Assembly: GCA_040285825.1 (NCBI GenBank)
Contig: JAUPSS010000006.1
Location: 62,001-126,000, forward strand
Length of the DNA stretch: 64,000 nt
DNA from: Eukaryota sp. TZLM1-RC
Taxonomy: Eukaryota; Protista; Metamonada: BaSk clade
Direction: 5' to 3'
Below the pieces are notes generated by a model. That model had not been told where the DNA came from, did not search any database, and saw only the letters and a program-made list of their open reading frames with translations. This document shows, piece after piece, positions 1 to 64,000 of the stretch. Position numbers and translations under genes: made by a program. Positions within the stretch are counted from its first letter, which is position 1, and each line of letters starts with the position of its first letter.

Positions 1-2
1 CC

Positions 3-434
3 ATTCAAGCCACACTACTAGAACAAATAGTAGAAGCTGGCAAGGGTTTGGTATTGTTTAGTTGTAGTGGACATCACATCAAGGGTGACTTTAAATATGG
101 AGCATTCAAGGGTTTGAGTGGTCGTAAACCATTTGACTCTTTCATTGAACTTGGTAACTCTAACCAGAGTGATTTAATTATGAAATCAGTAAACTCTTTT
201 TCTTGTAAGTTTGGTGCAAAATACACTTCCATCAACCCTGAATTTCAAACAGTTTTTACCTTGAAAAATGGAGATCCTTTGGTGTTGAAGAGTGAATATA
301 GCAAAAGTAGAGTGGTAGATTTTGCTTCAGATGGTATTAGTACTGATCGTCATAGTAATGGATGGAAAAGCTCCACAGACGGTCATTTATTGCTAGCAAA
401 TTCAATAGTTTGGGTTTCTGGAAGGGATGACTAA
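3..434 (+). CDS. 3' end of hypervariable ThuA/GATase1-like family gene (copy A; 5' part outside window)
   Basis: Frame open from position 3 (IQATLLEQIVEAGKGLVLF...NSIVWVSGRDD*). Same scaffold as the C-termini of the genes at 14621, 31385 and 39100. Confidence 0.85.
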   Translation: MQATLLEQIVEAGKGLVLFSCSGHHIKGDFKYGAFKGLSGRKPFDSFIELGNSNQSDLIMKSVNSFSCKFGAKYTSINPEFQTVFTLKNGDPLVLKSEYSKSRVVDFASDGISTDRHSNGWKSSTDGHLLLANSIVWVSGRDD

Positions 435-569
435 TAAACTTGACTTTTTTCTTTAGGTTCTATTTGAATTATTTCGTCTTTTTTAATATTGTTTTATTCG
501 ATTAATAAATTTGTTTTTTCAATTTCTTCATATTTTAACAATTAAACCATCAATTACTTACCAAATATT

Positions 570-632
570 GTAATCGTATTTATTGAATTTGCACACTTGA
601 TTAAATTAAATCATAACTAATGGGACGACTAT
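570..632 (-). mobile_element. 63-bp 5'-truncated 3' tip of an RLE non-LTR retrotransposon, with 8-bp TSD
   Basis: Flanked by CAAATATT at 562-569 and 633-640. Absent from the paralogous flank at ~2107. Matches the 3' end of the element at ~49070-49127. Confidence 0.75.
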
Positions 633-640
633 CAAATATT

Positions 641-1979
641 TCAAGTCTATCACTTGTCAATTCAACCCTAATGATCAGAGTCACCAAATTTTCTTCAATG
701 ATTAAGGGTGATTTATGTGGTGATTTTTATAAATCATTTGATGATTCCAATCAAACTATTATGGATTTCACAACTGATTTACCCTTGTGTTGGCAGAAGT
801 ACTTTGAAAATTTCTCAAAATGATTGTACCTCGAAAACCTTGAAGAAAATGTTTTGGAATTAAGTTTTGAATCTTTTAAAGTATTTCAAGAATTAAAAAA
901 CAAAAAAATAAGCATTTGGTTATTAAATTGTTTGAAAGTAAATTGTTTTGATTGGAATATTGATCAATTTAGTGAAATTTTAAATGGCTTTGATTTAAAA
1001 TTATTTAATCCACAAGAAATTCAAGAATTATTTATTAAACCATTGAATTCAATTGAAAAGTTCATTTTGGTAATTAGTAAGTTTAATAATGAAATTGTTG
1101 TGCCTTTATTAACTGAACAATTTGAAAATGTTATTAGTGAAAAGGATCAAAAAAATTGAAGAATTAACTAGAAATAATTCCAATTTAAATCAACAATTAG
1201 GTGAAAAAGATGAATTAAATAGCCAATTAACCACTCAAATTCAAGAATTAAAAAGTGAATTGCAATTTAAAAATCAAATAATTCAATCAAATTTACCATT
1301 AATTAGGGTTTGTTTGTGGGCTCATTCAAATCTTCATAATGACATTACCCAAAAAATTCAAAAAGGATTTAGGCAAAATTGGCCTAATCTTGAGGTACAA
1401 ATTACTTTTACTAATCAACCAAATTTAAACAACATTGATAATTTTGATGTTGTTTTGTACAATACTACTGGTTTAACCATTCAAGCCACACTACTAGAAC
1501 AAATAGTAGAAGCTGGCAAGGGTTTGGTATTGTTTAGTAGTAGTGGAGATTACATCAAGGGTAACTTTAAATATGGAGCATTCAAGGGTTTGGTATTGTT
1601 TAGTAGTAGTGGAGATTACATCAAGGGTAACTTTAAATATGGAGCATTCAAGGGTTTGAGTGGTACTAAACCATTTGGCTCTGTCATTGAACTTGGTAAC
1701 TCTAACCAGGATGATTTAATTATGAAATCAGTAAACTGTTTTTCTTGTAAGTATGGTGCAAAATACACTTCCATCAACCCTGATTTTCAAACAGTTGTTA
1801 CCTTGAAAAATGGTATTCCTTTGGTGTTGAAGAGTGAATATAACAAAAGTAGAGTGGTGGATTTTGCTTCAGATGGTCATAGTACTGATGGTGGTCCTTT
1901 TGGTGGATGGAAAAGCTCCACAGATGGTCATTTATTGCTAGCAAATTCAGTAGTTTGGGTTTGTGGAAGGGATGACTAG
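641..1979 (+). pseudogene. Disrupted (BTB-like)-coiled coil-ThuA/GATase1-like gene (copy B)
   Basis: ORFs 620-823, 824-1159 and 1122-1979 join via an in-frame TGA (821-823) and a +1 shift in the A-run at ~1149-1155 (SEKDQ|KIEELTRNN). The C-terminal domain is the family scaffold with a 66-bp internal duplication. The BTB call rests on weak motif likeness only. Confidence 0.6.
1521..1652 (+). repeat. Perfect 66-bp in-frame tandem duplication (GLVLFSSSGDYIKGNFKYGAFK x2)
   Basis: Two identical units bounded by the 10-bp microhomology CAAGGGTTTG (1517, 1583, 1649). Confidence 0.9.
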
Positions 1980-3714
1980 TAAACTTGACTTTTTTCTTTA
2001 GGTTTAATTTGAATTATTTCGTCTTTTTTAATATTGTTTTATTCGATTAATAAATTTGTTTTTTCAATTTCTTCATATTTTAACAATTAAACCATCAATT
2101 ACTTACCAAATATTTCAAGTCTATCACTTTTCAATTCAACCCTAATGATCAGAGTCACCAAATTTTCTTCAATGATTAAGGGTGATTTATGTGGTGATTT
2201 TTATAAATTATTTGATGATTCCAATCAAACTATTATGGATTTCACAACTGATTTACCCTTGTGTTGGCAGAAGTACTTTGAAAATTTCTCAAAATGATTG
2301 TACCTCCAACTAATGGTGAACTGAAAATGATTTTGAAAGCACAATACGCAACTTATAAACCTAATAAACTTCTTTACCATTATTGTTTTTTCCACACTAC
2401 ACCTTTATTTACACTTGATAACTGAAACAAATTGTTATTGGTTGTCTATTCAAATTAATCTATTCTTACACTTGATTAAGAATTTCAGCAATTTTTTGCT
2501 TTCAACTGCTTTTTTTCACAATATTTTCTTCATTCCACAAAAGCTATTATAATCATCTATTCGGTTCCTGTTTGTTAGAACCATTGTTTTGGTCAATTAA
2601 TGTCTTTTTCTTTAAAAACAATTGACCTTAGTCATTCACTCACTGATTCGCTAATTGGATAGTAAAAAATTCAACACTACTACAATTATGAGCAATGGCT
2701 TTCTGGAAATTTGTTCTGAGAGGAATAGCCTTGCTGTTTCATTAATTGATCTGCCAAGAACTAGCTATTTGCTTTGGGTTATTTAATGTTTGTCTTTTGT
2801 GGCGGGACTTATGGATCGCATAGTGTTTTCGATCGTCTTCTTTTAACTTTAGCTTTCATTTGCAACTTCAATTAAATCTAGCATTAACTGTTACTTTAAG
2901 AATGTCCACTCACCATGTGACTGATTTTCACTTGTTGTTTCAAATGCCAAAAAATGTTGGGTTTGCCAACCTGTCCCGTTGCTTAGAAACAAGGAATACT
3001 CTCTGTGAGCTGGTTGCACTAGAAGAAATTTTGTTCTAAATGCCGCAATAATGGCCTTGTAGAACAATAAGATATGTCAATTACGTGAGACAAAATTTTG
3101 CAGTTTTTACAATTCTTTGGTTTGTCAATTTGCACTTAATGTGAGACAAATGTTGGAGGTCGTGATCAACAATCTGAAGATCAACCTTTTCGAAAATTCA
3201 GAAATCGTTTCGAAGAATAGTAATAGGCTGTTTTTGTTCGGAGAAGATCGACCTTGACTGAAATGTTTTGTTCGAATTCATCATCAGTGGATAATCTTGT
3301 ATGGTGTGAGATTAGAGAAAAATAAACAAAACACTTTTAAAAAAACAAAAAACATGAATTGCGATAGTCAAATGTTGCAGTCTTGCTGAATAATTTTGAA
3401 CGTTTTAATAAAATAATAAGAAATGAATTCCTCATTATAACATTTTATTGGAAAATACTTAAATTTCACTATCAGTATCCTAAAAACAGTGAAACCTGGA
3501 TGAAAGCAATTTTAACCAACTTCAGAAGTTTTCAACAAAAACATTCCCAAATGGTGCTTATCAACCAAGCACAACCTCAACCTAGATCTATGGTGTTCTG
3601 CTCTTCTATTGAGTGATCAAAGATTCTGATAATCTGATAGAATATTTTAACCAATATCTCTACTAGATGGATCAACAAACTAAACAAAAAACTTTATTGT
3701 CGCTATTTACAAAA

Positions 3715-6568
3715 TTAATACTGATAACTAGGAACTTGATGAGCGGGAGGTCCATTGGATTCTGGATGGTAAACTGGTGGAGCTGAACCAGGAGCTATTG
3801 GTGGAGGTACCATTTGATTACCATTGTTGTAGCTATTTCCATAATAAGGATTATAAATTTGCACATCAACTGGAGGCGGAGGAGCCGAAACATGGTTCAC
3901 AGTTAAGGGTTCCCCAGCAGCTTTTCTTTGTGGTTTAGTGTTATGAATTCCGTGGTCAATTAACCATTGAGTAATTGCTTCCCTTTTCATAACAATAATA
4001 GAAAGAAGAAGAACAACAACCACTAAAATGATCAACCCGTACATTAATAAATCTCCAGTGTTTGAAATAACGAATTCTGCCCAAGGTTCTTGGCCTGCAA
4101 AGCTACCAGTGACTAAGTAATTCTTGTCACTTCCTGCGAAAATTTTGGCAACGGAATCAATACCCCAAATTTTGAAATATTGAGGCATTCCAGTGGCTTC
4201 ACGAGCAAGGCCAGTTGTGAACCGATCCCCAAAAGAATAGACTTGACCATTAGCAAAGACAAAACCACCAGCATCATTAGCCACAACACCATCAACTCTA
4301 TCATTATCAGGAAGTACTATTGGCAAGACATCACCAGCAGTACCATCACGACCGAGATCAGAACGATGTCGACCCCATGAAACAGCATATAAATCAGAAG
4401 TGATTGCCATGTAAACATTTCCAGAACATGAAAAAGCGTGGAATCTTCCTGGAATTGCATGAGGAGCATACATTGAATTTGTTTCTAATGAAGAACCTTC
4501 CCTACCAATGAAGCTTCGACTGCCAAATGAATAGAGGTAACCGTTTTTGTTGAGAAAAAGACATGCACTATCGCCACATTGAATGTCAAGAACTGACGAG
4601 TGCAAATTTTCAAGTGGTCTTGCAACATGATCCTGACTTGTCGTTGAGTACCCCCCACTTCGATCCTTTCGTCCAAGCAACCCTCTTCCAAAAGAGTAGA
4701 CGACACCCTTATCATCTAAAACATAAACCACCCCTTTTGAACAATGAATTTTGGTAATAAACAATGAATCGAAAACGGATGATTGGGAAGGGGAAATCGA
4801 ATGAGGAGAATGATGACCGAGGTACACGTGTGGCTCGGAGGTTACGTCGGAACCTTGTCCCCATGAAACGACCGAACCATCATTGAAAACAAGGTAGATG
4901 AATCTTCTGGAGGTGGAAGTTCCATAGTTGACTGCCACGTGTGCAATATCTTTGTTATCAAACGAGTCAAAAGAGCAAAGGACAGGTTGGTGAATAGGGA
5001 AAAGGTCCAGATCACGTTGTAATAAATGATTAGTTGCATCGGAACGATCCTGACCCCAAGACCATAATTGACTGTTGGAATCGACTGCAAACGTGATAAA
5101 ACGATTGATTGCAAGCTGAACAAACTCAACTTTTTGATCTACATCAATTGGGAGTGGATAGACACCACCAGATTCAGCAAAAAGATACCGCCACCTGCCA
5201 GCATATCTGCCTATATTGGCTACTGGGCTTGCTAGTGGCCCTCCCCAAGAAAATATTTGGGAAGTTGAATTTTTGGTTTCGGAAAGTGTGGTTGGTGGGA
5301 ATAGAACCTGGTCGGAATGGTGTCCTGGTGAAGAAGCAATGTCAGCTTCACCATCTGTGCTATGAATGAGGAAAATTCCTTGATCGACACCAACCAAATT
5401 GTGGAATTTTCGGCTTAGGGATAATCTGGCTGGTTCAACTTGAGCTTGACTGAAAGAGCCATGTAAGCAATTTGAACTTCCCCAATTGTAAACGTCACCA
5501 TCTAACGTCAGCAAAAACCCTCCACATCCAGATGAGGCGACATCAACCACAGAAGAACCAAAATTGAGCTCAAATGGCTGAACTGGATCAGAAAATGATT
5601 GACTAGAAGGGATCATGTCAAAATTTGGCACAGATCTACCCAAATTTCTGTATCCATCATGGGTAGTTCTAAATGAATGCCACGTCAGCACAGTGCCATC
5701 ATCAAGCAACAAAGTTCCCAAGTGTTCATTAACAGAAATTTTGAAAATATTTCTGCCATTAATTCCTCCAAAAATTCGCTCAGGATATTCCAGATAATCC
5801 AAACTAGAAAGCCGACCGATCGGACCTCTCCCAAATGCATAGAGTTCATTGTCCTGAGAAACCACAAATGAAGCTAGGTTTGAAGCATGGATCTGAGGTG
5901 AGGGAAAAGTGAAAACGTACCATTTTGATATCAATGCCATGATCCCAAAACCAAGAAATAATTACTGGTGGAGTTAGGCGGCCTGAACAACTACTATAAC
6001 TCGGGCCAAGACCTAATGATCTACAACCAACGTCACGCTCGGAAGACCCAAAGAGTGTGCCATAGGAGGAGAGGTAGAGAACATGTTCACGGCCAGCAGA
6101 GATGGTGGTGATTGGTTCAGGAAGAGGGACAGTGGAGACGGTGTGGTACGAGATGTTGTAGACTGTGCCAGATTCACCAACGGCGAGGCATAGAACAGTA
6201 GGTGTAGATGTGAGGGCGACGTCAATTACGGGTTCAGGGACATGGAAAACAGGAGAGGGGATTGCATAATTGGAGGTTCTGTCAAAGAAGAAATCTCTGT
6301 TAGATCTGTCATCTCCCCAAAGCAGAAGATCTCCACATGAGGTGACAGCAGCACCAGTGCGATGTTGTGCAATAGATCTATCCTCAGTTGTTGTGATCTT
6401 GATGATTGGGCATGTTGAGTTGGAGTATTGAAAGGAGCCAAGAGTTTGGGAATCTTCATCATCGATGCGACCTAGACGTTCATGATACTTGCCGAATGAA
6501 AAGATCTCTTGGGATGATGATAAACAGAAGAGAAGAACAAGTATTAGAAGTGAGGGACGAGTCATCAT
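3715..6568 (-). CDS. RCC1/BLIP-II-repeat type I membrane protein (signal peptide, RCC1 repeats, TM, Pro/Tyr-rich tail); 2 exons
   Basis: ORFs 5846-6580 and 3715-5940 join via a 28-nt intron at 5893-5920 (GTACG...CTCAG; DIKM|IHASN). Repeated G-x-V-Y-S-(F/W)-G RCC1 motifs, hydrophobic N-terminus, TM LLMYGLIILVVVVLLLSIIVM. Confidence 0.8.
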
Positions 6569-7688
6569 GATTTGATTCAATCTTAATAGGTTCTTTTAAT
6601 TCATTTTTTAATTCTCTTAATTCGGGGTTTTAAATTGTCTGCTATAAAATATAGCAGGAAGTTTGTTTTTCTGACAACTGAAGGATGTGTCAATGATATG
6701 AATATGGCCTCTTATAGCACAGTTTAAATTACAATTTTCACTTGCCATCTGATGACCTCCTTGACTAGGACCATTCTTGCCAACAGTGTTCTGTGTCATC
6801 GTTGCTTCATGGTCACGTTTAGTGAATGCAATGTGGAGAAGTTAAGTGTTAATGTGCTGCTCCTGAGTGTGCTGTCGTTGTCCTTTACTTTTAGATTTTT
6901 CAGAATTCCAGTTGGTTCTTTTGTTTTGAATTCCAGTGCATGAATTTTGATTGTTTTTTTTGTTATGGGACAAATTCCATTAGCTGAACACAGCTGTCTT
7001 CCAAGTTAATTCTTATATGTGAGGGATAACATAAACTCTTTTTGACAAACAACATTTAGAAAGGAAAATAAATAAAGGATTAAATTTAAACAATTTATTT
7101 TATAATATTCAAATATTTGTAGCATTAATGAAGCTCAAACTTCATTTTTTCAAAAACAATTACTTTTAATTTTCAAAGATTTTTAACCAAATGCTTACTG
7201 CAACTGCTATTGATTAACAAAAAGTTGAGAAAACACATGGATATAACAAAAACAATAGCCAATCAAACGCTCTGGAACAATAAAGGAAAGTCATTGTCAT
7301 CAACCGCATCAGTAACCCAGGCTAATCTACTCTTTGTTAGGAACTTTTTAACAAACACACATAAACCCTTCACAATCACAACAACCATACATCACGGGAA
7401 TAGGTTTATCGACTGTTTCCAAAGAATAATGGTAATAAAATGTGTTTATAAAAGATTGTATTCTGACAGCAACAATCACAAAAATAGTCTATGCAACAGT
7501 ATTGGAACATAGACTTTCAAAGGAAGGTTGCTGCCTACGGACTACCAAGTTGTTGTTATTGAATGGAGTGATAACGCAGAATAATTTATAGTCTTTGCAT
7601 TGGTGCATATGATGAATCATCACGTCACCACACATTAGAACAAAAACGGAAACTCCGCCAATATCCTCTCCGACAATCACTCACAATC

Positions 7689-8840
7689 ATGACGTCGCAC
7701 GGAGAAATCACTGTTGAAATGAATCCCATGCATGGTGACAAAACTTCCAACCCGGAGAAGAAGCCGGAAAAGGATCCAAAGATTCAACACCGTCAAGATG
7801 CTATGGACATTGTCCGTGGACTCGCAGTGTTGTTTATGGTTCTACAACATACTGTTATATATATGGCAGCCGATGAGTCTTCTTGGGCCATTAGATGGAC
7901 TTTGGTTGGGCCAGGAGACGTTGCTGTTATGTTTATGTTTATATTAGGTATCAATATGGCTGATCCGAAGGCTATCTCCAACAAGGCTCTCGCTCTCCGT
8001 GGTCTCAAAATATGGGTTCTTGCCGCATGCTTGAATTTTGCCAGGGCTTCAGCACCCTTTTATGTGGCTTGCAAGCTCAGGAACTTCTGTTTCAGTTTCA
8101 CCTACCTTGAAATGTTCCTGCGCTTGGACATCTATCACTTTGTCGGTGGGTTCCTACTGTTTGTTGCTCTTATGCGTGCTCTTGAAATGACTCAACTGGC
8201 ACAGTTCACCTTCACCTGTATTCTGTGGTTGGTTTTCTCCTTATTCGAAGGAACTCCACCCAATGACCATACTGGTGTGTTTGGCTATTACGTTATTGGA
8301 ACAGAGCCATTTGCTAACTTCCCTTTCCGTAACTGGTTAATCTTCCCTATGGTGGGAATGGTTCTTGGAAACTATTGGAGACCTTTTGAAAAGAAGGAAA
8401 TTAACATGAAGAAGATCCTCTATGTATGTCTCGTTGGCTGGTTTGGCCTGTTCATCGCACTGATTGTCTTCTATCCCAAGCTTGATTTCTACGGTAATGA
8501 TGATGACAACAACTATTTAAAGCAAACCCCTCTTACTAATGTCTTCTTTTTGTTTCAGAACATCATCGTTTTGATAGCTTTTGAGTTTATTGTTTCCAAG
8601 GGGTGGGTCTGGCAACCTTTTTTCAAGTTTATCAAGTTTTGGAGCAGAAATATTATGGCAATTTTTGTTGTCCAATGGATTTTGATCACTTGGATTTCGC
8701 TTGTCATTATTGGAGGTATGGGCAAAGCTGAAACCATTTGGGAGAACTATCTCTATATGATTGGTGCTGTTCTCTTAACTGACACTATTGTTCGATATAT
8801 TCCCGGTATCAGCAAGGGGTTGAAGAAGTTGGTCAAGTAA
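7689..8840 (+). CDS. Multi-pass membrane acyltransferase-like protein (HGSNAT-catalytic/DUF1624-like)
   Basis: Intronless 383-aa ORF with RxxxxDxxRGxAxxxMxxxH motif, FPxxxW motif and about 10 TM segments. Confidence 0.75.
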   Translation: MTSHGEITVEMNPMHGDKTSNPEKKPEKDPKIQHRQDAMDIVRGLAVLFMVLQHTVIYMAADESSWAIRWTLVGPGDVAVMFMFILGINMADPKAISNKALALRGLKIWVLAACLNFARASAPFYVACKLRNFCFSFTYLEMFLRLDIYHFVGGFLLFVALMRALEMTQLAQFTFTCILWLVFSLFEGTPPNDHTGVFGYYVIGTEPFANFPFRNWLIFPMVGMVLGNYWRPFEKKEINMKKILYVCLVGWFGLFIALIVFYPKLDFYGNDDDNNYLKQTPLTNVFFLFQNIIVLIAFEFIVSKGWVWQPFFKFIKFWSRNIMAIFVVQWILITWISLVIIGGMGKAETIWENYLYMIGAVLLTDTIVRYIPGISKGLKKLVK

Positions 8841-10809
8841 TTTGGTTAATTTAATATAGATTTTGTCAAAATAAAGATTTTTTGATGGTTGTTTGCAAGA
8901 AACTAGTGGAAGAATTGGTTCTCCTCTTGATAGGACTGTCAATGTCAGATTGGAGATATACCCTTCACCACTCTCACACCAGCTTTTGTTACTGTTTCTC
9001 TCTTTACTGTTGGCATTATTTATGGCGTCCACGCTCACACCCACCAGTAGTTACAGTTACTTGGCCCATCATTGTTGTGACCACAAGACTAAAGAATTGT
9101 TATTGTCTACCAACAATAATCGCTGTGTTTCTTTCGCTTTGTTCCACAACAGTTTTTTTTAAAATATTCTCACTGAACACAGCAACACCAACTTGTTGCT
9201 CTTAGAGACCCAAGTATATCACCATCTCAGAGTTCAATCTAGACACTTCGCAGAAAAGGGACCTCCAACATTCCACTTTTGTATCACAACAACAATCCTG
9301 TAACAAGAGGTAGTCCGAAGTAAAATTTCTACTGAATTAATCTGAAATAATATTTCTGAAAATATAAAACCTTTTCCCGCTTCAAACAATTGTTGAATTA
9401 TAGAATAATGAGACCAAATTCATTTTTGGAAAATGATTCTTCAAACAACATAATTTGCTTTGTACTCGTTCTTCCTGTAGAACCATTATAACTCATTGCT
9501 TGAAGGGCCATCGTACATTCAGTGTCTTGTTCCTCTCCTGTATACCTTTCAAATGATGGATTAGCAGCACCACAGCAGATTCTCTTGATTATCAACCTTC
9601 CAAAAGTCTAAACATATATTCCTTTCATCTATATGTATGCTCTGAGCTTGACTTCCGCACCATGGCTTAAAAAGATTGTTCCGTTCAAGTCGATCGCATT
9701 CACATCGTATTTCCACAGCGTTCTCTTCTCCTAAGGGCTTTCTCTCTTCAACAACACTACGTCTATATCCTCTCTTCACCATTCCACATCTATTGTCCTT
9801 CAAAGAAAGTCAGGGCAAATTGATCGGATAGTTCCAGTTCTGGGATACCCTCTCATGGTCGCAACAAACCTCCCATTCCATGTCGTCTTCCCCCTTCATC
9901 TCTCTTACCTCCCACTCCTACAATCCATCAGCGAGTGTCCTCACTGATCACTCTCACCAGACTGCCGTTATCCTTCCAACCGTCTCTATATTTTTCTCCT
10001 CTTTATACTGAAGGTTTATGCATATCACTAAATTTGGTGAGTTACCAACAGTTATAAACCCTCTCAAAAAGGTAGGTGATGTCGATTTTTATTACGTGTT
10101 CGATTATTGACACTTTCCAAAAAAAGAGGACTTATCCTTCTTTCTTTCACACTCCAGGGCATCTGATTATTTCTAAATTCTGATATCTGAAATCTTCTAA
10201 GACTTCAAGGTCAAGTTGCTGATAGGAGACATTGGTCCATAATGAATATGACTCTTTTGATAACACTATAGGGAAGATTGATTTAAAGTCGTTTGTAAGT
10301 GGAAGGTTTTTTGTTATAAAGTTTTTTTACAAGAGAACTTAATTCCACAAAAAACATAATTACAAAAATAGAATTAAAAATTTCAATAATCTTGTTTTTT
10401 GTAGGAAGAGGTTCAATCTTTTCACCTGTTGAAAACGATTTTTTTCTTTTCTGATGTTCGTTGTTTAGTCTACTCGGTTTATTTACATGCTTGCATTCCC
10501 CAGGGTCAATTCAATTTCAGCAGCTTTCTGTGATGTAATTACTTTTGCATATTGTGAAATATCTTTTGCATTATTAACTGAAATTCCATATTAATCGCCC
10601 GAGTTTGGACGTTTTCTTGATTAATATTGGTTGTTTCACCAAGTTATGGAAACAATACAATTTTTTGTCCAAATTTTTAAATTTCATCACAACATAAGTT
10701 TTTTAATTCTATCTAATAATTCATGGATGATGCTCAACATATTTTATGCTTCCTTCCCTCAATACTTTCCAATGGGTTTTTCTCTTCATTTTTTGTTGTT
10801 TCTCCAATT

Positions 10810-12660
10810 TATCATTCTTCTGGAGTTGAGCAAGTTGATCCTCTTGAGCCTTTACTGTTCTGTTCAGCAATTCACAAGTCTTTGATTCATTTCGGTAAAC
10901 GTTATACTATGTTGAAAATTGTAAGATACATGGATGATATTTCAATTATTGGTCAATAAAATGTTTTGAATGAAATGTTTTGAATGAAATTGCCGCTTAA
11001 GCTTCATTTTTTACAAAAAGATTGGTCTTTTCCTCAACCTCGACAAATGTCTGCTCATACGAAATGTAAAGGATAGTTTAACCATTGATAGTGTTGAAAT
11101 TGCTTTTGTGATGCCATTACGCAGAAATACCAAAGCGAAGAAAAGAGAACTTTATTAATAAAGATACTTGTTCTTGAACAAGTGCCACGTCATCACGTGA
11201 ATTCCTCATCTGTCTTCCAGCCTAGTTGAGCAGTAACAACAATATTTGTAAATTATTGCTCAGACGCATTTCGCTTCCTTGGTTGGTGGCTTGGAAATGT
11301 TTCCAAAATTACCGATGAATTAAATAATTTTAATTCAAATTGGCCTCTGAACTTGATACAATTTCTTCTTTTGAAATAGAAAATCATATTGAATTTTTAT
11401 TTTAAAAATGTGTCATTTAGGGAACATTACTCACATTTAAAGAACAACTTCTTCTAATATTTAACGTGAGTTTGACCGCTCATTTAACCACTTATGAACA
11501 AAGTTTTTGCATCTTTGCTTGATGTCAGTCCTGATCTAATTCGAAGTCATGTATTTTTATCATCTAAGTTTGGTGGTATTAATTTCACTAAATCGTCTAT
11601 GCGTGTCAGGCTGCTTTTCTTGGTGGAGGGAAAAATTTTGTTTTTGAATTTTACAACCGTTGTCCCAATGATGTTAATTTATTGAATTTTACAAGCAATA
11701 ATATTCTTAGAGACTTACAAAATGCTCTTGATTGTTTGCCCTCTGAAATTTGGAGTAAATTTTTTCCCGACAACGTACAGGAAATACCACCTACAACACT
11801 ACTTAATTTGAGGTATTGTGTTATAAAATTATAGCAAAAGTTAAACATAATTGTTTAAGGCTTGGATTTTAATGTTCGTCTTAGCTCGGCCAAAAAAGAT
11901 AATCCCGCTTGCGCAAATTTTTTGTTAGATGCCCAAAACAGTTCCTCTTCGTGTTTAATTGCTCAAATTCCTCAAATTTATCGTCTTCTTTTCAATGATA
12001 CAGAATTTTTTTGTACATTGTACCTTCGTTGTTTTATTTGGCCTGATAACGTGCCCCATAATTTGGTTTGCAAATGTGGATCAAAAATTTCTCCAAATCA
12101 TTTATTCAAATGTAAACATTTCATTACTTTCCAATGAAACGTAAATGATGCAGTTAGGGATCAACTCTATTGTATGTCCAAGTCTCACAGAATTGTTTTT
12201 TATTTGGAACCTTTACTCTTTCGTTTGCTTGATGAAGACACTTTGAATTCTGTTGGTCGTAATAGAGGTGATTTAATGCTTGAAGGTCTGCAGGGGACGA
12301 CTTCATTACTGATTTAAGATCAACTGATGTGTGTGATAATTCCTTTATACCACCTACAACCTCAAAACACAAAAATCCGCTGTCTGTTGCTGGAAACGAT
12401 AAAACACTAAAAAAATGAAGCACAGTCGCTATCGTTGAATGCTGAATCTTATACATTATGTCCTTTGTCCTTTTGCTTTTTCCCTACATATTACGCTTGG
12501 ACCTCTTGCTCTATCTTTCTTGGAGAATTTTGTTGAAATTGAAAAACAACGTACAAGAAGAATTTTTGACAAGACGTTTTGGCAGAATAGAATTGTATTT
12601 TCAATTTTTAAAGGTGTTGTCCGATTATTACCTTCTTCTTTATTATCTCTTTATTATCTC
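10810..12660 (+). mobile_element. Decayed RLE-type (CRE-like) non-LTR retrotransposon
   Basis: Fragments SSGVEQVDPLEPLLFC, YMDDISIIG, FRFLG, CKC..H..C and FWQNRIVFSIFKG, with many stops and frameshifts. Confidence 0.8.
11109..11241. mobile_element. Solo LTR nested in the CRE-like element
   Basis: TGATGCC...AACAACA termini. Shares motifs (TGATGCCnTTAnGCAGA, TTATTAATAAA, CACGTCATCA) with the LTRs at 54640 and 55330. Interrupts the RT sequence EIAF|VNY. Confidence 0.65.
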
Positions 12661-12669
12661 TTGAATTTG

Positions 12670-13266
12670 TTATAAAATAGGAAGAATGGCCAAACAAAAC
12701 AAAAGAGGTCCTATAGAATCTCCTTGCTTTGCACCACTTGATGAACTCAAAATGTTATTACCAAAATGTAAATTAGAATATGTGCAATATGTTGATTGAA
12801 AATACGGTATTAATTCCGGCATATATTGCAATAGAGCACCATGGATACTGCGACGACTGAGTGAATTGAAAGCATTACTAAAATCCAATGACATACAAAC
12901 ATTGGATTCATTTTGGCGAAATAAAACATCAGTAGCAAATATCGCTGAAGAGACTCCATCTGTAGTATTTATACCATATTGAAAGGGTAATAAAATCTTT
13001 TTTGCTTTCTCATTGAACCTGCTTAAGCAACACGCAGAAAAAATATTATGTAAGCTCTCAGAAACTACAATAGGACGAACATCCATTTTTGAATTCTTGA
13101 CAAGTCCAGTCAAACGAGAACTTCTTAATTCTTCTATATATTTAAGTTGACCAGTCAATATTCTGTTAAAAAATTTGGTTGATAAAACAAGACACTTCTC
13201 TGATGAAATAACTCCGGCTTTTATATAATCAATAGAAAGACCAGAAGCTTTATCAAAAACAAACAA
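12670..13266 (-). mobile_element. Non-LTR reverse transcriptase fragment
   Basis: RPIVVSE, QYG, LDFSNAFN and QGDSIGPLLF RT motifs. Confidence 0.85.
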
Positions 13267-13439
13267 AATTCTACCAATATGCGTATTTTACGGAAAAACA
13301 TATTTTAAAGGATGTGGGCAGGCTCTTCCCAAAGCCATATTGACACAAAAGGCACAACAAATTATTTGGCTTTCTATAGATGTTGCATCTGATAATGCAT
13401 CAGTTGTGGCAAATCTTGATAGTTCTCGTTTAGTTTCGT

Positions 13440-13860
13440 CGTGTCATTGCAAATTACACCGACAAATTACACCGGCAGTAAACCCACAATGTCCGTGTGT
13501 TGAATGTAATGGATTTGTATATGAAAATTATTGAATTTTGTGTGAAAAAAACCTTGTGAACACTGTTTTGAATTATATCACGAAAATGAATGTAATTCAG
13601 ATGCATTAAAAACATTAGAATTATTGAAACAAACAACAAAACCTTGTCCTAATTGTTCAGTTCCAATTCACAAAATTCATGGTTGTGATCAAATGTTGTG
13701 CAAAAAATGTCTCACAACATTTGATTGGAGTGGTGGTGAAATTGGTTCAACACATGATTTACATTATTTTGAATATATGAGAAATGCTAATTTACAATCA
13801 GATTTTGGTTATGGCGACATATTTTCATCAAGAAATTTTCATGAAGAATTGAAGAAATAA
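13440..13860 (+). pseudogene. Decayed IBR/RING2 (RBR E3 ligase-like) gene, giant-virus type
   Basis: TKPCPNCSVPIHKIHGCDQMLCKKCLTTFDW..HDLHYFEY, preceded by a broken CPCVECNGF segment. Confidence 0.65.
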
Positions 13861-14620
13861 GGCAACCCGTAATGAGGTATAAATTAAATAAAATAATTCA
13901 AGATATTCAACACACAGTCCGAACATATAAAAACAAAATAAAAAGAACATATAAAAACAAAATTCTCAATAATTCTCAATAATTCTCGATAATTTGCAAA
14001 ATTCTCAATAATTTAGTCCATGAATAGATGTGGACGAGGAACAACAAATTTTAAATTGAATTCACACTGAAAACAAAAAACATAAATATAAGAATAATTC
14101 AACATCAATTAAACAAAAGTTGGATGAATTATTTAAATTTACAAAGCAAATGGATGAATTTACCACAGGTGATATTATTTGTCTCGTATACAAATTTAAT
14201 AAAAAAATTATTGAATTGTAAACCAACTCCGCAAAATATTCCATAAAAATGATTTTTATGTGATAAATAATCATTATTGACAAATACATTGATTGGGCTT
14301 GTAATGTGGAATATGATGAATTTATCATATTATGTGGTAAAATTGGTTGTGAATTATTAAAACAAGATAATTTATTATTTTAATTAATGATTATTAGATC
14401 TTTAAATAAAGTACAACAAACACTTTTGCTACTTTTCATTGCAAATTAATCTAATAACAAAATAAAAATAATCTATTTTTTTATTCTTAAATGACCATTA
14501 GTAAAAAAAACTTATAACAATTGGAATAATTGTGGTAACATTTTAAACAGCTTTTCGATTCAAACGCGTTTGAACTATTTTTGCAAATTAAACACACCTT
14601 TATCTCTCCACTCTTACATT

Positions 14621-16450
14621 ATGTCGTCTCTCCCAGTCCCTCCTTGCCGTGAAATCTCCCCCTCTGAACTCACCATTGACCTCGAAAACGGAAAAATCGG
14701 TCGAGGAGGTTTTGCTACCGTCTACGCCGCTCAATGGTTCTCCCACGACGTCGCCGTCAAACTCATAGCTCTCACAGATGAAGGGGAGACAAAGCTCAAG
14801 AAGGAGATCGGCCTCCTCTCCCTCCTCAACCATCCTGGCATTATCCGCGTCTATGGAGTCACATACCTAGACGGCAAGATGGGTATTGTCATGGATCGAG
14901 CCTCTTCTTCCCTCCACACACCCTCCCCTCTGTCTCGCACGTCCCTCTCGCACGCGATCTCCATTACCTCTGCCCTTCACTTCCTTCACTCTAATAACTT
15001 TATCCATAGAGATTTAAAGCCCCAGAACATTCTAATGGTTGATGGTCGTCCTAGAATCTCTGACTTTGGAACTTCCAAAATTATTGCTGATACCGCCACC
15101 CTCAACACCATCAATGCCATGACCCCTAAGTATGCTGCATTGGAAGCTTTTGATAATAATTCAAGCCAGGAAAGTGATGTCTATTCCCTAGGGGTAATTC
15201 TATATGAATTACTTACAAATAAAGTCGCTTTTGAGGGAATTAACTCTCAAATAGCTTTATTAGGAGCCAAATATAATGGTACTAAGTTACCATTTGATGT
15301 AACAACTCCTGTTTTATTACAAGAAATTATTAATAAATGCTTGGATAATGATCAATCAAAAAGGCCTGGCATTAACCAAATTTTGGAGGTGTTGAATGAT
15401 TTGACAAGTGAAGTTGGAGTTGATGAAAATTTGGTAATTGAAAATAATAATGATGAATTAATTCAAGAATTGCGTCGAGTTAATCTTAATTTAAGACAAG
15501 AAATTCAACAATTAGCTGAATTAAATCGTGAAAAAGATGAAGAAATAGTAGGTAAAGATCAAGAAATTCAAGAACTTTCTGCTGGAAATAGGCAATTAAA
15601 TAATATTATTGTAACAAAAGATCAAGAATTAGAGGAATTTTCTTCCAGAATTGAAGAATTAACCAGAAATAATTCCAATTTAAATCAACAATTAGGTGAA
15701 AAAGATCAACAAATTGAAGAATTAAATCAACAATTAGGTGAAAAAGATGAATTAATTAGCCAATTAACCACTCAAAATCAAGAATTAAAAAGTGAATTGC
15801 CATTTAAAAACCAAATAATTCAATTAAATTCACCATTAATTAGGGTTTGTTTGTGGGCTTATTCAATGTTTCATAATGACATCACCCAAAAAATTCAAAA
15901 AGGATTTAGGCAAAATTGGCCTAATCTTGAGGTACAAATTACTTCTACTGATGAACCAAATTTAAACAATATTGATAATTTTGATGTTGTTTTGTACAAT
16001 ACTCGTAGTTTAACCATTCAAGCCACACTACTAGAACAAATAGTAGAAGCTGGCAAAGGTTTGGTATTGTTTAGTAGTAGTGGAGGTAACATCAAGGGTG
16101 ACTTTAAATATGGAGCATTCAAGGGTTTGAGTAACGTGAAATCATTTTGCTCTTTCATTGAACTTGGTAACTCCAACCAGAATGATTTAATTATGAAATC
16201 AGTAAACTCTTTTTCTTGTATGTGGCGTGCAAAATACACTTCCATCAACCATGAATTTCAAACAGTTGCTACCTTGAAAAATGGAGATCCTTTGGTGTTG
16301 AAGAGTGAATATAACAAAAGTAGAGTGGTAGATTTTGCTTCGCATGGTCATAGTACTGATGGTCCTTTTGGTACTGGATGGAAAAGCTCCACAGATGGTC
16401 ATTTATTGCTAGCAAATTCAATAGTTTGGGTTTCTGGAAGGGATGACTAG
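14621..16450 (+). CDS. TKL-type Ser/Thr kinase - coiled coil - hypervariable ThuA/GATase1-like domain (copy C)
   Basis: GRGGFATV, VAVK, HRDLKPQN, DFG and DVYSLG kinase motifs. Heptad-rich linker. C-terminal FDVVL, LEQIVEAGKGLVLF, YNKSRVVDF and LLANSIVW motifs. ATG at 14621. Confidence 0.9.
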   Translation: MSSLPVPPCREISPSELTIDLENGKIGRGGFATVYAAQWFSHDVAVKLIALTDEGETKLKKEIGLLSLLNHPGIIRVYGVTYLDGKMGIVMDRASSSLHTPSPLSRTSLSHAISITSALHFLHSNNFIHRDLKPQNILMVDGRPRISDFGTSKIIADTATLNTINAMTPKYAALEAFDNNSSQESDVYSLGVILYELLTNKVAFEGINSQIALLGAKYNGTKLPFDVTTPVLLQEIINKCLDNDQSKRPGINQILEVLNDLTSEVGVDENLVIENNNDELIQELRRVNLNLRQEIQQLAELNREKDEEIVGKDQEIQELSAGNRQLNNIIVTKDQELEEFSSRIEELTRNNSNLNQQLGEKDQQIEELNQQLGEKDELISQLTTQNQELKSELPFKNQIIQLNSPLIRVCLWAYSMFHNDITQKIQKGFRQNWPNLEVQITSTDEPNLNNIDNFDVVLYNTRSLTIQATLLEQIVEAGKGLVLFSSSGGNIKGDFKYGAFKGLSNVKSFCSFIELGNSNQNDLIMKSVNSFSCMWRAKYTSINHEFQTVATLKNGDPLVLKSEYNKSRVVDFASHGHSTDGPFGTGWKSSTDGHLLLANSIVWVSGRDD

Positions 16451-16750
16451 TAAACTTGACTTTTTTCTTTAGGTTTAATTTGAATTATTTCGGCTTTTTT
16501 AATATTGTTTTATTCAATCAAAAGTGTTTGGTTCTTTAAATTTCTTTTACAATTTTATCGTCAATTATTGTGGATAATCTCGCCCGAATAAAACTATGAT
16601 TTGTCGAAACTTAGACACAAATATTAATGAAGAAATGGACAATAAAATAGTTTTGGTACACGCATTACACTTGTCCAAAGTCTAGATTGGTTGCTATTTT
16701 CAATTAAATTGTAACAATTTATTAAAAACATTTTATATAAACAGCAATAA

Positions 16751-17077
16751 TTTTTTTTTCCAAGATTTATTTTATTTAAATTTAATTTTAATCTAAACCT
16801 ATAAATCAACATCTAAAAAATCCATCTCTCCCAGAACAAAAACACTAGATGCAACTCTCTCATAGTGAGATCCAAGAGAAAGCAAAGCATCAGAAACCAT
16901 CTTCAACATCCCCTTAAAAATAGAAAACACAATTCTATTTTGCCAAAACAATCTGTTGAAATTTCTGCCAGTTCTTCTCTTTACAATCATTTCAAAATCA
17001 TCCAAAAAACGTAAAGCAGTTGGTGCAAGTGAACCAAAAAGGGAAAATACAAATGGATACAAATTGTATTTTGCATG
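16751..17077 (-). mobile_element. 5'-truncated CRE-like retrotransposon 3' end with short poly(A)
   Basis: Near-identical to 26750-27027. T-run at 16751. AGCAATAA on both sides. Absent from the paralogous flank at ~38800. Confidence 0.8.
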
Positions 17078-17383
17078 AAATATAGCAATAAATATCTTTA
17101 AACGTCTATACCTTATATGAACGTTTTTTTTGACACTTTGGGTATCTTTACTTTTTCAAGGAACATGATATTTTTTAAGCGGAATAACACAATTTTTTTT
17201 AATCAAAATGCAATACCTTGTCTTTGTTCCAACTGATGTGATCAATTGTGAAATGATTTATTAACAATTGAGCCAATCTTGATTATGTCACAATTTGCAA
17301 ATGAAGTTTAAGTTTAGCAAACTACTACAATCTGAAATTGTCAAAAGATGTTCAACATAACTGAAAATTGATTACTCGTGATT

Positions 17384-18121
17384 ACCTATGGGCAAAAATT
17401 CCCCCATCTGTCCATAGTTGCACAAAGAGTTACTCCCGGTCACGGGAGCTACCGGTTCTGCTTCGATAACTGAGCAGTAGTGGTCAGCTCTTGATTTTCA
17501 GCTTACAGATCACCGTTTGAACATGTCCAAAGCGGTGTTGGATAATGTGATGAACATTTATTTTAATACAACACTACAAACCAGGGATCCAAAGTCCTGT
17601 TCTTTATTAACGCTCAACCAAGTAGAGGAAGATGTGGTTAAAAACTTTGAAGAGGTTGAAAGATGGTCCAGTCAACGACAGGTGGTAGAACCAACTTTTG
17701 AACAAGAAGACTTACAGGGACTGTTTGCCGACGAAATTGAGGGAATTTGTCTCAGAGAGCAAGAAGATGATGGTGATGATGAAGTACTAGGACACGATAC
17801 AGCAGGAACAGTACGATTGAGTGGGTCAGGATTGTTGTTTGAAGAGGGTACTTCTGTGGTTGGGGAGTTATCTCCAAAACAAAAGCGAGTTAGGTAGATT
17901 AGGTATGATGGTAGATTAGTTCTCCTACAGGGCTTATGTAATGTAGCCTTATTTCTATTAAACAATAACTGTGATGTCTTCTAATCAGATATTGGCGAGT
18001 TGTTTGATCATGATCTCTAGTGGTGGTAATATTGGTAATATACGTGTCATGACGTCATGACAAAAGGCTCTAAATTGTAATCTTCAACTATGGATTTGAA
18101 CTATTTTTGCAAATTAAACAC
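17384..18121 (+). repeat. Inserted copy of the hAT 3' end plus kinase-gene leader (inverted copy of ~33165-33905)
   Basis: Near-identical to the reverse complement of 33165-33905. Flanked by a 31-bp direct repeat (17349-17379 and 18151-18181). Confidence 0.8.
18045..18062. promoter_or_regulatory. Perfect 18-bp palindrome TGTCATGACGTCATGACA (CRE/ATF-like core)
   Basis: Self-complementary. Second copy at 33222-33239. Confidence 0.4.
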
Positions 18122-18374
18122 AAAAGATGTTGTCAAAAGATGTTGTCAAATGTTCAACATAACTGAAAATTGATTACTCGTTTGAATAAACAAGAAGTGT
18201 GGATGTCTATGGAATCGTAATATCAATGCTGTTCTTTATATGATTCATGTTGTGGATCGGTATATCAAAGGAAATGAAATTCCTCAAGATTTGAAAAGAT
18301 CAACTTGATTCATTTCATCTTCATATACCATTAATCTCAACAGGTTACTACATTTTAGACCCCTCAGCCCTTGA

Positions 18375-19091
<717 letters not shown>

Positions 19092-19485
19092 TTTTGTTTT
19101 AAATGTTTTTATGTTTGGAAATTACAAAATTCAAAATGCTTTTTTGCAAACATATGAAAAGGAAAATGATAAATGTGAAATAATGGACATTAACAGCTGA
19201 AACTACACAATTTCTTGGCAAAAAAGACAAGGAATCTTCGCATGTCCAATTAACCTTAATGTTTGTCAAAGAACAGTAGTTTAGGTCAAATAGAAAGTGA
19301 TGACTTCACTAGTGGGGTACAAACGCATCTTGTGCTGGTAATTCATACATTTGAATGAATTTATCAACGCTTATAGACTTTGAAAGTGGGAAAGGAATAA
19401 CCACCAACTGTTTATCTGAAGTAGATTTTGAATCAAAGTTCTTTGCGACAGAGCTTCACATGAAAGCAGTCCTCAAATAGAATAT

Positions 19486-19606
19486 TGTAGGTATCTCACT
19501 AGTAAGTACCTAAGTATATAGAATAACATTAAATAAAATTATCTTTATCTTAACCCGCCTTAACTAACCCACATATACACAGCTAGCATAATGCCTAACG
19601 GCAACA
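19486..19606 (+). repeat. 5' LTR of Gypsy element
   Basis: Direct repeat of 25654-25774 with 3 mismatches. Confidence 0.92.
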
Positions 19607-22600
19607 ATAATTATTGTGCGTCACAGGCACATCAAACAGCAAACAGTAACAGCGCTGTAAACGACAAAAAGATGTCTGGGGTATGTCAGACATCTTTCAG
19701 AGGAGACCCTTCTAACCCTCCTCTTCACATTATTTGGAGTACAATGAGTGCTCCAACAAAGGAAACGAGTACCCCTCCTTCCTCAACGAGTTCGGATGTA
19801 GTTCATCCCACTCCTAGTCAAACGAGTTCGAGTGTTTCACACTCCACTCATGGAACGTTGAGTTCGGGTGCAACCCACCCCACTCCCAACATAGACGAGA
19901 GTTCGAGTATTTCACACTCCACTCATGGTACGACGAGTTAGGGTGCAACCCACCTCACTCCACATTTATTTAGTTCGGGTCAACACCCCACTATTATTCA
20001 TACGAGCGGAGATCCTCGACTCCCTCCTCCAAATCCGAGTTCGGGTCAAAACCCCACTCCTAACCTAACTCTTCCGGAGGTAATCCCTCCCAACAACAAT
20101 GCCCATTCAACGGCTACCACAGCCTTGACTACGGCCAAAGTCTCGCAGGATAAACCTCCTGCCACTAGCCCAGAGTTAGAGGCGCTTCTCGCCACTTTCT
20201 CAAAAGAAGAAAATGAGAAACAGGAGCCAACAGACTTTGTGGAGTCTCTCCCTTCAGATACGTCCCTGTACCCAGACTTAGAAAACTGTGTTTCGGTACA
20301 AACCTTAAACGAGACCTTAGAAGGATTCAGGGAAGTTCCCCTCACCTCACAAGTTCGTAAAAACTCTATAGAGCTTCTTGACAATGAGAGCAAGGAGTTG
20401 TCGGGTAGACCTGCTGAACGCAGAATACGACTATCCCCACTAGACTCCTTTTATAAATCCATCATGTCCAAGCCTCGCGCTGACAGATTCGATTTTATCG
20501 GAAAAAAGGCCACCCTCGACATATATAACTCTAGAATACGGTGGTTGGAGGTCATGGAGTATGGTCGAGTCTTCTCTAACAATTTGGATGGACCTGAGAA
20601 CATACACCTCCTCCCAGACTGGTTTAGGCCAGGTCTGGACAAAATTTATGAAGTCAACAGCATTTCTGGAGTGGATTATACGGTAGTAAGAGAGGTTTAC
20701 GAATACTACCCTTCGTCATCAAACCCTGATCTCGTTGAGATGAGACCCGCATCTCAGCCGTTCAGGCTAATTTTCGTCGAACAAGGAGTCACCTTCAAAC
20801 GAGATCATGCCAACATGAAAACGGCAGTCATCTCCACCTATAGGTCTCCCCCCAATCATCACAATGTACAAATTGGGGACACTTGGGTAGATAACAAGGC
20901 TTTCGCCTTCACCCCAATACTAGGTATAGAGGATACGCCTTTTCAAAGCATTAGACCTTTCAGGCCATCCATTCAACTCAACATTCAAGAGGAATCGAAA
21001 CCTCTTCAAAAACTACAAATTGACCAACTACCGCAGCCTGGTAATCAGGACATTTCCATGGACGTCCTCACTATCCAACCATCGGACTCATCTGTCCCAA
21101 TGGAAGAATCGACCTCACATCAAACAGGTCCAGGATTGACCAGACAAAATCTCTCCTCATTTCGATCAGGAACATTAACCGGAGTCCATGATCCACGTCA
21201 AGTTCTTGACTTAAATCTACAATCTCACGTTGGATACCACTATAAAACAAAGGCTGTAGAACACGATACGCTCCATGAGCCCCCCAACAGGCATCAGCAA
21301 CTTGGCTTTCACCGAGCCCTTGTTCGAAGAATTCTGTAAAGAGAGCTATTGGAAGGACAAGCTAGTGAGCTTCCCCAAATTAACAAGGAAGGTGCGAAAT
21401 GATTTATTATCATGGATGAAGGTTGCACAAAATAGGGATACGGTCCAGCTATTGAGGAAAGCTGCATCCAGACCCAAAATAGAAACAGGTGATTTTCACA
21501 CCTCAGCCGGAAAAAAGAGAACAAGCCAACCAGATTCATCCACCCCCAACCTTAAGAAAGAACAACACTACAGAGGAGGCCAAAAGTTCTGTACTTTTTG
21601 TCAGAAACCAGGCCATGTAATTACAGAATGTGAAGATCCCAGGTGCACCAGATCTCTGGTTCCACTAAATCAACGAAGAAGCGCCGGCAGAAGTAGAGGC
21701 CGAGGAAGACCATTCAGAGGTAGTTATGATAGTTTCAAAAATGTTCATAGAGGCCATAGTAGAGGCTAAGGTAGACATAGGGGCCGAGGTGGCCGTGGTA
21801 CGAGAGGAAATAAGCATCGTACATATATGTTTCATATACACCGATCATCGCACGCTCCAGCTCCCGAATTGAGCCATACTTATACAACTAGCCAATCAGA
21901 ACATTCAGCTCAAGCATCCCTCTTAAATCCACTCTCTTTCGGTAATGATAATAAAGTAGATAAATATTTGAGTTTAAACAGTTTAGAAAGAGATTTATAC
22001 AATCGAGCAGGTGAATCTGCACCTTGTATGAACCACAACAGATCCAAGCAGCCTCAGTTCTTAGAGCTTCAGGTTAGAATCAACGATACGGTCTTAAAAG
22101 GCATGATAGACACAGCTGCATTTTGTTCTGTCATTTCCCTCGACCTAGCAAATCGGTGTTCAATGTCCATAAATGAAAACGATATAACACAATTCATCCC
22201 TGCTAGCAATGTATCAACGAATTCGCTTGGGAGTGCACAAGGCATTCTGACGTTCAATGTTGGCAGCATCGCGAACCAAGTATCAATAAACCATACTCTC
22301 CCCATTATACCAGGTTCGAACAAATTTTTAATTGGGGTAGACATGTTACAACAACTTGGGCTACTGACATCTGACCGTTTAGTTATTTTACTAGACGAAG
22401 AGCGCCGCACCCTGCTAAATGCTGAAGCCATTTTTGATAACAGAATTAAAACTCACCAAATTGGCCACGTAGAATCAACTTCTTGCAGCGAAGTAGATTT
22501 TACTCAGCAATTAGATAAATCTGGATGTGAGATTAATTTAGATGATAGTGAGTATAATAAGAGTTTGTCTGATATATTAGCTCAATACAAGGACTAATTC

Positions 22601-23744
22601 AGCGAAAAGCCCAGTAAAGATGGAATCGATTGTCCACCTATGACGATCCCCTTCTACAATACTAATACAATTGTACACAAACCAGCTCGGGGCCTCAACT
22701 CAAAGAAATTACAAATAGCCAATCAGATTTTTGATGAATTGATTGAAATGGGCTATGCAATTGAATCGAACTACAAGTTCAGTTCCCCAATAGTATTAGT
22801 GTTATACCCTGATGATCGAAAACCTAGGTTGACGGGCGATTTCAGTGGTAAAGATGGAGTTAACGCTCATACAATTCCGGTCGAGTCTAACTTACCATTA
22901 ATTTCAGATGTTTTGGAATTTCTGAGTCAGGCCAACTTTACTGCCACTTTGGATTTCCCAAAAGCTTTTTGGCAAATGAAAGTAGCCGACGAAGATGTTG
23001 AAAAGACATCTATTTCTATTCCTGGCAGATCTATTATGTTTAAAAGGGCATGCTTCGCACTAAAGAATATCCCAGCGATTTTTCAAAATGTAATGATAGA
23101 AATTTTTCAAATAGAAGGAGTATATATCTACATCGACGACATTATCATAATAGGATCAACACGTCAAGAATTCTTTGACAGAAAACAGAGGGTACTGCCA
23201 TGAGCAAGGAGTAGAAGAGTCAACATTGGATTGAGAAAATGTAAATTCGTTACTGACAAACAATCAATTGACATTTTAGGCAGCACTTTCCAATTCAAAC
23301 AACGAAAAATTAGCAAAGAACCAGTAAATGCTTTAATAAACATACCTGCTCCAAAAACTATCAAGGAAGTACGGTCATTAGTTGGCTCAGTCAATTTCAT
23401 AAGAGATTGGCTTCCAAATATTTCACAACTAATAGCACCCATAAATGAGCTAATTAAGCACAAACAACGTCGTGTAAATTGGGAAGCCAAACACGATCAT
23501 CTATTAGATCAAATAAAACAACTGATTATTAATCACATGCCTCTGGAATTACCTTCACCAGACAAACGCATTCTGATTAGCACCGATGCATCTGACATCG
23601 CAGTAGGAGGAGTCATTTGGCAAGAAATCGCACCTTATGCACCCATTGGAACTGCATTAAAAGATAGGAAAGTAACACCAATTTTCCTTTTATAGTAGGA
23701 TTTTAACCGATACTGAAAAGCGTTGGTCTACTTTACAAAAAGAA

Positions 23745-25625
23745 TTGTATGCGATACTATTAATACTAACAGAAAGTCATCTGGAAAGCTTTCTCATTAC
23801 TAGACATCTGACTATTTTCACAGATCACCGGAATATTGCATTCCTCGCCACGGCTCCTGAAAAGAACAGAATCGTCAAAAGATGGTTACTTATCTCATCA
23901 GAATTTGATTTTGATATCGTACACGAAAAAGGAGAAGACAATCACTGGACTGACATGATGTCAAGAAACATTGACACAAATTTAGAAAATCCGGAAATAA
24001 ATCACATCAACTACCCACATGATCCCTTTTGGCACGGTGAAATACCACCCCCTGATGACGATTCTGATTATGAAGACCCAGATCCAATCCACATTTTCGA
24101 ATTAGCAAAGCACCCAGATTTGCCCATTTTTTCAAATTGGCTCTCAAAAGTTAGATCAGAGCAACAACTAGTCATAAGCAATAATGATCCATTATTCAAA
24201 AACGCTACACTATGCAAAAACACAGAAATCTGGTTAAATAATAATAATAAAATGATAATCCCGACCAAACTAAGAAAAACGGCACTCAACCTAATACACG
24301 GTTTAACCCAATCAGGCCACCCTAGCATAAACAAAAGTCTTCATAAACTTTCCAAAAGCGATTTCTACTGGCCAAACATGAGAAAAGATCTCATCAAACA
24401 TATAGAACGTTGCCCTACTTGCCAAAAAACTGCACCAGTAAAGCAATCAAAGACACCCTCAACTGGTTCCCTGTGGGCTAATCGCCTTTTCGCAAGATTA
24501 AACGTGGATACAATTGGACCACTCAATAAAGACAACAACGATAATAAATATTTACTAGTTTTCGTCGATTCATTTACAAGGTATACAATACTTGTACCTT
24601 TACAAGAACTTAATGCCTTAGAAGTAGCAGATGCTTTGATATGGTACGTCTGCGCTATTTTTGGCATACCTATGTCTATACATAATGACAATGGCCCTGA
24701 GTTCGCCAACGAAATATTTAATTTGCTTTGCCAAACAATGTCAATTGAAGTGTCTAAATCAATTCCTTACCATTCTGAAAGCAATGGATTAGTTGAAAGA
24801 AAACATCGAGATGTGATACAATGTATAAGGAAATTATTAATAGATTACAACGACTATGATTCATGGTCCACATATGTACCTATAACTCAATTATTAGTTA
24901 ATTCAACCAAAAGTAGAATCACAAATCACACTCCATATGAACTGATGTTTGGGTCATCTATCAGCCCAAGATCAGATCCTGCTAACATCCTAGGAGGCAT
25001 TTTCGATTTCGAATCCAATGTACCACTTTTGCAAGACCTCAAATTTAAGAATGAACGTCTTCAAAAAAGATGGGAAGAAGCAGAGCATCAGCAACTATTA
25101 AAAACACCCAGTCATACGAAAAACATAGATGAAAATACATTTAATATTGGTGACTATATTCTTCGAAAGACTAAACAACCTGATAAATTGCACGGATCTT
25201 GGTTAGGCCCATATCTGGTTTTAGAAACCCCTTCCAACTCCACCTTATTAATAAAGAACCTGACGACTGGTGAACAAACAAAGGTATCAAAAAGGGACTG
25301 TAAAATTTACAACGCTGACGATCCTAACGATGTCGATCTACTTAGGGCCATCGCAGCCACAGATTCAGGTAAACATGTCATCGAAGAAATCCTTGACGAG
25401 TATAATACTGCTCAAGGACCCTTCTGTACTGTAAGATGGTTTGGTGGAGATACTACCGAGGAACCACTCCATTCTATCAGATATTCAGAAGCGTATCAAC
25501 GATTTAATAAGAAACCAAATAAAAGAAAACGTAAATCTATTAAATCCAACAACGCAGCTCGGGCTCTCCCCGTGCATCAGCAAAAGCGTTATCCGCAAAG
25601 GAAGCGGAAGAACAACTGTAAATAA
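23745..25625 (+). CDS. Gypsy pol C-terminal part: RNase H end, integrase, chromodomain
   Basis: FTDHRN, GHP..CPTC, VDSFTRY, DNGPEF, SNGLVER, GPY and IEEIL..VRW.G..TEEP. Confidence 0.9.
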   Translation: MYAILLILTESHLESFLITRHLTIFTDHRNIAFLATAPEKNRIVKRWLLISSEFDFDIVHEKGEDNHWTDMMSRNIDTNLENPEINHINYPHDPFWHGEIPPPDDDSDYEDPDPIHIFELAKHPDLPIFSNWLSKVRSEQQLVISNNDPLFKNATLCKNTEIWLNNNNKMIIPTKLRKTALNLIHGLTQSGHPSINKSLHKLSKSDFYWPNMRKDLIKHIERCPTCQKTAPVKQSKTPSTGSLWANRLFARLNVDTIGPLNKDNNDNKYLLVFVDSFTRYTILVPLQELNALEVADALIWYVCAIFGIPMSIHNDNGPEFANEIFNLLCQTMSIEVSKSIPYHSESNGLVERKHRDVIQCIRKLLIDYNDYDSWSTYVPITQLLVNSTKSRITNHTPYELMFGSSISPRSDPANILGGIFDFESNVPLLQDLKFKNERLQKRWEEAEHQQLLKTPSHTKNIDENTFNIGDYILRKTKQPDKLHGSWLGPYLVLETPSNSTLLIKNLTTGEQTKVSKRDCKIYNADDPNDVDLLRAIAATDSGKHVIEEILDEYNTAQGPFCTVRWFGGDTTEEPLHSIRYSEAYQRFNKKPNKRKRKSIKSNNAARALPVHQQKRYPQRKRKNNCK

Positions 25626-25653
25626 TTTTAATTAAGAAAACGGGAGAAGGTAG

Positions 25654-25774
25654 TGTATGTATCTCACTAGTGAGTACCTAAGAATATAGAATAACATTAA
25701 ATAAAATTATCTTTATCTTAACCCGCCTTAACTAACCCACATATACACAGCTAGCATAATGCCTAACGGCAACA
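25654..25774 (+). repeat. 3' LTR of Gypsy element
   Basis: Preceded by purine tract AAGAAAACGGGAGAAGGTAG and followed by the ATAT TSD. Confidence 0.92.
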
Positions 25775-26717
25775 ATATGACCAATCAAGAATGATTAAAC
25801 CACCAAATTCATGAGTGGAAAATATTGAACATTAAGCCACAGAAAACCATAATGGTAATAGGGTGTTAATAAATGAGTATTCCAATAACCTAAGTGGTGG
25901 TAATTGCTTCGAAACCTTTTATGTACTGATACCGTGTTCTTGGAAGACAAGACAAAGTATGACTAATGATCATGTGATGCTACACGTGATACTTACCAAA
26001 ACCGGAAGGTAGTATTCAGCATTAGTATCAGTATTTGGCAAGACAAAGTACGACACTAATAATGGCCACTATTATTTGCAAGACAAACCTACGAGATAGC
26101 TAACAATAGGTGTGGATTTTCCTTTAACAGAGTATCAGAGTAATTGTTAATCCTGTTATCGTTGATTGCGAACCAACAGGATATACAAGGTATGAAAAAT
26201 AAGGAAAATACAACACAATCCAGAGGTGTTGAACTAAGAAGAATTCTGGCAAATGCTGGTATAAAATAAACTTGGTAGACGAGTATCGTACCAGTAAGAG
26301 ATGTGCTTCTTGTGTTGAGGATCATCACGAATGAGATACCAAATGCGGTGAAAAAGTCAAAGATTTAAATGCGACTAGGTGTTTTAATTTGATTGTTTCT
26401 TGAATATACATCCCCTGAAAAAATAATTTGTAAATTAAATAAATAAACTGCTTTTGCTGCTCTTACTGCATGTGTTTGTGTAGATGATGATGTGATGAAT
26501 TTTGTTCTATTTAAACAGTATTTATTTAGTATTTATTTGATACAATTTGTATCAAATTGACAAACATTATTGATAAATATTCAAATGGTTATCTTTAAAT
26601 AGAACAACACTGCACTTAGTCAGCTTCAACTGAAAACAAAAGTCTTTTTAACAACATTATGTGACAAGACAGTTTGCTCAAATCGAAGTCACAGGTTTTG
26701 GCCAATCACACTAATTA

Positions 26718-27723
26718 TTTTTTTTAGTAACAACAATTTTATTCTAAACCTATAAATCAACATCTAAAAAATCCATCTCTCCCAAAACAAAAATACTAGA
26801 TGCAACTCTCTCATAGTGAGATCCAAGAGAAAGCAAAGCATCAGAAACCATCTTCAACATCCCCTTAAAAATAGAAAACACAATTCTATTTTGCCAAAAC
26901 AGTCTGTTGAAATTTTTGCCAGTTCTTCTATTTACAATCATTTCAAAATCATCCAAAAAACGTAAAGCAGTTGGTGCAAGTGAACCAAAAAGGGAAAATA
27001 CAAATGGATACAAATTGTATTTTGCATGCTGTAGACTGGCCAATTTGGACAAAGGTTCATTGTATTTTTTGAATTTAAAATTTTCAGCATTTGAAAGGGG
27101 ATTATGAATTTCAGAATTAACAAGCCTTTCATTTGAGGCATTACAAGGATCAACAGACATTACATCCAATAAAATGAAGCTTCCATCTAATCCAGGTAAT
27201 ATGACATCACCTCTATTATTCTTATGAAAATCATTTTCAGCATCAAACAGATTTGACAACAAAGGTTCCAAGAAGGATTCAATTCTATGAGATTTACACA
27301 TACAATATAACTGGTCTCTTACAGCATCATGAACCTTGCTTCTAAAAATAATAAAATGTTTACAATTTAACAAATGAGTAGTTGTAATTTCTGGAGAACA
27401 TTTACAAATTTAATTATGAGGTAAATTATCAGGCCAGATAAAGGAACGAAATCTCATATTCAGAGTCCAAGCAGAATCGGATAAGAGAGTACCATAAACT
27501 TGTGGAATTGTTGTTACTAAGGCAGAAGAAGTACTGTCACACATATCTTGTAAAAGATTTGCAAAAGCGGGATTCTTTTTCTTGGCCAAGCCAAGTCTAA
27601 CATCAAAATCCAAGCTTTCAAAAATCTTTGACAATTTTTGTTGAAGCTTTTTACAGCAAAACTGTAAATTAAATAGAGATCGGTTTGGAATTATCCGGTA
27701 ATATAGACCAAGTATGGCCGCAT
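26718..27723 (-). mobile_element. 5'-truncated CRE-like non-LTR retrotransposon (Zn knuckle + RLE endonuclease)
   Basis: HLLNC, HDAVRD, RGD..D and FWQNRIVFSIFKG motifs. T-run tail. TSD CACTAATTA at 26709-26717 and 27724-27732. Confidence 0.85.
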
Positions 27724-28344
27724 CACTAATTAAAGTGTTGAATACATAATTCAAATTTTTTTTGTGAAGTTTGAAATTATTCATCGAAATCCTGAGCTCT
27801 CTGATTCAGAAATCAACTCCGAGACTCTACAAGACTGTAATCATTCTAAGTGGATTTTGTTGATTAAAAAGTCATCTTAGCAACTTTCACTTACAGTTCT
27901 GTTGCAAAAAATGTTGAACTTGACTTGGATAAACTTTGATAGAAAAACCCCTTTTGTAAAATATGAACTGATAATTGATAATTCACAAACTTAAACCAAT
28001 CATATTTTGTGTCTTTGTAATAGTTTCTTTTTTCTTTGATATTGAACTTCCTTCTGAACTGATCCGCTGCATGAATCATTCCTACTAAATTACTAAATTT
28101 ACTTAGTAACAAACAGGTTTCATCTAGCAACTTCCACTTATAAGAATATGGTCTGAGGATACGAAATGACAACACATACACACTCTAACATCTAAATACA
28201 GAGCCACTACAATTAAAAAGAATTCCACTTACCATTAACGGGAAACCGTTGGCCAAAACAAATCAAAAATAATATTCATTTATTTTTCCACTAAAATATC
28301 CAATATAAAGAATTTTTCCCTCTGAAAATTAATTCATTTCCAAG

Positions 28345-30675
28345 CTATTTACTGTTAATACTTCTACTTCTGACGGTACGACTAGTGACGGCATTTGTTG
28401 GTAGCTCCACATCTAATAACAAACAAGCGTCGTGTTTCAAAGTCAACAACAAATCGCAATGAACTTTCCTGACCTCAGCCAAGCAACTTCTGGTATCTTC
28501 GTAGCAAGCAAAAGACAATCTACATGGACTAATTCTGTTTGGTAAAGTTTCAACTGCTGATAAATGTAGAGTGGTGGGGTCATGACGGAGAATAGAAGCT
28601 TTAACAAATAAAACCGGAAACACACGTTTAATCACGTGATTTGATTGATTGTTGACTGGGTCAGATTGGGTTGCTTTGGTGGTAACAGCAATATGGGTAA
28701 AATTTGGATGAAAAGTGAGTGTTCCTCTTGTTGGCAACACGTCATCATCGAATTGCACTGCACACGTGATTGATTGAAATGTTGAAAATTTGGGCTCGTC
28801 AAGTGACGCATTGACACGTAATCCATTTGGCGGAAGTATACAAGACTCTAGACGACTACACGTGTTTTTTTGAACTTTTGATAATAAATCCAGTTTATCA
28901 CACATTTTTTTACAAACATGGAATTTATACATAAGAGGATTCAAATTAGCCAATGAATCTTCAGTTTCAACATGCTCCATGAATTTAAAATTGATACCAA
29001 GTTTTTCTGAAAACGAGGGTGATTTGTTAATCAACTCAATGAAAAAGAAATTGCCATCTGCTAATAAGGAATCCAGACTGAAAGGAACAGCTTCTACTTG
29101 AGAGTTAATGGTACAATAGCTTGCAAAAAAATGCCCTGGTTTGATTGAAGGGTTGGAGTAGATTTTTATGAATTCGCTGCCAAGATTTGACGAAATTTTG
29201 GAGAATAATTGGGTAAATTTTGGAAGAATTTCTTCCTTAAGCTCTTCTGGGAAGAAGTCAAGTGAAGTCAAAAGAGATACACACCGTAAGCCTAAATGCA
29301 AAATGATTGGAGGAATGTTATCACGATCAACTAGGTCAAACATACGTGAAGAAAGGTCAGAAAGTAGTTGACTTTCATCATCACAATCAAAAATGATTGA
29401 AAGAGCTTTTTTCGAATAATTAGAAGATACTCGAGAGATTAACACTAGAATTAACAGTACAAAACTTAAATTTTCACCAAAAGAGTCGACGGTTAATAAC
29501 CTATCGATCAGGGAAACTTCATTGACCTTGATTGACTTGATTGCAATCAAAACTTCGTCAAAAAACTCAAAATTTCGAGGAATTGCCACCAAAAACTGTA
29601 AAAATAACAACAAAAAACTGAAATTAATAGACTCAGTAGATAACTTTTCAACGATAAAATCTAGCGGAACCTTCATATAGCTCAATAATAGGTCAGAAAT
29701 AGAAGAAATCCCAAGACCAAAAACATCATTTAAAAACAATAAATAATCAAATGACTCACTGACGCCTGTTTTAAACCCTTCGTGATCCTTACTCGTCATC
29801 TGACACGTGTCACTTGTCAAACTGAGCTCCTCTAGTCTACCTGCAGTAGCGTGCCACCCATTCGTAATTGTTTTTATTATATTTTCGAAAAAAGGACGGC
29901 TAGCTGCATTTTTAAAATAACTAAACTCATTTTCAACTTCAATATCAAGAACAAAAGGCGACATTTCTCCATTATTCTGAGCTGATGACGTCACATTTTG
30001 ACCTAATGACGTGGCAGGAACACGTGGCAGCCTACCTTCGTCTTGTAGCTTTACAAATTCTATAAATGGTTCATAATTAAGCCTCAACAAAGACAAACAC
30101 AATGTCCTGACAGCCAGTCTTATGTGTGGTTCGTGATGATCGTAAAAATTGACAGTGGAAGTGTAAAGCTTGCACTCGGGAACGTCAGGATCAAAGAAGA
30201 ATTGGAGAGTGGAAACATCTAATCGTAGAGCAATAGACTTAACCAAAGCAATGTAGTAGGCAAGAATTTCTTCGTTTTGGGAGAGATAGTGGTAGGAGAA
30301 AGTGGGGTGTTGGATGATGGAGGAGATGGCGTTGTTTGAGAGCAAATAGTAAATGGCATCAGTAGAAGTTAGGTTGGAGACTAGGATAGATATGGACTGT
30401 AGTAGTTGGGATTGGGAGGGTATATCATTGGGGAGAAGGTCGGGAAGTTGGATGAGACGTTGGAGTATGCCGTGTTCCAGAAAGCATTGAAAGAAGGATG
30501 ATTCAGTACGGTCTGACCAGAGGAGAAGATCTGAGATCTCTTTTAGGAGTTCTGAAATGCGTTTAGAGTCGATGGTGGGTTTGCTACATTCTTTATCAAA
30601 ATTGACACAAAGTGATTCAAAATAGGATATGGAATGACGATTGGGAACTGTGAAGAGGCGAGAAAGGAATGCCAT
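28345..30675 (-). CDS. CLEC16A: CLEC16A/TT9-like protein (FPL domain)
   Basis: ISDLLLWSD..FFQCFLE, QLLQSISILVSN, YYLLSNNAI, EEILAYYIALVKSIALRL and RLAVRTLCL. Confidence 0.85.
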   Translation of the reverse strand: MAFLSRLFTVPNRHSISYFESLCVNFDKECSKPTIDSKRISELLKEISDLLLWSDRTESSFFQCFLEHGILQRLIQLPDLLPNDIPSQSQLLQSISILVSNLTSTDAIYYLLSNNAISSIIQHPTFSYHYLSQNEEILAYYIALVKSIALRLDVSTLQFFFDPDVPECKLYTSTVNFYDHHEPHIRLAVRTLCLSLLRLNYEPFIEFVKLQDEGRLPRVPATSLGQNVTSSAQNNGEMSPFVLDIEVENEFSYFKNAASRPFFENIIKTITNGWHATAGRLEELSLTSDTCQMTSKDHEGFKTGVSESFDYLLFLNDVFGLGISSISDLLLSYMKVPLDFIVEKLSTESINFSFLLLFLQFLVAIPRNFEFFDEVLIAIKSIKVNEVSLIDRLLTVDSFGENLSFVLLILVLISRVSSNYSKKALSIIFDCDDESQLLSDLSSRMFDLVDRDNIPPIILHLGLRCVSLLTSLDFFPEELKEEILPKFTQLFSKISSNLGSEFIKIYSNPSIKPGHFFASYCTINSQVEAVPFSLDSLLADGNFFFIELINKSPSFSEKLGINFKFMEHVETEDSLANLNPLMYKFHVCKKMCDKLDLLSKVQKNTCSRLESCILPPNGLRVNASLDEPKFSTFQSITCAVQFDDDVLPTRGTLTFHPNFTHIAVTTKATQSDPVNNQSNHVIKRVFPVLFVKASILRHDPTTLHLSAVETLPNRISPCRLSFACYEDTRSCLAEVRKVHCDLLLTLKHDACLLLDVELPTNAVTSRTVRSRSINSK

Positions 30676-30949
30676 GAGTTAAGGAGTGGAAGGAGCGGGA
30701 GGTGGATAGATTGGTTGATTGATGAAACAAATTCAATTCACCATTATTTTTGGGCTAATCTCTCTCTGAATTTCAGCAAAAATAGACGTCTGCAGAACCA
30801 CCAACTTTTTGGTGCAACAAGCCTAAACGTGTTGAATATATTTAGATGTTGTATTGTGAAGAAAAGCAGTTGAAAGCAAAAAATTACTAAAATTTTCAAG
30901 CGTAAGAATATATTAATTGGAATAGACAACCAATAACAATTAATTTAAG

Positions 30950-31262
30950 TTATCAAGTGTAAATAAAGGTGTAGTGTGGAACAAACAATAATGGTAAAGA
31001 AGTTTATTAGGTTTATAAGTTGCGTATCGTGCTTTCAAAATCTTGTTCAGTTCACCATTAATTGGAGGTACAATCATTTCGAGAAATTTTCAAAGTACTT
31101 CTGCCCACGCAAGGGTCAATCAGTTGTGAAATCCATAATAATTTGTTTGGAATCATAAAATAATTTATAAAGATCACCACATGAATCACCCTTAATCATT
31201 GAAGAAAAGTTGGTGATTCTGATCATTAGGGTTAATTGACAAGTGATAAACTTGAAATACTT
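30950..31262 (-). repeat. Copy of the BTB-like fragment found downstream of family copies A and B
   Basis: Reverse complement matches ~2110-2425 and 641-831. Confidence 0.75.
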
Positions 31263-31384
31263 TAATGAAGAATTGCTGGTTTAATTGTTAAACAATAAAG
31301 AAATTGAAAAACCAATTTTATTAATTGAATAAATATATTAAAAAAGCCGAATAATTAAAATAACACCTGACAAGGTCAAGTTTA

Positions 31385-33133
31385 TTAGTCATCCCTTCCA
31401 GAAACCCAAACTATTGAATTTGCTAGCAATAAATGACCATCTGTGGAGCTTTTCCATCCACCAGGAAAAGGACTATCAGTACTACAACCATCTGAAGCAA
31501 AATCCACCACTCTACTTTTGTTATATTCACTCTTCAACACCAAAGGATCTCCATTTTTCAAGGTAGCAACTGTTTGAAAATCAGGGTTGATGGAAGTGTA
31601 TTCTGCACCTCGATTACAAGAAAAAGAGTTTACTGATTTCATAATTAAATCATTCTGGTTAGAGTTACCAAGTTCAATGAAAGAGCCAAATGGTTTACCA
31701 TAACCACTCAAACCCTTGAATGCTCCATATTTAAAGTCACCCTCGATGTTACGTCCAAAACAACTAAACAATACCAAACCCTTGCCAGCTTCTACTATTT
31801 GTTCTAGTAGTGTGGCTTGAATGGGTAAACAATTCGTATTGTATAAAACAACATCAAAATTATCAATATTGATTAAATTTGGGAATTGAGTAGAAGTAAT
31901 TTGTACCTCAAGATTAGGCCAATTTTGCCTAAATCCTTTTTGAATTTTTTGGGTAATGTCATTATGATAACTTGAATGAGCACACAAACAAACCCTAATT
32001 AATGGTAAATTTGATTGAATTATTTGGTTTTTAAATTGCAATTCTCTTGTTAATTCTTGAATTTGAGTGGCTAATTGGGTAATTAATTCATTTTGTTGAC
32101 CTAAAAGATGATTTAAATTGGAATTTTTTCTGGTTAATTCTTCAATTGTAGCATTTAATTGCCAATTTTCAGCAGAAAGTTCTTGAATTTCGTCATCTTT
32201 GCCTACTATTTCTTCATTTTCTTCACGATTTAATTCAGCTAATTGTTGAATTTCTTGTCTTAAATTGAGATTAACTCGACGCAATTCATGAATTAATTCA
32301 TCATTATTATTTTCAATTACCAAATTTTCATCAACTCCAACTTCACTTGTCAAATCATTCAACACCTCCAAAATTTGGTTAATGCCAGGCCTTTTTGATT
32401 GATCACTATCCAAGCATTTATTAATAATTTCTTGTAATAAAACAGGAGTTGTTTTATCAAATGGTAACTTAGTACCATTATATTTGGCTCCTAATAAAGC
32501 TATTTGAGAGTTAATTCCCTCAAAAGCGACTTTATTTGTAAGTAATTCATATAGAATTACCCCTAGGGAATAGACATCACTTTCCTGGCTTGAATTATTA
32601 TCAAAAGCTTCCAATGCAGCATACTTAGGGGTCATGGCATTGATAGTGTTGAGGGTGGCAGTATCAGCAATAATTTTGGAAGTTCCAAAGTCAGAGATTC
32701 TGGGACGACCATCAACCATTAGAATGTTCTGGGGCTTTAAATCTCTATGGATAAAGTTATTAGAGTGAAGGAAATGAAGGGCAGAGGTAATGGAGATCGC
32801 GTGCGAGAGGGACGTGCGAGACAGAGGGGAGGGTGTGTGGAGGGAAGAAGAGGCTCGATCCATGACAATACCCATCTTGCCGTCTATGTATGTAACTCCA
32901 TAGACGCGGATAATGCCAGGATGACTGAGGAGGGAGAGGAGACTGATTTCCTTCTTGAGCTTGGTCTCCCCTTCGTCAGTGAGAGCAATGAGTTTGACGG
33001 CGATGTCGTGGGAGAACCATTGAGCGGCGTAGACGGTAGCAAAACCACCTCGACCGATTTTTCCGTTTTCGAGGTCAATGGTGAGTTCAGAAGGGGAGAT
33101 TTCACGGCAAGGAGAGACTGAGAGAGATGACAT
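31385..33133 (-). CDS. TKL kinase - coiled coil - hypervariable ThuA/GATase1-like domain (copy D)
   Basis: Paralog of 14621-16450. Intact ORF, ATG at 33133. Confidence 0.9.
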   Translation of the reverse strand: MSSLSVSPCREISPSELTIDLENGKIGRGGFATVYAAQWFSHDIAVKLIALTDEGETKLKKEISLLSLLSHPGIIRVYGVTYIDGKMGIVMDRASSSLHTPSPLSRTSLSHAISITSALHFLHSNNFIHRDLKPQNILMVDGRPRISDFGTSKIIADTATLNTINAMTPKYAALEAFDNNSSQESDVYSLGVILYELLTNKVAFEGINSQIALLGAKYNGTKLPFDKTTPVLLQEIINKCLDSDQSKRPGINQILEVLNDLTSEVGVDENLVIENNNDELIHELRRVNLNLRQEIQQLAELNREENEEIVGKDDEIQELSAENWQLNATIEELTRKNSNLNHLLGQQNELITQLATQIQELTRELQFKNQIIQSNLPLIRVCLCAHSSYHNDITQKIQKGFRQNWPNLEVQITSTQFPNLINIDNFDVVLYNTNCLPIQATLLEQIVEAGKGLVLFSCFGRNIEGDFKYGAFKGLSGYGKPFGSFIELGNSNQNDLIMKSVNSFSCNRGAEYTSINPDFQTVATLKNGDPLVLKSEYNKSRVVDFASDGCSTDSPFPGGWKSSTDGHLLLANSIVWVSGRDD

Positions 33134-33221
33134 GAGGTAGAATAGTGGAGGGGAAGTGTTGAGTTTAATTTGCAAAAATAGTTCAAATCCATAGTTGAAG
33201 ATTACAATTTTTACAGCCTTT

Positions 33222-33239
33222 TGTCATGACGTCATGACA
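33222..33239. promoter_or_regulatory. 18-bp palindrome with TGACGTCA core ~90 bp upstream of kinase copy D
   Basis: Perfect palindrome. Position is consistent with a promoter element. Confidence 0.45.
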
Positions 33240-33386
33240 TGTATATTACCAATATTACTACCACTAGAGATCATGATCAAACAACTCGCCAATATCTGAT
33301 TAGAAGACATCACAGTTATTGTTTAACAGAAATCAGTCTACATCACATAAGCCCTGTAGGAGAACTAATCTACCATCATCCCTAAT

Positions 33387-35554
33387 CTACCTAACTCGCT
33401 TTTGTTTTGGAGATAACTCCCCAACCACAGAAGTATCCTCTTCAAACAACAATCCTGACCCACTCAATCGTACTGTTCCTGCTGTATCGTGTCCTAGTAC
33501 TTCATCATCACCATCATCTTCTTGCTCTCTGAGACAAATTCCCTCAATTTCGTCGGCAAACAGTCCCTGTAAGTCTTCTTGTTCAAAAGTGGGTTCTACC
33601 ACCTGTCTTTGACTGGACCATCTTTCAATCTCTTCCTAATCTCTCCACATCTTCCTCTAATACTTGGTTGAGCGTTAATAAAGAACAGGACTTTGGATCC
33701 CTGGTTTGTAGTGTTGTATTAAAATAAATGTTCATCACATTATCCAACACCGCTTGGGACATGTTCAAACGGTGATCTGTAAGCTGAAAATCAAGAGCTG
33801 ACCACTACTGCTCAGTTATCGAAGCAGAACCGGTAGCTCCCGTGACTCTTTGTGCAACTATTTGTGCAACTATGGACAGATGGGGGAATTTTTGCCCATA
33901 GGTTGCCCACCAATGATGAGGTGGTAACGATTCTGCCTCCTCTTGACTGTCAGTGTCAATGCTGAATGAACTGAATTCTTCCGTTAACATATGAGAATTC
34001 TGTGAATTTTTGAAGGAAATTGGTAATAGGTTTCAACTTCTGTGGTTCAGTTAAAAAAACGTGGTTATAAGGTCTTAAAGCGGGGTTTAAAATTCTTTTA
34101 TATTAATATAGAATTACTCAAGTAATTCAATTATCAAGGATTGATTTCTCCATTTATTGACAAAAATCGTATCAACGCCCATTCCGAAGTCTATGAAACA
34201 GACTAAGGAGGAAGCAGAACTATCAGCTAGTCTTAATAAAGAAAGTAATGAAACACATAAGATAAAATTTCTTTGTTCTTCCAAAAGACCTCATTCTCCA
34301 AAACAAGAGATTTTGTATCAATGAACTGTAAACGTTTTGGTGACGTCTTTGTTTACAGTATGTTGTTCACATATCTCCCAAAACTAACTACTTCCTTCAT
34401 AAACAATTGATTCTCGTTCAACGTTCTTAACGTTAACAGGAGGTAAGCAATTCTTGTTACAGGAAATGACTTCAGCTTATACCCACCAATTTCTTTCCGC
34501 CAAAAGGCGACCTGACTATTGTTAGGTTTTGAGCAACAAAGCTGTGGGGTCAATCAAATCTTTGACCCAATCTATCTTCTTTACAAAATCTTTGAGAACC
34601 AAGTTGAGAGAGTAAACGGTGCATTTGGAATGCATAAGAACCTCATCACAATCCTGCAGTTGAGACGCTGCCGCTGTATTAACTCTGGCTCCATCCATGG
34701 TGATCCATAAAATTTTAGCAGAACACGAACTCTCTTCATCTGATTCCTCAATTACAGTTAATGACTTGGTATTTTGCTGGAGCAGTTCGTTGATACGAGA
34801 CACTGTATTAGCAACAATTGCCTTGATATGGTGTGCGTCTGCATTGTCTCCATTTGTAGGCAATGTGTCAAGAGCTAAATGAAGTCCATTGGATGAAATG
34901 ATGACGTTGTTTCTGGGATCACCTTTTGTAGAGTATTCATCTGCAGATATTTCACAAGAAAACTTTTCAATATTGGGAGTTACTTTAGACGACAACAGAG
35001 TATCCATCTGATTTCTTAAATGGGGTAAGCACTTGTTGGTAGCTATCCATCTTGTAGGTCCTGTATATTCTTTTTTTTGAGCTATCCAGCTTGACAGTAG
35101 ACGGCGAGTTTTTCCATACTTTTTTTGTGCCAAAGGTGGTGATCAAAAATGGACAGTGAATGACCCATGCAGATGGCCATATGTGTAAACAAGTTATCCA
35201 TTTCGAATTTGTTGTCCTCCACGGAGATAGAATTTTTAACGGTAGATTGTTTCTTTCTAGATGCAAGAGCAGTGACGATGGAAGAGATTTCAGCTTTCTT
35301 GGCCTTTTGTGCCTTTTGAGTACGTAACATGGTCAAGGTGGTCTCTCAAGGTTTTGAGCTCAAGAGGATCACAGCCAGGAAAGAAGATTATGTTGGAAGC
35401 GAGTACTTGAAGTCCGATTCTTAGTGTGGTCACAGCCATTACAGTAGAAGTCTCTTGGTGAATTTCGAAAGTTGTTCACGTGGACATGAGCCCATAATGG
35501 ATGGTTGCTCTTTGTTTTGTGGAAAGAAAATCTAGGTGGAATAGAGAGGGTCAT
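33387..35554 (-). mobile_element. Decayed hAT-family transposase (BED finger, DUF659-like core, dimerisation domain)
   Basis: LWAHV..CNGC (BED-like), ITMDGARVN..CTVYSLNLVLKD, and WWATYG..PHLSIVA..SASITEQ*WS. Multiple frameshifts. Confidence 0.75.
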
Positions 35555-35607
35555 GGTCGATTAAATTTAGTTGAATTGTCAATGCTGGACTTAATTGATT
35601 GATTAAT

Positions 35608-35635
35608 TAGGCAGTATGACGCTGTATTTTGACAT
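35608..35635 (-). pseudogene. Truncated DPM1 5' fragment (MSKYSVILP) from segmental duplication
   Basis: Identical to 18378-18405. Upstream sequence also matches the DPM1 leader. Confidence 0.8.
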
Positions 35636-35736
35636 GAATCAAGGGCTGAGGGATCTCAAGGGTAGTAACCTGTTGAGATTAATGGTATATAAAGATGAAA
35701 TGAATCAAGTTGATGTTTTCAAATCATGAGGTCTTT

Positions 35737-38392
35737 TTTTGAGAGACTTTTTATTTATTTAAACAAAAATGTTAAAAACTAAAAATCTATTTCCTCAAAC
35801 TCCACATCTACCATGGAAAATTTACCTAACCTAAAAAAATTCACAACCTTTTCTTCATAATATCTTCCTAGTGATAACAACGAGCTAGAAACAAGGCTAT
35901 GCATCCCCTTAAAAATGGAAAATACAATTCTTTTTTGCCTAAAGGTACGGTCAAATATTCTTCCAGTTCTATTTTTGACAATAGTAAAGAAATCATCTAG
36001 AAATGATAAAGCGGTTTTACCTAAGGTTCCAAATAAAGAAAAAGCAAAAGGACAACGAAGGTATTGAGTATGTGAGTTGGAATTCAGATTATTGATTTTT
36101 TCTGTGTACTTGATAATTTTTGCTTCTTCAGCTCTTCGTAAAGGTGAATTATAAGATTGTGCCAGTTTTTCATTTGAGCTGTTTGATACATCAGTAGATC
36201 TGACATCAATAATAATCATTGATCCATTGACGGTAACTAGCACATCACCACGGCTGTCACCAAAAGAATTTTTGTCAGATTCATCAGCCAGATTTGAAAG
36301 CAAAGGTTCTAAAAAAGATTCAAGCCGGTAGGACTTAAACATACAATAGAGCTGATCACGAACTGCATCATGCACTGTTGATCTAAAAGTAATAAATCGA
36401 TTACAATTAAATAAATGGGTTGGAGTGACAGTCTTTCCACATTTACAAATAACTCCATGAGGAAGATTATCATGCCAAATAAAAGATCGAAGACGCATAG
36501 ATAACAAAAAGCAAGGGTCATTGAGAAACAAACCATAAACTCTTGGAACTTGATTAATCAAACAAGAGGCAGAACTATCACAAACATCCAGTAAAAAATT
36601 TGCAAAAGCGGGATATTTTTGCTTGACCATGCCAAGACGTCCTTCATAATCCAAGCCTTCAAATATTACTGTCAGTTTTTGTTGAAGTTTCTTCACACAA
36701 TACCTTAAATTAACTAAATTTCGTGGAGGAGTATCTTGAACTGAGTCGGGAAAGCATTGACACCAAATTTCTGGTGCAATTTTATTAATAGCAACATCAA
36801 GGTCATACAAATATTTTGAAAATGATGGATTAAGCAAATGAATATCTTCAGGGAAACGATTAAGAAATTCAAAAATAAAATTTTTACCACCACCAACAAA
36901 AGCTGCTTGACAAAGAATCGAGGATTTGGTAAAGCCAACACCACCAAATTGTGAAGAAGAGAACAAGTGAGCTCGAATAAGCTCAGGATTCACTTCTAAT
37001 AAGGAAGCAAAGAAAGTTGCACGGAGTTGATTAAATGATCGGCAGAAATCAATAGACAATGAAGGTGCTGTCGACCTCAATAAATAATTTAAATATATTT
37101 AATTTAAATAAGTAATTTTTCCGGAGGAACAAATTTTTAAAATAAAAAACATGATATGTTTTTCTATTTCTAATTCCGAAATTAATTGAAGTTCAGTGCC
37201 AAGTTTAGCACCAATTTCGTTAACATTTCTAGTTATTTCATCAACATTTCCTAACCAACATCCTAGAAAACGAAAAGCTTCTTGTGAATAATTTGTAAAA
37301 GGAATTTTACAATTATTAATTTTGAACTCTTTGAATTTATTACCAATTAATAAACATTTTTTGGGATTCAAGTGAAGGCCAATAATTTCATATTGTTCAG
37401 CAAATTCATTTGAAGCTTTTTGAACAACATCAAATGCACCGATAAGGGAGATGTCTTCCATATAACCCACAAATTTGAGAGAAGGGTATTTTTCATTAAT
37501 AGCAATCAAAGATTCTTGTATTGCTAAGCAAAATAATAATGGGCCCAAAGGATCTCCTTGTTTTACACCTGATGAAGACTTGAGAGAAAAAACATCATAA
37601 ACTAATTCACTTGGTTTACCATAAAACAAATAGAAATAGCTTGATAGTTCAGGAAAATGTTTTTGAATTACTTCGTAGATTGCTTTTCTTTTTACACTAT
37701 TAAAAGCATTGCTAAAATCTAAATTGAAAATAAAATTGTTTCCTTTGGAGTTAAAGAACAAATCAGATGTAAGAGCAGCAACCGAAGCTCCATCAATCGT
37801 TTGAATACCAAATTGCAAAGGTGACAAAAATTTTCCAGCTTTTTTCACAATTCTGTTGAAAATAATTGAGGCAAACAAACGAGAGAGAGAGAGATTCACC
37901 AACAGCAATGGGACGAATTCCAGAGGGTTTAGATTCATTTCCAGGTTTAACTAAAGCAATAAGACGTGCAGCAGTAAGCTCATGTGAAGGCACGACTTTT
38001 AAAAAGACCAATTGTTGGAAATAGAATGCTAAATCATCTGCAATTTCGGGTGTTTTATTACAAGTGGTTTTTAAAATATCAAACGAAATTCCCGATGGTC
38101 CAGCAGCTTTACCTTTTGGTAATTTTTTAATTGCAGCAAGAACTTCTGAGGCATTTATTGGATTAGTAGACCAAAATTGACAAATATTGGGTTTTGGACA
38201 AATGAAATTTTCCTCAGGATGGAGCTTTTTCAATTTTTCAACTGTCTCAAGGGTTGGTTTAGCAATATCAGAGGAAAACAACGACTGCACTCCAGCACCA
38301 TATCTACCTCGAAGACAATTGTTTAACTTTTGGTATTGGATTTTGTTTATAAACAGCATTTTTGTTCACAAACGATTTCTTTTTTGCAAAAA
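35737..38392 (-). mobile_element. CRE-like non-LTR retrotransposon, most complete copy (RT + Zn knuckle + RLE), frameshifted and 5'-truncated
   Basis: KAAGPSG, IRPIAVGE, LDFSNAFN, QGDPLGP, YMED, FRFLG, CKC..H..C and RGD..D. 16-bp TSD AAATCATGAGGTCTTT at 35721-35736 and 38393-38408. Confidence 0.9.
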
Positions 38393-39099
38393 AAATCATG
38401 AGGTCTTTCGTTTCCATTGAGATACTGATCCACAACATGAATCATATTAAGAACAGCATTGTCATTACGATTCCATAGACATCCACACTTCTTGTTTATT
38501 CAAACGAGCGATCAATTTTCAGTTATTTTGAACATCTTTTGACAATTTCAAATTGTAGTAGTTTGCTAAACTTAAACTTCATTTGCAAATTGTGACATAA
38601 TCAAGATTGGCTCAATTGTTAATATAACAATTCACATTTGATCACATCTGTTGGAACAGAGACAAAATATAACATTTTGAATAAAAAACTATATTGTGTT
38701 ATTCCGCTTAAAAAATATCATGTTCCTTGAAAAAGTAAAGATACCCAAAGTCCCAAAAAAACGTTCATATAAGGTATAGACGTTTAAAGATATTTATTGC
38801 TATTTATTGCTATATATAAAAACTGTTTTTAATAAATTGTTACAATTTAATTGAAAATAGCAACCAATCTAGACTTTGGACTAGTGTAATGCGTGTACCA
38901 AAAATATTGTATTGTCCATTTCTTCATTAATATTTGTGTCTAAGTTTCGACAAATCATGGTTTTATTCGGGAGGGATTATCTACAACAATTGACGATTAA
39001 ATTGTAAAAAAATAATGAAATTGAAAAAAACACTTTATTAATTGAATAAAACAATATTAAAAAAGCCGAAATAATTCAAATTAAACCTCAAAAAGTTTA

Positions 39100-40824
39100 T
39101 TAGTCATCCCTTCCAGAAACCCAAACTATTGAATTTGCTAGCAATAAATGACCATCTGTGGAGCTTTTCCATCCACTACTATCACCATCAGTACTATAAC
39201 CATCTGAAGCAAAATCCACCACTCTACTTTTGTTATATTCACACTTCAACACCAAAGGATCTCCATTTTCCAAGGTAGCAACTGTTTGAAATTCAGGGTT
39301 GGTGGAAGTGTATTCTGCAACAAACTTACAAGAAAAAGAGTTTACTGATTTCATAATTAAATCATTCTGGTTAGAGTTACCAAGTTCAATGATAGAGACA
39401 AATGGTTTACAATCACTCAAACCCTTGAATGCTCCATATTTAAAGTCACCCTCGATGTTACCTCCACTACTACAACTAAACAACACCAAACCCTTGCCAG
39501 CTTCTACTATTTGTTCTAGTAGTGTGGCTTGAATGGTTGAACCAAAAGTATTGAACAAAACAACATCAAAATTATCAATATTGTTTAAATTTGGTCGATT
39601 AGTAGAAGTAATTTGTACCTCAAGGTTAGGCCAATTTTGCCTAAATCCTTTTTTAATTTTTTGGGTAATGTCATTATGAAGTCTTGAATCAGCCCACAAA
39701 CAAACCCTAATTAATGGTGAATTTGGTTGAATTATTTGGTTTTTAAATTGCAATTCACTTTTTAATTCTTGAATTTGAATGGTTAATTGGCGAATTAATT
39801 CATTTTGTTGACCCAATTGTTGATTTAAATTGGAATTATTTCTGGTTAATTCTTCAATTGTAGCATTTAATTGCCTATTTTCAGCAGAAAGTTCTTGAAT
39901 TTCTTCACCTTTTTCACGGTTTAATCCAGTTAATTGTTGAATTTCATGTCTTAAATTGAGATTAACTCGACGCAATTCTTGAATAAATTCATCATTATTA
40001 TTTTCAATTACCAAATTTTCATCAACTCCAACTTCACTTGTCAAATCATTCAACACCTCCAAAATTTGGTTAATGCTAGGCCTTTTTGATTGATCATTAT
40101 CCAAGCATTTATTAATAATTTCTTGTAATAAAACAGGAGTTGTTTCATCAAATGGTAACTTAGTACCATTATATTTGGCTCCTAATAAAGCTATTTGAGA
40201 ATTAATTCCCTCAAAAGCGACTTTATTTGTAAGCAATTCATATAGAATTACCCCTAGGGAATAGACATCACTTTCCTGGCTTGAATTATTATCAAAAGCT
40301 TCCAATGCAGCATACTTAGGGGTCATGGCATTGATAGTGTTGAGGGTGGCGGTATCAGCAATAATTTTGGAAGTTCCAAAGTCAGAAATTCTAGGACGAC
40401 CATCAACCATTAGAATGTTCTGGGGCTTTAAATCTCTATGGATAAAGTTATTAGAGTGAAGGAAGTGAATGGCAGAGGTTATAGAGATCGCGTGCGAGAG
40501 GGATGTGCGAGACAGAGGGGAGGGTGTGTGGAGGGAAGAAGAGGCTCGATCCATAACAATACCCATCTTGCCGTCTATGTATGTAACTCCATAAACGCGG
40601 ATAATGCCAGGATGATTGAGGAGGGAGAGGAGGCCGATCTCCTTCTTGAGCTTGGTCTCCCCTTCGTCTGTGAGAGCAATGAGTTTGACGGCGATGTCGT
40701 GGGAGAACCATTGAGCGGCGTAGACGGTAGCGAAACCACCTCGACCGATTTTTCCGTTTTCGAGGTCAATGGTGAGTTCAGAGGGGGAGATTTCACGGCA
40801 AGGAGGGACTGGGAGAGACGACAT
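39100..40824 (-). CDS. TKL kinase - coiled coil - hypervariable ThuA/GATase1-like domain (copy E)
   Basis: Paralog of copies C and D. Intact ORF, ATG at 40824. Confidence 0.9.
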   Translation of the reverse strand: MSSLPVPPCREISPSELTIDLENGKIGRGGFATVYAAQWFSHDIAVKLIALTDEGETKLKKEIGLLSLLNHPGIIRVYGVTYIDGKMGIVMDRASSSLHTPSPLSRTSLSHAISITSAIHFLHSNNFIHRDLKPQNILMVDGRPRISDFGTSKIIADTATLNTINAMTPKYAALEAFDNNSSQESDVYSLGVILYELLTNKVAFEGINSQIALLGAKYNGTKLPFDETTPVLLQEIINKCLDNDQSKRPSINQILEVLNDLTSEVGVDENLVIENNNDEFIQELRRVNLNLRHEIQQLTGLNREKGEEIQELSAENRQLNATIEELTRNNSNLNQQLGQQNELIRQLTIQIQELKSELQFKNQIIQPNSPLIRVCLWADSRLHNDITQKIKKGFRQNWPNLEVQITSTNRPNLNNIDNFDVVLFNTFGSTIQATLLEQIVEAGKGLVLFSCSSGGNIEGDFKYGAFKGLSDCKPFVSIIELGNSNQNDLIMKSVNSFSCKFVAEYTSTNPEFQTVATLENGDPLVLKCEYNKSRVVDFASDGYSTDGDSSGWKSSTDGHLLLANSIVWVSGRDD

Positions 40825-40874
40825 GAGGTAGAAGAGTGGAGAGGAAGTGTTGAGTTTAATTTGCAAAAATAGTT

Positions 40875-41990
40875 AAAAAGATTTGATACATATGGATATA
40901 CGAAGAAACAAAACAAGACAAACTAAAACACATCAGAAACAAAATTCTCCACAACAACTCTTGATGAATGCTTATACAGCTTGGACATCATTAAATTTAA
41001 GTACTTGGGAACACTTCTGTACAAAGCAAAAATGATACGATTCTTCCATAAATTCATTGAAAAATTCTTACCACTTGAACGACATAAATTATCAAAATCA
41101 TTGATAAAATTCAAGGCGGATTGTCCAATGTTCCCAAAAATCGAAAAGGCCAAAGGAACAAACGAAAACGTCGAATAAAGATTCTTATTTAAATCATTTA
41201 ATATCTCAGTATATTTGTCTCGTTTACGAACCTCAGCCTTGTTTAAATGACCATTAGAACTAAATAAAACATCATCACGATAAATAAAAGCAAAGGGATC
41301 AACTGTAGTAAAATCAACAACAACTTGAGAGGAATCCACAAAAGGAGCAATTAAATCACCTCGACGTGAATTAAACAGATTATCATCACTATAATGCTTC
41401 AACAAAGGTTCTACTTTGCAACTAAAATTGTAACACTTGAACATCTCATATGTCACATCACGAACGGCATTATGAAGAACTGACCGATATTGAAGAAATT
41501 TCTTACAACTTACAATATGACGGAAATTGACAGTCGGTTTTTCTTTACAAATACAAACAGAATTATCCAAAAGACCACTTGGATACATCCCTAATCTCAA
41601 CCGCATGTTTTGTTTCCAAGCTTCATTTGTTAAGTGAAGACCAAATGGCCTTGGTTGCTGAGATATTAAACTAGTGCAATTTTGGTTGTCTGATAAAAAG
41701 GCAGCAAAGAAGGGATTATTAATCTTAGTCACACTAAGTTGTTTAGAAAAATACAGGTCTTCAAAACCAATACAAACAGCCTTCTGTAATTTCACAACAG
41801 CAAGATGAAGATTAGTCAAAAATCTCGAAGGTACAGAAGGCAAACTTGAAGGAAAACACCGATTCCACACATCAATAGGTAGTTCTTGCACCATGTGTTC
41901 GAGCGAAATTAATAAAGGATGTGATGCATTCAAAGGAATTTGATCAAACCGGAGTTTCCACTCAAAAAGAAAATTTTTCATACCACCAAT
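40875..41990 (-). mobile_element. CRE-like retrotransposon 3' part (divergent subfamily)
   Basis: MRLRLG, CIC..H..C, HNAVRD, RRGDL..DFT and LWKNRIIFALY. Confidence 0.85.
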
Positions 41991-42545
41991 GATTTTTATA
42001 TATATTATATCTTTATTATTTATTCTTTATTTGTAATTGTTAAGAAAATTATTTTGATATAGGAAAAAACTTTCAATAATCTACAACAACACCATCATAA
42101 TAATAAAGTTCTTTTTTGGTACTGGATATAGGTCGCAAACCTCAAAAGCTGGTTCGGTTGATTTATGAAAACATATTCGTAAAGAATTGAATAATTGGAT
42201 TCAGGGATGGATTACAACTCCTGGAATTGGTCAATGCAGGTAGTAAACCCTAAAAAATCACACAAAGTAACATTCAACTTTAACAAAATATATGTTTGGA
42301 ATGACACGCTTTAATAATAAACAACAATAGACAAAAAAGAAAAGGAGATAGGGTAGATGTAAAGTTTGTTGATGGAAATACACAGACTGTCTATTATTCT
42401 TTTATTTTTTCCTATTCAACAAAAGGTTAACTACACAAATGAGGTCAGGATTACCACCTTTTTTAAATATCATGTCAAATTAAAATTTTTACCATTTTCC
42501 ATTTAGTTGTTTAGTTATTTTGAATTATAATTATTTATCATAAAA

Positions 42546-43295
42546 CTTATAAATCAACATTTAAATAATCCATCTCTCCCAACGAAACAACAAGATGCAG
42601 CTCTCTCGTAGTGAGGTCCAAGAGAAAACAGCGCATCAGAAACCATCTTCAACATCCCCTTAACAATAGAAAACACAATTCTATTTTGCCACAACAACCT
42701 GTTTAAACTTCTGTTAGTTCATCTCTATACAACTATTTCAAAATCTGTCAAAAACCGAGTAGCCGTAGGAGCAAGTGAACCAAAAAGAGAAAATACAAAT
42801 GGATACAAATTGCATTTTGCATGTTGTTGACTGGACAATTTGGACAACGGTTCATTGTATTTTTTTGATTTTGAAATTTGCAGCATTTAAAAGCGGACTA
42901 TGAATTTCAGAATTAGCAAGCCTCTCATTTGAGGCATTACACCCACTGAAATGAAGGTTCCATCTAATCCATGTAATATGACATCAACTCTATTATTCTT
43001 ATGAAAATCATTTTCAGTATCAAACAGATTTGACAACAGAAGTTCCAAAAAGGGATCCAATTCTATAAGACTGACACATACAATATAACTGGTCTCTTAC
43101 AGCATCATGAACCTTGCTTCTCAAAGTAATAAAATGTTTACAATTTAATAATTCAGTAATTGTTATTTTTCGAGAACATTTACAAATTAAATTATGAAGA
43201 AAATTATCAGGCCAGATAAAGGAACGAAATCTCATATTCAAAGTCCAAGCAGAATCAGTTAAGAGAGTGCCATAAACTTGAGAAATTGTTGTTAG
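42546..43295 (-). mobile_element. Decayed CRE-like 3' fragment (same subfamily as 26718)
   Basis: Colinear nucleotide similarity to 26750-27515. Confidence 0.8.
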
Positions 43296-43882
43296 GTTGC
43301 AAAGTTGTTTAGTTGTTTGCTGATATTGAACCTTCCAATTTATATTTTTTTCTATTTGTCAACAATTTCAGCAAAGCAAATCTTGTAAAAGATAAATCTT
43401 TTTCCTGGTTAAATGGAATTGTTTATGATGTTTTCAAGTCTACTGCAAAAATGATCACTAAATCTCTTTTGCCTATTGGTTTTTGACATAAGCGAAACGT
43501 TGGCCGTAGGCTTAGTACTTGCGATGCATCCAAGAAGATCATTGAAAACTTTTCTCGTTTTGTTAATCAATCAATGAATTTCAGTCGCACCCTACTTAAA
43601 TCGCACCCTTTATCACTTGCTTAAATGCATCAGTGAACCACTGCCCTACTTTCCCAATGCTTACACGTCTAGCAAAGTTGGATCAACTTTCTACATCATT
43701 GGTTTAATAAATTGTTTACATCCTTTGACTTACAATGAAAAGAACTGCAAACTAGACTTGAATGAGACTAACCAATAACAGAAGTGTATTGAGAAACACC
43801 TCGTTGAGTCTCACTAATGTAAGAAATTAGTAGATATCCTATACCATTTAGATTGTATCAGTTTCATTGATCTACTATAGTT

Positions 43883-45391
43883 ATGTCTCTTCAAGGAGAA
43901 ATCGAGCCATCTGGTGAGGCAGGAGCAGATGTATCTCGTCAGTATCTAGAACGTAAATATGACAACGTCTATGAACGAATCGATGACTTGATAGCTCGTT
44001 ATGGAACCACAGAACAATCTCCAATCCCTGAATCATTGACCTATGAAGTTGATCTACTATTAAGACTATTATTTATCCTTTGTAGAGTGGGGTTTCCTTT
44101 CTATTCTACCGAGGTTCTCCTTTCACGTTTAGCCAAGCATCTTGATCTTGAACTCTATTTATCAGCTGCTCCTCGTTTGATTGTATGTTGGTAGCCGAAA
44201 ATCTCATCTCTAAGAACATTACTGTTTTGGGCGAAAAACCTAGAAAATCCGTCGCTACTTACTATGTATGGTTTTTAAATAAGCATTTACTCACCACAGG
44301 CACTACCACTACCAAGGAATCTTCCTGGACCCTTTCATCTTGACCAGATTGAAGATTATGGTAAATTAACAATGGATGCTTCTGAAGGTCGACTAAGTCC
44401 TGAGGAGACGTATAATGAGCTTTATAGGCTATTAAGCATGCGACGATATCGTCCCGAATGGGTATACATCTTGTTTGGTGGTATATCTGGCTTATCTTTG
44501 GCTGGGTTGTTCCCCGATGCAAGATGGTTAGACTTGGGTTTTGCATTCATTTTTGGTGCAGTAACACAGATTTTATTAGTATTGGGGCTATTTGACCAGC
44601 TTTGGACAAGGCCTTTAAGGTTGTATGAGTTTACAATTCCTTTCATTGTGTCGTTTCTGGTAGGGATTTTCTCCATAATTGTACCAATAACTGTGGAAAA
44701 TGTGATAATTGTATGCTATCTAAATGCTCTCATCAAAGGCTAGCATTGCTTGGATTCTTCCTGGTATAAGTCTGACATTGGCAGCCATTGAAGTTTCCAC
44801 TCTCCATACCGTATGTTTTTCCTTTTCTTTGTTTCATTATAGGTTCTAGGTGCTGCTCGCTTTGTCTTTTCCATCCTAGTTGTGCTTTTACTGGCATTTG
44901 GATTGACTGCAGGGCTGCTGTTGGTCCAGTTACCAGCTGCTCGAAGACCAGATTACGGTATGGGTCCTGGAATTCCCGTTTTGTTTGCCTTCATTTTCGT
45001 TCCTTTAACATCTTTAAGTTTTGCCATTCTACTGAATGCTCGATATATTCACTGGCCTGCTTTTGTTGTGACGTCAGCAGCTGCTTTCACAACAGAGATT
45101 TTGTTTAGGCGATGGGCTGAAGAGTTTTCTGTGGCTTTGGCTGCTTTTATTGTTGGTTCTCTTGGTATTTTGTATAGTTATTATGTCCGAGTGCCTTCAA
45201 TTTTGTTAATTACTGCCGGAATTCTAATGCTGGTTCCTGGTTCGTTAGCTGTATTGGGATTTGTACAGACATTGGAAGGTGATATTACTGACGGTATTGA
45301 AATTGGTTTGCAGGTGTTGATTATTGCCGTCCAAATAGCAGTTGCAATTCTTGCGTCTAATATTATATTCAGAAACTCAAAATCTATTTGA
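43883..45391 (+). CDS. ThrE/Prm10-family threonine/serine exporter-like membrane protein; 5 exons
   Basis: Introns 44183-44214, 44266-44299, 44711-44738 and 44811-44842 (all GTATG..AG, phase 0) give one continuous frame. WILPGISLTLAAIE..GAAR and ILMLVPGS motifs. Confidence 0.85.
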
Positions 45392-45719
45392 GTTTTGTTT
45401 TACCGATTTTAGATCATATTTCTTCCTCGTAAGATAACCAAAAAGTAGAAAAATACATTGCAAAGAATTGGTTTTGCAAATGTAAACATTGTTAACCAAG
45501 GAAGAACAATCGTTGATTCTTGGTGATGTTTTAAATAAACAAGTTGATAATTGGACAACAACACGTCATGTTTATGAAAAACTACCCCATTCTGCTTATG
45601 AATCTCGCAAATATCTTATACCTGAGTAAATAGGTATTTGTTGCAAGAAGCCAAATAGAAAAAGGCAACAGGACAACGGCATAATGAGCATGGGTTTCAG
45701 CATTACGTCGGGATTATAT

Positions 45720-46108
45720 CGGCTTGGACAATTTATTATCCTATATCGTGTTTGTAAAGCGTGATTGTAAACAAAACTTCGACTCCAAACAGTTTGAACT
45801 TTTGGAACTTTTGTAATATTGTTCCAAAATTATTCTGTCCAACATTATCCAGTTCGAACATTTTTGAAAGATAAAATATTTAATCGATTTTTAAGCATTG
45901 ATGCATGCATTCAAACCCCTGATTAGTTGTTTTATAGTTAATTGTAAATAGTGTTGTTTAGATAATTTTCAAGTGGTTGTTTTTTCTGAAAAATGTTCGA
46001 ACTTTTATCACTTTCTTCAAACGTTTTCTGTTTGAACATTTTTGGGTCGAAGTTCTTGACAAACACGGTGGTCTATTGTACTATTATGCATTTGTACCCA
46101 AGCCGAAG
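45720..46108. mobile_element. MITE/foldback-like element with long imperfect inverted repeats
   Basis: TCGGCTTGGACAA..GTGTTTGT..AACTTCGAC on the left mirrors GTCGAAGTT..ACAAACAC..TTGTACCCAAGCCGA on the right. Non-coding. Confidence 0.5.
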
Positions 46109-47794
46109 GAAATGAATTTACTTGTGTGATACATCTAATACACTCCTTTGATATATGTCATTTGGCCCACACAGATTATCAACTTGTATTGGATCCATGT
46201 CGTTGTGTTTCGAAAACTCTTTTGAGTCTAACAGCACTGATCCTTCTCCAGCCCCTAATTCGAGTTCTTCCTCTCGTACTCCCTCATTGTGAACAAAACA
46301 GAAGCAACAGAGCAACGAAACAAAGCTTACGATCTTCTACTGATGTGATAACTCTTTTTCCAGAAAACCCAGTTTGACACATTAGTCCTCTGAGTACTTC
46401 CTCTCGAACTTTTGTGTCAAAAAACAGCACATCATTTTTCTGGCGACAAAAGTTTAAGTATTTAGCCCACTGCATTAACTCCTTATTTGGAAGTCACTGT
46501 CTTGTGGGTAAGTTTTCTGATTTTTCAATGATCGACAAATCACTGTTTTCCCAAACTATTGTTTAAAAAAAACCAGGAACGGCAATTATGTCGGCAGTTA
46601 TGTCGGGGTGCTGAACTTTTCAATACCATGGATGAATAGCCTTCACCAGTCAAAGAACAAGTCAACTGTTGAAAATCAACTTCGAGGCATTTCCTGCTCT
46701 TGTTATTTCTAGTTTTTTTTTCAAAAATCTCTGCCATAAAACACAAGTAGCTCCTTCTTGATCAAAATCCAAAACAGCTGCACTTTCTGTGGAAGCCCCT
46801 GCTAGAACTGAATGCTGTTGAGTGCACGTTCATGATGACGTCATCATCGGTATTTGTCCTGAAACCCAACAAGACTACAAATCATACATGTAGATTGCAA
46901 TTTCAAAGAACCATTTCTAGTAACGATGATCCCTCAGCTTCTGCAGTCAACATTAACTTTTTTTTAACTATCGGTTTATAGTCACTATCTGTATTGTATA
47001 TAAGTATATAAGTAATGATATATAAGTATTGTATCAAGTCCTTCTGCAGTTGCTAAATTTGATTCTTGCTGTTGAACTAATGAAGTGTATTCAAAAACAC
47101 AGCAGGGTAAAACCGTCTCTCCAAAATCCTTGGCTAATACTGGCTCTGCACTTTCTGGTCATAAATTTCATGTCAATGTCTTGCCCGTTGCTCCTTATTT
47201 TTTCAAGGACTCAACGCTCGAACAGCGAAGTTGAAAATTCAAATTTTACTAGCTGAATTCTGTGTGACTCCGATGGTTTTACAAATAAACTTTCCATTTT
47301 CTTCATCATTAAATGTAGAATCATGTTTACTGCCATATATAACAAAAAATTGAAAGAATTTAATAAACCTACGTAAATAAAAAATTAAATCTAAACAATG
47401 AAAAATTCGATGAACAAACTCTTCTTCTTCAGGTTCATATTCTACCTGCTTTCTAGCTATAAATTTGTGAATTACTTGAAGATCTGTACTGATCAGATGG
47501 TGTTTTCATGTTTTTAAATCACAATAATCATTAAGCTGAACACATGGATGGAGATACATAAAACAATATTGATTAAATTCAATAAATTTGATATCATTAT
47601 TTGATATTTCATTTATTTTAAAACTTAAACGATGAGAAATCAATATTATTGAGAACTTGAATCACCGACCTAAACTAGATCGGAGATCGCTCAGCTGAAT
47701 ATTGGGAGGTGGATAATTAGATCACACTTTTTCTGCTGGTTGAGTGTCTTCCTGTGCTATCGGTGAGCGGTGCTTCCAAGTATTGACAATAGTT

Positions 47795-48472
47795 ATGCGT
47801 GCTGCCTGTCTCCAGTGGTTGTCCAGAGTAGTAAACAAATGTCTCTTGTCGCCCAGTGTCTTTCTAGATGCTGTCTACTTTACAGACCACATGATTAGCT
47901 CCGGATCTGATTACACAGATCAAGAAGTGGTTTGCTCTGCGTTGGCCTACTCTCTCCTTCACAACAATTACAATCATGACTCCGTCTCCGATCTGTTGTT
48001 ACGTAGCAGTCTGACTTCTCTCGGTGAAAAGAAGTTCCATCCGGAAGATTTTATCAACCATGCAACTACTTTTGCTCTCTTTTTTGGAATAGACCACACT
48101 GTCACTGAACAAATCATCAAGATCTCCGACCATTGCTGCTCCACGGGTCTGCTGACCGATGCTCAAGGAATTACACTCATCACCACATCCATAAATCTCG
48201 CCTGCCATTTTGCATTCATTGACTCGCTACCCCAGGATTGTTTTGGTTTTGCACTGGCCATCTCATTCGTTGTAGCTGAACGTTTCAACATCAATACGGA
48301 TATTATGCTTTCATCATTCCATGATCAGATTGACCTTGTCAATTTCATCAATCTTTTCCATCACGTGGCTGATTGTTCTGTTTTGTTTGAGGAACCAGTT
48401 GTTGTTGATGTAGAGAAGGGAAAATCAAACAGTCCGGTATCACTGCATAAGTATCTTTGTAAAGTAGAATAA
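47795..48472 (+). CDS. Divergent cyclin-box protein
   Basis: MRAACLQWLSRV...VFLDAVYFTDH resembles cyclin box MRAILVDWL..TLFLAVNYIDR. Start uncertain. Confidence 0.55.
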   Translation: MRAACLQWLSRVVNKCLLSPSVFLDAVYFTDHMISSGSDYTDQEVVCSALAYSLLHNNYNHDSVSDLLLRSSLTSLGEKKFHPEDFINHATTFALFFGIDHTVTEQIIKISDHCCSTGLLTDAQGITLITTSINLACHFAFIDSLPQDCFGFALAISFVVAERFNINTDIMLSSFHDQIDLVNFINLFHHVADCSVLFEEPVVVDVEKGKSNSPVSLHKYLCKVE

Positions 48473-49069
48473 TTTCATGTTTATCAACATGTTTTGCTTA
48501 ATTTATTTAATTTAAGTTTGTAATAAAATTGTAATAAAATTGTTTTGAAATAATGGTTGTGTACGCCATTAATTACTCCTTTTATCAATGTGTTAGAATG
48601 ACTAGAGTTGATTGGACTTCTCATGCATCAATCAAAAGGTGTCATGTCAACGCTCATTAAAAGCTCCAAAAAACAACTTCTGTTGAACACAACTGATCTT
48701 GTATTCTCGTAGAAATGGATTTAATTCCTGCTTTTGTGCTGGTTTAACATTAGTTTAGTAATAGACAGACCGCTTTTGTACATAGACCATTTCTTCATCA
48801 TTAATACAAGTGTGACTGACAAATTTATGTATATATCCATTGGGAAAAATATTTGTGGATATTTTTCTGTCTCTGAGCCTGAATGAATAACGATCAAACA
48901 AGCTGACTTTAGACCATTCCCTTAATCAGGAGTTTGCTCTTTATAGGTTAGGAGATATACGTGTTGAATGAAGAAATTTGTGTGCATTTGTCTTTTCTCA
49001 GTTTGTAGCTTTACTCTCCAACGGCAGAAATTTTTCCACATTGATATTTCTTTTTTTGGAACAATTTGA

Positions 49070-49890
49070 TATTTATTGAACATGCACACTTAATTAAATT
49101 AACTCATTATTAATGGGACGACTATCATTGAACCAAGGTTTCCTCTACATAATCTTGATCTGCTTGATGTCTAGCTAAAGCTTCTCTAATTCGATTGAAA
49201 AACCGCGGTAATCTATTAATAATGGCAAATTGAATCCTTGAACGCCATAAAAAAATATCAAATCTTTTCATTGTTTTTTCTTTCACCATTTTTTGGAAGT
49301 CATCCAAAAAAGTTTCTGCTTCAACTGATAATCTTCCATTTATCGAAAATGGGGAAGCAATAAAAACCAGCTGTGTATTTCTATCGACATTTGCATCTTC
49401 AATTTCTTTATCATATTTTCTATGTTTTTCTTTTGCTTTAAAATCCAGAGCAGCCACAGGATTAAGTTTTTTTCTGTGAACCAAAGTATCGTTTGCAACA
49501 TTACATGAGACAAAGTCAACAATAGCTTCAGAATTATCAATCCAATCACAGTATACATCACCTCTATCATCAGAACCAAAATTATTCAGAGAAAGTGTTT
49601 CCTTCAGCAGGGGCTCTTTGATACACGATATCCTTGCAGTTTGTGCCATATTGAAAACAGTGTCTCTAACAGCATCATGTAATGAAGAACGATAAGTTAT
49701 CAATTTCGAACAGTTTATGGCATGACGCAAAATGATCTGCGGTGAATTCGAACAAATACATTTTTCTCATGATAATAATTGATCAATGGGGATATTCAAA
49801 TATAATCTCATTTTTGTTACAAACGCTTCATTACTAGGCCACAGTTCAAATCTTCCTGGTACAATGGTTACAAAAAGTGAAGAATCTTTC
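49070..49890 (-). mobile_element. CRE-like retrotransposon 3' fragment (RLE)
   Basis: HAINC, HDAVRD, RGDVY..D, KEKHRKY and LWRSRIQFAI. Confidence 0.85.
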
Positions 49891-49939
49891 TTTTAAACCT
49901 GTCAAGTTATTTATTCAACAACAAATATGAAAACATAAA

Positions 49940-50560
49940 AAACACAATTAAAACTCCACATCCTCAAAACCTGCATACCCCTACATCAAAACAATTAATT
50001 GCCAAAGATTCAGAAAATTTCCCAAAAGAAGACAGTGAATCAGAAATCAGTTTTACCATTCCCTTAAAAATAGAAAATACAATCCTGTTTTGCCAGTAAA
50101 CACGATTGAAAATTCTTCCAGTTCTTTCCTTTACGACTACAACAAAATCCTCAAGGAAAGCCACAGCAGCCTTACCCATTGATCCAAGCAAAGAAAATAG
50201 AAAGGGACATATATTATATTGGGCATGAGCATTTTCGAGGAATTGGGTTTGGCATATTTAGCAATTTTATATTTTTCGCCTGCAAGTGAAGAATCTGATG
50301 ACTTGCTTTCACAAACACCCTTTTCCAATAACAAAAAGTGAAGATCGATCTTAATTCAAAACAGCCGAGCTGCATATATTATTATAAAGATCATTTTCAT
50401 ACATTCCAGTCAATCGTCTATGTAATGTTCGAAGAGTTTATTTTAAATTTAAAAGATTGTTTTCTGGAATATTGCCATTGAATGATTGGGGAAAGCATCG
50501 ACCTCATTTTTCTACATCAATTTTTGAAATTTGTTCATTTAATGCAAAAACAGTGGAACT
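49940..50560 (-). mobile_element. Decayed CRE-like 3' fragment
   Basis: RTGRIFNRVYWQNRIVFSIFKG. Confidence 0.75.
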
Positions 50561-50774
50561 TTGCGTTGTCATTAATAAATCTCCCAATCTGCAAATCTTT
50601 CGGAAAACTCAAAAATTGCATTTCTGCATCCACCGATAAAAGCACATGAAGTCAGAATAGAAGCCTTTGACCAAGCTAAACCGCCATAATATGGACTAAG
50701 ATAATCATGATCAGGAATTAGCAACATTTTACATCCTGTCCAGAATTTGGATTAATGATACAAACCACCAATCA

Positions 50775-53700
50775 ATGATTCTTGACCACCAACAAATATG
50801 CCAACTCAATGGCCTTGAACGTCCCATACATGCAACGAAGCTTGAGTTCTTCATGCTTTCATCTCTCTCTACTCTTCCCGACTTCTCTCTCTTTCCCCAA
50901 TTGGTTCGTCTCCACGTCCTCAACTCTCCTCTCTCCTCTCTTGACAACCTCCACACAGCTCCCCACCTCACTGAACTGTTCATCATTGAATCTCGCCTTA
51001 CCTCTCTCACCCTGCCACCCTTACCTCTCCAACGTCTCATTCTCTACTCCAATTCCATCAGCTCTCTCTCCTTACCCCCACTGCCATCTCTTAACACCCT
51101 TGATCTGGCTAATAATTCTTTATCCAGTGTAGCAGAATTATTTGCAAAAGTTCCAAATTTAAAATGGTTAAATTTAGCAAATAATCATTTATCAGATTTA
51201 AATGAATTTATTAATTTTGAGTTTTTAGAATTTTTGAATGTTTCTGGCAATCAGTTTAATTTTATTTCTAATTTTTATATTCTTTCTAGTTTGAAAAATT
51301 TACGACATCTGGTGTTAAATGATCCAAAATTTGGTCAGAAATCTCAAAATTTGGTGTGCAAGTCACTCAACTATAAGCCATCAGTTATAATGAATTTAAA
51401 TCTTTCTACTTTTCAAATTTTAGATCAAGAGGAGGTCAGTGAAGCTCAAAAAACAGAATATTTGTCACTGAAATTGCGAAAAAGTGCTTTTTATGCTACA
51501 AAGGTACAAAAATTTAAAAATTTGGGCCATTCGATCATTAGGGATTGTCGAAAATTTGTCTTGAATCGATTAAAGCAACTTGACTTGGAATTTTCTATTA
51601 AATTTCGCACATACATAAACAATCAAATTTTGGATGGAGAAGAGATCACCAATGATCTCAACTCAAAAATTGCAGAACTACAGTTAATCCAATCAAGGTG
51701 TTCATCAGAAATAAGTCTGTTAAAGTTAATAGAAGAAGAGATCAATCAATCAATTGATGATGTGGTTTGTGATACTTGGTTTGAATTAGAATCATGGGGA
51801 AATTTAAAATTAGAAGAGATCAGTATTGACACGGGGTTTGAGTTTGGTCAGTTGTTTAAAAATTTAAATTTTGAAATTTTGAGTTTTCAAAAGGTGTCAG
51901 TTGCTCCTTTTGACACGTTAAGCTCAAACAAATCAAATTTTGAAAAATTCGTCTCTTTTATCATTATAGGGTATTGTGAATTACCATCATTAGTGACAAA
52001 TATTTCGTATTTTGAACCCAAATTTCTAAATATTGACCAGTTGTTAAGAGAAATTAAAAATTTAAGAGTAGCCAGAATAGGGATCATTCAATCAAGCATT
52101 TTGATTGGTAATCGATTGACTGGAATTGTATCAATATGTCAAAAAGAGTTGATTCTAAATTCACAACTTTCTGCTTACTCTCAGCCATTTTTCAGGTGTG
52201 TTCCAATCATTTCTGATTGTTTTAATTCAATCAAATTTTCGGCCAGTAAAAATAATGAATCACAGTTTTTTGAGCGTTCTTTGGCTAATGATCTCTTCTC
52301 AAATTTTGGTCAAAATTTGACACTGTCATCACTAACTGTGAATAGAAATATTAAGAAGGTTTTTTTGAATTTTCTCACAGTCAAAGATTTTCAAATTTTA
52401 AATAATTTTCCAAACGCTGAATATGTAGATTTTTCGTTTAATATAATAAAAGAGCTCACTGTAAGCACGAAATTTCCAGATTTGAAATATTTGTATTTGA
52501 AAAGTAACAATGTTTCAAATTTTCATTCTAATTTTAACGATTTTCTGCCAAATTTGCATGAACTCGACTTGTCAGGAAATCCAATTTTACAGTCAAATTT
52601 TGGTCTATTTTCAGTCATCTCGTCTGTGATCCCTTCTGTTGAAATTTTTTGTGGTGTTTCAGTCTCAAAATCAGAAACCGTGCAGAATTTGAGTCGAAAT
52701 TTGTCTAGTAAAATTTTTCCATTCGAACGACCTTCAAGTGTCAGATGTCGAAGGAATTCTATTGGCCAATCATATTTGACCGTAATCAGTCAATCAATCA
52801 CGTCAAATGATTCTCTTGCTCGGATTATTGAACTTGACCTTTCCTATCAGAGTTTAAATGATACTAAATTGAAAACAAAATCTCAATCTATTTTCTTGGG
52901 TCTCAAGTCGTTGAAAGTCTTGCTGTTAGATCATAATTCGCTGACAAATGTTGACTTTTTGAAATTTTTGGAATGTCCCCAAAATCTGACACATTTATCA
53001 CTTGTCGCCAATCAAATCACGTCAACAAGATCAAATCTCACATTACCAAACTTGACTTTTATTGACCTAGCCCAGAATCCATTGAACATACTTGAGGGAA
53101 TTGAGCAATTTCCTTCATTAAAATATTTAAATATTTCATTCACAAATATTTCAAATATTGATCCTCTTGTGAGCTGTCAAAATATTTGTGATTTGGCTGC
53201 TTCTTTTTGCAAATTTTCGAGTCAGGGGTCAATCAAAATTTTAAAAAAATTACCAAAATTGCAACTTGTCGATTTGTCCAATAGTTTTCAATCAATTGAT
53301 GATGTCAACAGTTCAAAAAGTCAAGAAAATTCCGCTGAACTAAGAGCTTCTCTTATATTTTCTCTCAAGCGATTAAAAGCTCTCAATTGCGAAATTTTGA
53401 AAGAATCTGACAAAATTTCGGCCAATTCTTTATTCTCTGGTCGTCTGACAGTAGAAATGCTCAAAAAACAAGCTCAAAATTCAGGAAACCTCGAGACTAT
53501 CACGTCATTGGATTTATCTGGATTAGGCCTTAAATACATCTATGCAATGACCATCAATACTACAAAAGAAGTTCCAATCTTGTCTCAGCTGAAATTTTTA
53601 AACCTTGAGCTCAATTCATTGAAAAATTTGGATGATCTTCATTTGAGCTCTTTTCGACTCCCAAATGTCGAATGTCTTTTTTTGGCAAACAACAAGTTTT

Positions 53701-54347
53701 CAAGTCAATCTTCGCTTTTGGGTCTGACAAGTTTGAAAAATTCATTGGTTGAGCTCGACTTGTCAGAGTGTCAAATACAGCTCATTAGTCACCTTCCGAT
53801 TGCTGAACTATCAAAGTTGACCAAGTTAACTCTTTCTGGTAATTTGATTAATTCTATTGACGCAAATTCATTTGCAAATTCCAATTTATTAAAACTAGAT
53901 CTATCCAGAAACAGAATTTCATCAATTTCACCGTGTGCATTCAATAATTGTTCCTTGCAACACTTGAATTTAAACGATAACTCTATTCGAACCCTAACAA
54001 GTTTACTAATTCCTTCACTAATTACTCTAGGACTGGCTTCCAACAGAATTTCTGATTCATATGAATTATGCAGGTTGTCTTCTTATTGTAGGTACTTAAC
54101 TCATTTAAATTTGGTCAACACCCCTGTTTCAAGAAGGAATAAATATAGAGAATTGGTAGTTTCCAGTTTTTCAATGTTGGTTGAGCTTGATATGATGCCA
54201 ATAACTCTAGAGGAGAGATCAGCAGTGGATCAGAGTCAAAATTTAAGCGAGTCAACATCAACAGTGAAAGTACCTGTGAAAATTTCAACTTTTAATTTCG
54301 AAGCAGTTGAATTTGGAAGTGCTCAACAGTTTCAATTTCATCAATAA
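50775..54347 (+). CDS. LRRC9: Leucine-rich repeat protein, LRRC9-like
   Basis: 1190 aa with several SDS22-like LRR blocks. N-terminal ICQLNGL..KLEFF..SLFPQL and FSGRLT segments recall LRRC9. Confidence 0.7.
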   Translation: MILDHQQICQLNGLERPIHATKLEFFMLSSLSTLPDFSLFPQLVRLHVLNSPLSSLDNLHTAPHLTELFIIESRLTSLTLPPLPLQRLILYSNSISSLSLPPLPSLNTLDLANNSLSSVAELFAKVPNLKWLNLANNHLSDLNEFINFEFLEFLNVSGNQFNFISNFYILSSLKNLRHLVLNDPKFGQKSQNLVCKSLNYKPSVIMNLNLSTFQILDQEEVSEAQKTEYLSLKLRKSAFYATKVQKFKNLGHSIIRDCRKFVLNRLKQLDLEFSIKFRTYINNQILDGEEITNDLNSKIAELQLIQSRCSSEISLLKLIEEEINQSIDDVVCDTWFELESWGNLKLEEISIDTGFEFGQLFKNLNFEILSFQKVSVAPFDTLSSNKSNFEKFVSFIIIGYCELPSLVTNISYFEPKFLNIDQLLREIKNLRVARIGIIQSSILIGNRLTGIVSICQKELILNSQLSAYSQPFFRCVPIISDCFNSIKFSASKNNESQFFERSLANDLFSNFGQNLTLSSLTVNRNIKKVFLNFLTVKDFQILNNFPNAEYVDFSFNIIKELTVSTKFPDLKYLYLKSNNVSNFHSNFNDFLPNLHELDLSGNPILQSNFGLFSVISSVIPSVEIFCGVSVSKSETVQNLSRNLSSKIFPFERPSSVRCRRNSIGQSYLTVISQSITSNDSLARIIELDLSYQSLNDTKLKTKSQSIFLGLKSLKVLLLDHNSLTNVDFLKFLECPQNLTHLSLVANQITSTRSNLTLPNLTFIDLAQNPLNILEGIEQFPSLKYLNISFTNISNIDPLVSCQNICDLAASFCKFSSQGSIKILKKLPKLQLVDLSNSFQSIDDVNSSKSQENSAELRASLIFSLKRLKALNCEILKESDKISANSLFSGRLTVEMLKKQAQNSGNLETITSLDLSGLGLKYIYAMTINTTKEVPILSQLKFLNLELNSLKNLDDLHLSSFRLPNVECLFLANNKFSSQSSLLGLTSLKNSLVELDLSECQIQLISHLPIAELSKLTKLTLSGNLINSIDANSFANSNLLKLDLSRNRISSISPCAFNNCSLQHLNLNDNSIRTLTSLLIPSLITLGLASNRISDSYELCRLSSYCRYLTHLNLVNTPVSRRNKYRELVVSSFSMLVELDMMPITLEERSAVDQSQNLSESTSTVKVPVKISTFNFEAVEFGSAQQFQFHQ

Positions 54348-54469
54348 ATGTTAAATTTATTGAAGTATTATTTAGTTTAATTTGGAAATTTTCACGCTTT
54401 TATTTAAGGTAAATTTAATCATTGAAGCTTTAATTGAATGGGTTGTTCAAAGTTTTTTTTTAAACTGGA

Positions 54470-56130
54470 ATATTTATTGAGATAAAAAAACCCATCTAGA
54501 ATTCAATATCCTCCAAACAAGAGTCACTATTACTGAACCTACTCACAGCATTACGTTCATATTCTACACCAATAGCTAAAAGTGCCTTTGAAATCATTTG
54601 TTGGAATAGACTTGAAAATGCAAAAAACAATTCTATTTATGATGCCGTTAGGCAGATGAACACACGAAGGGGAGAGAGAGAAATCTAAGTTTATTAATAA
54701 AACTGATTCATAAACGAGTATCACGTCATCAGTCAAAATACAAAGATACCTACTAATTCAATTTAAGTTCGACAACAACACTACTTTTTCCCATTTTTCT
54801 GAGGACAAATACAGTACTGGCTCAATAGAGGGAAGATATGGGGTTTGTTAAATTCTCCGGTGCATCGTTGGTATGAGAACGTTGGAGACCTACGGGAAGA
54901 ATTCCTCTGGCAAATCGGTTCAGAAAAGCTATGTCTGGCAACTTCAGTCCGGAAGCCCTACTCTTTACCTGGAGGAAACGTCGCAGGTAACAGGACATGC
55001 GTTCTCGGACGTCACCAATACGGACATCAAGCTTCAGTTCTGACATAGCCAGACTAAAATCTTCGTACGTGACGAACGATACGACAGATTGTAGATGTCT
55101 GAGAAGAACATCGTCACTGGATGAGACGTCGGATTTCTGGAGAGATAGGACTCTAACAGAAAAGAATCGACCAATAGTCTTGCTGGAACAAGCTCTTTCT
55201 TAGGAGTCACCGAAGAATAAATCTTTCACTCCTATAGGAACAGAAGAACACTTTCAACTTTCATGGAAGAAAGAGACGTCAGGTTAACAGAGGGAACAGT
55301 CATCTGAAATAAGAAGGGCCAATAATTATTGATGCCGTTAGGCAGATGAACACACGAAGGGGAGAGAGAGAAATCTAAGTTTATTAATAAAACTGATTCA
55401 TAAACGAGTATCACGTCATCAGTCAAAATACAAAGATACATACTAATTCGATTTAAGTTCGACAACAACATTTAACCAGAAAGTGGAGTTCATTGTTTAA
55501 CCAGACCTATTCAGTAACACTTTCTTAAAATTTTCCAAAAAGTGCAACCCTGAAGGTCCAATATTGCCAAAAAGAGAAATTGCAAACGGCACAAACTGAT
55601 ATTTCACATGTTCCACTCTGACTAACTGAGCCAAAGGTTCTTCATATTTCTTTATCTTCTGTTTTTCGGCGTTAGATAACGGCGATTCAGCGGAATACAC
55701 TAAATGAGCAGCAGAATTTTTGCAAACATCAACTGAGACAACATCTACAACATTGAGAACACCATCGATCCCTGAAGCTACTAAATCTCCCCTTCTTTTA
55801 CCAATGAAATCATCAGTTTGATCTGAAGACAGCTTACGTACTAATGGCTCAATAAATGCCTCTATATTGAAACTTTTGCACATGGCATATAATTGATCAC
55901 GAACTGAGTCATGAACAATTGAGCGATAAGTTATAAAATACTTACAGTTTAAAATATGGTAAAGCGTAACAACACTCTTGCAGCGACAAATTAAATCATT
56001 TGGTAAAGAAGAAAACATCTCATTCTCATTGCAGTGGTCCATTGGTGATCATTGACTAGAAGGCTATAAATGTTGGGAATTTGGGAGATTAGGCAACTTG
56101 AGCAACTGTCTTCAAGATCAATCAAAAAGT
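54470..56130 (-). mobile_element. CRE-like 3' fragment split by a nested LTR element
   Basis: ORF 55497-56042 (CRC..H..C, HDSVRD, RRGDL..D). FWL|NRIVF is resumed left of 54640. Confidence 0.8.
54640..55470 (-). mobile_element. 831-bp miniature/internally deleted LTR retrotransposon
   Basis: 141-bp TG..CA LTRs (54640-54780, 55330-55470), TTTA TSD, PPT GGGAAAAAGTAG on the minus strand, possible gag remnant at 54822-55200. Confidence 0.88.
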
Positions 56131-57322
56131 ATTATCAAAAAGTTTTATAACATTTGTTATTTTCAAAATTTCTTCAATTTATTTCAAAATACAAAGTATT
56201 TGCTGAACATGTTTATCAAAAAGCATGTTAAATAATTCGGAAAATGGTAATTGACATTGTTGAATAATGTAGCTTATGATTAAGTTGTTCTAAATCAACG
56301 GTTTAGTTAAAATAAAACGAAATAATGAGATTATAGTTGTTTTTTCATTTTTCGGTAACTTGCATGATAAAGGTAATGAGTAATGAATTTATGATAAAGC
56401 CTACCAAGACCGTTTCTCGATTGACAAAATTATGCAACCTCCAATGCATGGACAGTTGAAAATTGAATGAAGATCACCATCCAATACTTTTAATGTCCCC
56501 TGCGCCTTCTCTGAAAGCATCAGTTAGGCACATGTAGTGGAACTACACTAATTAGTAAAAGGTAAAAAGTGCATTAATGTAGAGCAATCATTCCCAAGAA
56601 ATAGAAAACACTTCCCCTCTACATCATGGTATAATACACTTTTTCAATAACCAAACCTCAGAAGCTACATCTTCAAGGATACATTCATCCCTTACCAATT
56701 GATTGTCCACTTCTTCGTAGATTCTTTGACGAACTTCATCTTCTGAAACCAAAGGTGTGCTTCTCGACAATTCACTTGCTTCATGTGCTTTCTCCTCATC
56801 AATCGAAGTCAAACTCTATACACAAGAGGGGCAATTCTTCAACTGAAGACTAACTTTCCATTCCTCTCCACCAACATTTCACATCGTTGTTTTGAATGTA
56901 CTGTCACCATTTGTGTTGCTGAAACTACTCTGGACAAAGCTTTGGTCAGGTTTGGCTACTCTGTAACTCATCCATCATTGCAATAGCAAATCGTCTATTC
57001 AAGCTTATTACATTTATTAATATTGCACTCAGTGAACTGTTGAATCGCTTTTTATGTTTTATAAGGTTGATAAATTTTTGTGCAAAGTGGGTAATAAATG
57101 TACCTTTATTTCAGTTAAAATTGGTGTAAAGTTGATGTTTAAACAAACTAATTCAAAACTTTTATTTATTTAAAAATCATTGATTCATTTACAATTCCAC
57201 TGAAAATTGAACAAGTTTGTGGTCAAGGCTTTGATTAATATGATTATTTCGTTGGAATTGGTGAAAATTGAAATTAAACAATGACTTTACAAAAAATGAT
57301 TTATAAAACAAATCAAACACTA

Positions 57323-58663
57323 TTACTCTACAATATACAATTTTTGATCAGGCCAGCACAATTCAAAATAAGGATAATAAAAATCACCATCTAATCTAGG
57401 TAGTTCACCATTTACATCAATATAACCTGAACCAATCTCCTTCAAATTAATGGTGTGATTAACTAAATCAACAGTGATTTCAATTACATCACCTTGTTTC
57501 CATTGGGAAGTGGTTCCATAGGTGTTGAGGGGATTACCATTACCACAACAACCATAGACAACAGAGAGATCGACCTCAGAAGTGACAAACCTCTTCCCAG
57601 CAATGACACCAATAGCAAGACCATCATCATTATCTTGAAACCTAACCTTCCATTTATGAACACTACCAAGCTTCAAGGGTCCATCTCCTCTAATTGGTTG
57701 CTCACAATCACCATCACCACCTTCAGCCACCAAACCATCATCAGAAACAAAAACCACATCCTGCTTATATTCCTTGGAAAAAACCACACCACCAAAAGAT
57801 TGAGCAACATTACTGGTGGTTTTGGGTTCACCAAACTTAGTGGAATCAACAACATTCTTGATTTTTTTAGCAATTTCGAGGAATTTACCCTCAATTCTAG
57901 AAATATTATGTTTTGCATCAGAAAAACAGCTTTTGATCTCATTCTTTAAACAAGGAGCAGTTTGGTTGAGGGTAACAGGGTTTCCAGAAAAAAAGACGTC
58001 AGTGGAGCTTGGAACCTTGCAAGAGTCAATGCAAGATTTGAGGGATGCTATGCAATCGCCGATCGATCGGGAGAGTTGAGATGTGGCTTCACTGGCTACT
58101 TCTTTGGCTTGGCAAAGGCATTGTTCAAGGTCGTTGTTAATGGTGGTAATGGTGGTGGTGTAGGAATCAAGAGCTTCATCGAGAGGCAGCATATCGCCAT
58201 GGGAGGAGTGCCCGTCCACAAGACAGCAGTTAACACAAACAGGAATTGAGCAATGCTGACAAAAGTACTCCAAGGGCTTTGTTTTGTGCTTCGTACACTT
58301 CTTGGGGAGAAGGGGACTTTCATGCAGGGGTACAACGGTGTGGGATCGAAACACCTTTTTTTCGTGAATGGAAGCTGAACAGCTTTGACAGAAGGAAGAT
58401 GTACATTCGTGGCAAGTGACAGATGCAGGAGCTTCGTCACACCCCTCACATCGAGGAGGAGAGACGGACATGTGTTCTATTGCCTCTCTCAGACTAATGT
58501 TCACATGCAAACTCTTCCTCTCTGCAGGATGACGGCATTCGGGGCAGGTTTGGCTCTTCTCAAACCATGGACGGAGACATTTGTTAAGGCAAAAGCTATG
58601 TCCACAGGTCAATGAGCAAGGTTCATGCATGGTTTCGTGGCAAATGGAACATGTGAGGATCAT
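57323..58663 (-). CDS. TRIM-like E3 ligase: RING - B-box1 - B-box2 - coiled coil - SPRY/B30.2-like
   Basis: C3HC4 RING (CSIC..CGHSFC..C..CPEC), CEGC..CHEC..FC..C..H..H, C..H..FC..C..VC..C..H..H, helical linker, then WKV..LAIGVI..GDVIEITVDL..YPYF. Confidence 0.88.
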   Translation of the reverse strand: MILTCSICHETMHEPCSLTCGHSFCLNKCLRPWFEKSQTCPECRHPAERKSLHVNISLREAIEHMSVSPPRCEGCDEAPASVTCHECTSSFCQSCSASIHEKKVFRSHTVVPLHESPLLPKKCTKHKTKPLEYFCQHCSIPVCVNCCLVDGHSSHGDMLPLDEALDSYTTTITTINNDLEQCLCQAKEVASEATSQLSRSIGDCIASLKSCIDSCKVPSSTDVFFSGNPVTLNQTAPCLKNEIKSCFSDAKHNISRIEGKFLEIAKKIKNVVDSTKFGEPKTTSNVAQSFGGVVFSKEYKQDVVFVSDDGLVAEGGDGDCEQPIRGDGPLKLGSVHKWKVRFQDNDDGLAIGVIAGKRFVTSEVDLSVVYGCCGNGNPLNTYGTTSQWKQGDVIEITVDLVNHTINLKEIGSGYIDVNGELPRLDGDFYYPYFELCWPDQKLYIVE

Positions 58664-59939
58664 GGGGAGAAGAGAAGTGTTTGGTGCTGGTTTGTTACAA
58701 TTTCAGAAAGGTTGTATGATTTCAAAAGACCAATTCACTGATTTTGGCTGAATTTTATCTCTGACTAATTGCATCAGATTCGATAAGGGAGCTCATCCTA
58801 AATCTTGTGTTCAAAAGTAAAGTCTGTTCCTGTTGACCAATATTTAGGATGTTGATTGAATTAGAATGTTTTTTGTTCTCCTTTGATGCTTTATATGTCA
58901 TGTTGTTACAGAACAAAGATAAAAGATATTTATTGAATTTCACTGGCCCTTATAACGGCCATCACTAGTTAAGTATATAATAATAAATGTACTAGATCGA
59001 CCAATTGTCCACATTACAACTCTTTCCTCTATTTCTTTTTCTTTGTATCATGTGTGAATGTTTTTCCATTGTTTCTTTTATTCCTCGTCATGACTGTTCA
59101 AATTGTATGAAACTTTTATGATAATAAATAAAAATAAGTTGCAAAGATTATGTATCAAGAATTTGCCGTTGTCAGTGGTTTTGAACATCAAAACTATCTA
59201 ATGCTTTGATTCTTGAAGTGTAAATATCCCGTAGAGTTAATCATTTTTTCTGTGTTCTTAACCTGCGAATGGCTGTTAAACTCAAACAATACTCTTAAAT
59301 AATCCTACAATGGGAAAAACAAGGTTTACCAAAGAGGACAGCAAATCATTGTCGCAAGATACGATTGAATGACACAGTGAATTTATTTATTTATTTATTT
59401 TATTTGCTATTGAATTTATTTATTTATTTGTTTTAACTTAAAGTGTAAGTTTTCTGAGATTGTCAATGAACACCATTGCAGTTCCATACCATTAAACAGC
59501 AGGTTCAAGGTTATAAGAGTTACATAATGTATTAAAGTTTTTAGCTAAATTGATTATTAATTATTGGAAGTTCCACATGCAAAATTCAATTGGATTGAAC
59601 ATTTCATGAACACCTCTTTTCCCCTTTTGATAATTCACATGCAATTATACATTAATGTATAAACCAGCTATTCAAGAAGAAAATACAAGGTGGATGAGAT
59701 GTTTGTTGTTTTCTATTTGCTGGAAAAGGGAAAAGAAAATGATTCTAAAATATTAACAACTATTACACCAATTAACCTCACAAAAGTTGACTATCTCTGA
59801 AAAACTAACATTAAATTTTTAACATTAAATTTGTACCAACTTATGGCAATTTCAAATAACTGCAGGTAAATGCGCAGTGTGGTTTCATAGAATCACCACC
59901 TTGTCCCCTTTACATTCCATCGATCGGAATCTTGGTTGA

Positions 59940-60480
59940 AACTTGTAAACAACATGACAACAACTGTCTTAAGGTGAATCAAAAAGTTTGAAAAAACCGG
60001 ATATTTTTCTTTAGCCAAGCTAAGACGTACAATATAAGTCAAGTTTTCTGAAACTTTTAAGATTTTGTTCTGGTATTTTGCAAAAGTCAGTGGTACTGAG
60101 AGCAAACTTCTTGAAGGAAGTTTCACCATATCAAAAGGAAAACCCCAAATATATTAGATCAAATATTTGGTAAAAGAGAATCAATGTCCGTAAAAAAATG
60201 CCACAGTTTTCAAGGAGATCAATTTTATCTGAAAAGCGATTCTCAAATTCAAAGATAAAATTATTACCACCTCCAATAAATACAGCTTTACAAAAGTAAG
60301 TAAATTTATTAAAATGAACACCGCCAAAATTTGTACCACAAAAAATGTGACTACGTAATTGAGATGCATCAATTTTTAATAATGTTGCTGAAGAATTGGT
60401 GCCTTATTCATTGAAAATACAACAAAATTTCAAAGAAATTGACGGTGATGTTGATGACAAGACATTGTTCAAAGTTTGTT
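59940..60480 (-). mobile_element. Decayed CRE-like internal fragment
   Basis: VRLSLAKEKYPVFSNFL and adjacent sequence resemble the post-RT region of 35779-37080. Confidence 0.6.
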
Positions 60481-60618
60481 CAGGTTTCAATCACTTGTAA
60501 TGTTTTATAAGGTTAATAAATTGTTGTACAATGTGTGTAATAAATGTACCTTCATTTCAGTTAAAATTGGTGTAAAATTGGTGTTTCTTACCAAAATATA
60601 GATGCCTCTTCCACCAAT

Positions 60619-60888
60619 TTGAAGATAAGAAGCTTACGGAGGAATGTCAATACAAGGGAAGCTACTAATTTAGTCCCCACTAGTTGCTGTGGTCAACTAT
60701 TTTTTATGACCACTAGAAAAATTAATGCAGGAGAGGAACTGTTTGTGCAATATTTTGACAAACACGATCCTGCCAGAAAAGATTTTAAAATACCTTTTCT
60801 GAAATCAAATGCCACTCCCAAGTACAATAGCGCAGATGACTGGGTACTGGATTACATTAACCGTAAACGTACTCCAAAATTAGATTGA
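60619..60888 (+). pseudogene. SET-domain C-terminal fragment
   Basis: TNL....LFFMTTRKINAGEELFVQY matches the SET 'I-x-x-GEEL-x-x-x-Y' motif. No ATG start. Confidence 0.55.
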
Positions 60889-61302
60889 TTGTTTGTGATG
60901 ATTGTATTTTTATAAACAAATACGTTATTGATTCTTTATTTCATTTTGCATTTATTCATTATTTGCATTCAGCAATTATTTCAGGCAGGTGAAAAAATAT
61001 CAATATTGCACTCAATGAACTGTTGAATCGCTAGTTGTGTTTTATAAGGTTAATAAATTTTTGTACAAAGTGTGCAATAAATGTACCTTCATTTCAGTTA
61101 AAATTGGTGTAAAGTTGATGTTTAATTCAACTAATTCAAAACTTTTATTTATTTAAATATCATTGATTCATTTACAATTCCACTGAAAATTGAACAAGTT
61201 TTTGGTCAAGGCTTTGATTAAAATGATCATTTTGTTGGCATAGATAAATTGAAATTAAACAATGATTTTACAAAAATGATTTATAAAACAAATAAAACAC
61301 AA

Positions 61303-61837
61303 TTACTCTACAATATACAATTTGTGGTCTGAGTCGCACTTGAAAAAAGGATAATAAAAATTTCCATCTAATCTAGGTAGTTCACCATTTAAATCGATAT
61401 AACCTGAACCAATCTCCTGCAAATTAATGGTGTAATTAACTAAATAAACAGTGATTTCAATTACATCACCTGGTTTCCATTGAGTAGTGGTTCCTGAGGT
61501 GTTGATGGGTTCACCACTACCATTATAACAACCATAGATATCAGATTCATTGAACCTAGAAGAGTTAAGCTTCTTCCCAGCAATAACACCAATAGCAAGA
61601 CCATTACCACGACCTTGATAACTAACCCTCCAATTATGAACACTACCATGCTTCAAGGGTTTATCTCTTCTAATTGGTTGGTAACCACCACCACCACTTT
61701 CAGCCACCAAATTATCATCAGAAACAGAAACCTTACAATTCTTATATTCCTTTGAAAAAACCACACCACCAAAAGATTGAGCAACATTACTGGTGGTTTT
61801 GGGTTCACCAAACTTAATGGAATCAACAAAATTCTTA
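61303..61837 (-). pseudogene. Headless SPRY-like domain copy of the TRIM-like gene, with duplicated 3' flank
   Basis: Frame is open. Similarity to 57323-57858 ends at ~61837, where a CRE fragment begins. 61005-61302 matches 57020-57322. Confidence 0.8.
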
Positions 61838-62500
61838 AAATAATTGACGGTGATGTTGATAGCAAGGCATGTGTAAATTTTTCAGAATAACAAAAAATAA
61901 GAAAAAGGAATTTTGAATGTTTTTCAATATTTATTTTCTCAATTTAATCTAATTTTCAAATTGAGCAATAAAACTCGAAAATTTGCTGTTGACATCATAA
62001 ATATTTTGGAGGTAACATTCCAAAAAACGTAAACCAGACTGATCGTAATTGATAAAAGGGACGTTGACGTTATTGATAAAAAATCAATTGGTTCATGGCC
62101 AATAACCAAACATTTGGAGACATTGAATGAAAGCCAAATACTTCAGAACGCTGTTGATGAAAATTTGCCATTTTTTAAGAACTGAAATAGGAGCAATGAC
62201 AAAGATGTCATCGAAATGTGCTCCAATATTAATTTCTGGAAATTTTTCTTTTAATTCTTACATTCAAACATGAAACACCAACCAAAAGAAAAAGGGACCA
62301 AGACGATCGCCCTGTTTAACATCTGAAGAAGAAAGCAAGTCAAAATATTCAATGACCAATGTTGATGATTTTCCATAAAATGAATACAAAGGACACTCAG
62401 TTTCGGGAAAATGATTGTGCAGGAAAGGGAAAATAATTTACCAAAACGAACATTTTCAACTATAATCAAACACAATTTTAAATGGAACAAAAACTATTCA
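61838..62500 (-). mobile_element. Decayed CRE-like RT fragment
   Basis: Broken KQGDRLGPF, FDDIFVI and FRSIW segments homologous to the RT of 35737-38392. Confidence 0.6.
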
Positions 62501-62543
62501 AAATTTATAACAAATTAAATAATGTAAAACTATAAACAACAAA

Positions 62544-64000
62544 TTAAAAAGGAGGTGCAATTCTTTTGGTAACCGGCAGAGGAGCACTTGACAATTTATT
62601 AAACTTTGAGCCATTTCTTTCTGTTTTCACACAATTCAGAGTGGTTTGCCTCAATTTTGGTGGTTTAACATTTACTTTGGGAGAACCAATTCCAACTTTG
62701 GGTGATTTTTGCAATTTTTTCAGAATTTCTGTTCCTTTTCGTGGCGTCTTGGTTGGTTTTTGTACTAAACTATACGATGGTGGCAATTGTCGAGGTGTTG
62801 ATGGCATAGACGTTTGAGAACTATTGAGTATTTGCGGGGGTGAAATTTTGGGTTCAATTATTGGTTGCACATTTTGATCCCCTACTGACCCATATGAAAA
62901 ATTCATTTTTGTTCCAACACTAACTACATCACCACCATCAATAATTCCAAACATATTTACTTCTTTTTGAGTTACATTTTTAATAGAGATGCACTCCACC
63001 GAAAGATTGCCACTCAGACCACGTTTTGATTTCAATAATATCAAGTAGGGCTTCCAGATAAAAAACTGTTCTAATTCATTACGTTGTTCATCAGAAAGTT
63101 GTGCAAATTGGCCAGAAGCAAGTCCTAGAATAGCCTCAGCATTCTCCCCAAAAACCACACCATTTACACTGCCTGTATGATCGGCAATGCTGATATGGAC
63201 AAGATAGTGGGGACGACCAGGGTTAATATTGCCACCTAAAATTAGATTTCGCAGAAGAATTTCACATACATCGTCTGCATTGTCCATCTCTAATACGACC
63301 ATTACATTCATGACATGCCATGTAATAACCCTTGGAACCAGTTAGCCCAATTTCCGTCACAAAACCTATGATCTTTGCAAAGACTTTGAGTTCTTGTTGT
63401 TGATCGTTTTGGTGATTTAAGAATTGAACCACCGTTTCTAAAGCAATATCATCATCTTCCAACGAGGGCTGTTTGATCTTTGCCAAATTCTTCACATCAA
63501 TGGTTCCATTCTGTACCATTGTTTCTAGTGATCGCGCATCAGCACTCCTTGCGTGAGTGACTAATTCAGTTTCCTGAGTTTAATGGTTAATAATGAGGAC
63601 ATACTCCTGTTACTGAAATACTTACATTGTCCTTATAAGCAACAACCTTGGCAGCTACGAGTTCAATCACTGAATGCATGGGTAGTTGCTCTCCCATGGC
63701 AATATTATGTTCTCCCCATAGGGTGAGGTTACAAGCATTAGACTCGTCAGCTACACGTATCGTCATTTTCAACGTGTCAGTGCCTCGTTTAGTTTGTATT
63801 TGTTCTGTCTGTTGTAAGCGAAGTGCTGGAATATCATACTGGGAATTTGGCAACAACAACACAACATACATGGACCATTTGGTCAATGAATTGGGACATT
63901 GCATTAATTTTGCACCTTGGCGGAGCATTTATTGGGAATCTATTCGGTTGGGCTGGTATGATGACTGACGACTCTGTGAATGTTGCTTCGTATTCTGAGG
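62544..64000 (-). CDS. RPA1: Replication protein A 70-kDa subunit-like (OB folds + C4 zinc finger), 5' end outside window
   Basis: Introns 63839-63869, 63574-63604 and 63236-63269 join SEYEATFTESS, VADES..LTLWGE, YYMACHEC..CRRC and IADHTG..FGENAEAILG. Confidence 0.8.

Follow-up and report, generated by a model that had tools for sequence, protein, structure and literature searches.

A C-terminal domain of ~205 aa with a class I GATase-like/ThuA fold follows kinase, BTB or TRIM-like modules in the soda-lake flagellate Skoliomonas litria TZLM1-RC (Metamonada), and its loops diversify under positive selection while the kinase and RING/B-box parts are conserved. By analogy with the B30.2/SPRY domain of TRIM proteins, we propose that this domain probably works in Skoliomonas as an interchangeable, non-catalytic recognition domain of the cytosol. 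The genes described here lie in a window of 64,000 nucleotides, and their closest relatives are all from S. litria TZLM1-RC. An earlier note on this DNA considered the architecture undescribed; a literature search of limited scope likewise turned up no description of the family or its architecture, and the genome paper mentions neither kinases nor viruses. A role of the class I GATase-like fold as a loop-selected recognition domain was not previously known.

The window contains three intact kinase–coiled-coil–domain genes (copies C, D and E) and two partial copies (A and B), with open reading frames at the coordinates first reported. Copy C (14621..16450, forward strand) is intronless and encodes 609 aa, comprising the kinase domain (14621..15406), a coiled-coil linker of 128 aa (15449..15829) and the ThuA/class I GATase-like domain of 206 aa (15830..16447). 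Copies D (31385..33133; 582 aa; domain at 31388-32008) and E (39100..40824; 574 aa; domain at 39103-39720) have the same organization on the reverse strand, with linkers of 101 and 93 aa. Copy E is found within an inverted duplication in common with copy C and its flank. Copies A and B had been read as partial kinase copies, which proved incorrect. Copy A (3..434, forward) is the 3' part of the domain of a BTB–helical–coiled-coil–domain gene that starts ~1.46 kb upstream of the window and carries two frameshifts (full gene at 8684-10582 of locus L002, in which window position 1 is 10149). Copy B (824..1979, forward; open reading frame at 1122-1979) is a partial tandem duplicate of A that retains the helical segment, coiled coil and domain, with one frameshift near 1150 and an in-frame 66-nt duplication inside the domain (1527-1658). 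A further broken family copy, P0004, is split by a retroelement, and reverse transcriptase (RT) and integrase genes occur throughout the window and near many family copies.

The N-terminal part of the intact genes is a protein kinase (Pkinase match, E~1e-43) in which VAVK, the αC Glu, HRD and DFG are all intact. The best PDB match of the copy E kinase is TAK1 (E 3e-32), and the assignment to a TKL-like group is taken from this best hit. Purifying selection acts on the kinase (omega 0.14), for which site models gave no positive selection; it is conserved, and not invariant as had been supposed. In the predicted model of copy E the linker forms one continuous helix (residues 278-365), which bears out a coiled coil joining kinase and domain. 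A hydropathy scan gave a strongest hydrophobic window (KD19) of only about 1.1-1.2 and a polar N-terminus, indicating that the proteins have no transmembrane segment or signal peptide, as the earlier note had stated. Classification as a receptor-like kinase was rejected on the same grounds.

The C-terminal domain was modeled with a pLDDT of 96.6, and the model aligns with PDB 2gk3 over 185 residues (Z 18.5, rmsd 2.4), followed by 3rht (Z 17.7) and 1t0b (Z 15.6). Thus, the proposed ThuA/class I GATase-like fold is upheld, and the domain has the flavodoxin-like α/β core of the class I GATase-like superfamily. At the sequence level, a PDB search with a single domain found no significant match, and a Pfam search of the domains left all families below threshold: copy C scored 16.8 bits against DUF7408 (PF24157; cut-off 27), 18 of 92 family members hit ThuA (PF06283) at E<=0.01, and neither these families nor GATase1_like (PF07090) reached the gathering threshold. 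An Atlas search by features returned general GATase-like clusters only, and a BFVD fold search distant GATase-fold matches only. The Gly-Gly of 2gk3 falls in the elbow region of the alignment; the kinase/BTB clade has Ser as the elbow residue, which varies elsewhere. Beside it lies a Cys in 8 of the 10 kinase/BTB-clade copies; intact copy C and copy B have Ser instead, and TRIM, viral and bacterial homologues lack this Cys. The His-x-Glu motif of class I glutamine amidotransferases is absent from the domain. With catalytic positions assigned partly on what we take to be the motifs of these enzymes, the domain appears from its sequence to be non-catalytic, and identity as a class I glutamine amidotransferase was rejected because the adjacent Cys is not conserved and His-x-Glu is absent.

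The contrast between a near-constant kinase and a variable domain, pointed out previously for copies C and E, is confirmed: 5 of 262 kinase residues differ, compared with 30 of 205 in the domain (Fisher p=1.6e-7). All seven patch motifs quoted in the earlier note match our alignment. On the forward strand of copy C, patch 1 (15860..15871; domain residues 11-14), patch 2 (15950..15955; 41-42) and patch 3 (16004..16009; 59-60) follow strands β1, β2 and β3, and patch 4 (16076..16090; 83-87) follows β4 in the nucleophile-elbow region. Patch 5 (16133..16150; 102-107) and patch 6 (16220..16228; 131-133) come next, and patch 7 (16343..16375; 172-182) follows the last core strand. In-frame length changes, also noted earlier, are present in three patches, as 1-codon indels among copies in patches 4 and 5 and as variable length in patch 7. 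Together the patches span about 520 nt, and, judging from secondary structure and fold topology, their loops may surround the former active-site pocket.

Selection was analyzed with our own implementation of codon models (F3x4, NEB; 5-6 sequences per test). For the window copies, site models gave an omega of 11.1 on 14% of sites (2dL 70.5), and the comparison of M8a with M8 (2dL 70.8) places omega significantly above 1. The domain of the TRIM clade gave an omega of 7.5 (2dL 66.4). The signal holds without gap-adjacent codons (2dL 40.5, 34.4 and 55.4), compared with 5.9 for a TRIM N-terminal control, and 45 neutral simulations with heavy recombination reached a maximum of 10.3. While TRIM and window-copy domains are only 36% identical, they are selected at largely the same positions, with 13 hot sites in common (Fisher p=3.7e-7). 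Using patches as defined from the other clade, dN is 0.25 and dS 0.083; pairwise, the same patch set gave pN of 0.22-0.26 against a gene-wide pS of 0.07-0.08 (p<=6e-5). The dN/dS ratio in the patches, which the earlier note had staked on exceeding 1, is therefore far above that value. In viral homologues of the domain pN is well below pS, indicating that the fold is not inherently hypervariable. Positive selection as such leaves the selective agent unspecified.

The kinase–domain family described previously stands for the three intact genes, but its frame was too narrow, since kinase, BTB and RING-B-box proteins all exchange the domain. The domain occurs C-terminally, behind a coiled coil or helical stalk, in at least 28 copies in S. 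litria, dispersed on at least six contigs, and in 6 copies in GEM-RC1; its N-terminal partners are the kinase, two different BTB families and RING-B-box. A sister subfamily (P0009-P0013, P0015, P0018 and P0019) carries a RING and two B-boxes. Copy A, a BTB gene, has the nearest relative of the copy C domain (88%) and shares the coiled coil of copy C, indicating a recent cassette swap between effectors. The Skoliomonas domains, together with virus-like and secreted bacterial repeats, make up a clade of their own. Their nearest kin are on giant-virus-like contigs, in lectin/collagen-fibre clusters, and are under purifying selection. In bacteria and viruses, homologues of the domain belong to proteins of the secreted or virion type that also carry Ig-like, dockerin, T9SS, PEP-CTERM or LamG parts, as would suit a binding module. 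No relatives were found in IMG/VR scans with five queries or in a metagenome scan with the window domain.

We suggest that the coiled coil would dimerize the protein and that the domain would bind, in the cytosol, a foreign target that is repetitive and evolves fast, clustering the N-terminal modules. Clustering could then lead to trans-activation of the kinase or, in the TRIM and BTB forms, to ubiquitination. The most likely target would be a virus or an intracellular bacterium, perhaps recognized by its capsid or surface glycans. Gene duplication, selected point mutation, small in-frame indels and recombination would generate new specificities, recombination also by exchanging the coiled coil plus domain cassette between effectors. 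The term antibody-like is overstated, because this is germline diversification of paralogues by selection with some recombination, and nothing points to somatic or templated diversification.

Other pressures could leave a similar signature. An arms race with endogenous mobile elements, whose Gag/ORF1 particles would be recognized in a TRIM5-like manner and then phosphorylated or ubiquitinated, is suggested by a genome rich in non-LTR and Gypsy elements and by the RT/integrase genes near many copies. However, such proximity is expected of any duplicating family in a TE-rich genome, and with no link between the loops and TE proteins we consider it unlikely. Selected loops on a conserved effector are also expected if, following cell fusion or cannibalism, the domain senses polymorphic proteins that come from other Skoliomonas cells, and a cytosolic location fits HET-type systems; fungal HET and Dictyostelium Tgr are the comparators for such incompatibility and allorecognition. 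This self/non-self reading is quite unlikely, since the diversity found so far is among dispersed paralogues of one genome, and restriction and degradation are the more usual roles of TRIM-like and BTB effectors. We regard an enzyme or small-molecule sensor (sugar or osmolyte), diversifying for substrate range and unrelated to conflict, as very unlikely: ThuA-like and GH42 middle domains share the fold and most kinase/BTB-clade copies keep the elbow-adjacent Cys, but that Cys is lost as described above, the site corresponding to the catalytic His region is hypervariable, and an omega of 7-11 with a near-star phylogeny would be atypical of metabolic tuning.

Two further explanations dispense with selection. 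DGR-like adenine-directed retrohoming or local hypermutation could account for an invariant third base in 16 of the 23 hot codons of the window copies, with many RT genes nearby. Non-synonymous selection yields the same third-base pattern, however, and the third base is kept in only 12 of 26 hot codons of the TRIM copies. Additionally, A is missing from every copy at 21 of the 51 variable nucleotides of the patches, none of the copies shows an excess of A at variable sites (25-33%), the patches extend over a long stretch that includes indels, and patch dS (0.083) equals that of the kinase (0.089). Neither a DGR template repeat nor a DGR RT was found in the window and the S. litria loci retrieved, and a diversity-generating retroelement was rejected there for want of a template-like copy and adenine bias. 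Mutation-driven diversity is thus highly improbable. Assembly errors, or neutral decay through relaxed constraint in surface loops of redundant duplicates, might be suspected because the S. litria assembly is Nanopore-based (10.1101/2023.05.03.539051) and the frameshifts of A and B are homopolymer-associated. We judge this extremely improbable, as omega is significantly above 1 rather than equal to it, changes keep the frame, are non-synonymous and reappear at the homologous positions of an independent clade, and flanks differ between copies.

Recognition of a foreign target thus remains our preferred reading, which would place the class I GATase-like fold among the few scaffolds of variable recognition (Ig, LRR, SPRY, WD40/TPR/ANK and C-type lectin). 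The family also brings a TRIM-like design to a metamonad, with the domain shuffled between effectors of the kinase and ubiquitin kinds. How free-living protists recognize intracellular invaders is largely unknown. Because S. litria is culturable, its repertoire comprises at least 28 genes and the selected residues are mapped, ligand and function are testable. The domain's kinship with proteins of giant-virus fibre clusters hints at how it originated and at what an uncharacterized bacterial and viral domain family may do. More tentatively, skoliomonads may have taken a surface-binding domain from giant viruses or a shared lineage, moved it to the cytosol and, as part of an arms race with viruses, assembled a modular repertoire of innate immunity in which kinase, BTB and TRIM-like effectors share a hypervariable ThuA-fold sensor beside a parallel SPRY-based set. 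If so, a viral gene would have been domesticated for immunity in a protist, and the domain would represent a new scaffold for variable receptors. No donor is claimed, because the trees are quick and unrooted and lack an AU test of alternatives.

ThuA-like (PF06283), GATase1_like (PF07090) and DUF7408 (PF24157) proteins, and PDB 2gk3, 3rht, 1t0b and 4jqs, share the fold with weak sequence similarity; unlike these families, the Skoliomonas domains fall below all Pfam cut-offs, are hypervariable and are fused to eukaryotic signalling and ubiquitin modules. The ESM Atlas cluster 'Btb (Poz) domain-containing 2a-related' (75 members; BTB in 100%, BACK in 44%; 500 aa), a name presumably resembling Anaeramoeba annotations, has a C-terminal domain matching that of Skoliomonas at TM 0.82-0.83; a word-based search for this BTB-BACK-domain cluster gave bacterial proteins only among the 120 matches listed. 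Like DGR target proteins, the family combines a conserved scaffold with variable, putatively ligand-binding residues and a third codon base that is often kept, but adenine bias is absent, the patches cover 520 nt with indels and the variants are germline paralogues. Plant kinase-fusion and tandem-kinase resistance proteins also join a cytosolic kinase to a non-kinase domain, an integrated domain thought to bind a pathogen molecule. There, different host decoy domains are each integrated once, whereas in Skoliomonas one domain is diversified over many paralogues and a coiled coil links the parts.

The closest comparison is with TRIM5α and the fish finTRIMs, which have a RING–B-box–coiled coil–B30.2/PRY-SPRY architecture (PMC2657112, PMC11281341), the finTRIM B30.2 being a precedent for a diversified recognition domain (PMC2657112). 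The window copies differ in carrying a kinase or BTB instead of a RING and B-box, the recognition domain is a class I GATase-like α/β fold and not a PRY-SPRY β-sandwich, and the host is a unicellular metamonad. The likeness is one of architecture and selection, and an antiviral function in Skoliomonas is putative. As in TRIM5α and the finTRIMs, there is a multigene family with a near-identical N-terminal effector, a coiled coil and a cytosolic location (predicted for Skoliomonas), and the TRIM-like members have a RING and two B-boxes. In both, selection is concentrated in loops of a C-terminal domain behind a conserved N-terminus, and that domain is shuffled between effector types.

Three genes in the window, copies C (14621-16450, forward strand), D (31385-33133, reverse) and E (39100-40824, reverse), each consist of one intact ORF encoding a kinase, a linker of 93–128 amino acids and a C-terminal domain of ~205 amino acids, as the earlier note had described. 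Copies C and E differ at 5 of 262 kinase residues versus 30 of 205 domain residues (p=1.6e-7), in agreement with the ~5 and ~30 counted by eye, and every one of the seven variable-patch motifs read from the sequence was correct. The kinase retains its catalytic motifs, with TAK1 as the top PDB match. The linker is predicted to form a single 88-residue helix, in a model whose kinase part is of low confidence. No transmembrane segment or signal peptide was found in the kinase-domain proteins, in line with the earlier note. The segment 14569-18405, with copy C, its flanking DNA and the beginning of a neighbouring glycosyltransferase-like gene, is duplicated in inverted orientation at 35608-40878, as copy E and parts of the flank of E; a Cys-rich broken frame (13440-13860) lies upstream of copy C. 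Many decayed non-LTR retroelement pieces, comprising RT and a C-terminal zinc-knuckle/endonuclease-like ORF, occur in the window (35779-37938, 40923-41981, 26750-27784, 12670-13266, 49125-49730 and 55497-56042), several adjoining kinase copies. A Gypsy-like element with integrase and RNase H (19483-25777) is flanked by 127-bp direct repeats of 97% identity.

The ThuA/class I GATase-like fold proposed from motifs was recovered with a model of the domain (mean pLDDT 96.6), which matched 2gk3 (Z 18.5), 3rht (17.7), ThuA-like 1t0b (15.6) and 4jqs (14.4); 4jqs and 2gk3 were also reached by sequence with the family profile. In this model, strands 3-9, 34-40, 53-57 and 77-81 each end within one to three residues of the start of one of patches 1–4, and strand 164-169 precedes patch 7. 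Parallel strands of this fold terminate on one edge, the site of the GATase Cys and His-x-Glu, and by the GATase motifs we take patches 5 and 6 to be segments lining the same pocket. Secondary structure and fold topology thus suggest that the variable patches cluster around one pocket. The catalytic residues have been lost: the domain alignments contain no conserved triad, and the domain is not a GATase enzyme. The Skoliomonas domain also falls below the threshold for a ThuA member.

The domain is a module shared among effectors, almost always at the C-terminal end. The count stands at 28 or more for S. litria and at 6 or more for Skoliomonas sp. GEM-RC1. N-terminal partners are this kinase (six copies), two unrelated BTB families (30% identical to each other) and RING–B-box–B-box–helical regions; the same kinase family also exists without the domain, for example as DUSP–coiled coil–kinase. 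Partial copies A (3-434) and B (824-1979) had been counted with the kinase family, and neither is a kinase. DNA upstream of the window gives A the architecture BTB–helical–coiled coil–domain and shows it to be frameshifted twice; B is a partial tandem duplicate of A that has a single frameshift and repeats 66 nt in frame. Of A and B, one is in frame and the other out of frame at each of two homopolymer sites, so leftover assembly error is possible at these frameshifts. The assembly is Nanopore, Illumina-corrected (10.1101/2023.05.03.539051). The closest relative of the domain of kinase copy C is that of BTB copy A (88%), and the two share the coiled coil; the coiled coil and domain have therefore been exchanged recently between effectors as a cassette. 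Two TRIM-like paralogues of GEM-RC1 (P0019 and P0063) have identical domains and differing N-terminal parts, possibly through recent conversion, duplication or an assembly effect. An RT-bearing insertion interrupts a BTB-domain gene, similar in type to protein P0005, at locus L006 (4834-11077); protein P0004 is the 3' part of that gene. The window also holds a TRIM gene of the form RING–B-box–B-box–coiled coil–SPRY-like (57323-58663, reverse) and a partial second copy (60998-61836, reverse). The SPRY-like parts of the two share 71% identity and diverge, by differences and by indels, in short blocks, which suggests a parallel SPRY-based variable family. Elsewhere in the genome are a lanthipeptide synthetase-like DUF4135 + LanC-like gene (locus L004, 14572-17349) and a Cas12f1-like/TnpB gene (locus L012, 14370-15503).

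All close relatives of the window kinase/domain proteins come from Eukaryota sp. TZLM1-RC (P9112_ gene names), the type strain of Skoliomonas litria. This metamonad is anaerobic, feeds on bacteria and comes from alkaline hypersaline lakes (PMC11603281). The window opens in contig JAUPSS010000006.1 of assembly GCA_040285825.1. In bacteria the homologous proteins are secreted or surface-located; often they repeat the domain two to four times or more and join it to Ig-like, dockerin, T9SS, PEP-CTERM or protease parts. They are expanded in Phycisphaerales, where clustered paralogues (loci L027-L103; proteins P0079-P0147) are secreted, ~720 amino acids long and carry three tandem domain copies. Three quick, unrooted trees unite the Skoliomonas domains in a single group (SH-aLRT 99–100) and set them, along with a number of environmental sequences, apart from all bacterial rows (support 98–99). 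The contigs of these environmental relatives appear giant-virus-like from their gene content; one sequence, P0044, has no genomic context. One such contig encodes RNase III and a helicase whose sole PDB match is an NPH-I; others carry genes for DUF2738, an XPG-type nuclease and collagen fibres, and on these the domain is joined to a LamG lectin-like domain. The domain on these contigs is under purifying selection (pN/pS about 0.2–0.4). The LamG + ThuA-like proteins, which lie among tandem collagen-fibre genes on metagenomic loci L015-L025, are a possible virion attachment module. Eukaryotic use of the domain may extend beyond Skoliomonas, because the ESM Atlas holds a 75-member BTB(-BACK) cluster carrying it (TM 0.82; taxon unrecorded).

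The variability of the domain is real and strongly selected. Using our own implementation of codon site models (M1a/M2a and M8a/M8), we obtained omega 11.1 on 14% of sites for the five window copies, with 2ΔlnL of 70.5 and 70.8, respectively. The six TRIM copies, Skoliomonas RING–B-box–B-box proteins ending in the same domain, gave omega 7.5 and 2ΔlnL 66.4. The domain signal persists without codons near gaps and with the intact kinase genes alone. Six kinases showed no positive-selection signal at omega 0.14; the kinase, called invariant in the earlier note, is thus conserved without being strictly so. The TRIM N-terminal control was marginal (2ΔlnL 5.9, p=0.052). With patches taken from the opposite clade to guard against circularity, selection has recurred on the same loops: 13 hot sites are common to the window and TRIM clades (p=3.7e-7), and patch dN/dS is 3.0 for the window copies and 1.8 for the TRIMs, compared with 0.8 in the scaffold. 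Pairwise patch pN (0.22–0.26) exceeds gene-wide pS (0.07–0.08; p≤6e-5).

Recombination was detected by an incompatibility test, with p 0.02–0.05 for the kinase/BTB clade and 0.0015 over the full length of the TRIM genes. In 45 neutral simulations with a fresh tree per 20 codons, 2ΔlnL reached 10.3 at most versus the 70.5 observed, and we regard an artefact or neutral change as highly improbable. Nor is a mutator mechanism likely to make the diversity, the chance being only slightly better: patch dS equals kinase dS, variable sites have no adenine bias and no DGR-like template copy was seen in the window or fetched loci, which together make a DGR-like process unlikely. The domain shows somewhat less synonymous divergence than the N-terminal parts do (p=0.04 for TRIM, p=0.25 for the kinase), which hints weakly at gene conversion. 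The account that we consider rather probable is a cytosolic sensor: the coiled coil would dimerise it, the variable pocket would engage a foreign, fast-evolving surface, and the bound surface would cluster the kinase or ubiquitin-ligase module. That the proteins instead restrict retroelements is unlikely, a role in allorecognition slightly more so, and use of the domain as a small-molecule sensor or enzyme is less probable again.

We found no published description of this architecture, in a literature thin on subscription journals, and the kinase/BTB/TRIM–ThuA-fold family is apparently undescribed. In the finTRIM and TRIM5 proteins, RING and B-box are conserved, C-terminal B30.2 loops are positively selected and B30.2 is shuffled between TRIM and NLR proteins (PMC2657112). 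The window proteins do not belong to that family, since their domain differs in fold and they lack RING and B-box. The likeness would lie in the way of working, with a conserved N-terminal effector, selected C-terminal loops and shuffling of the variable domain.
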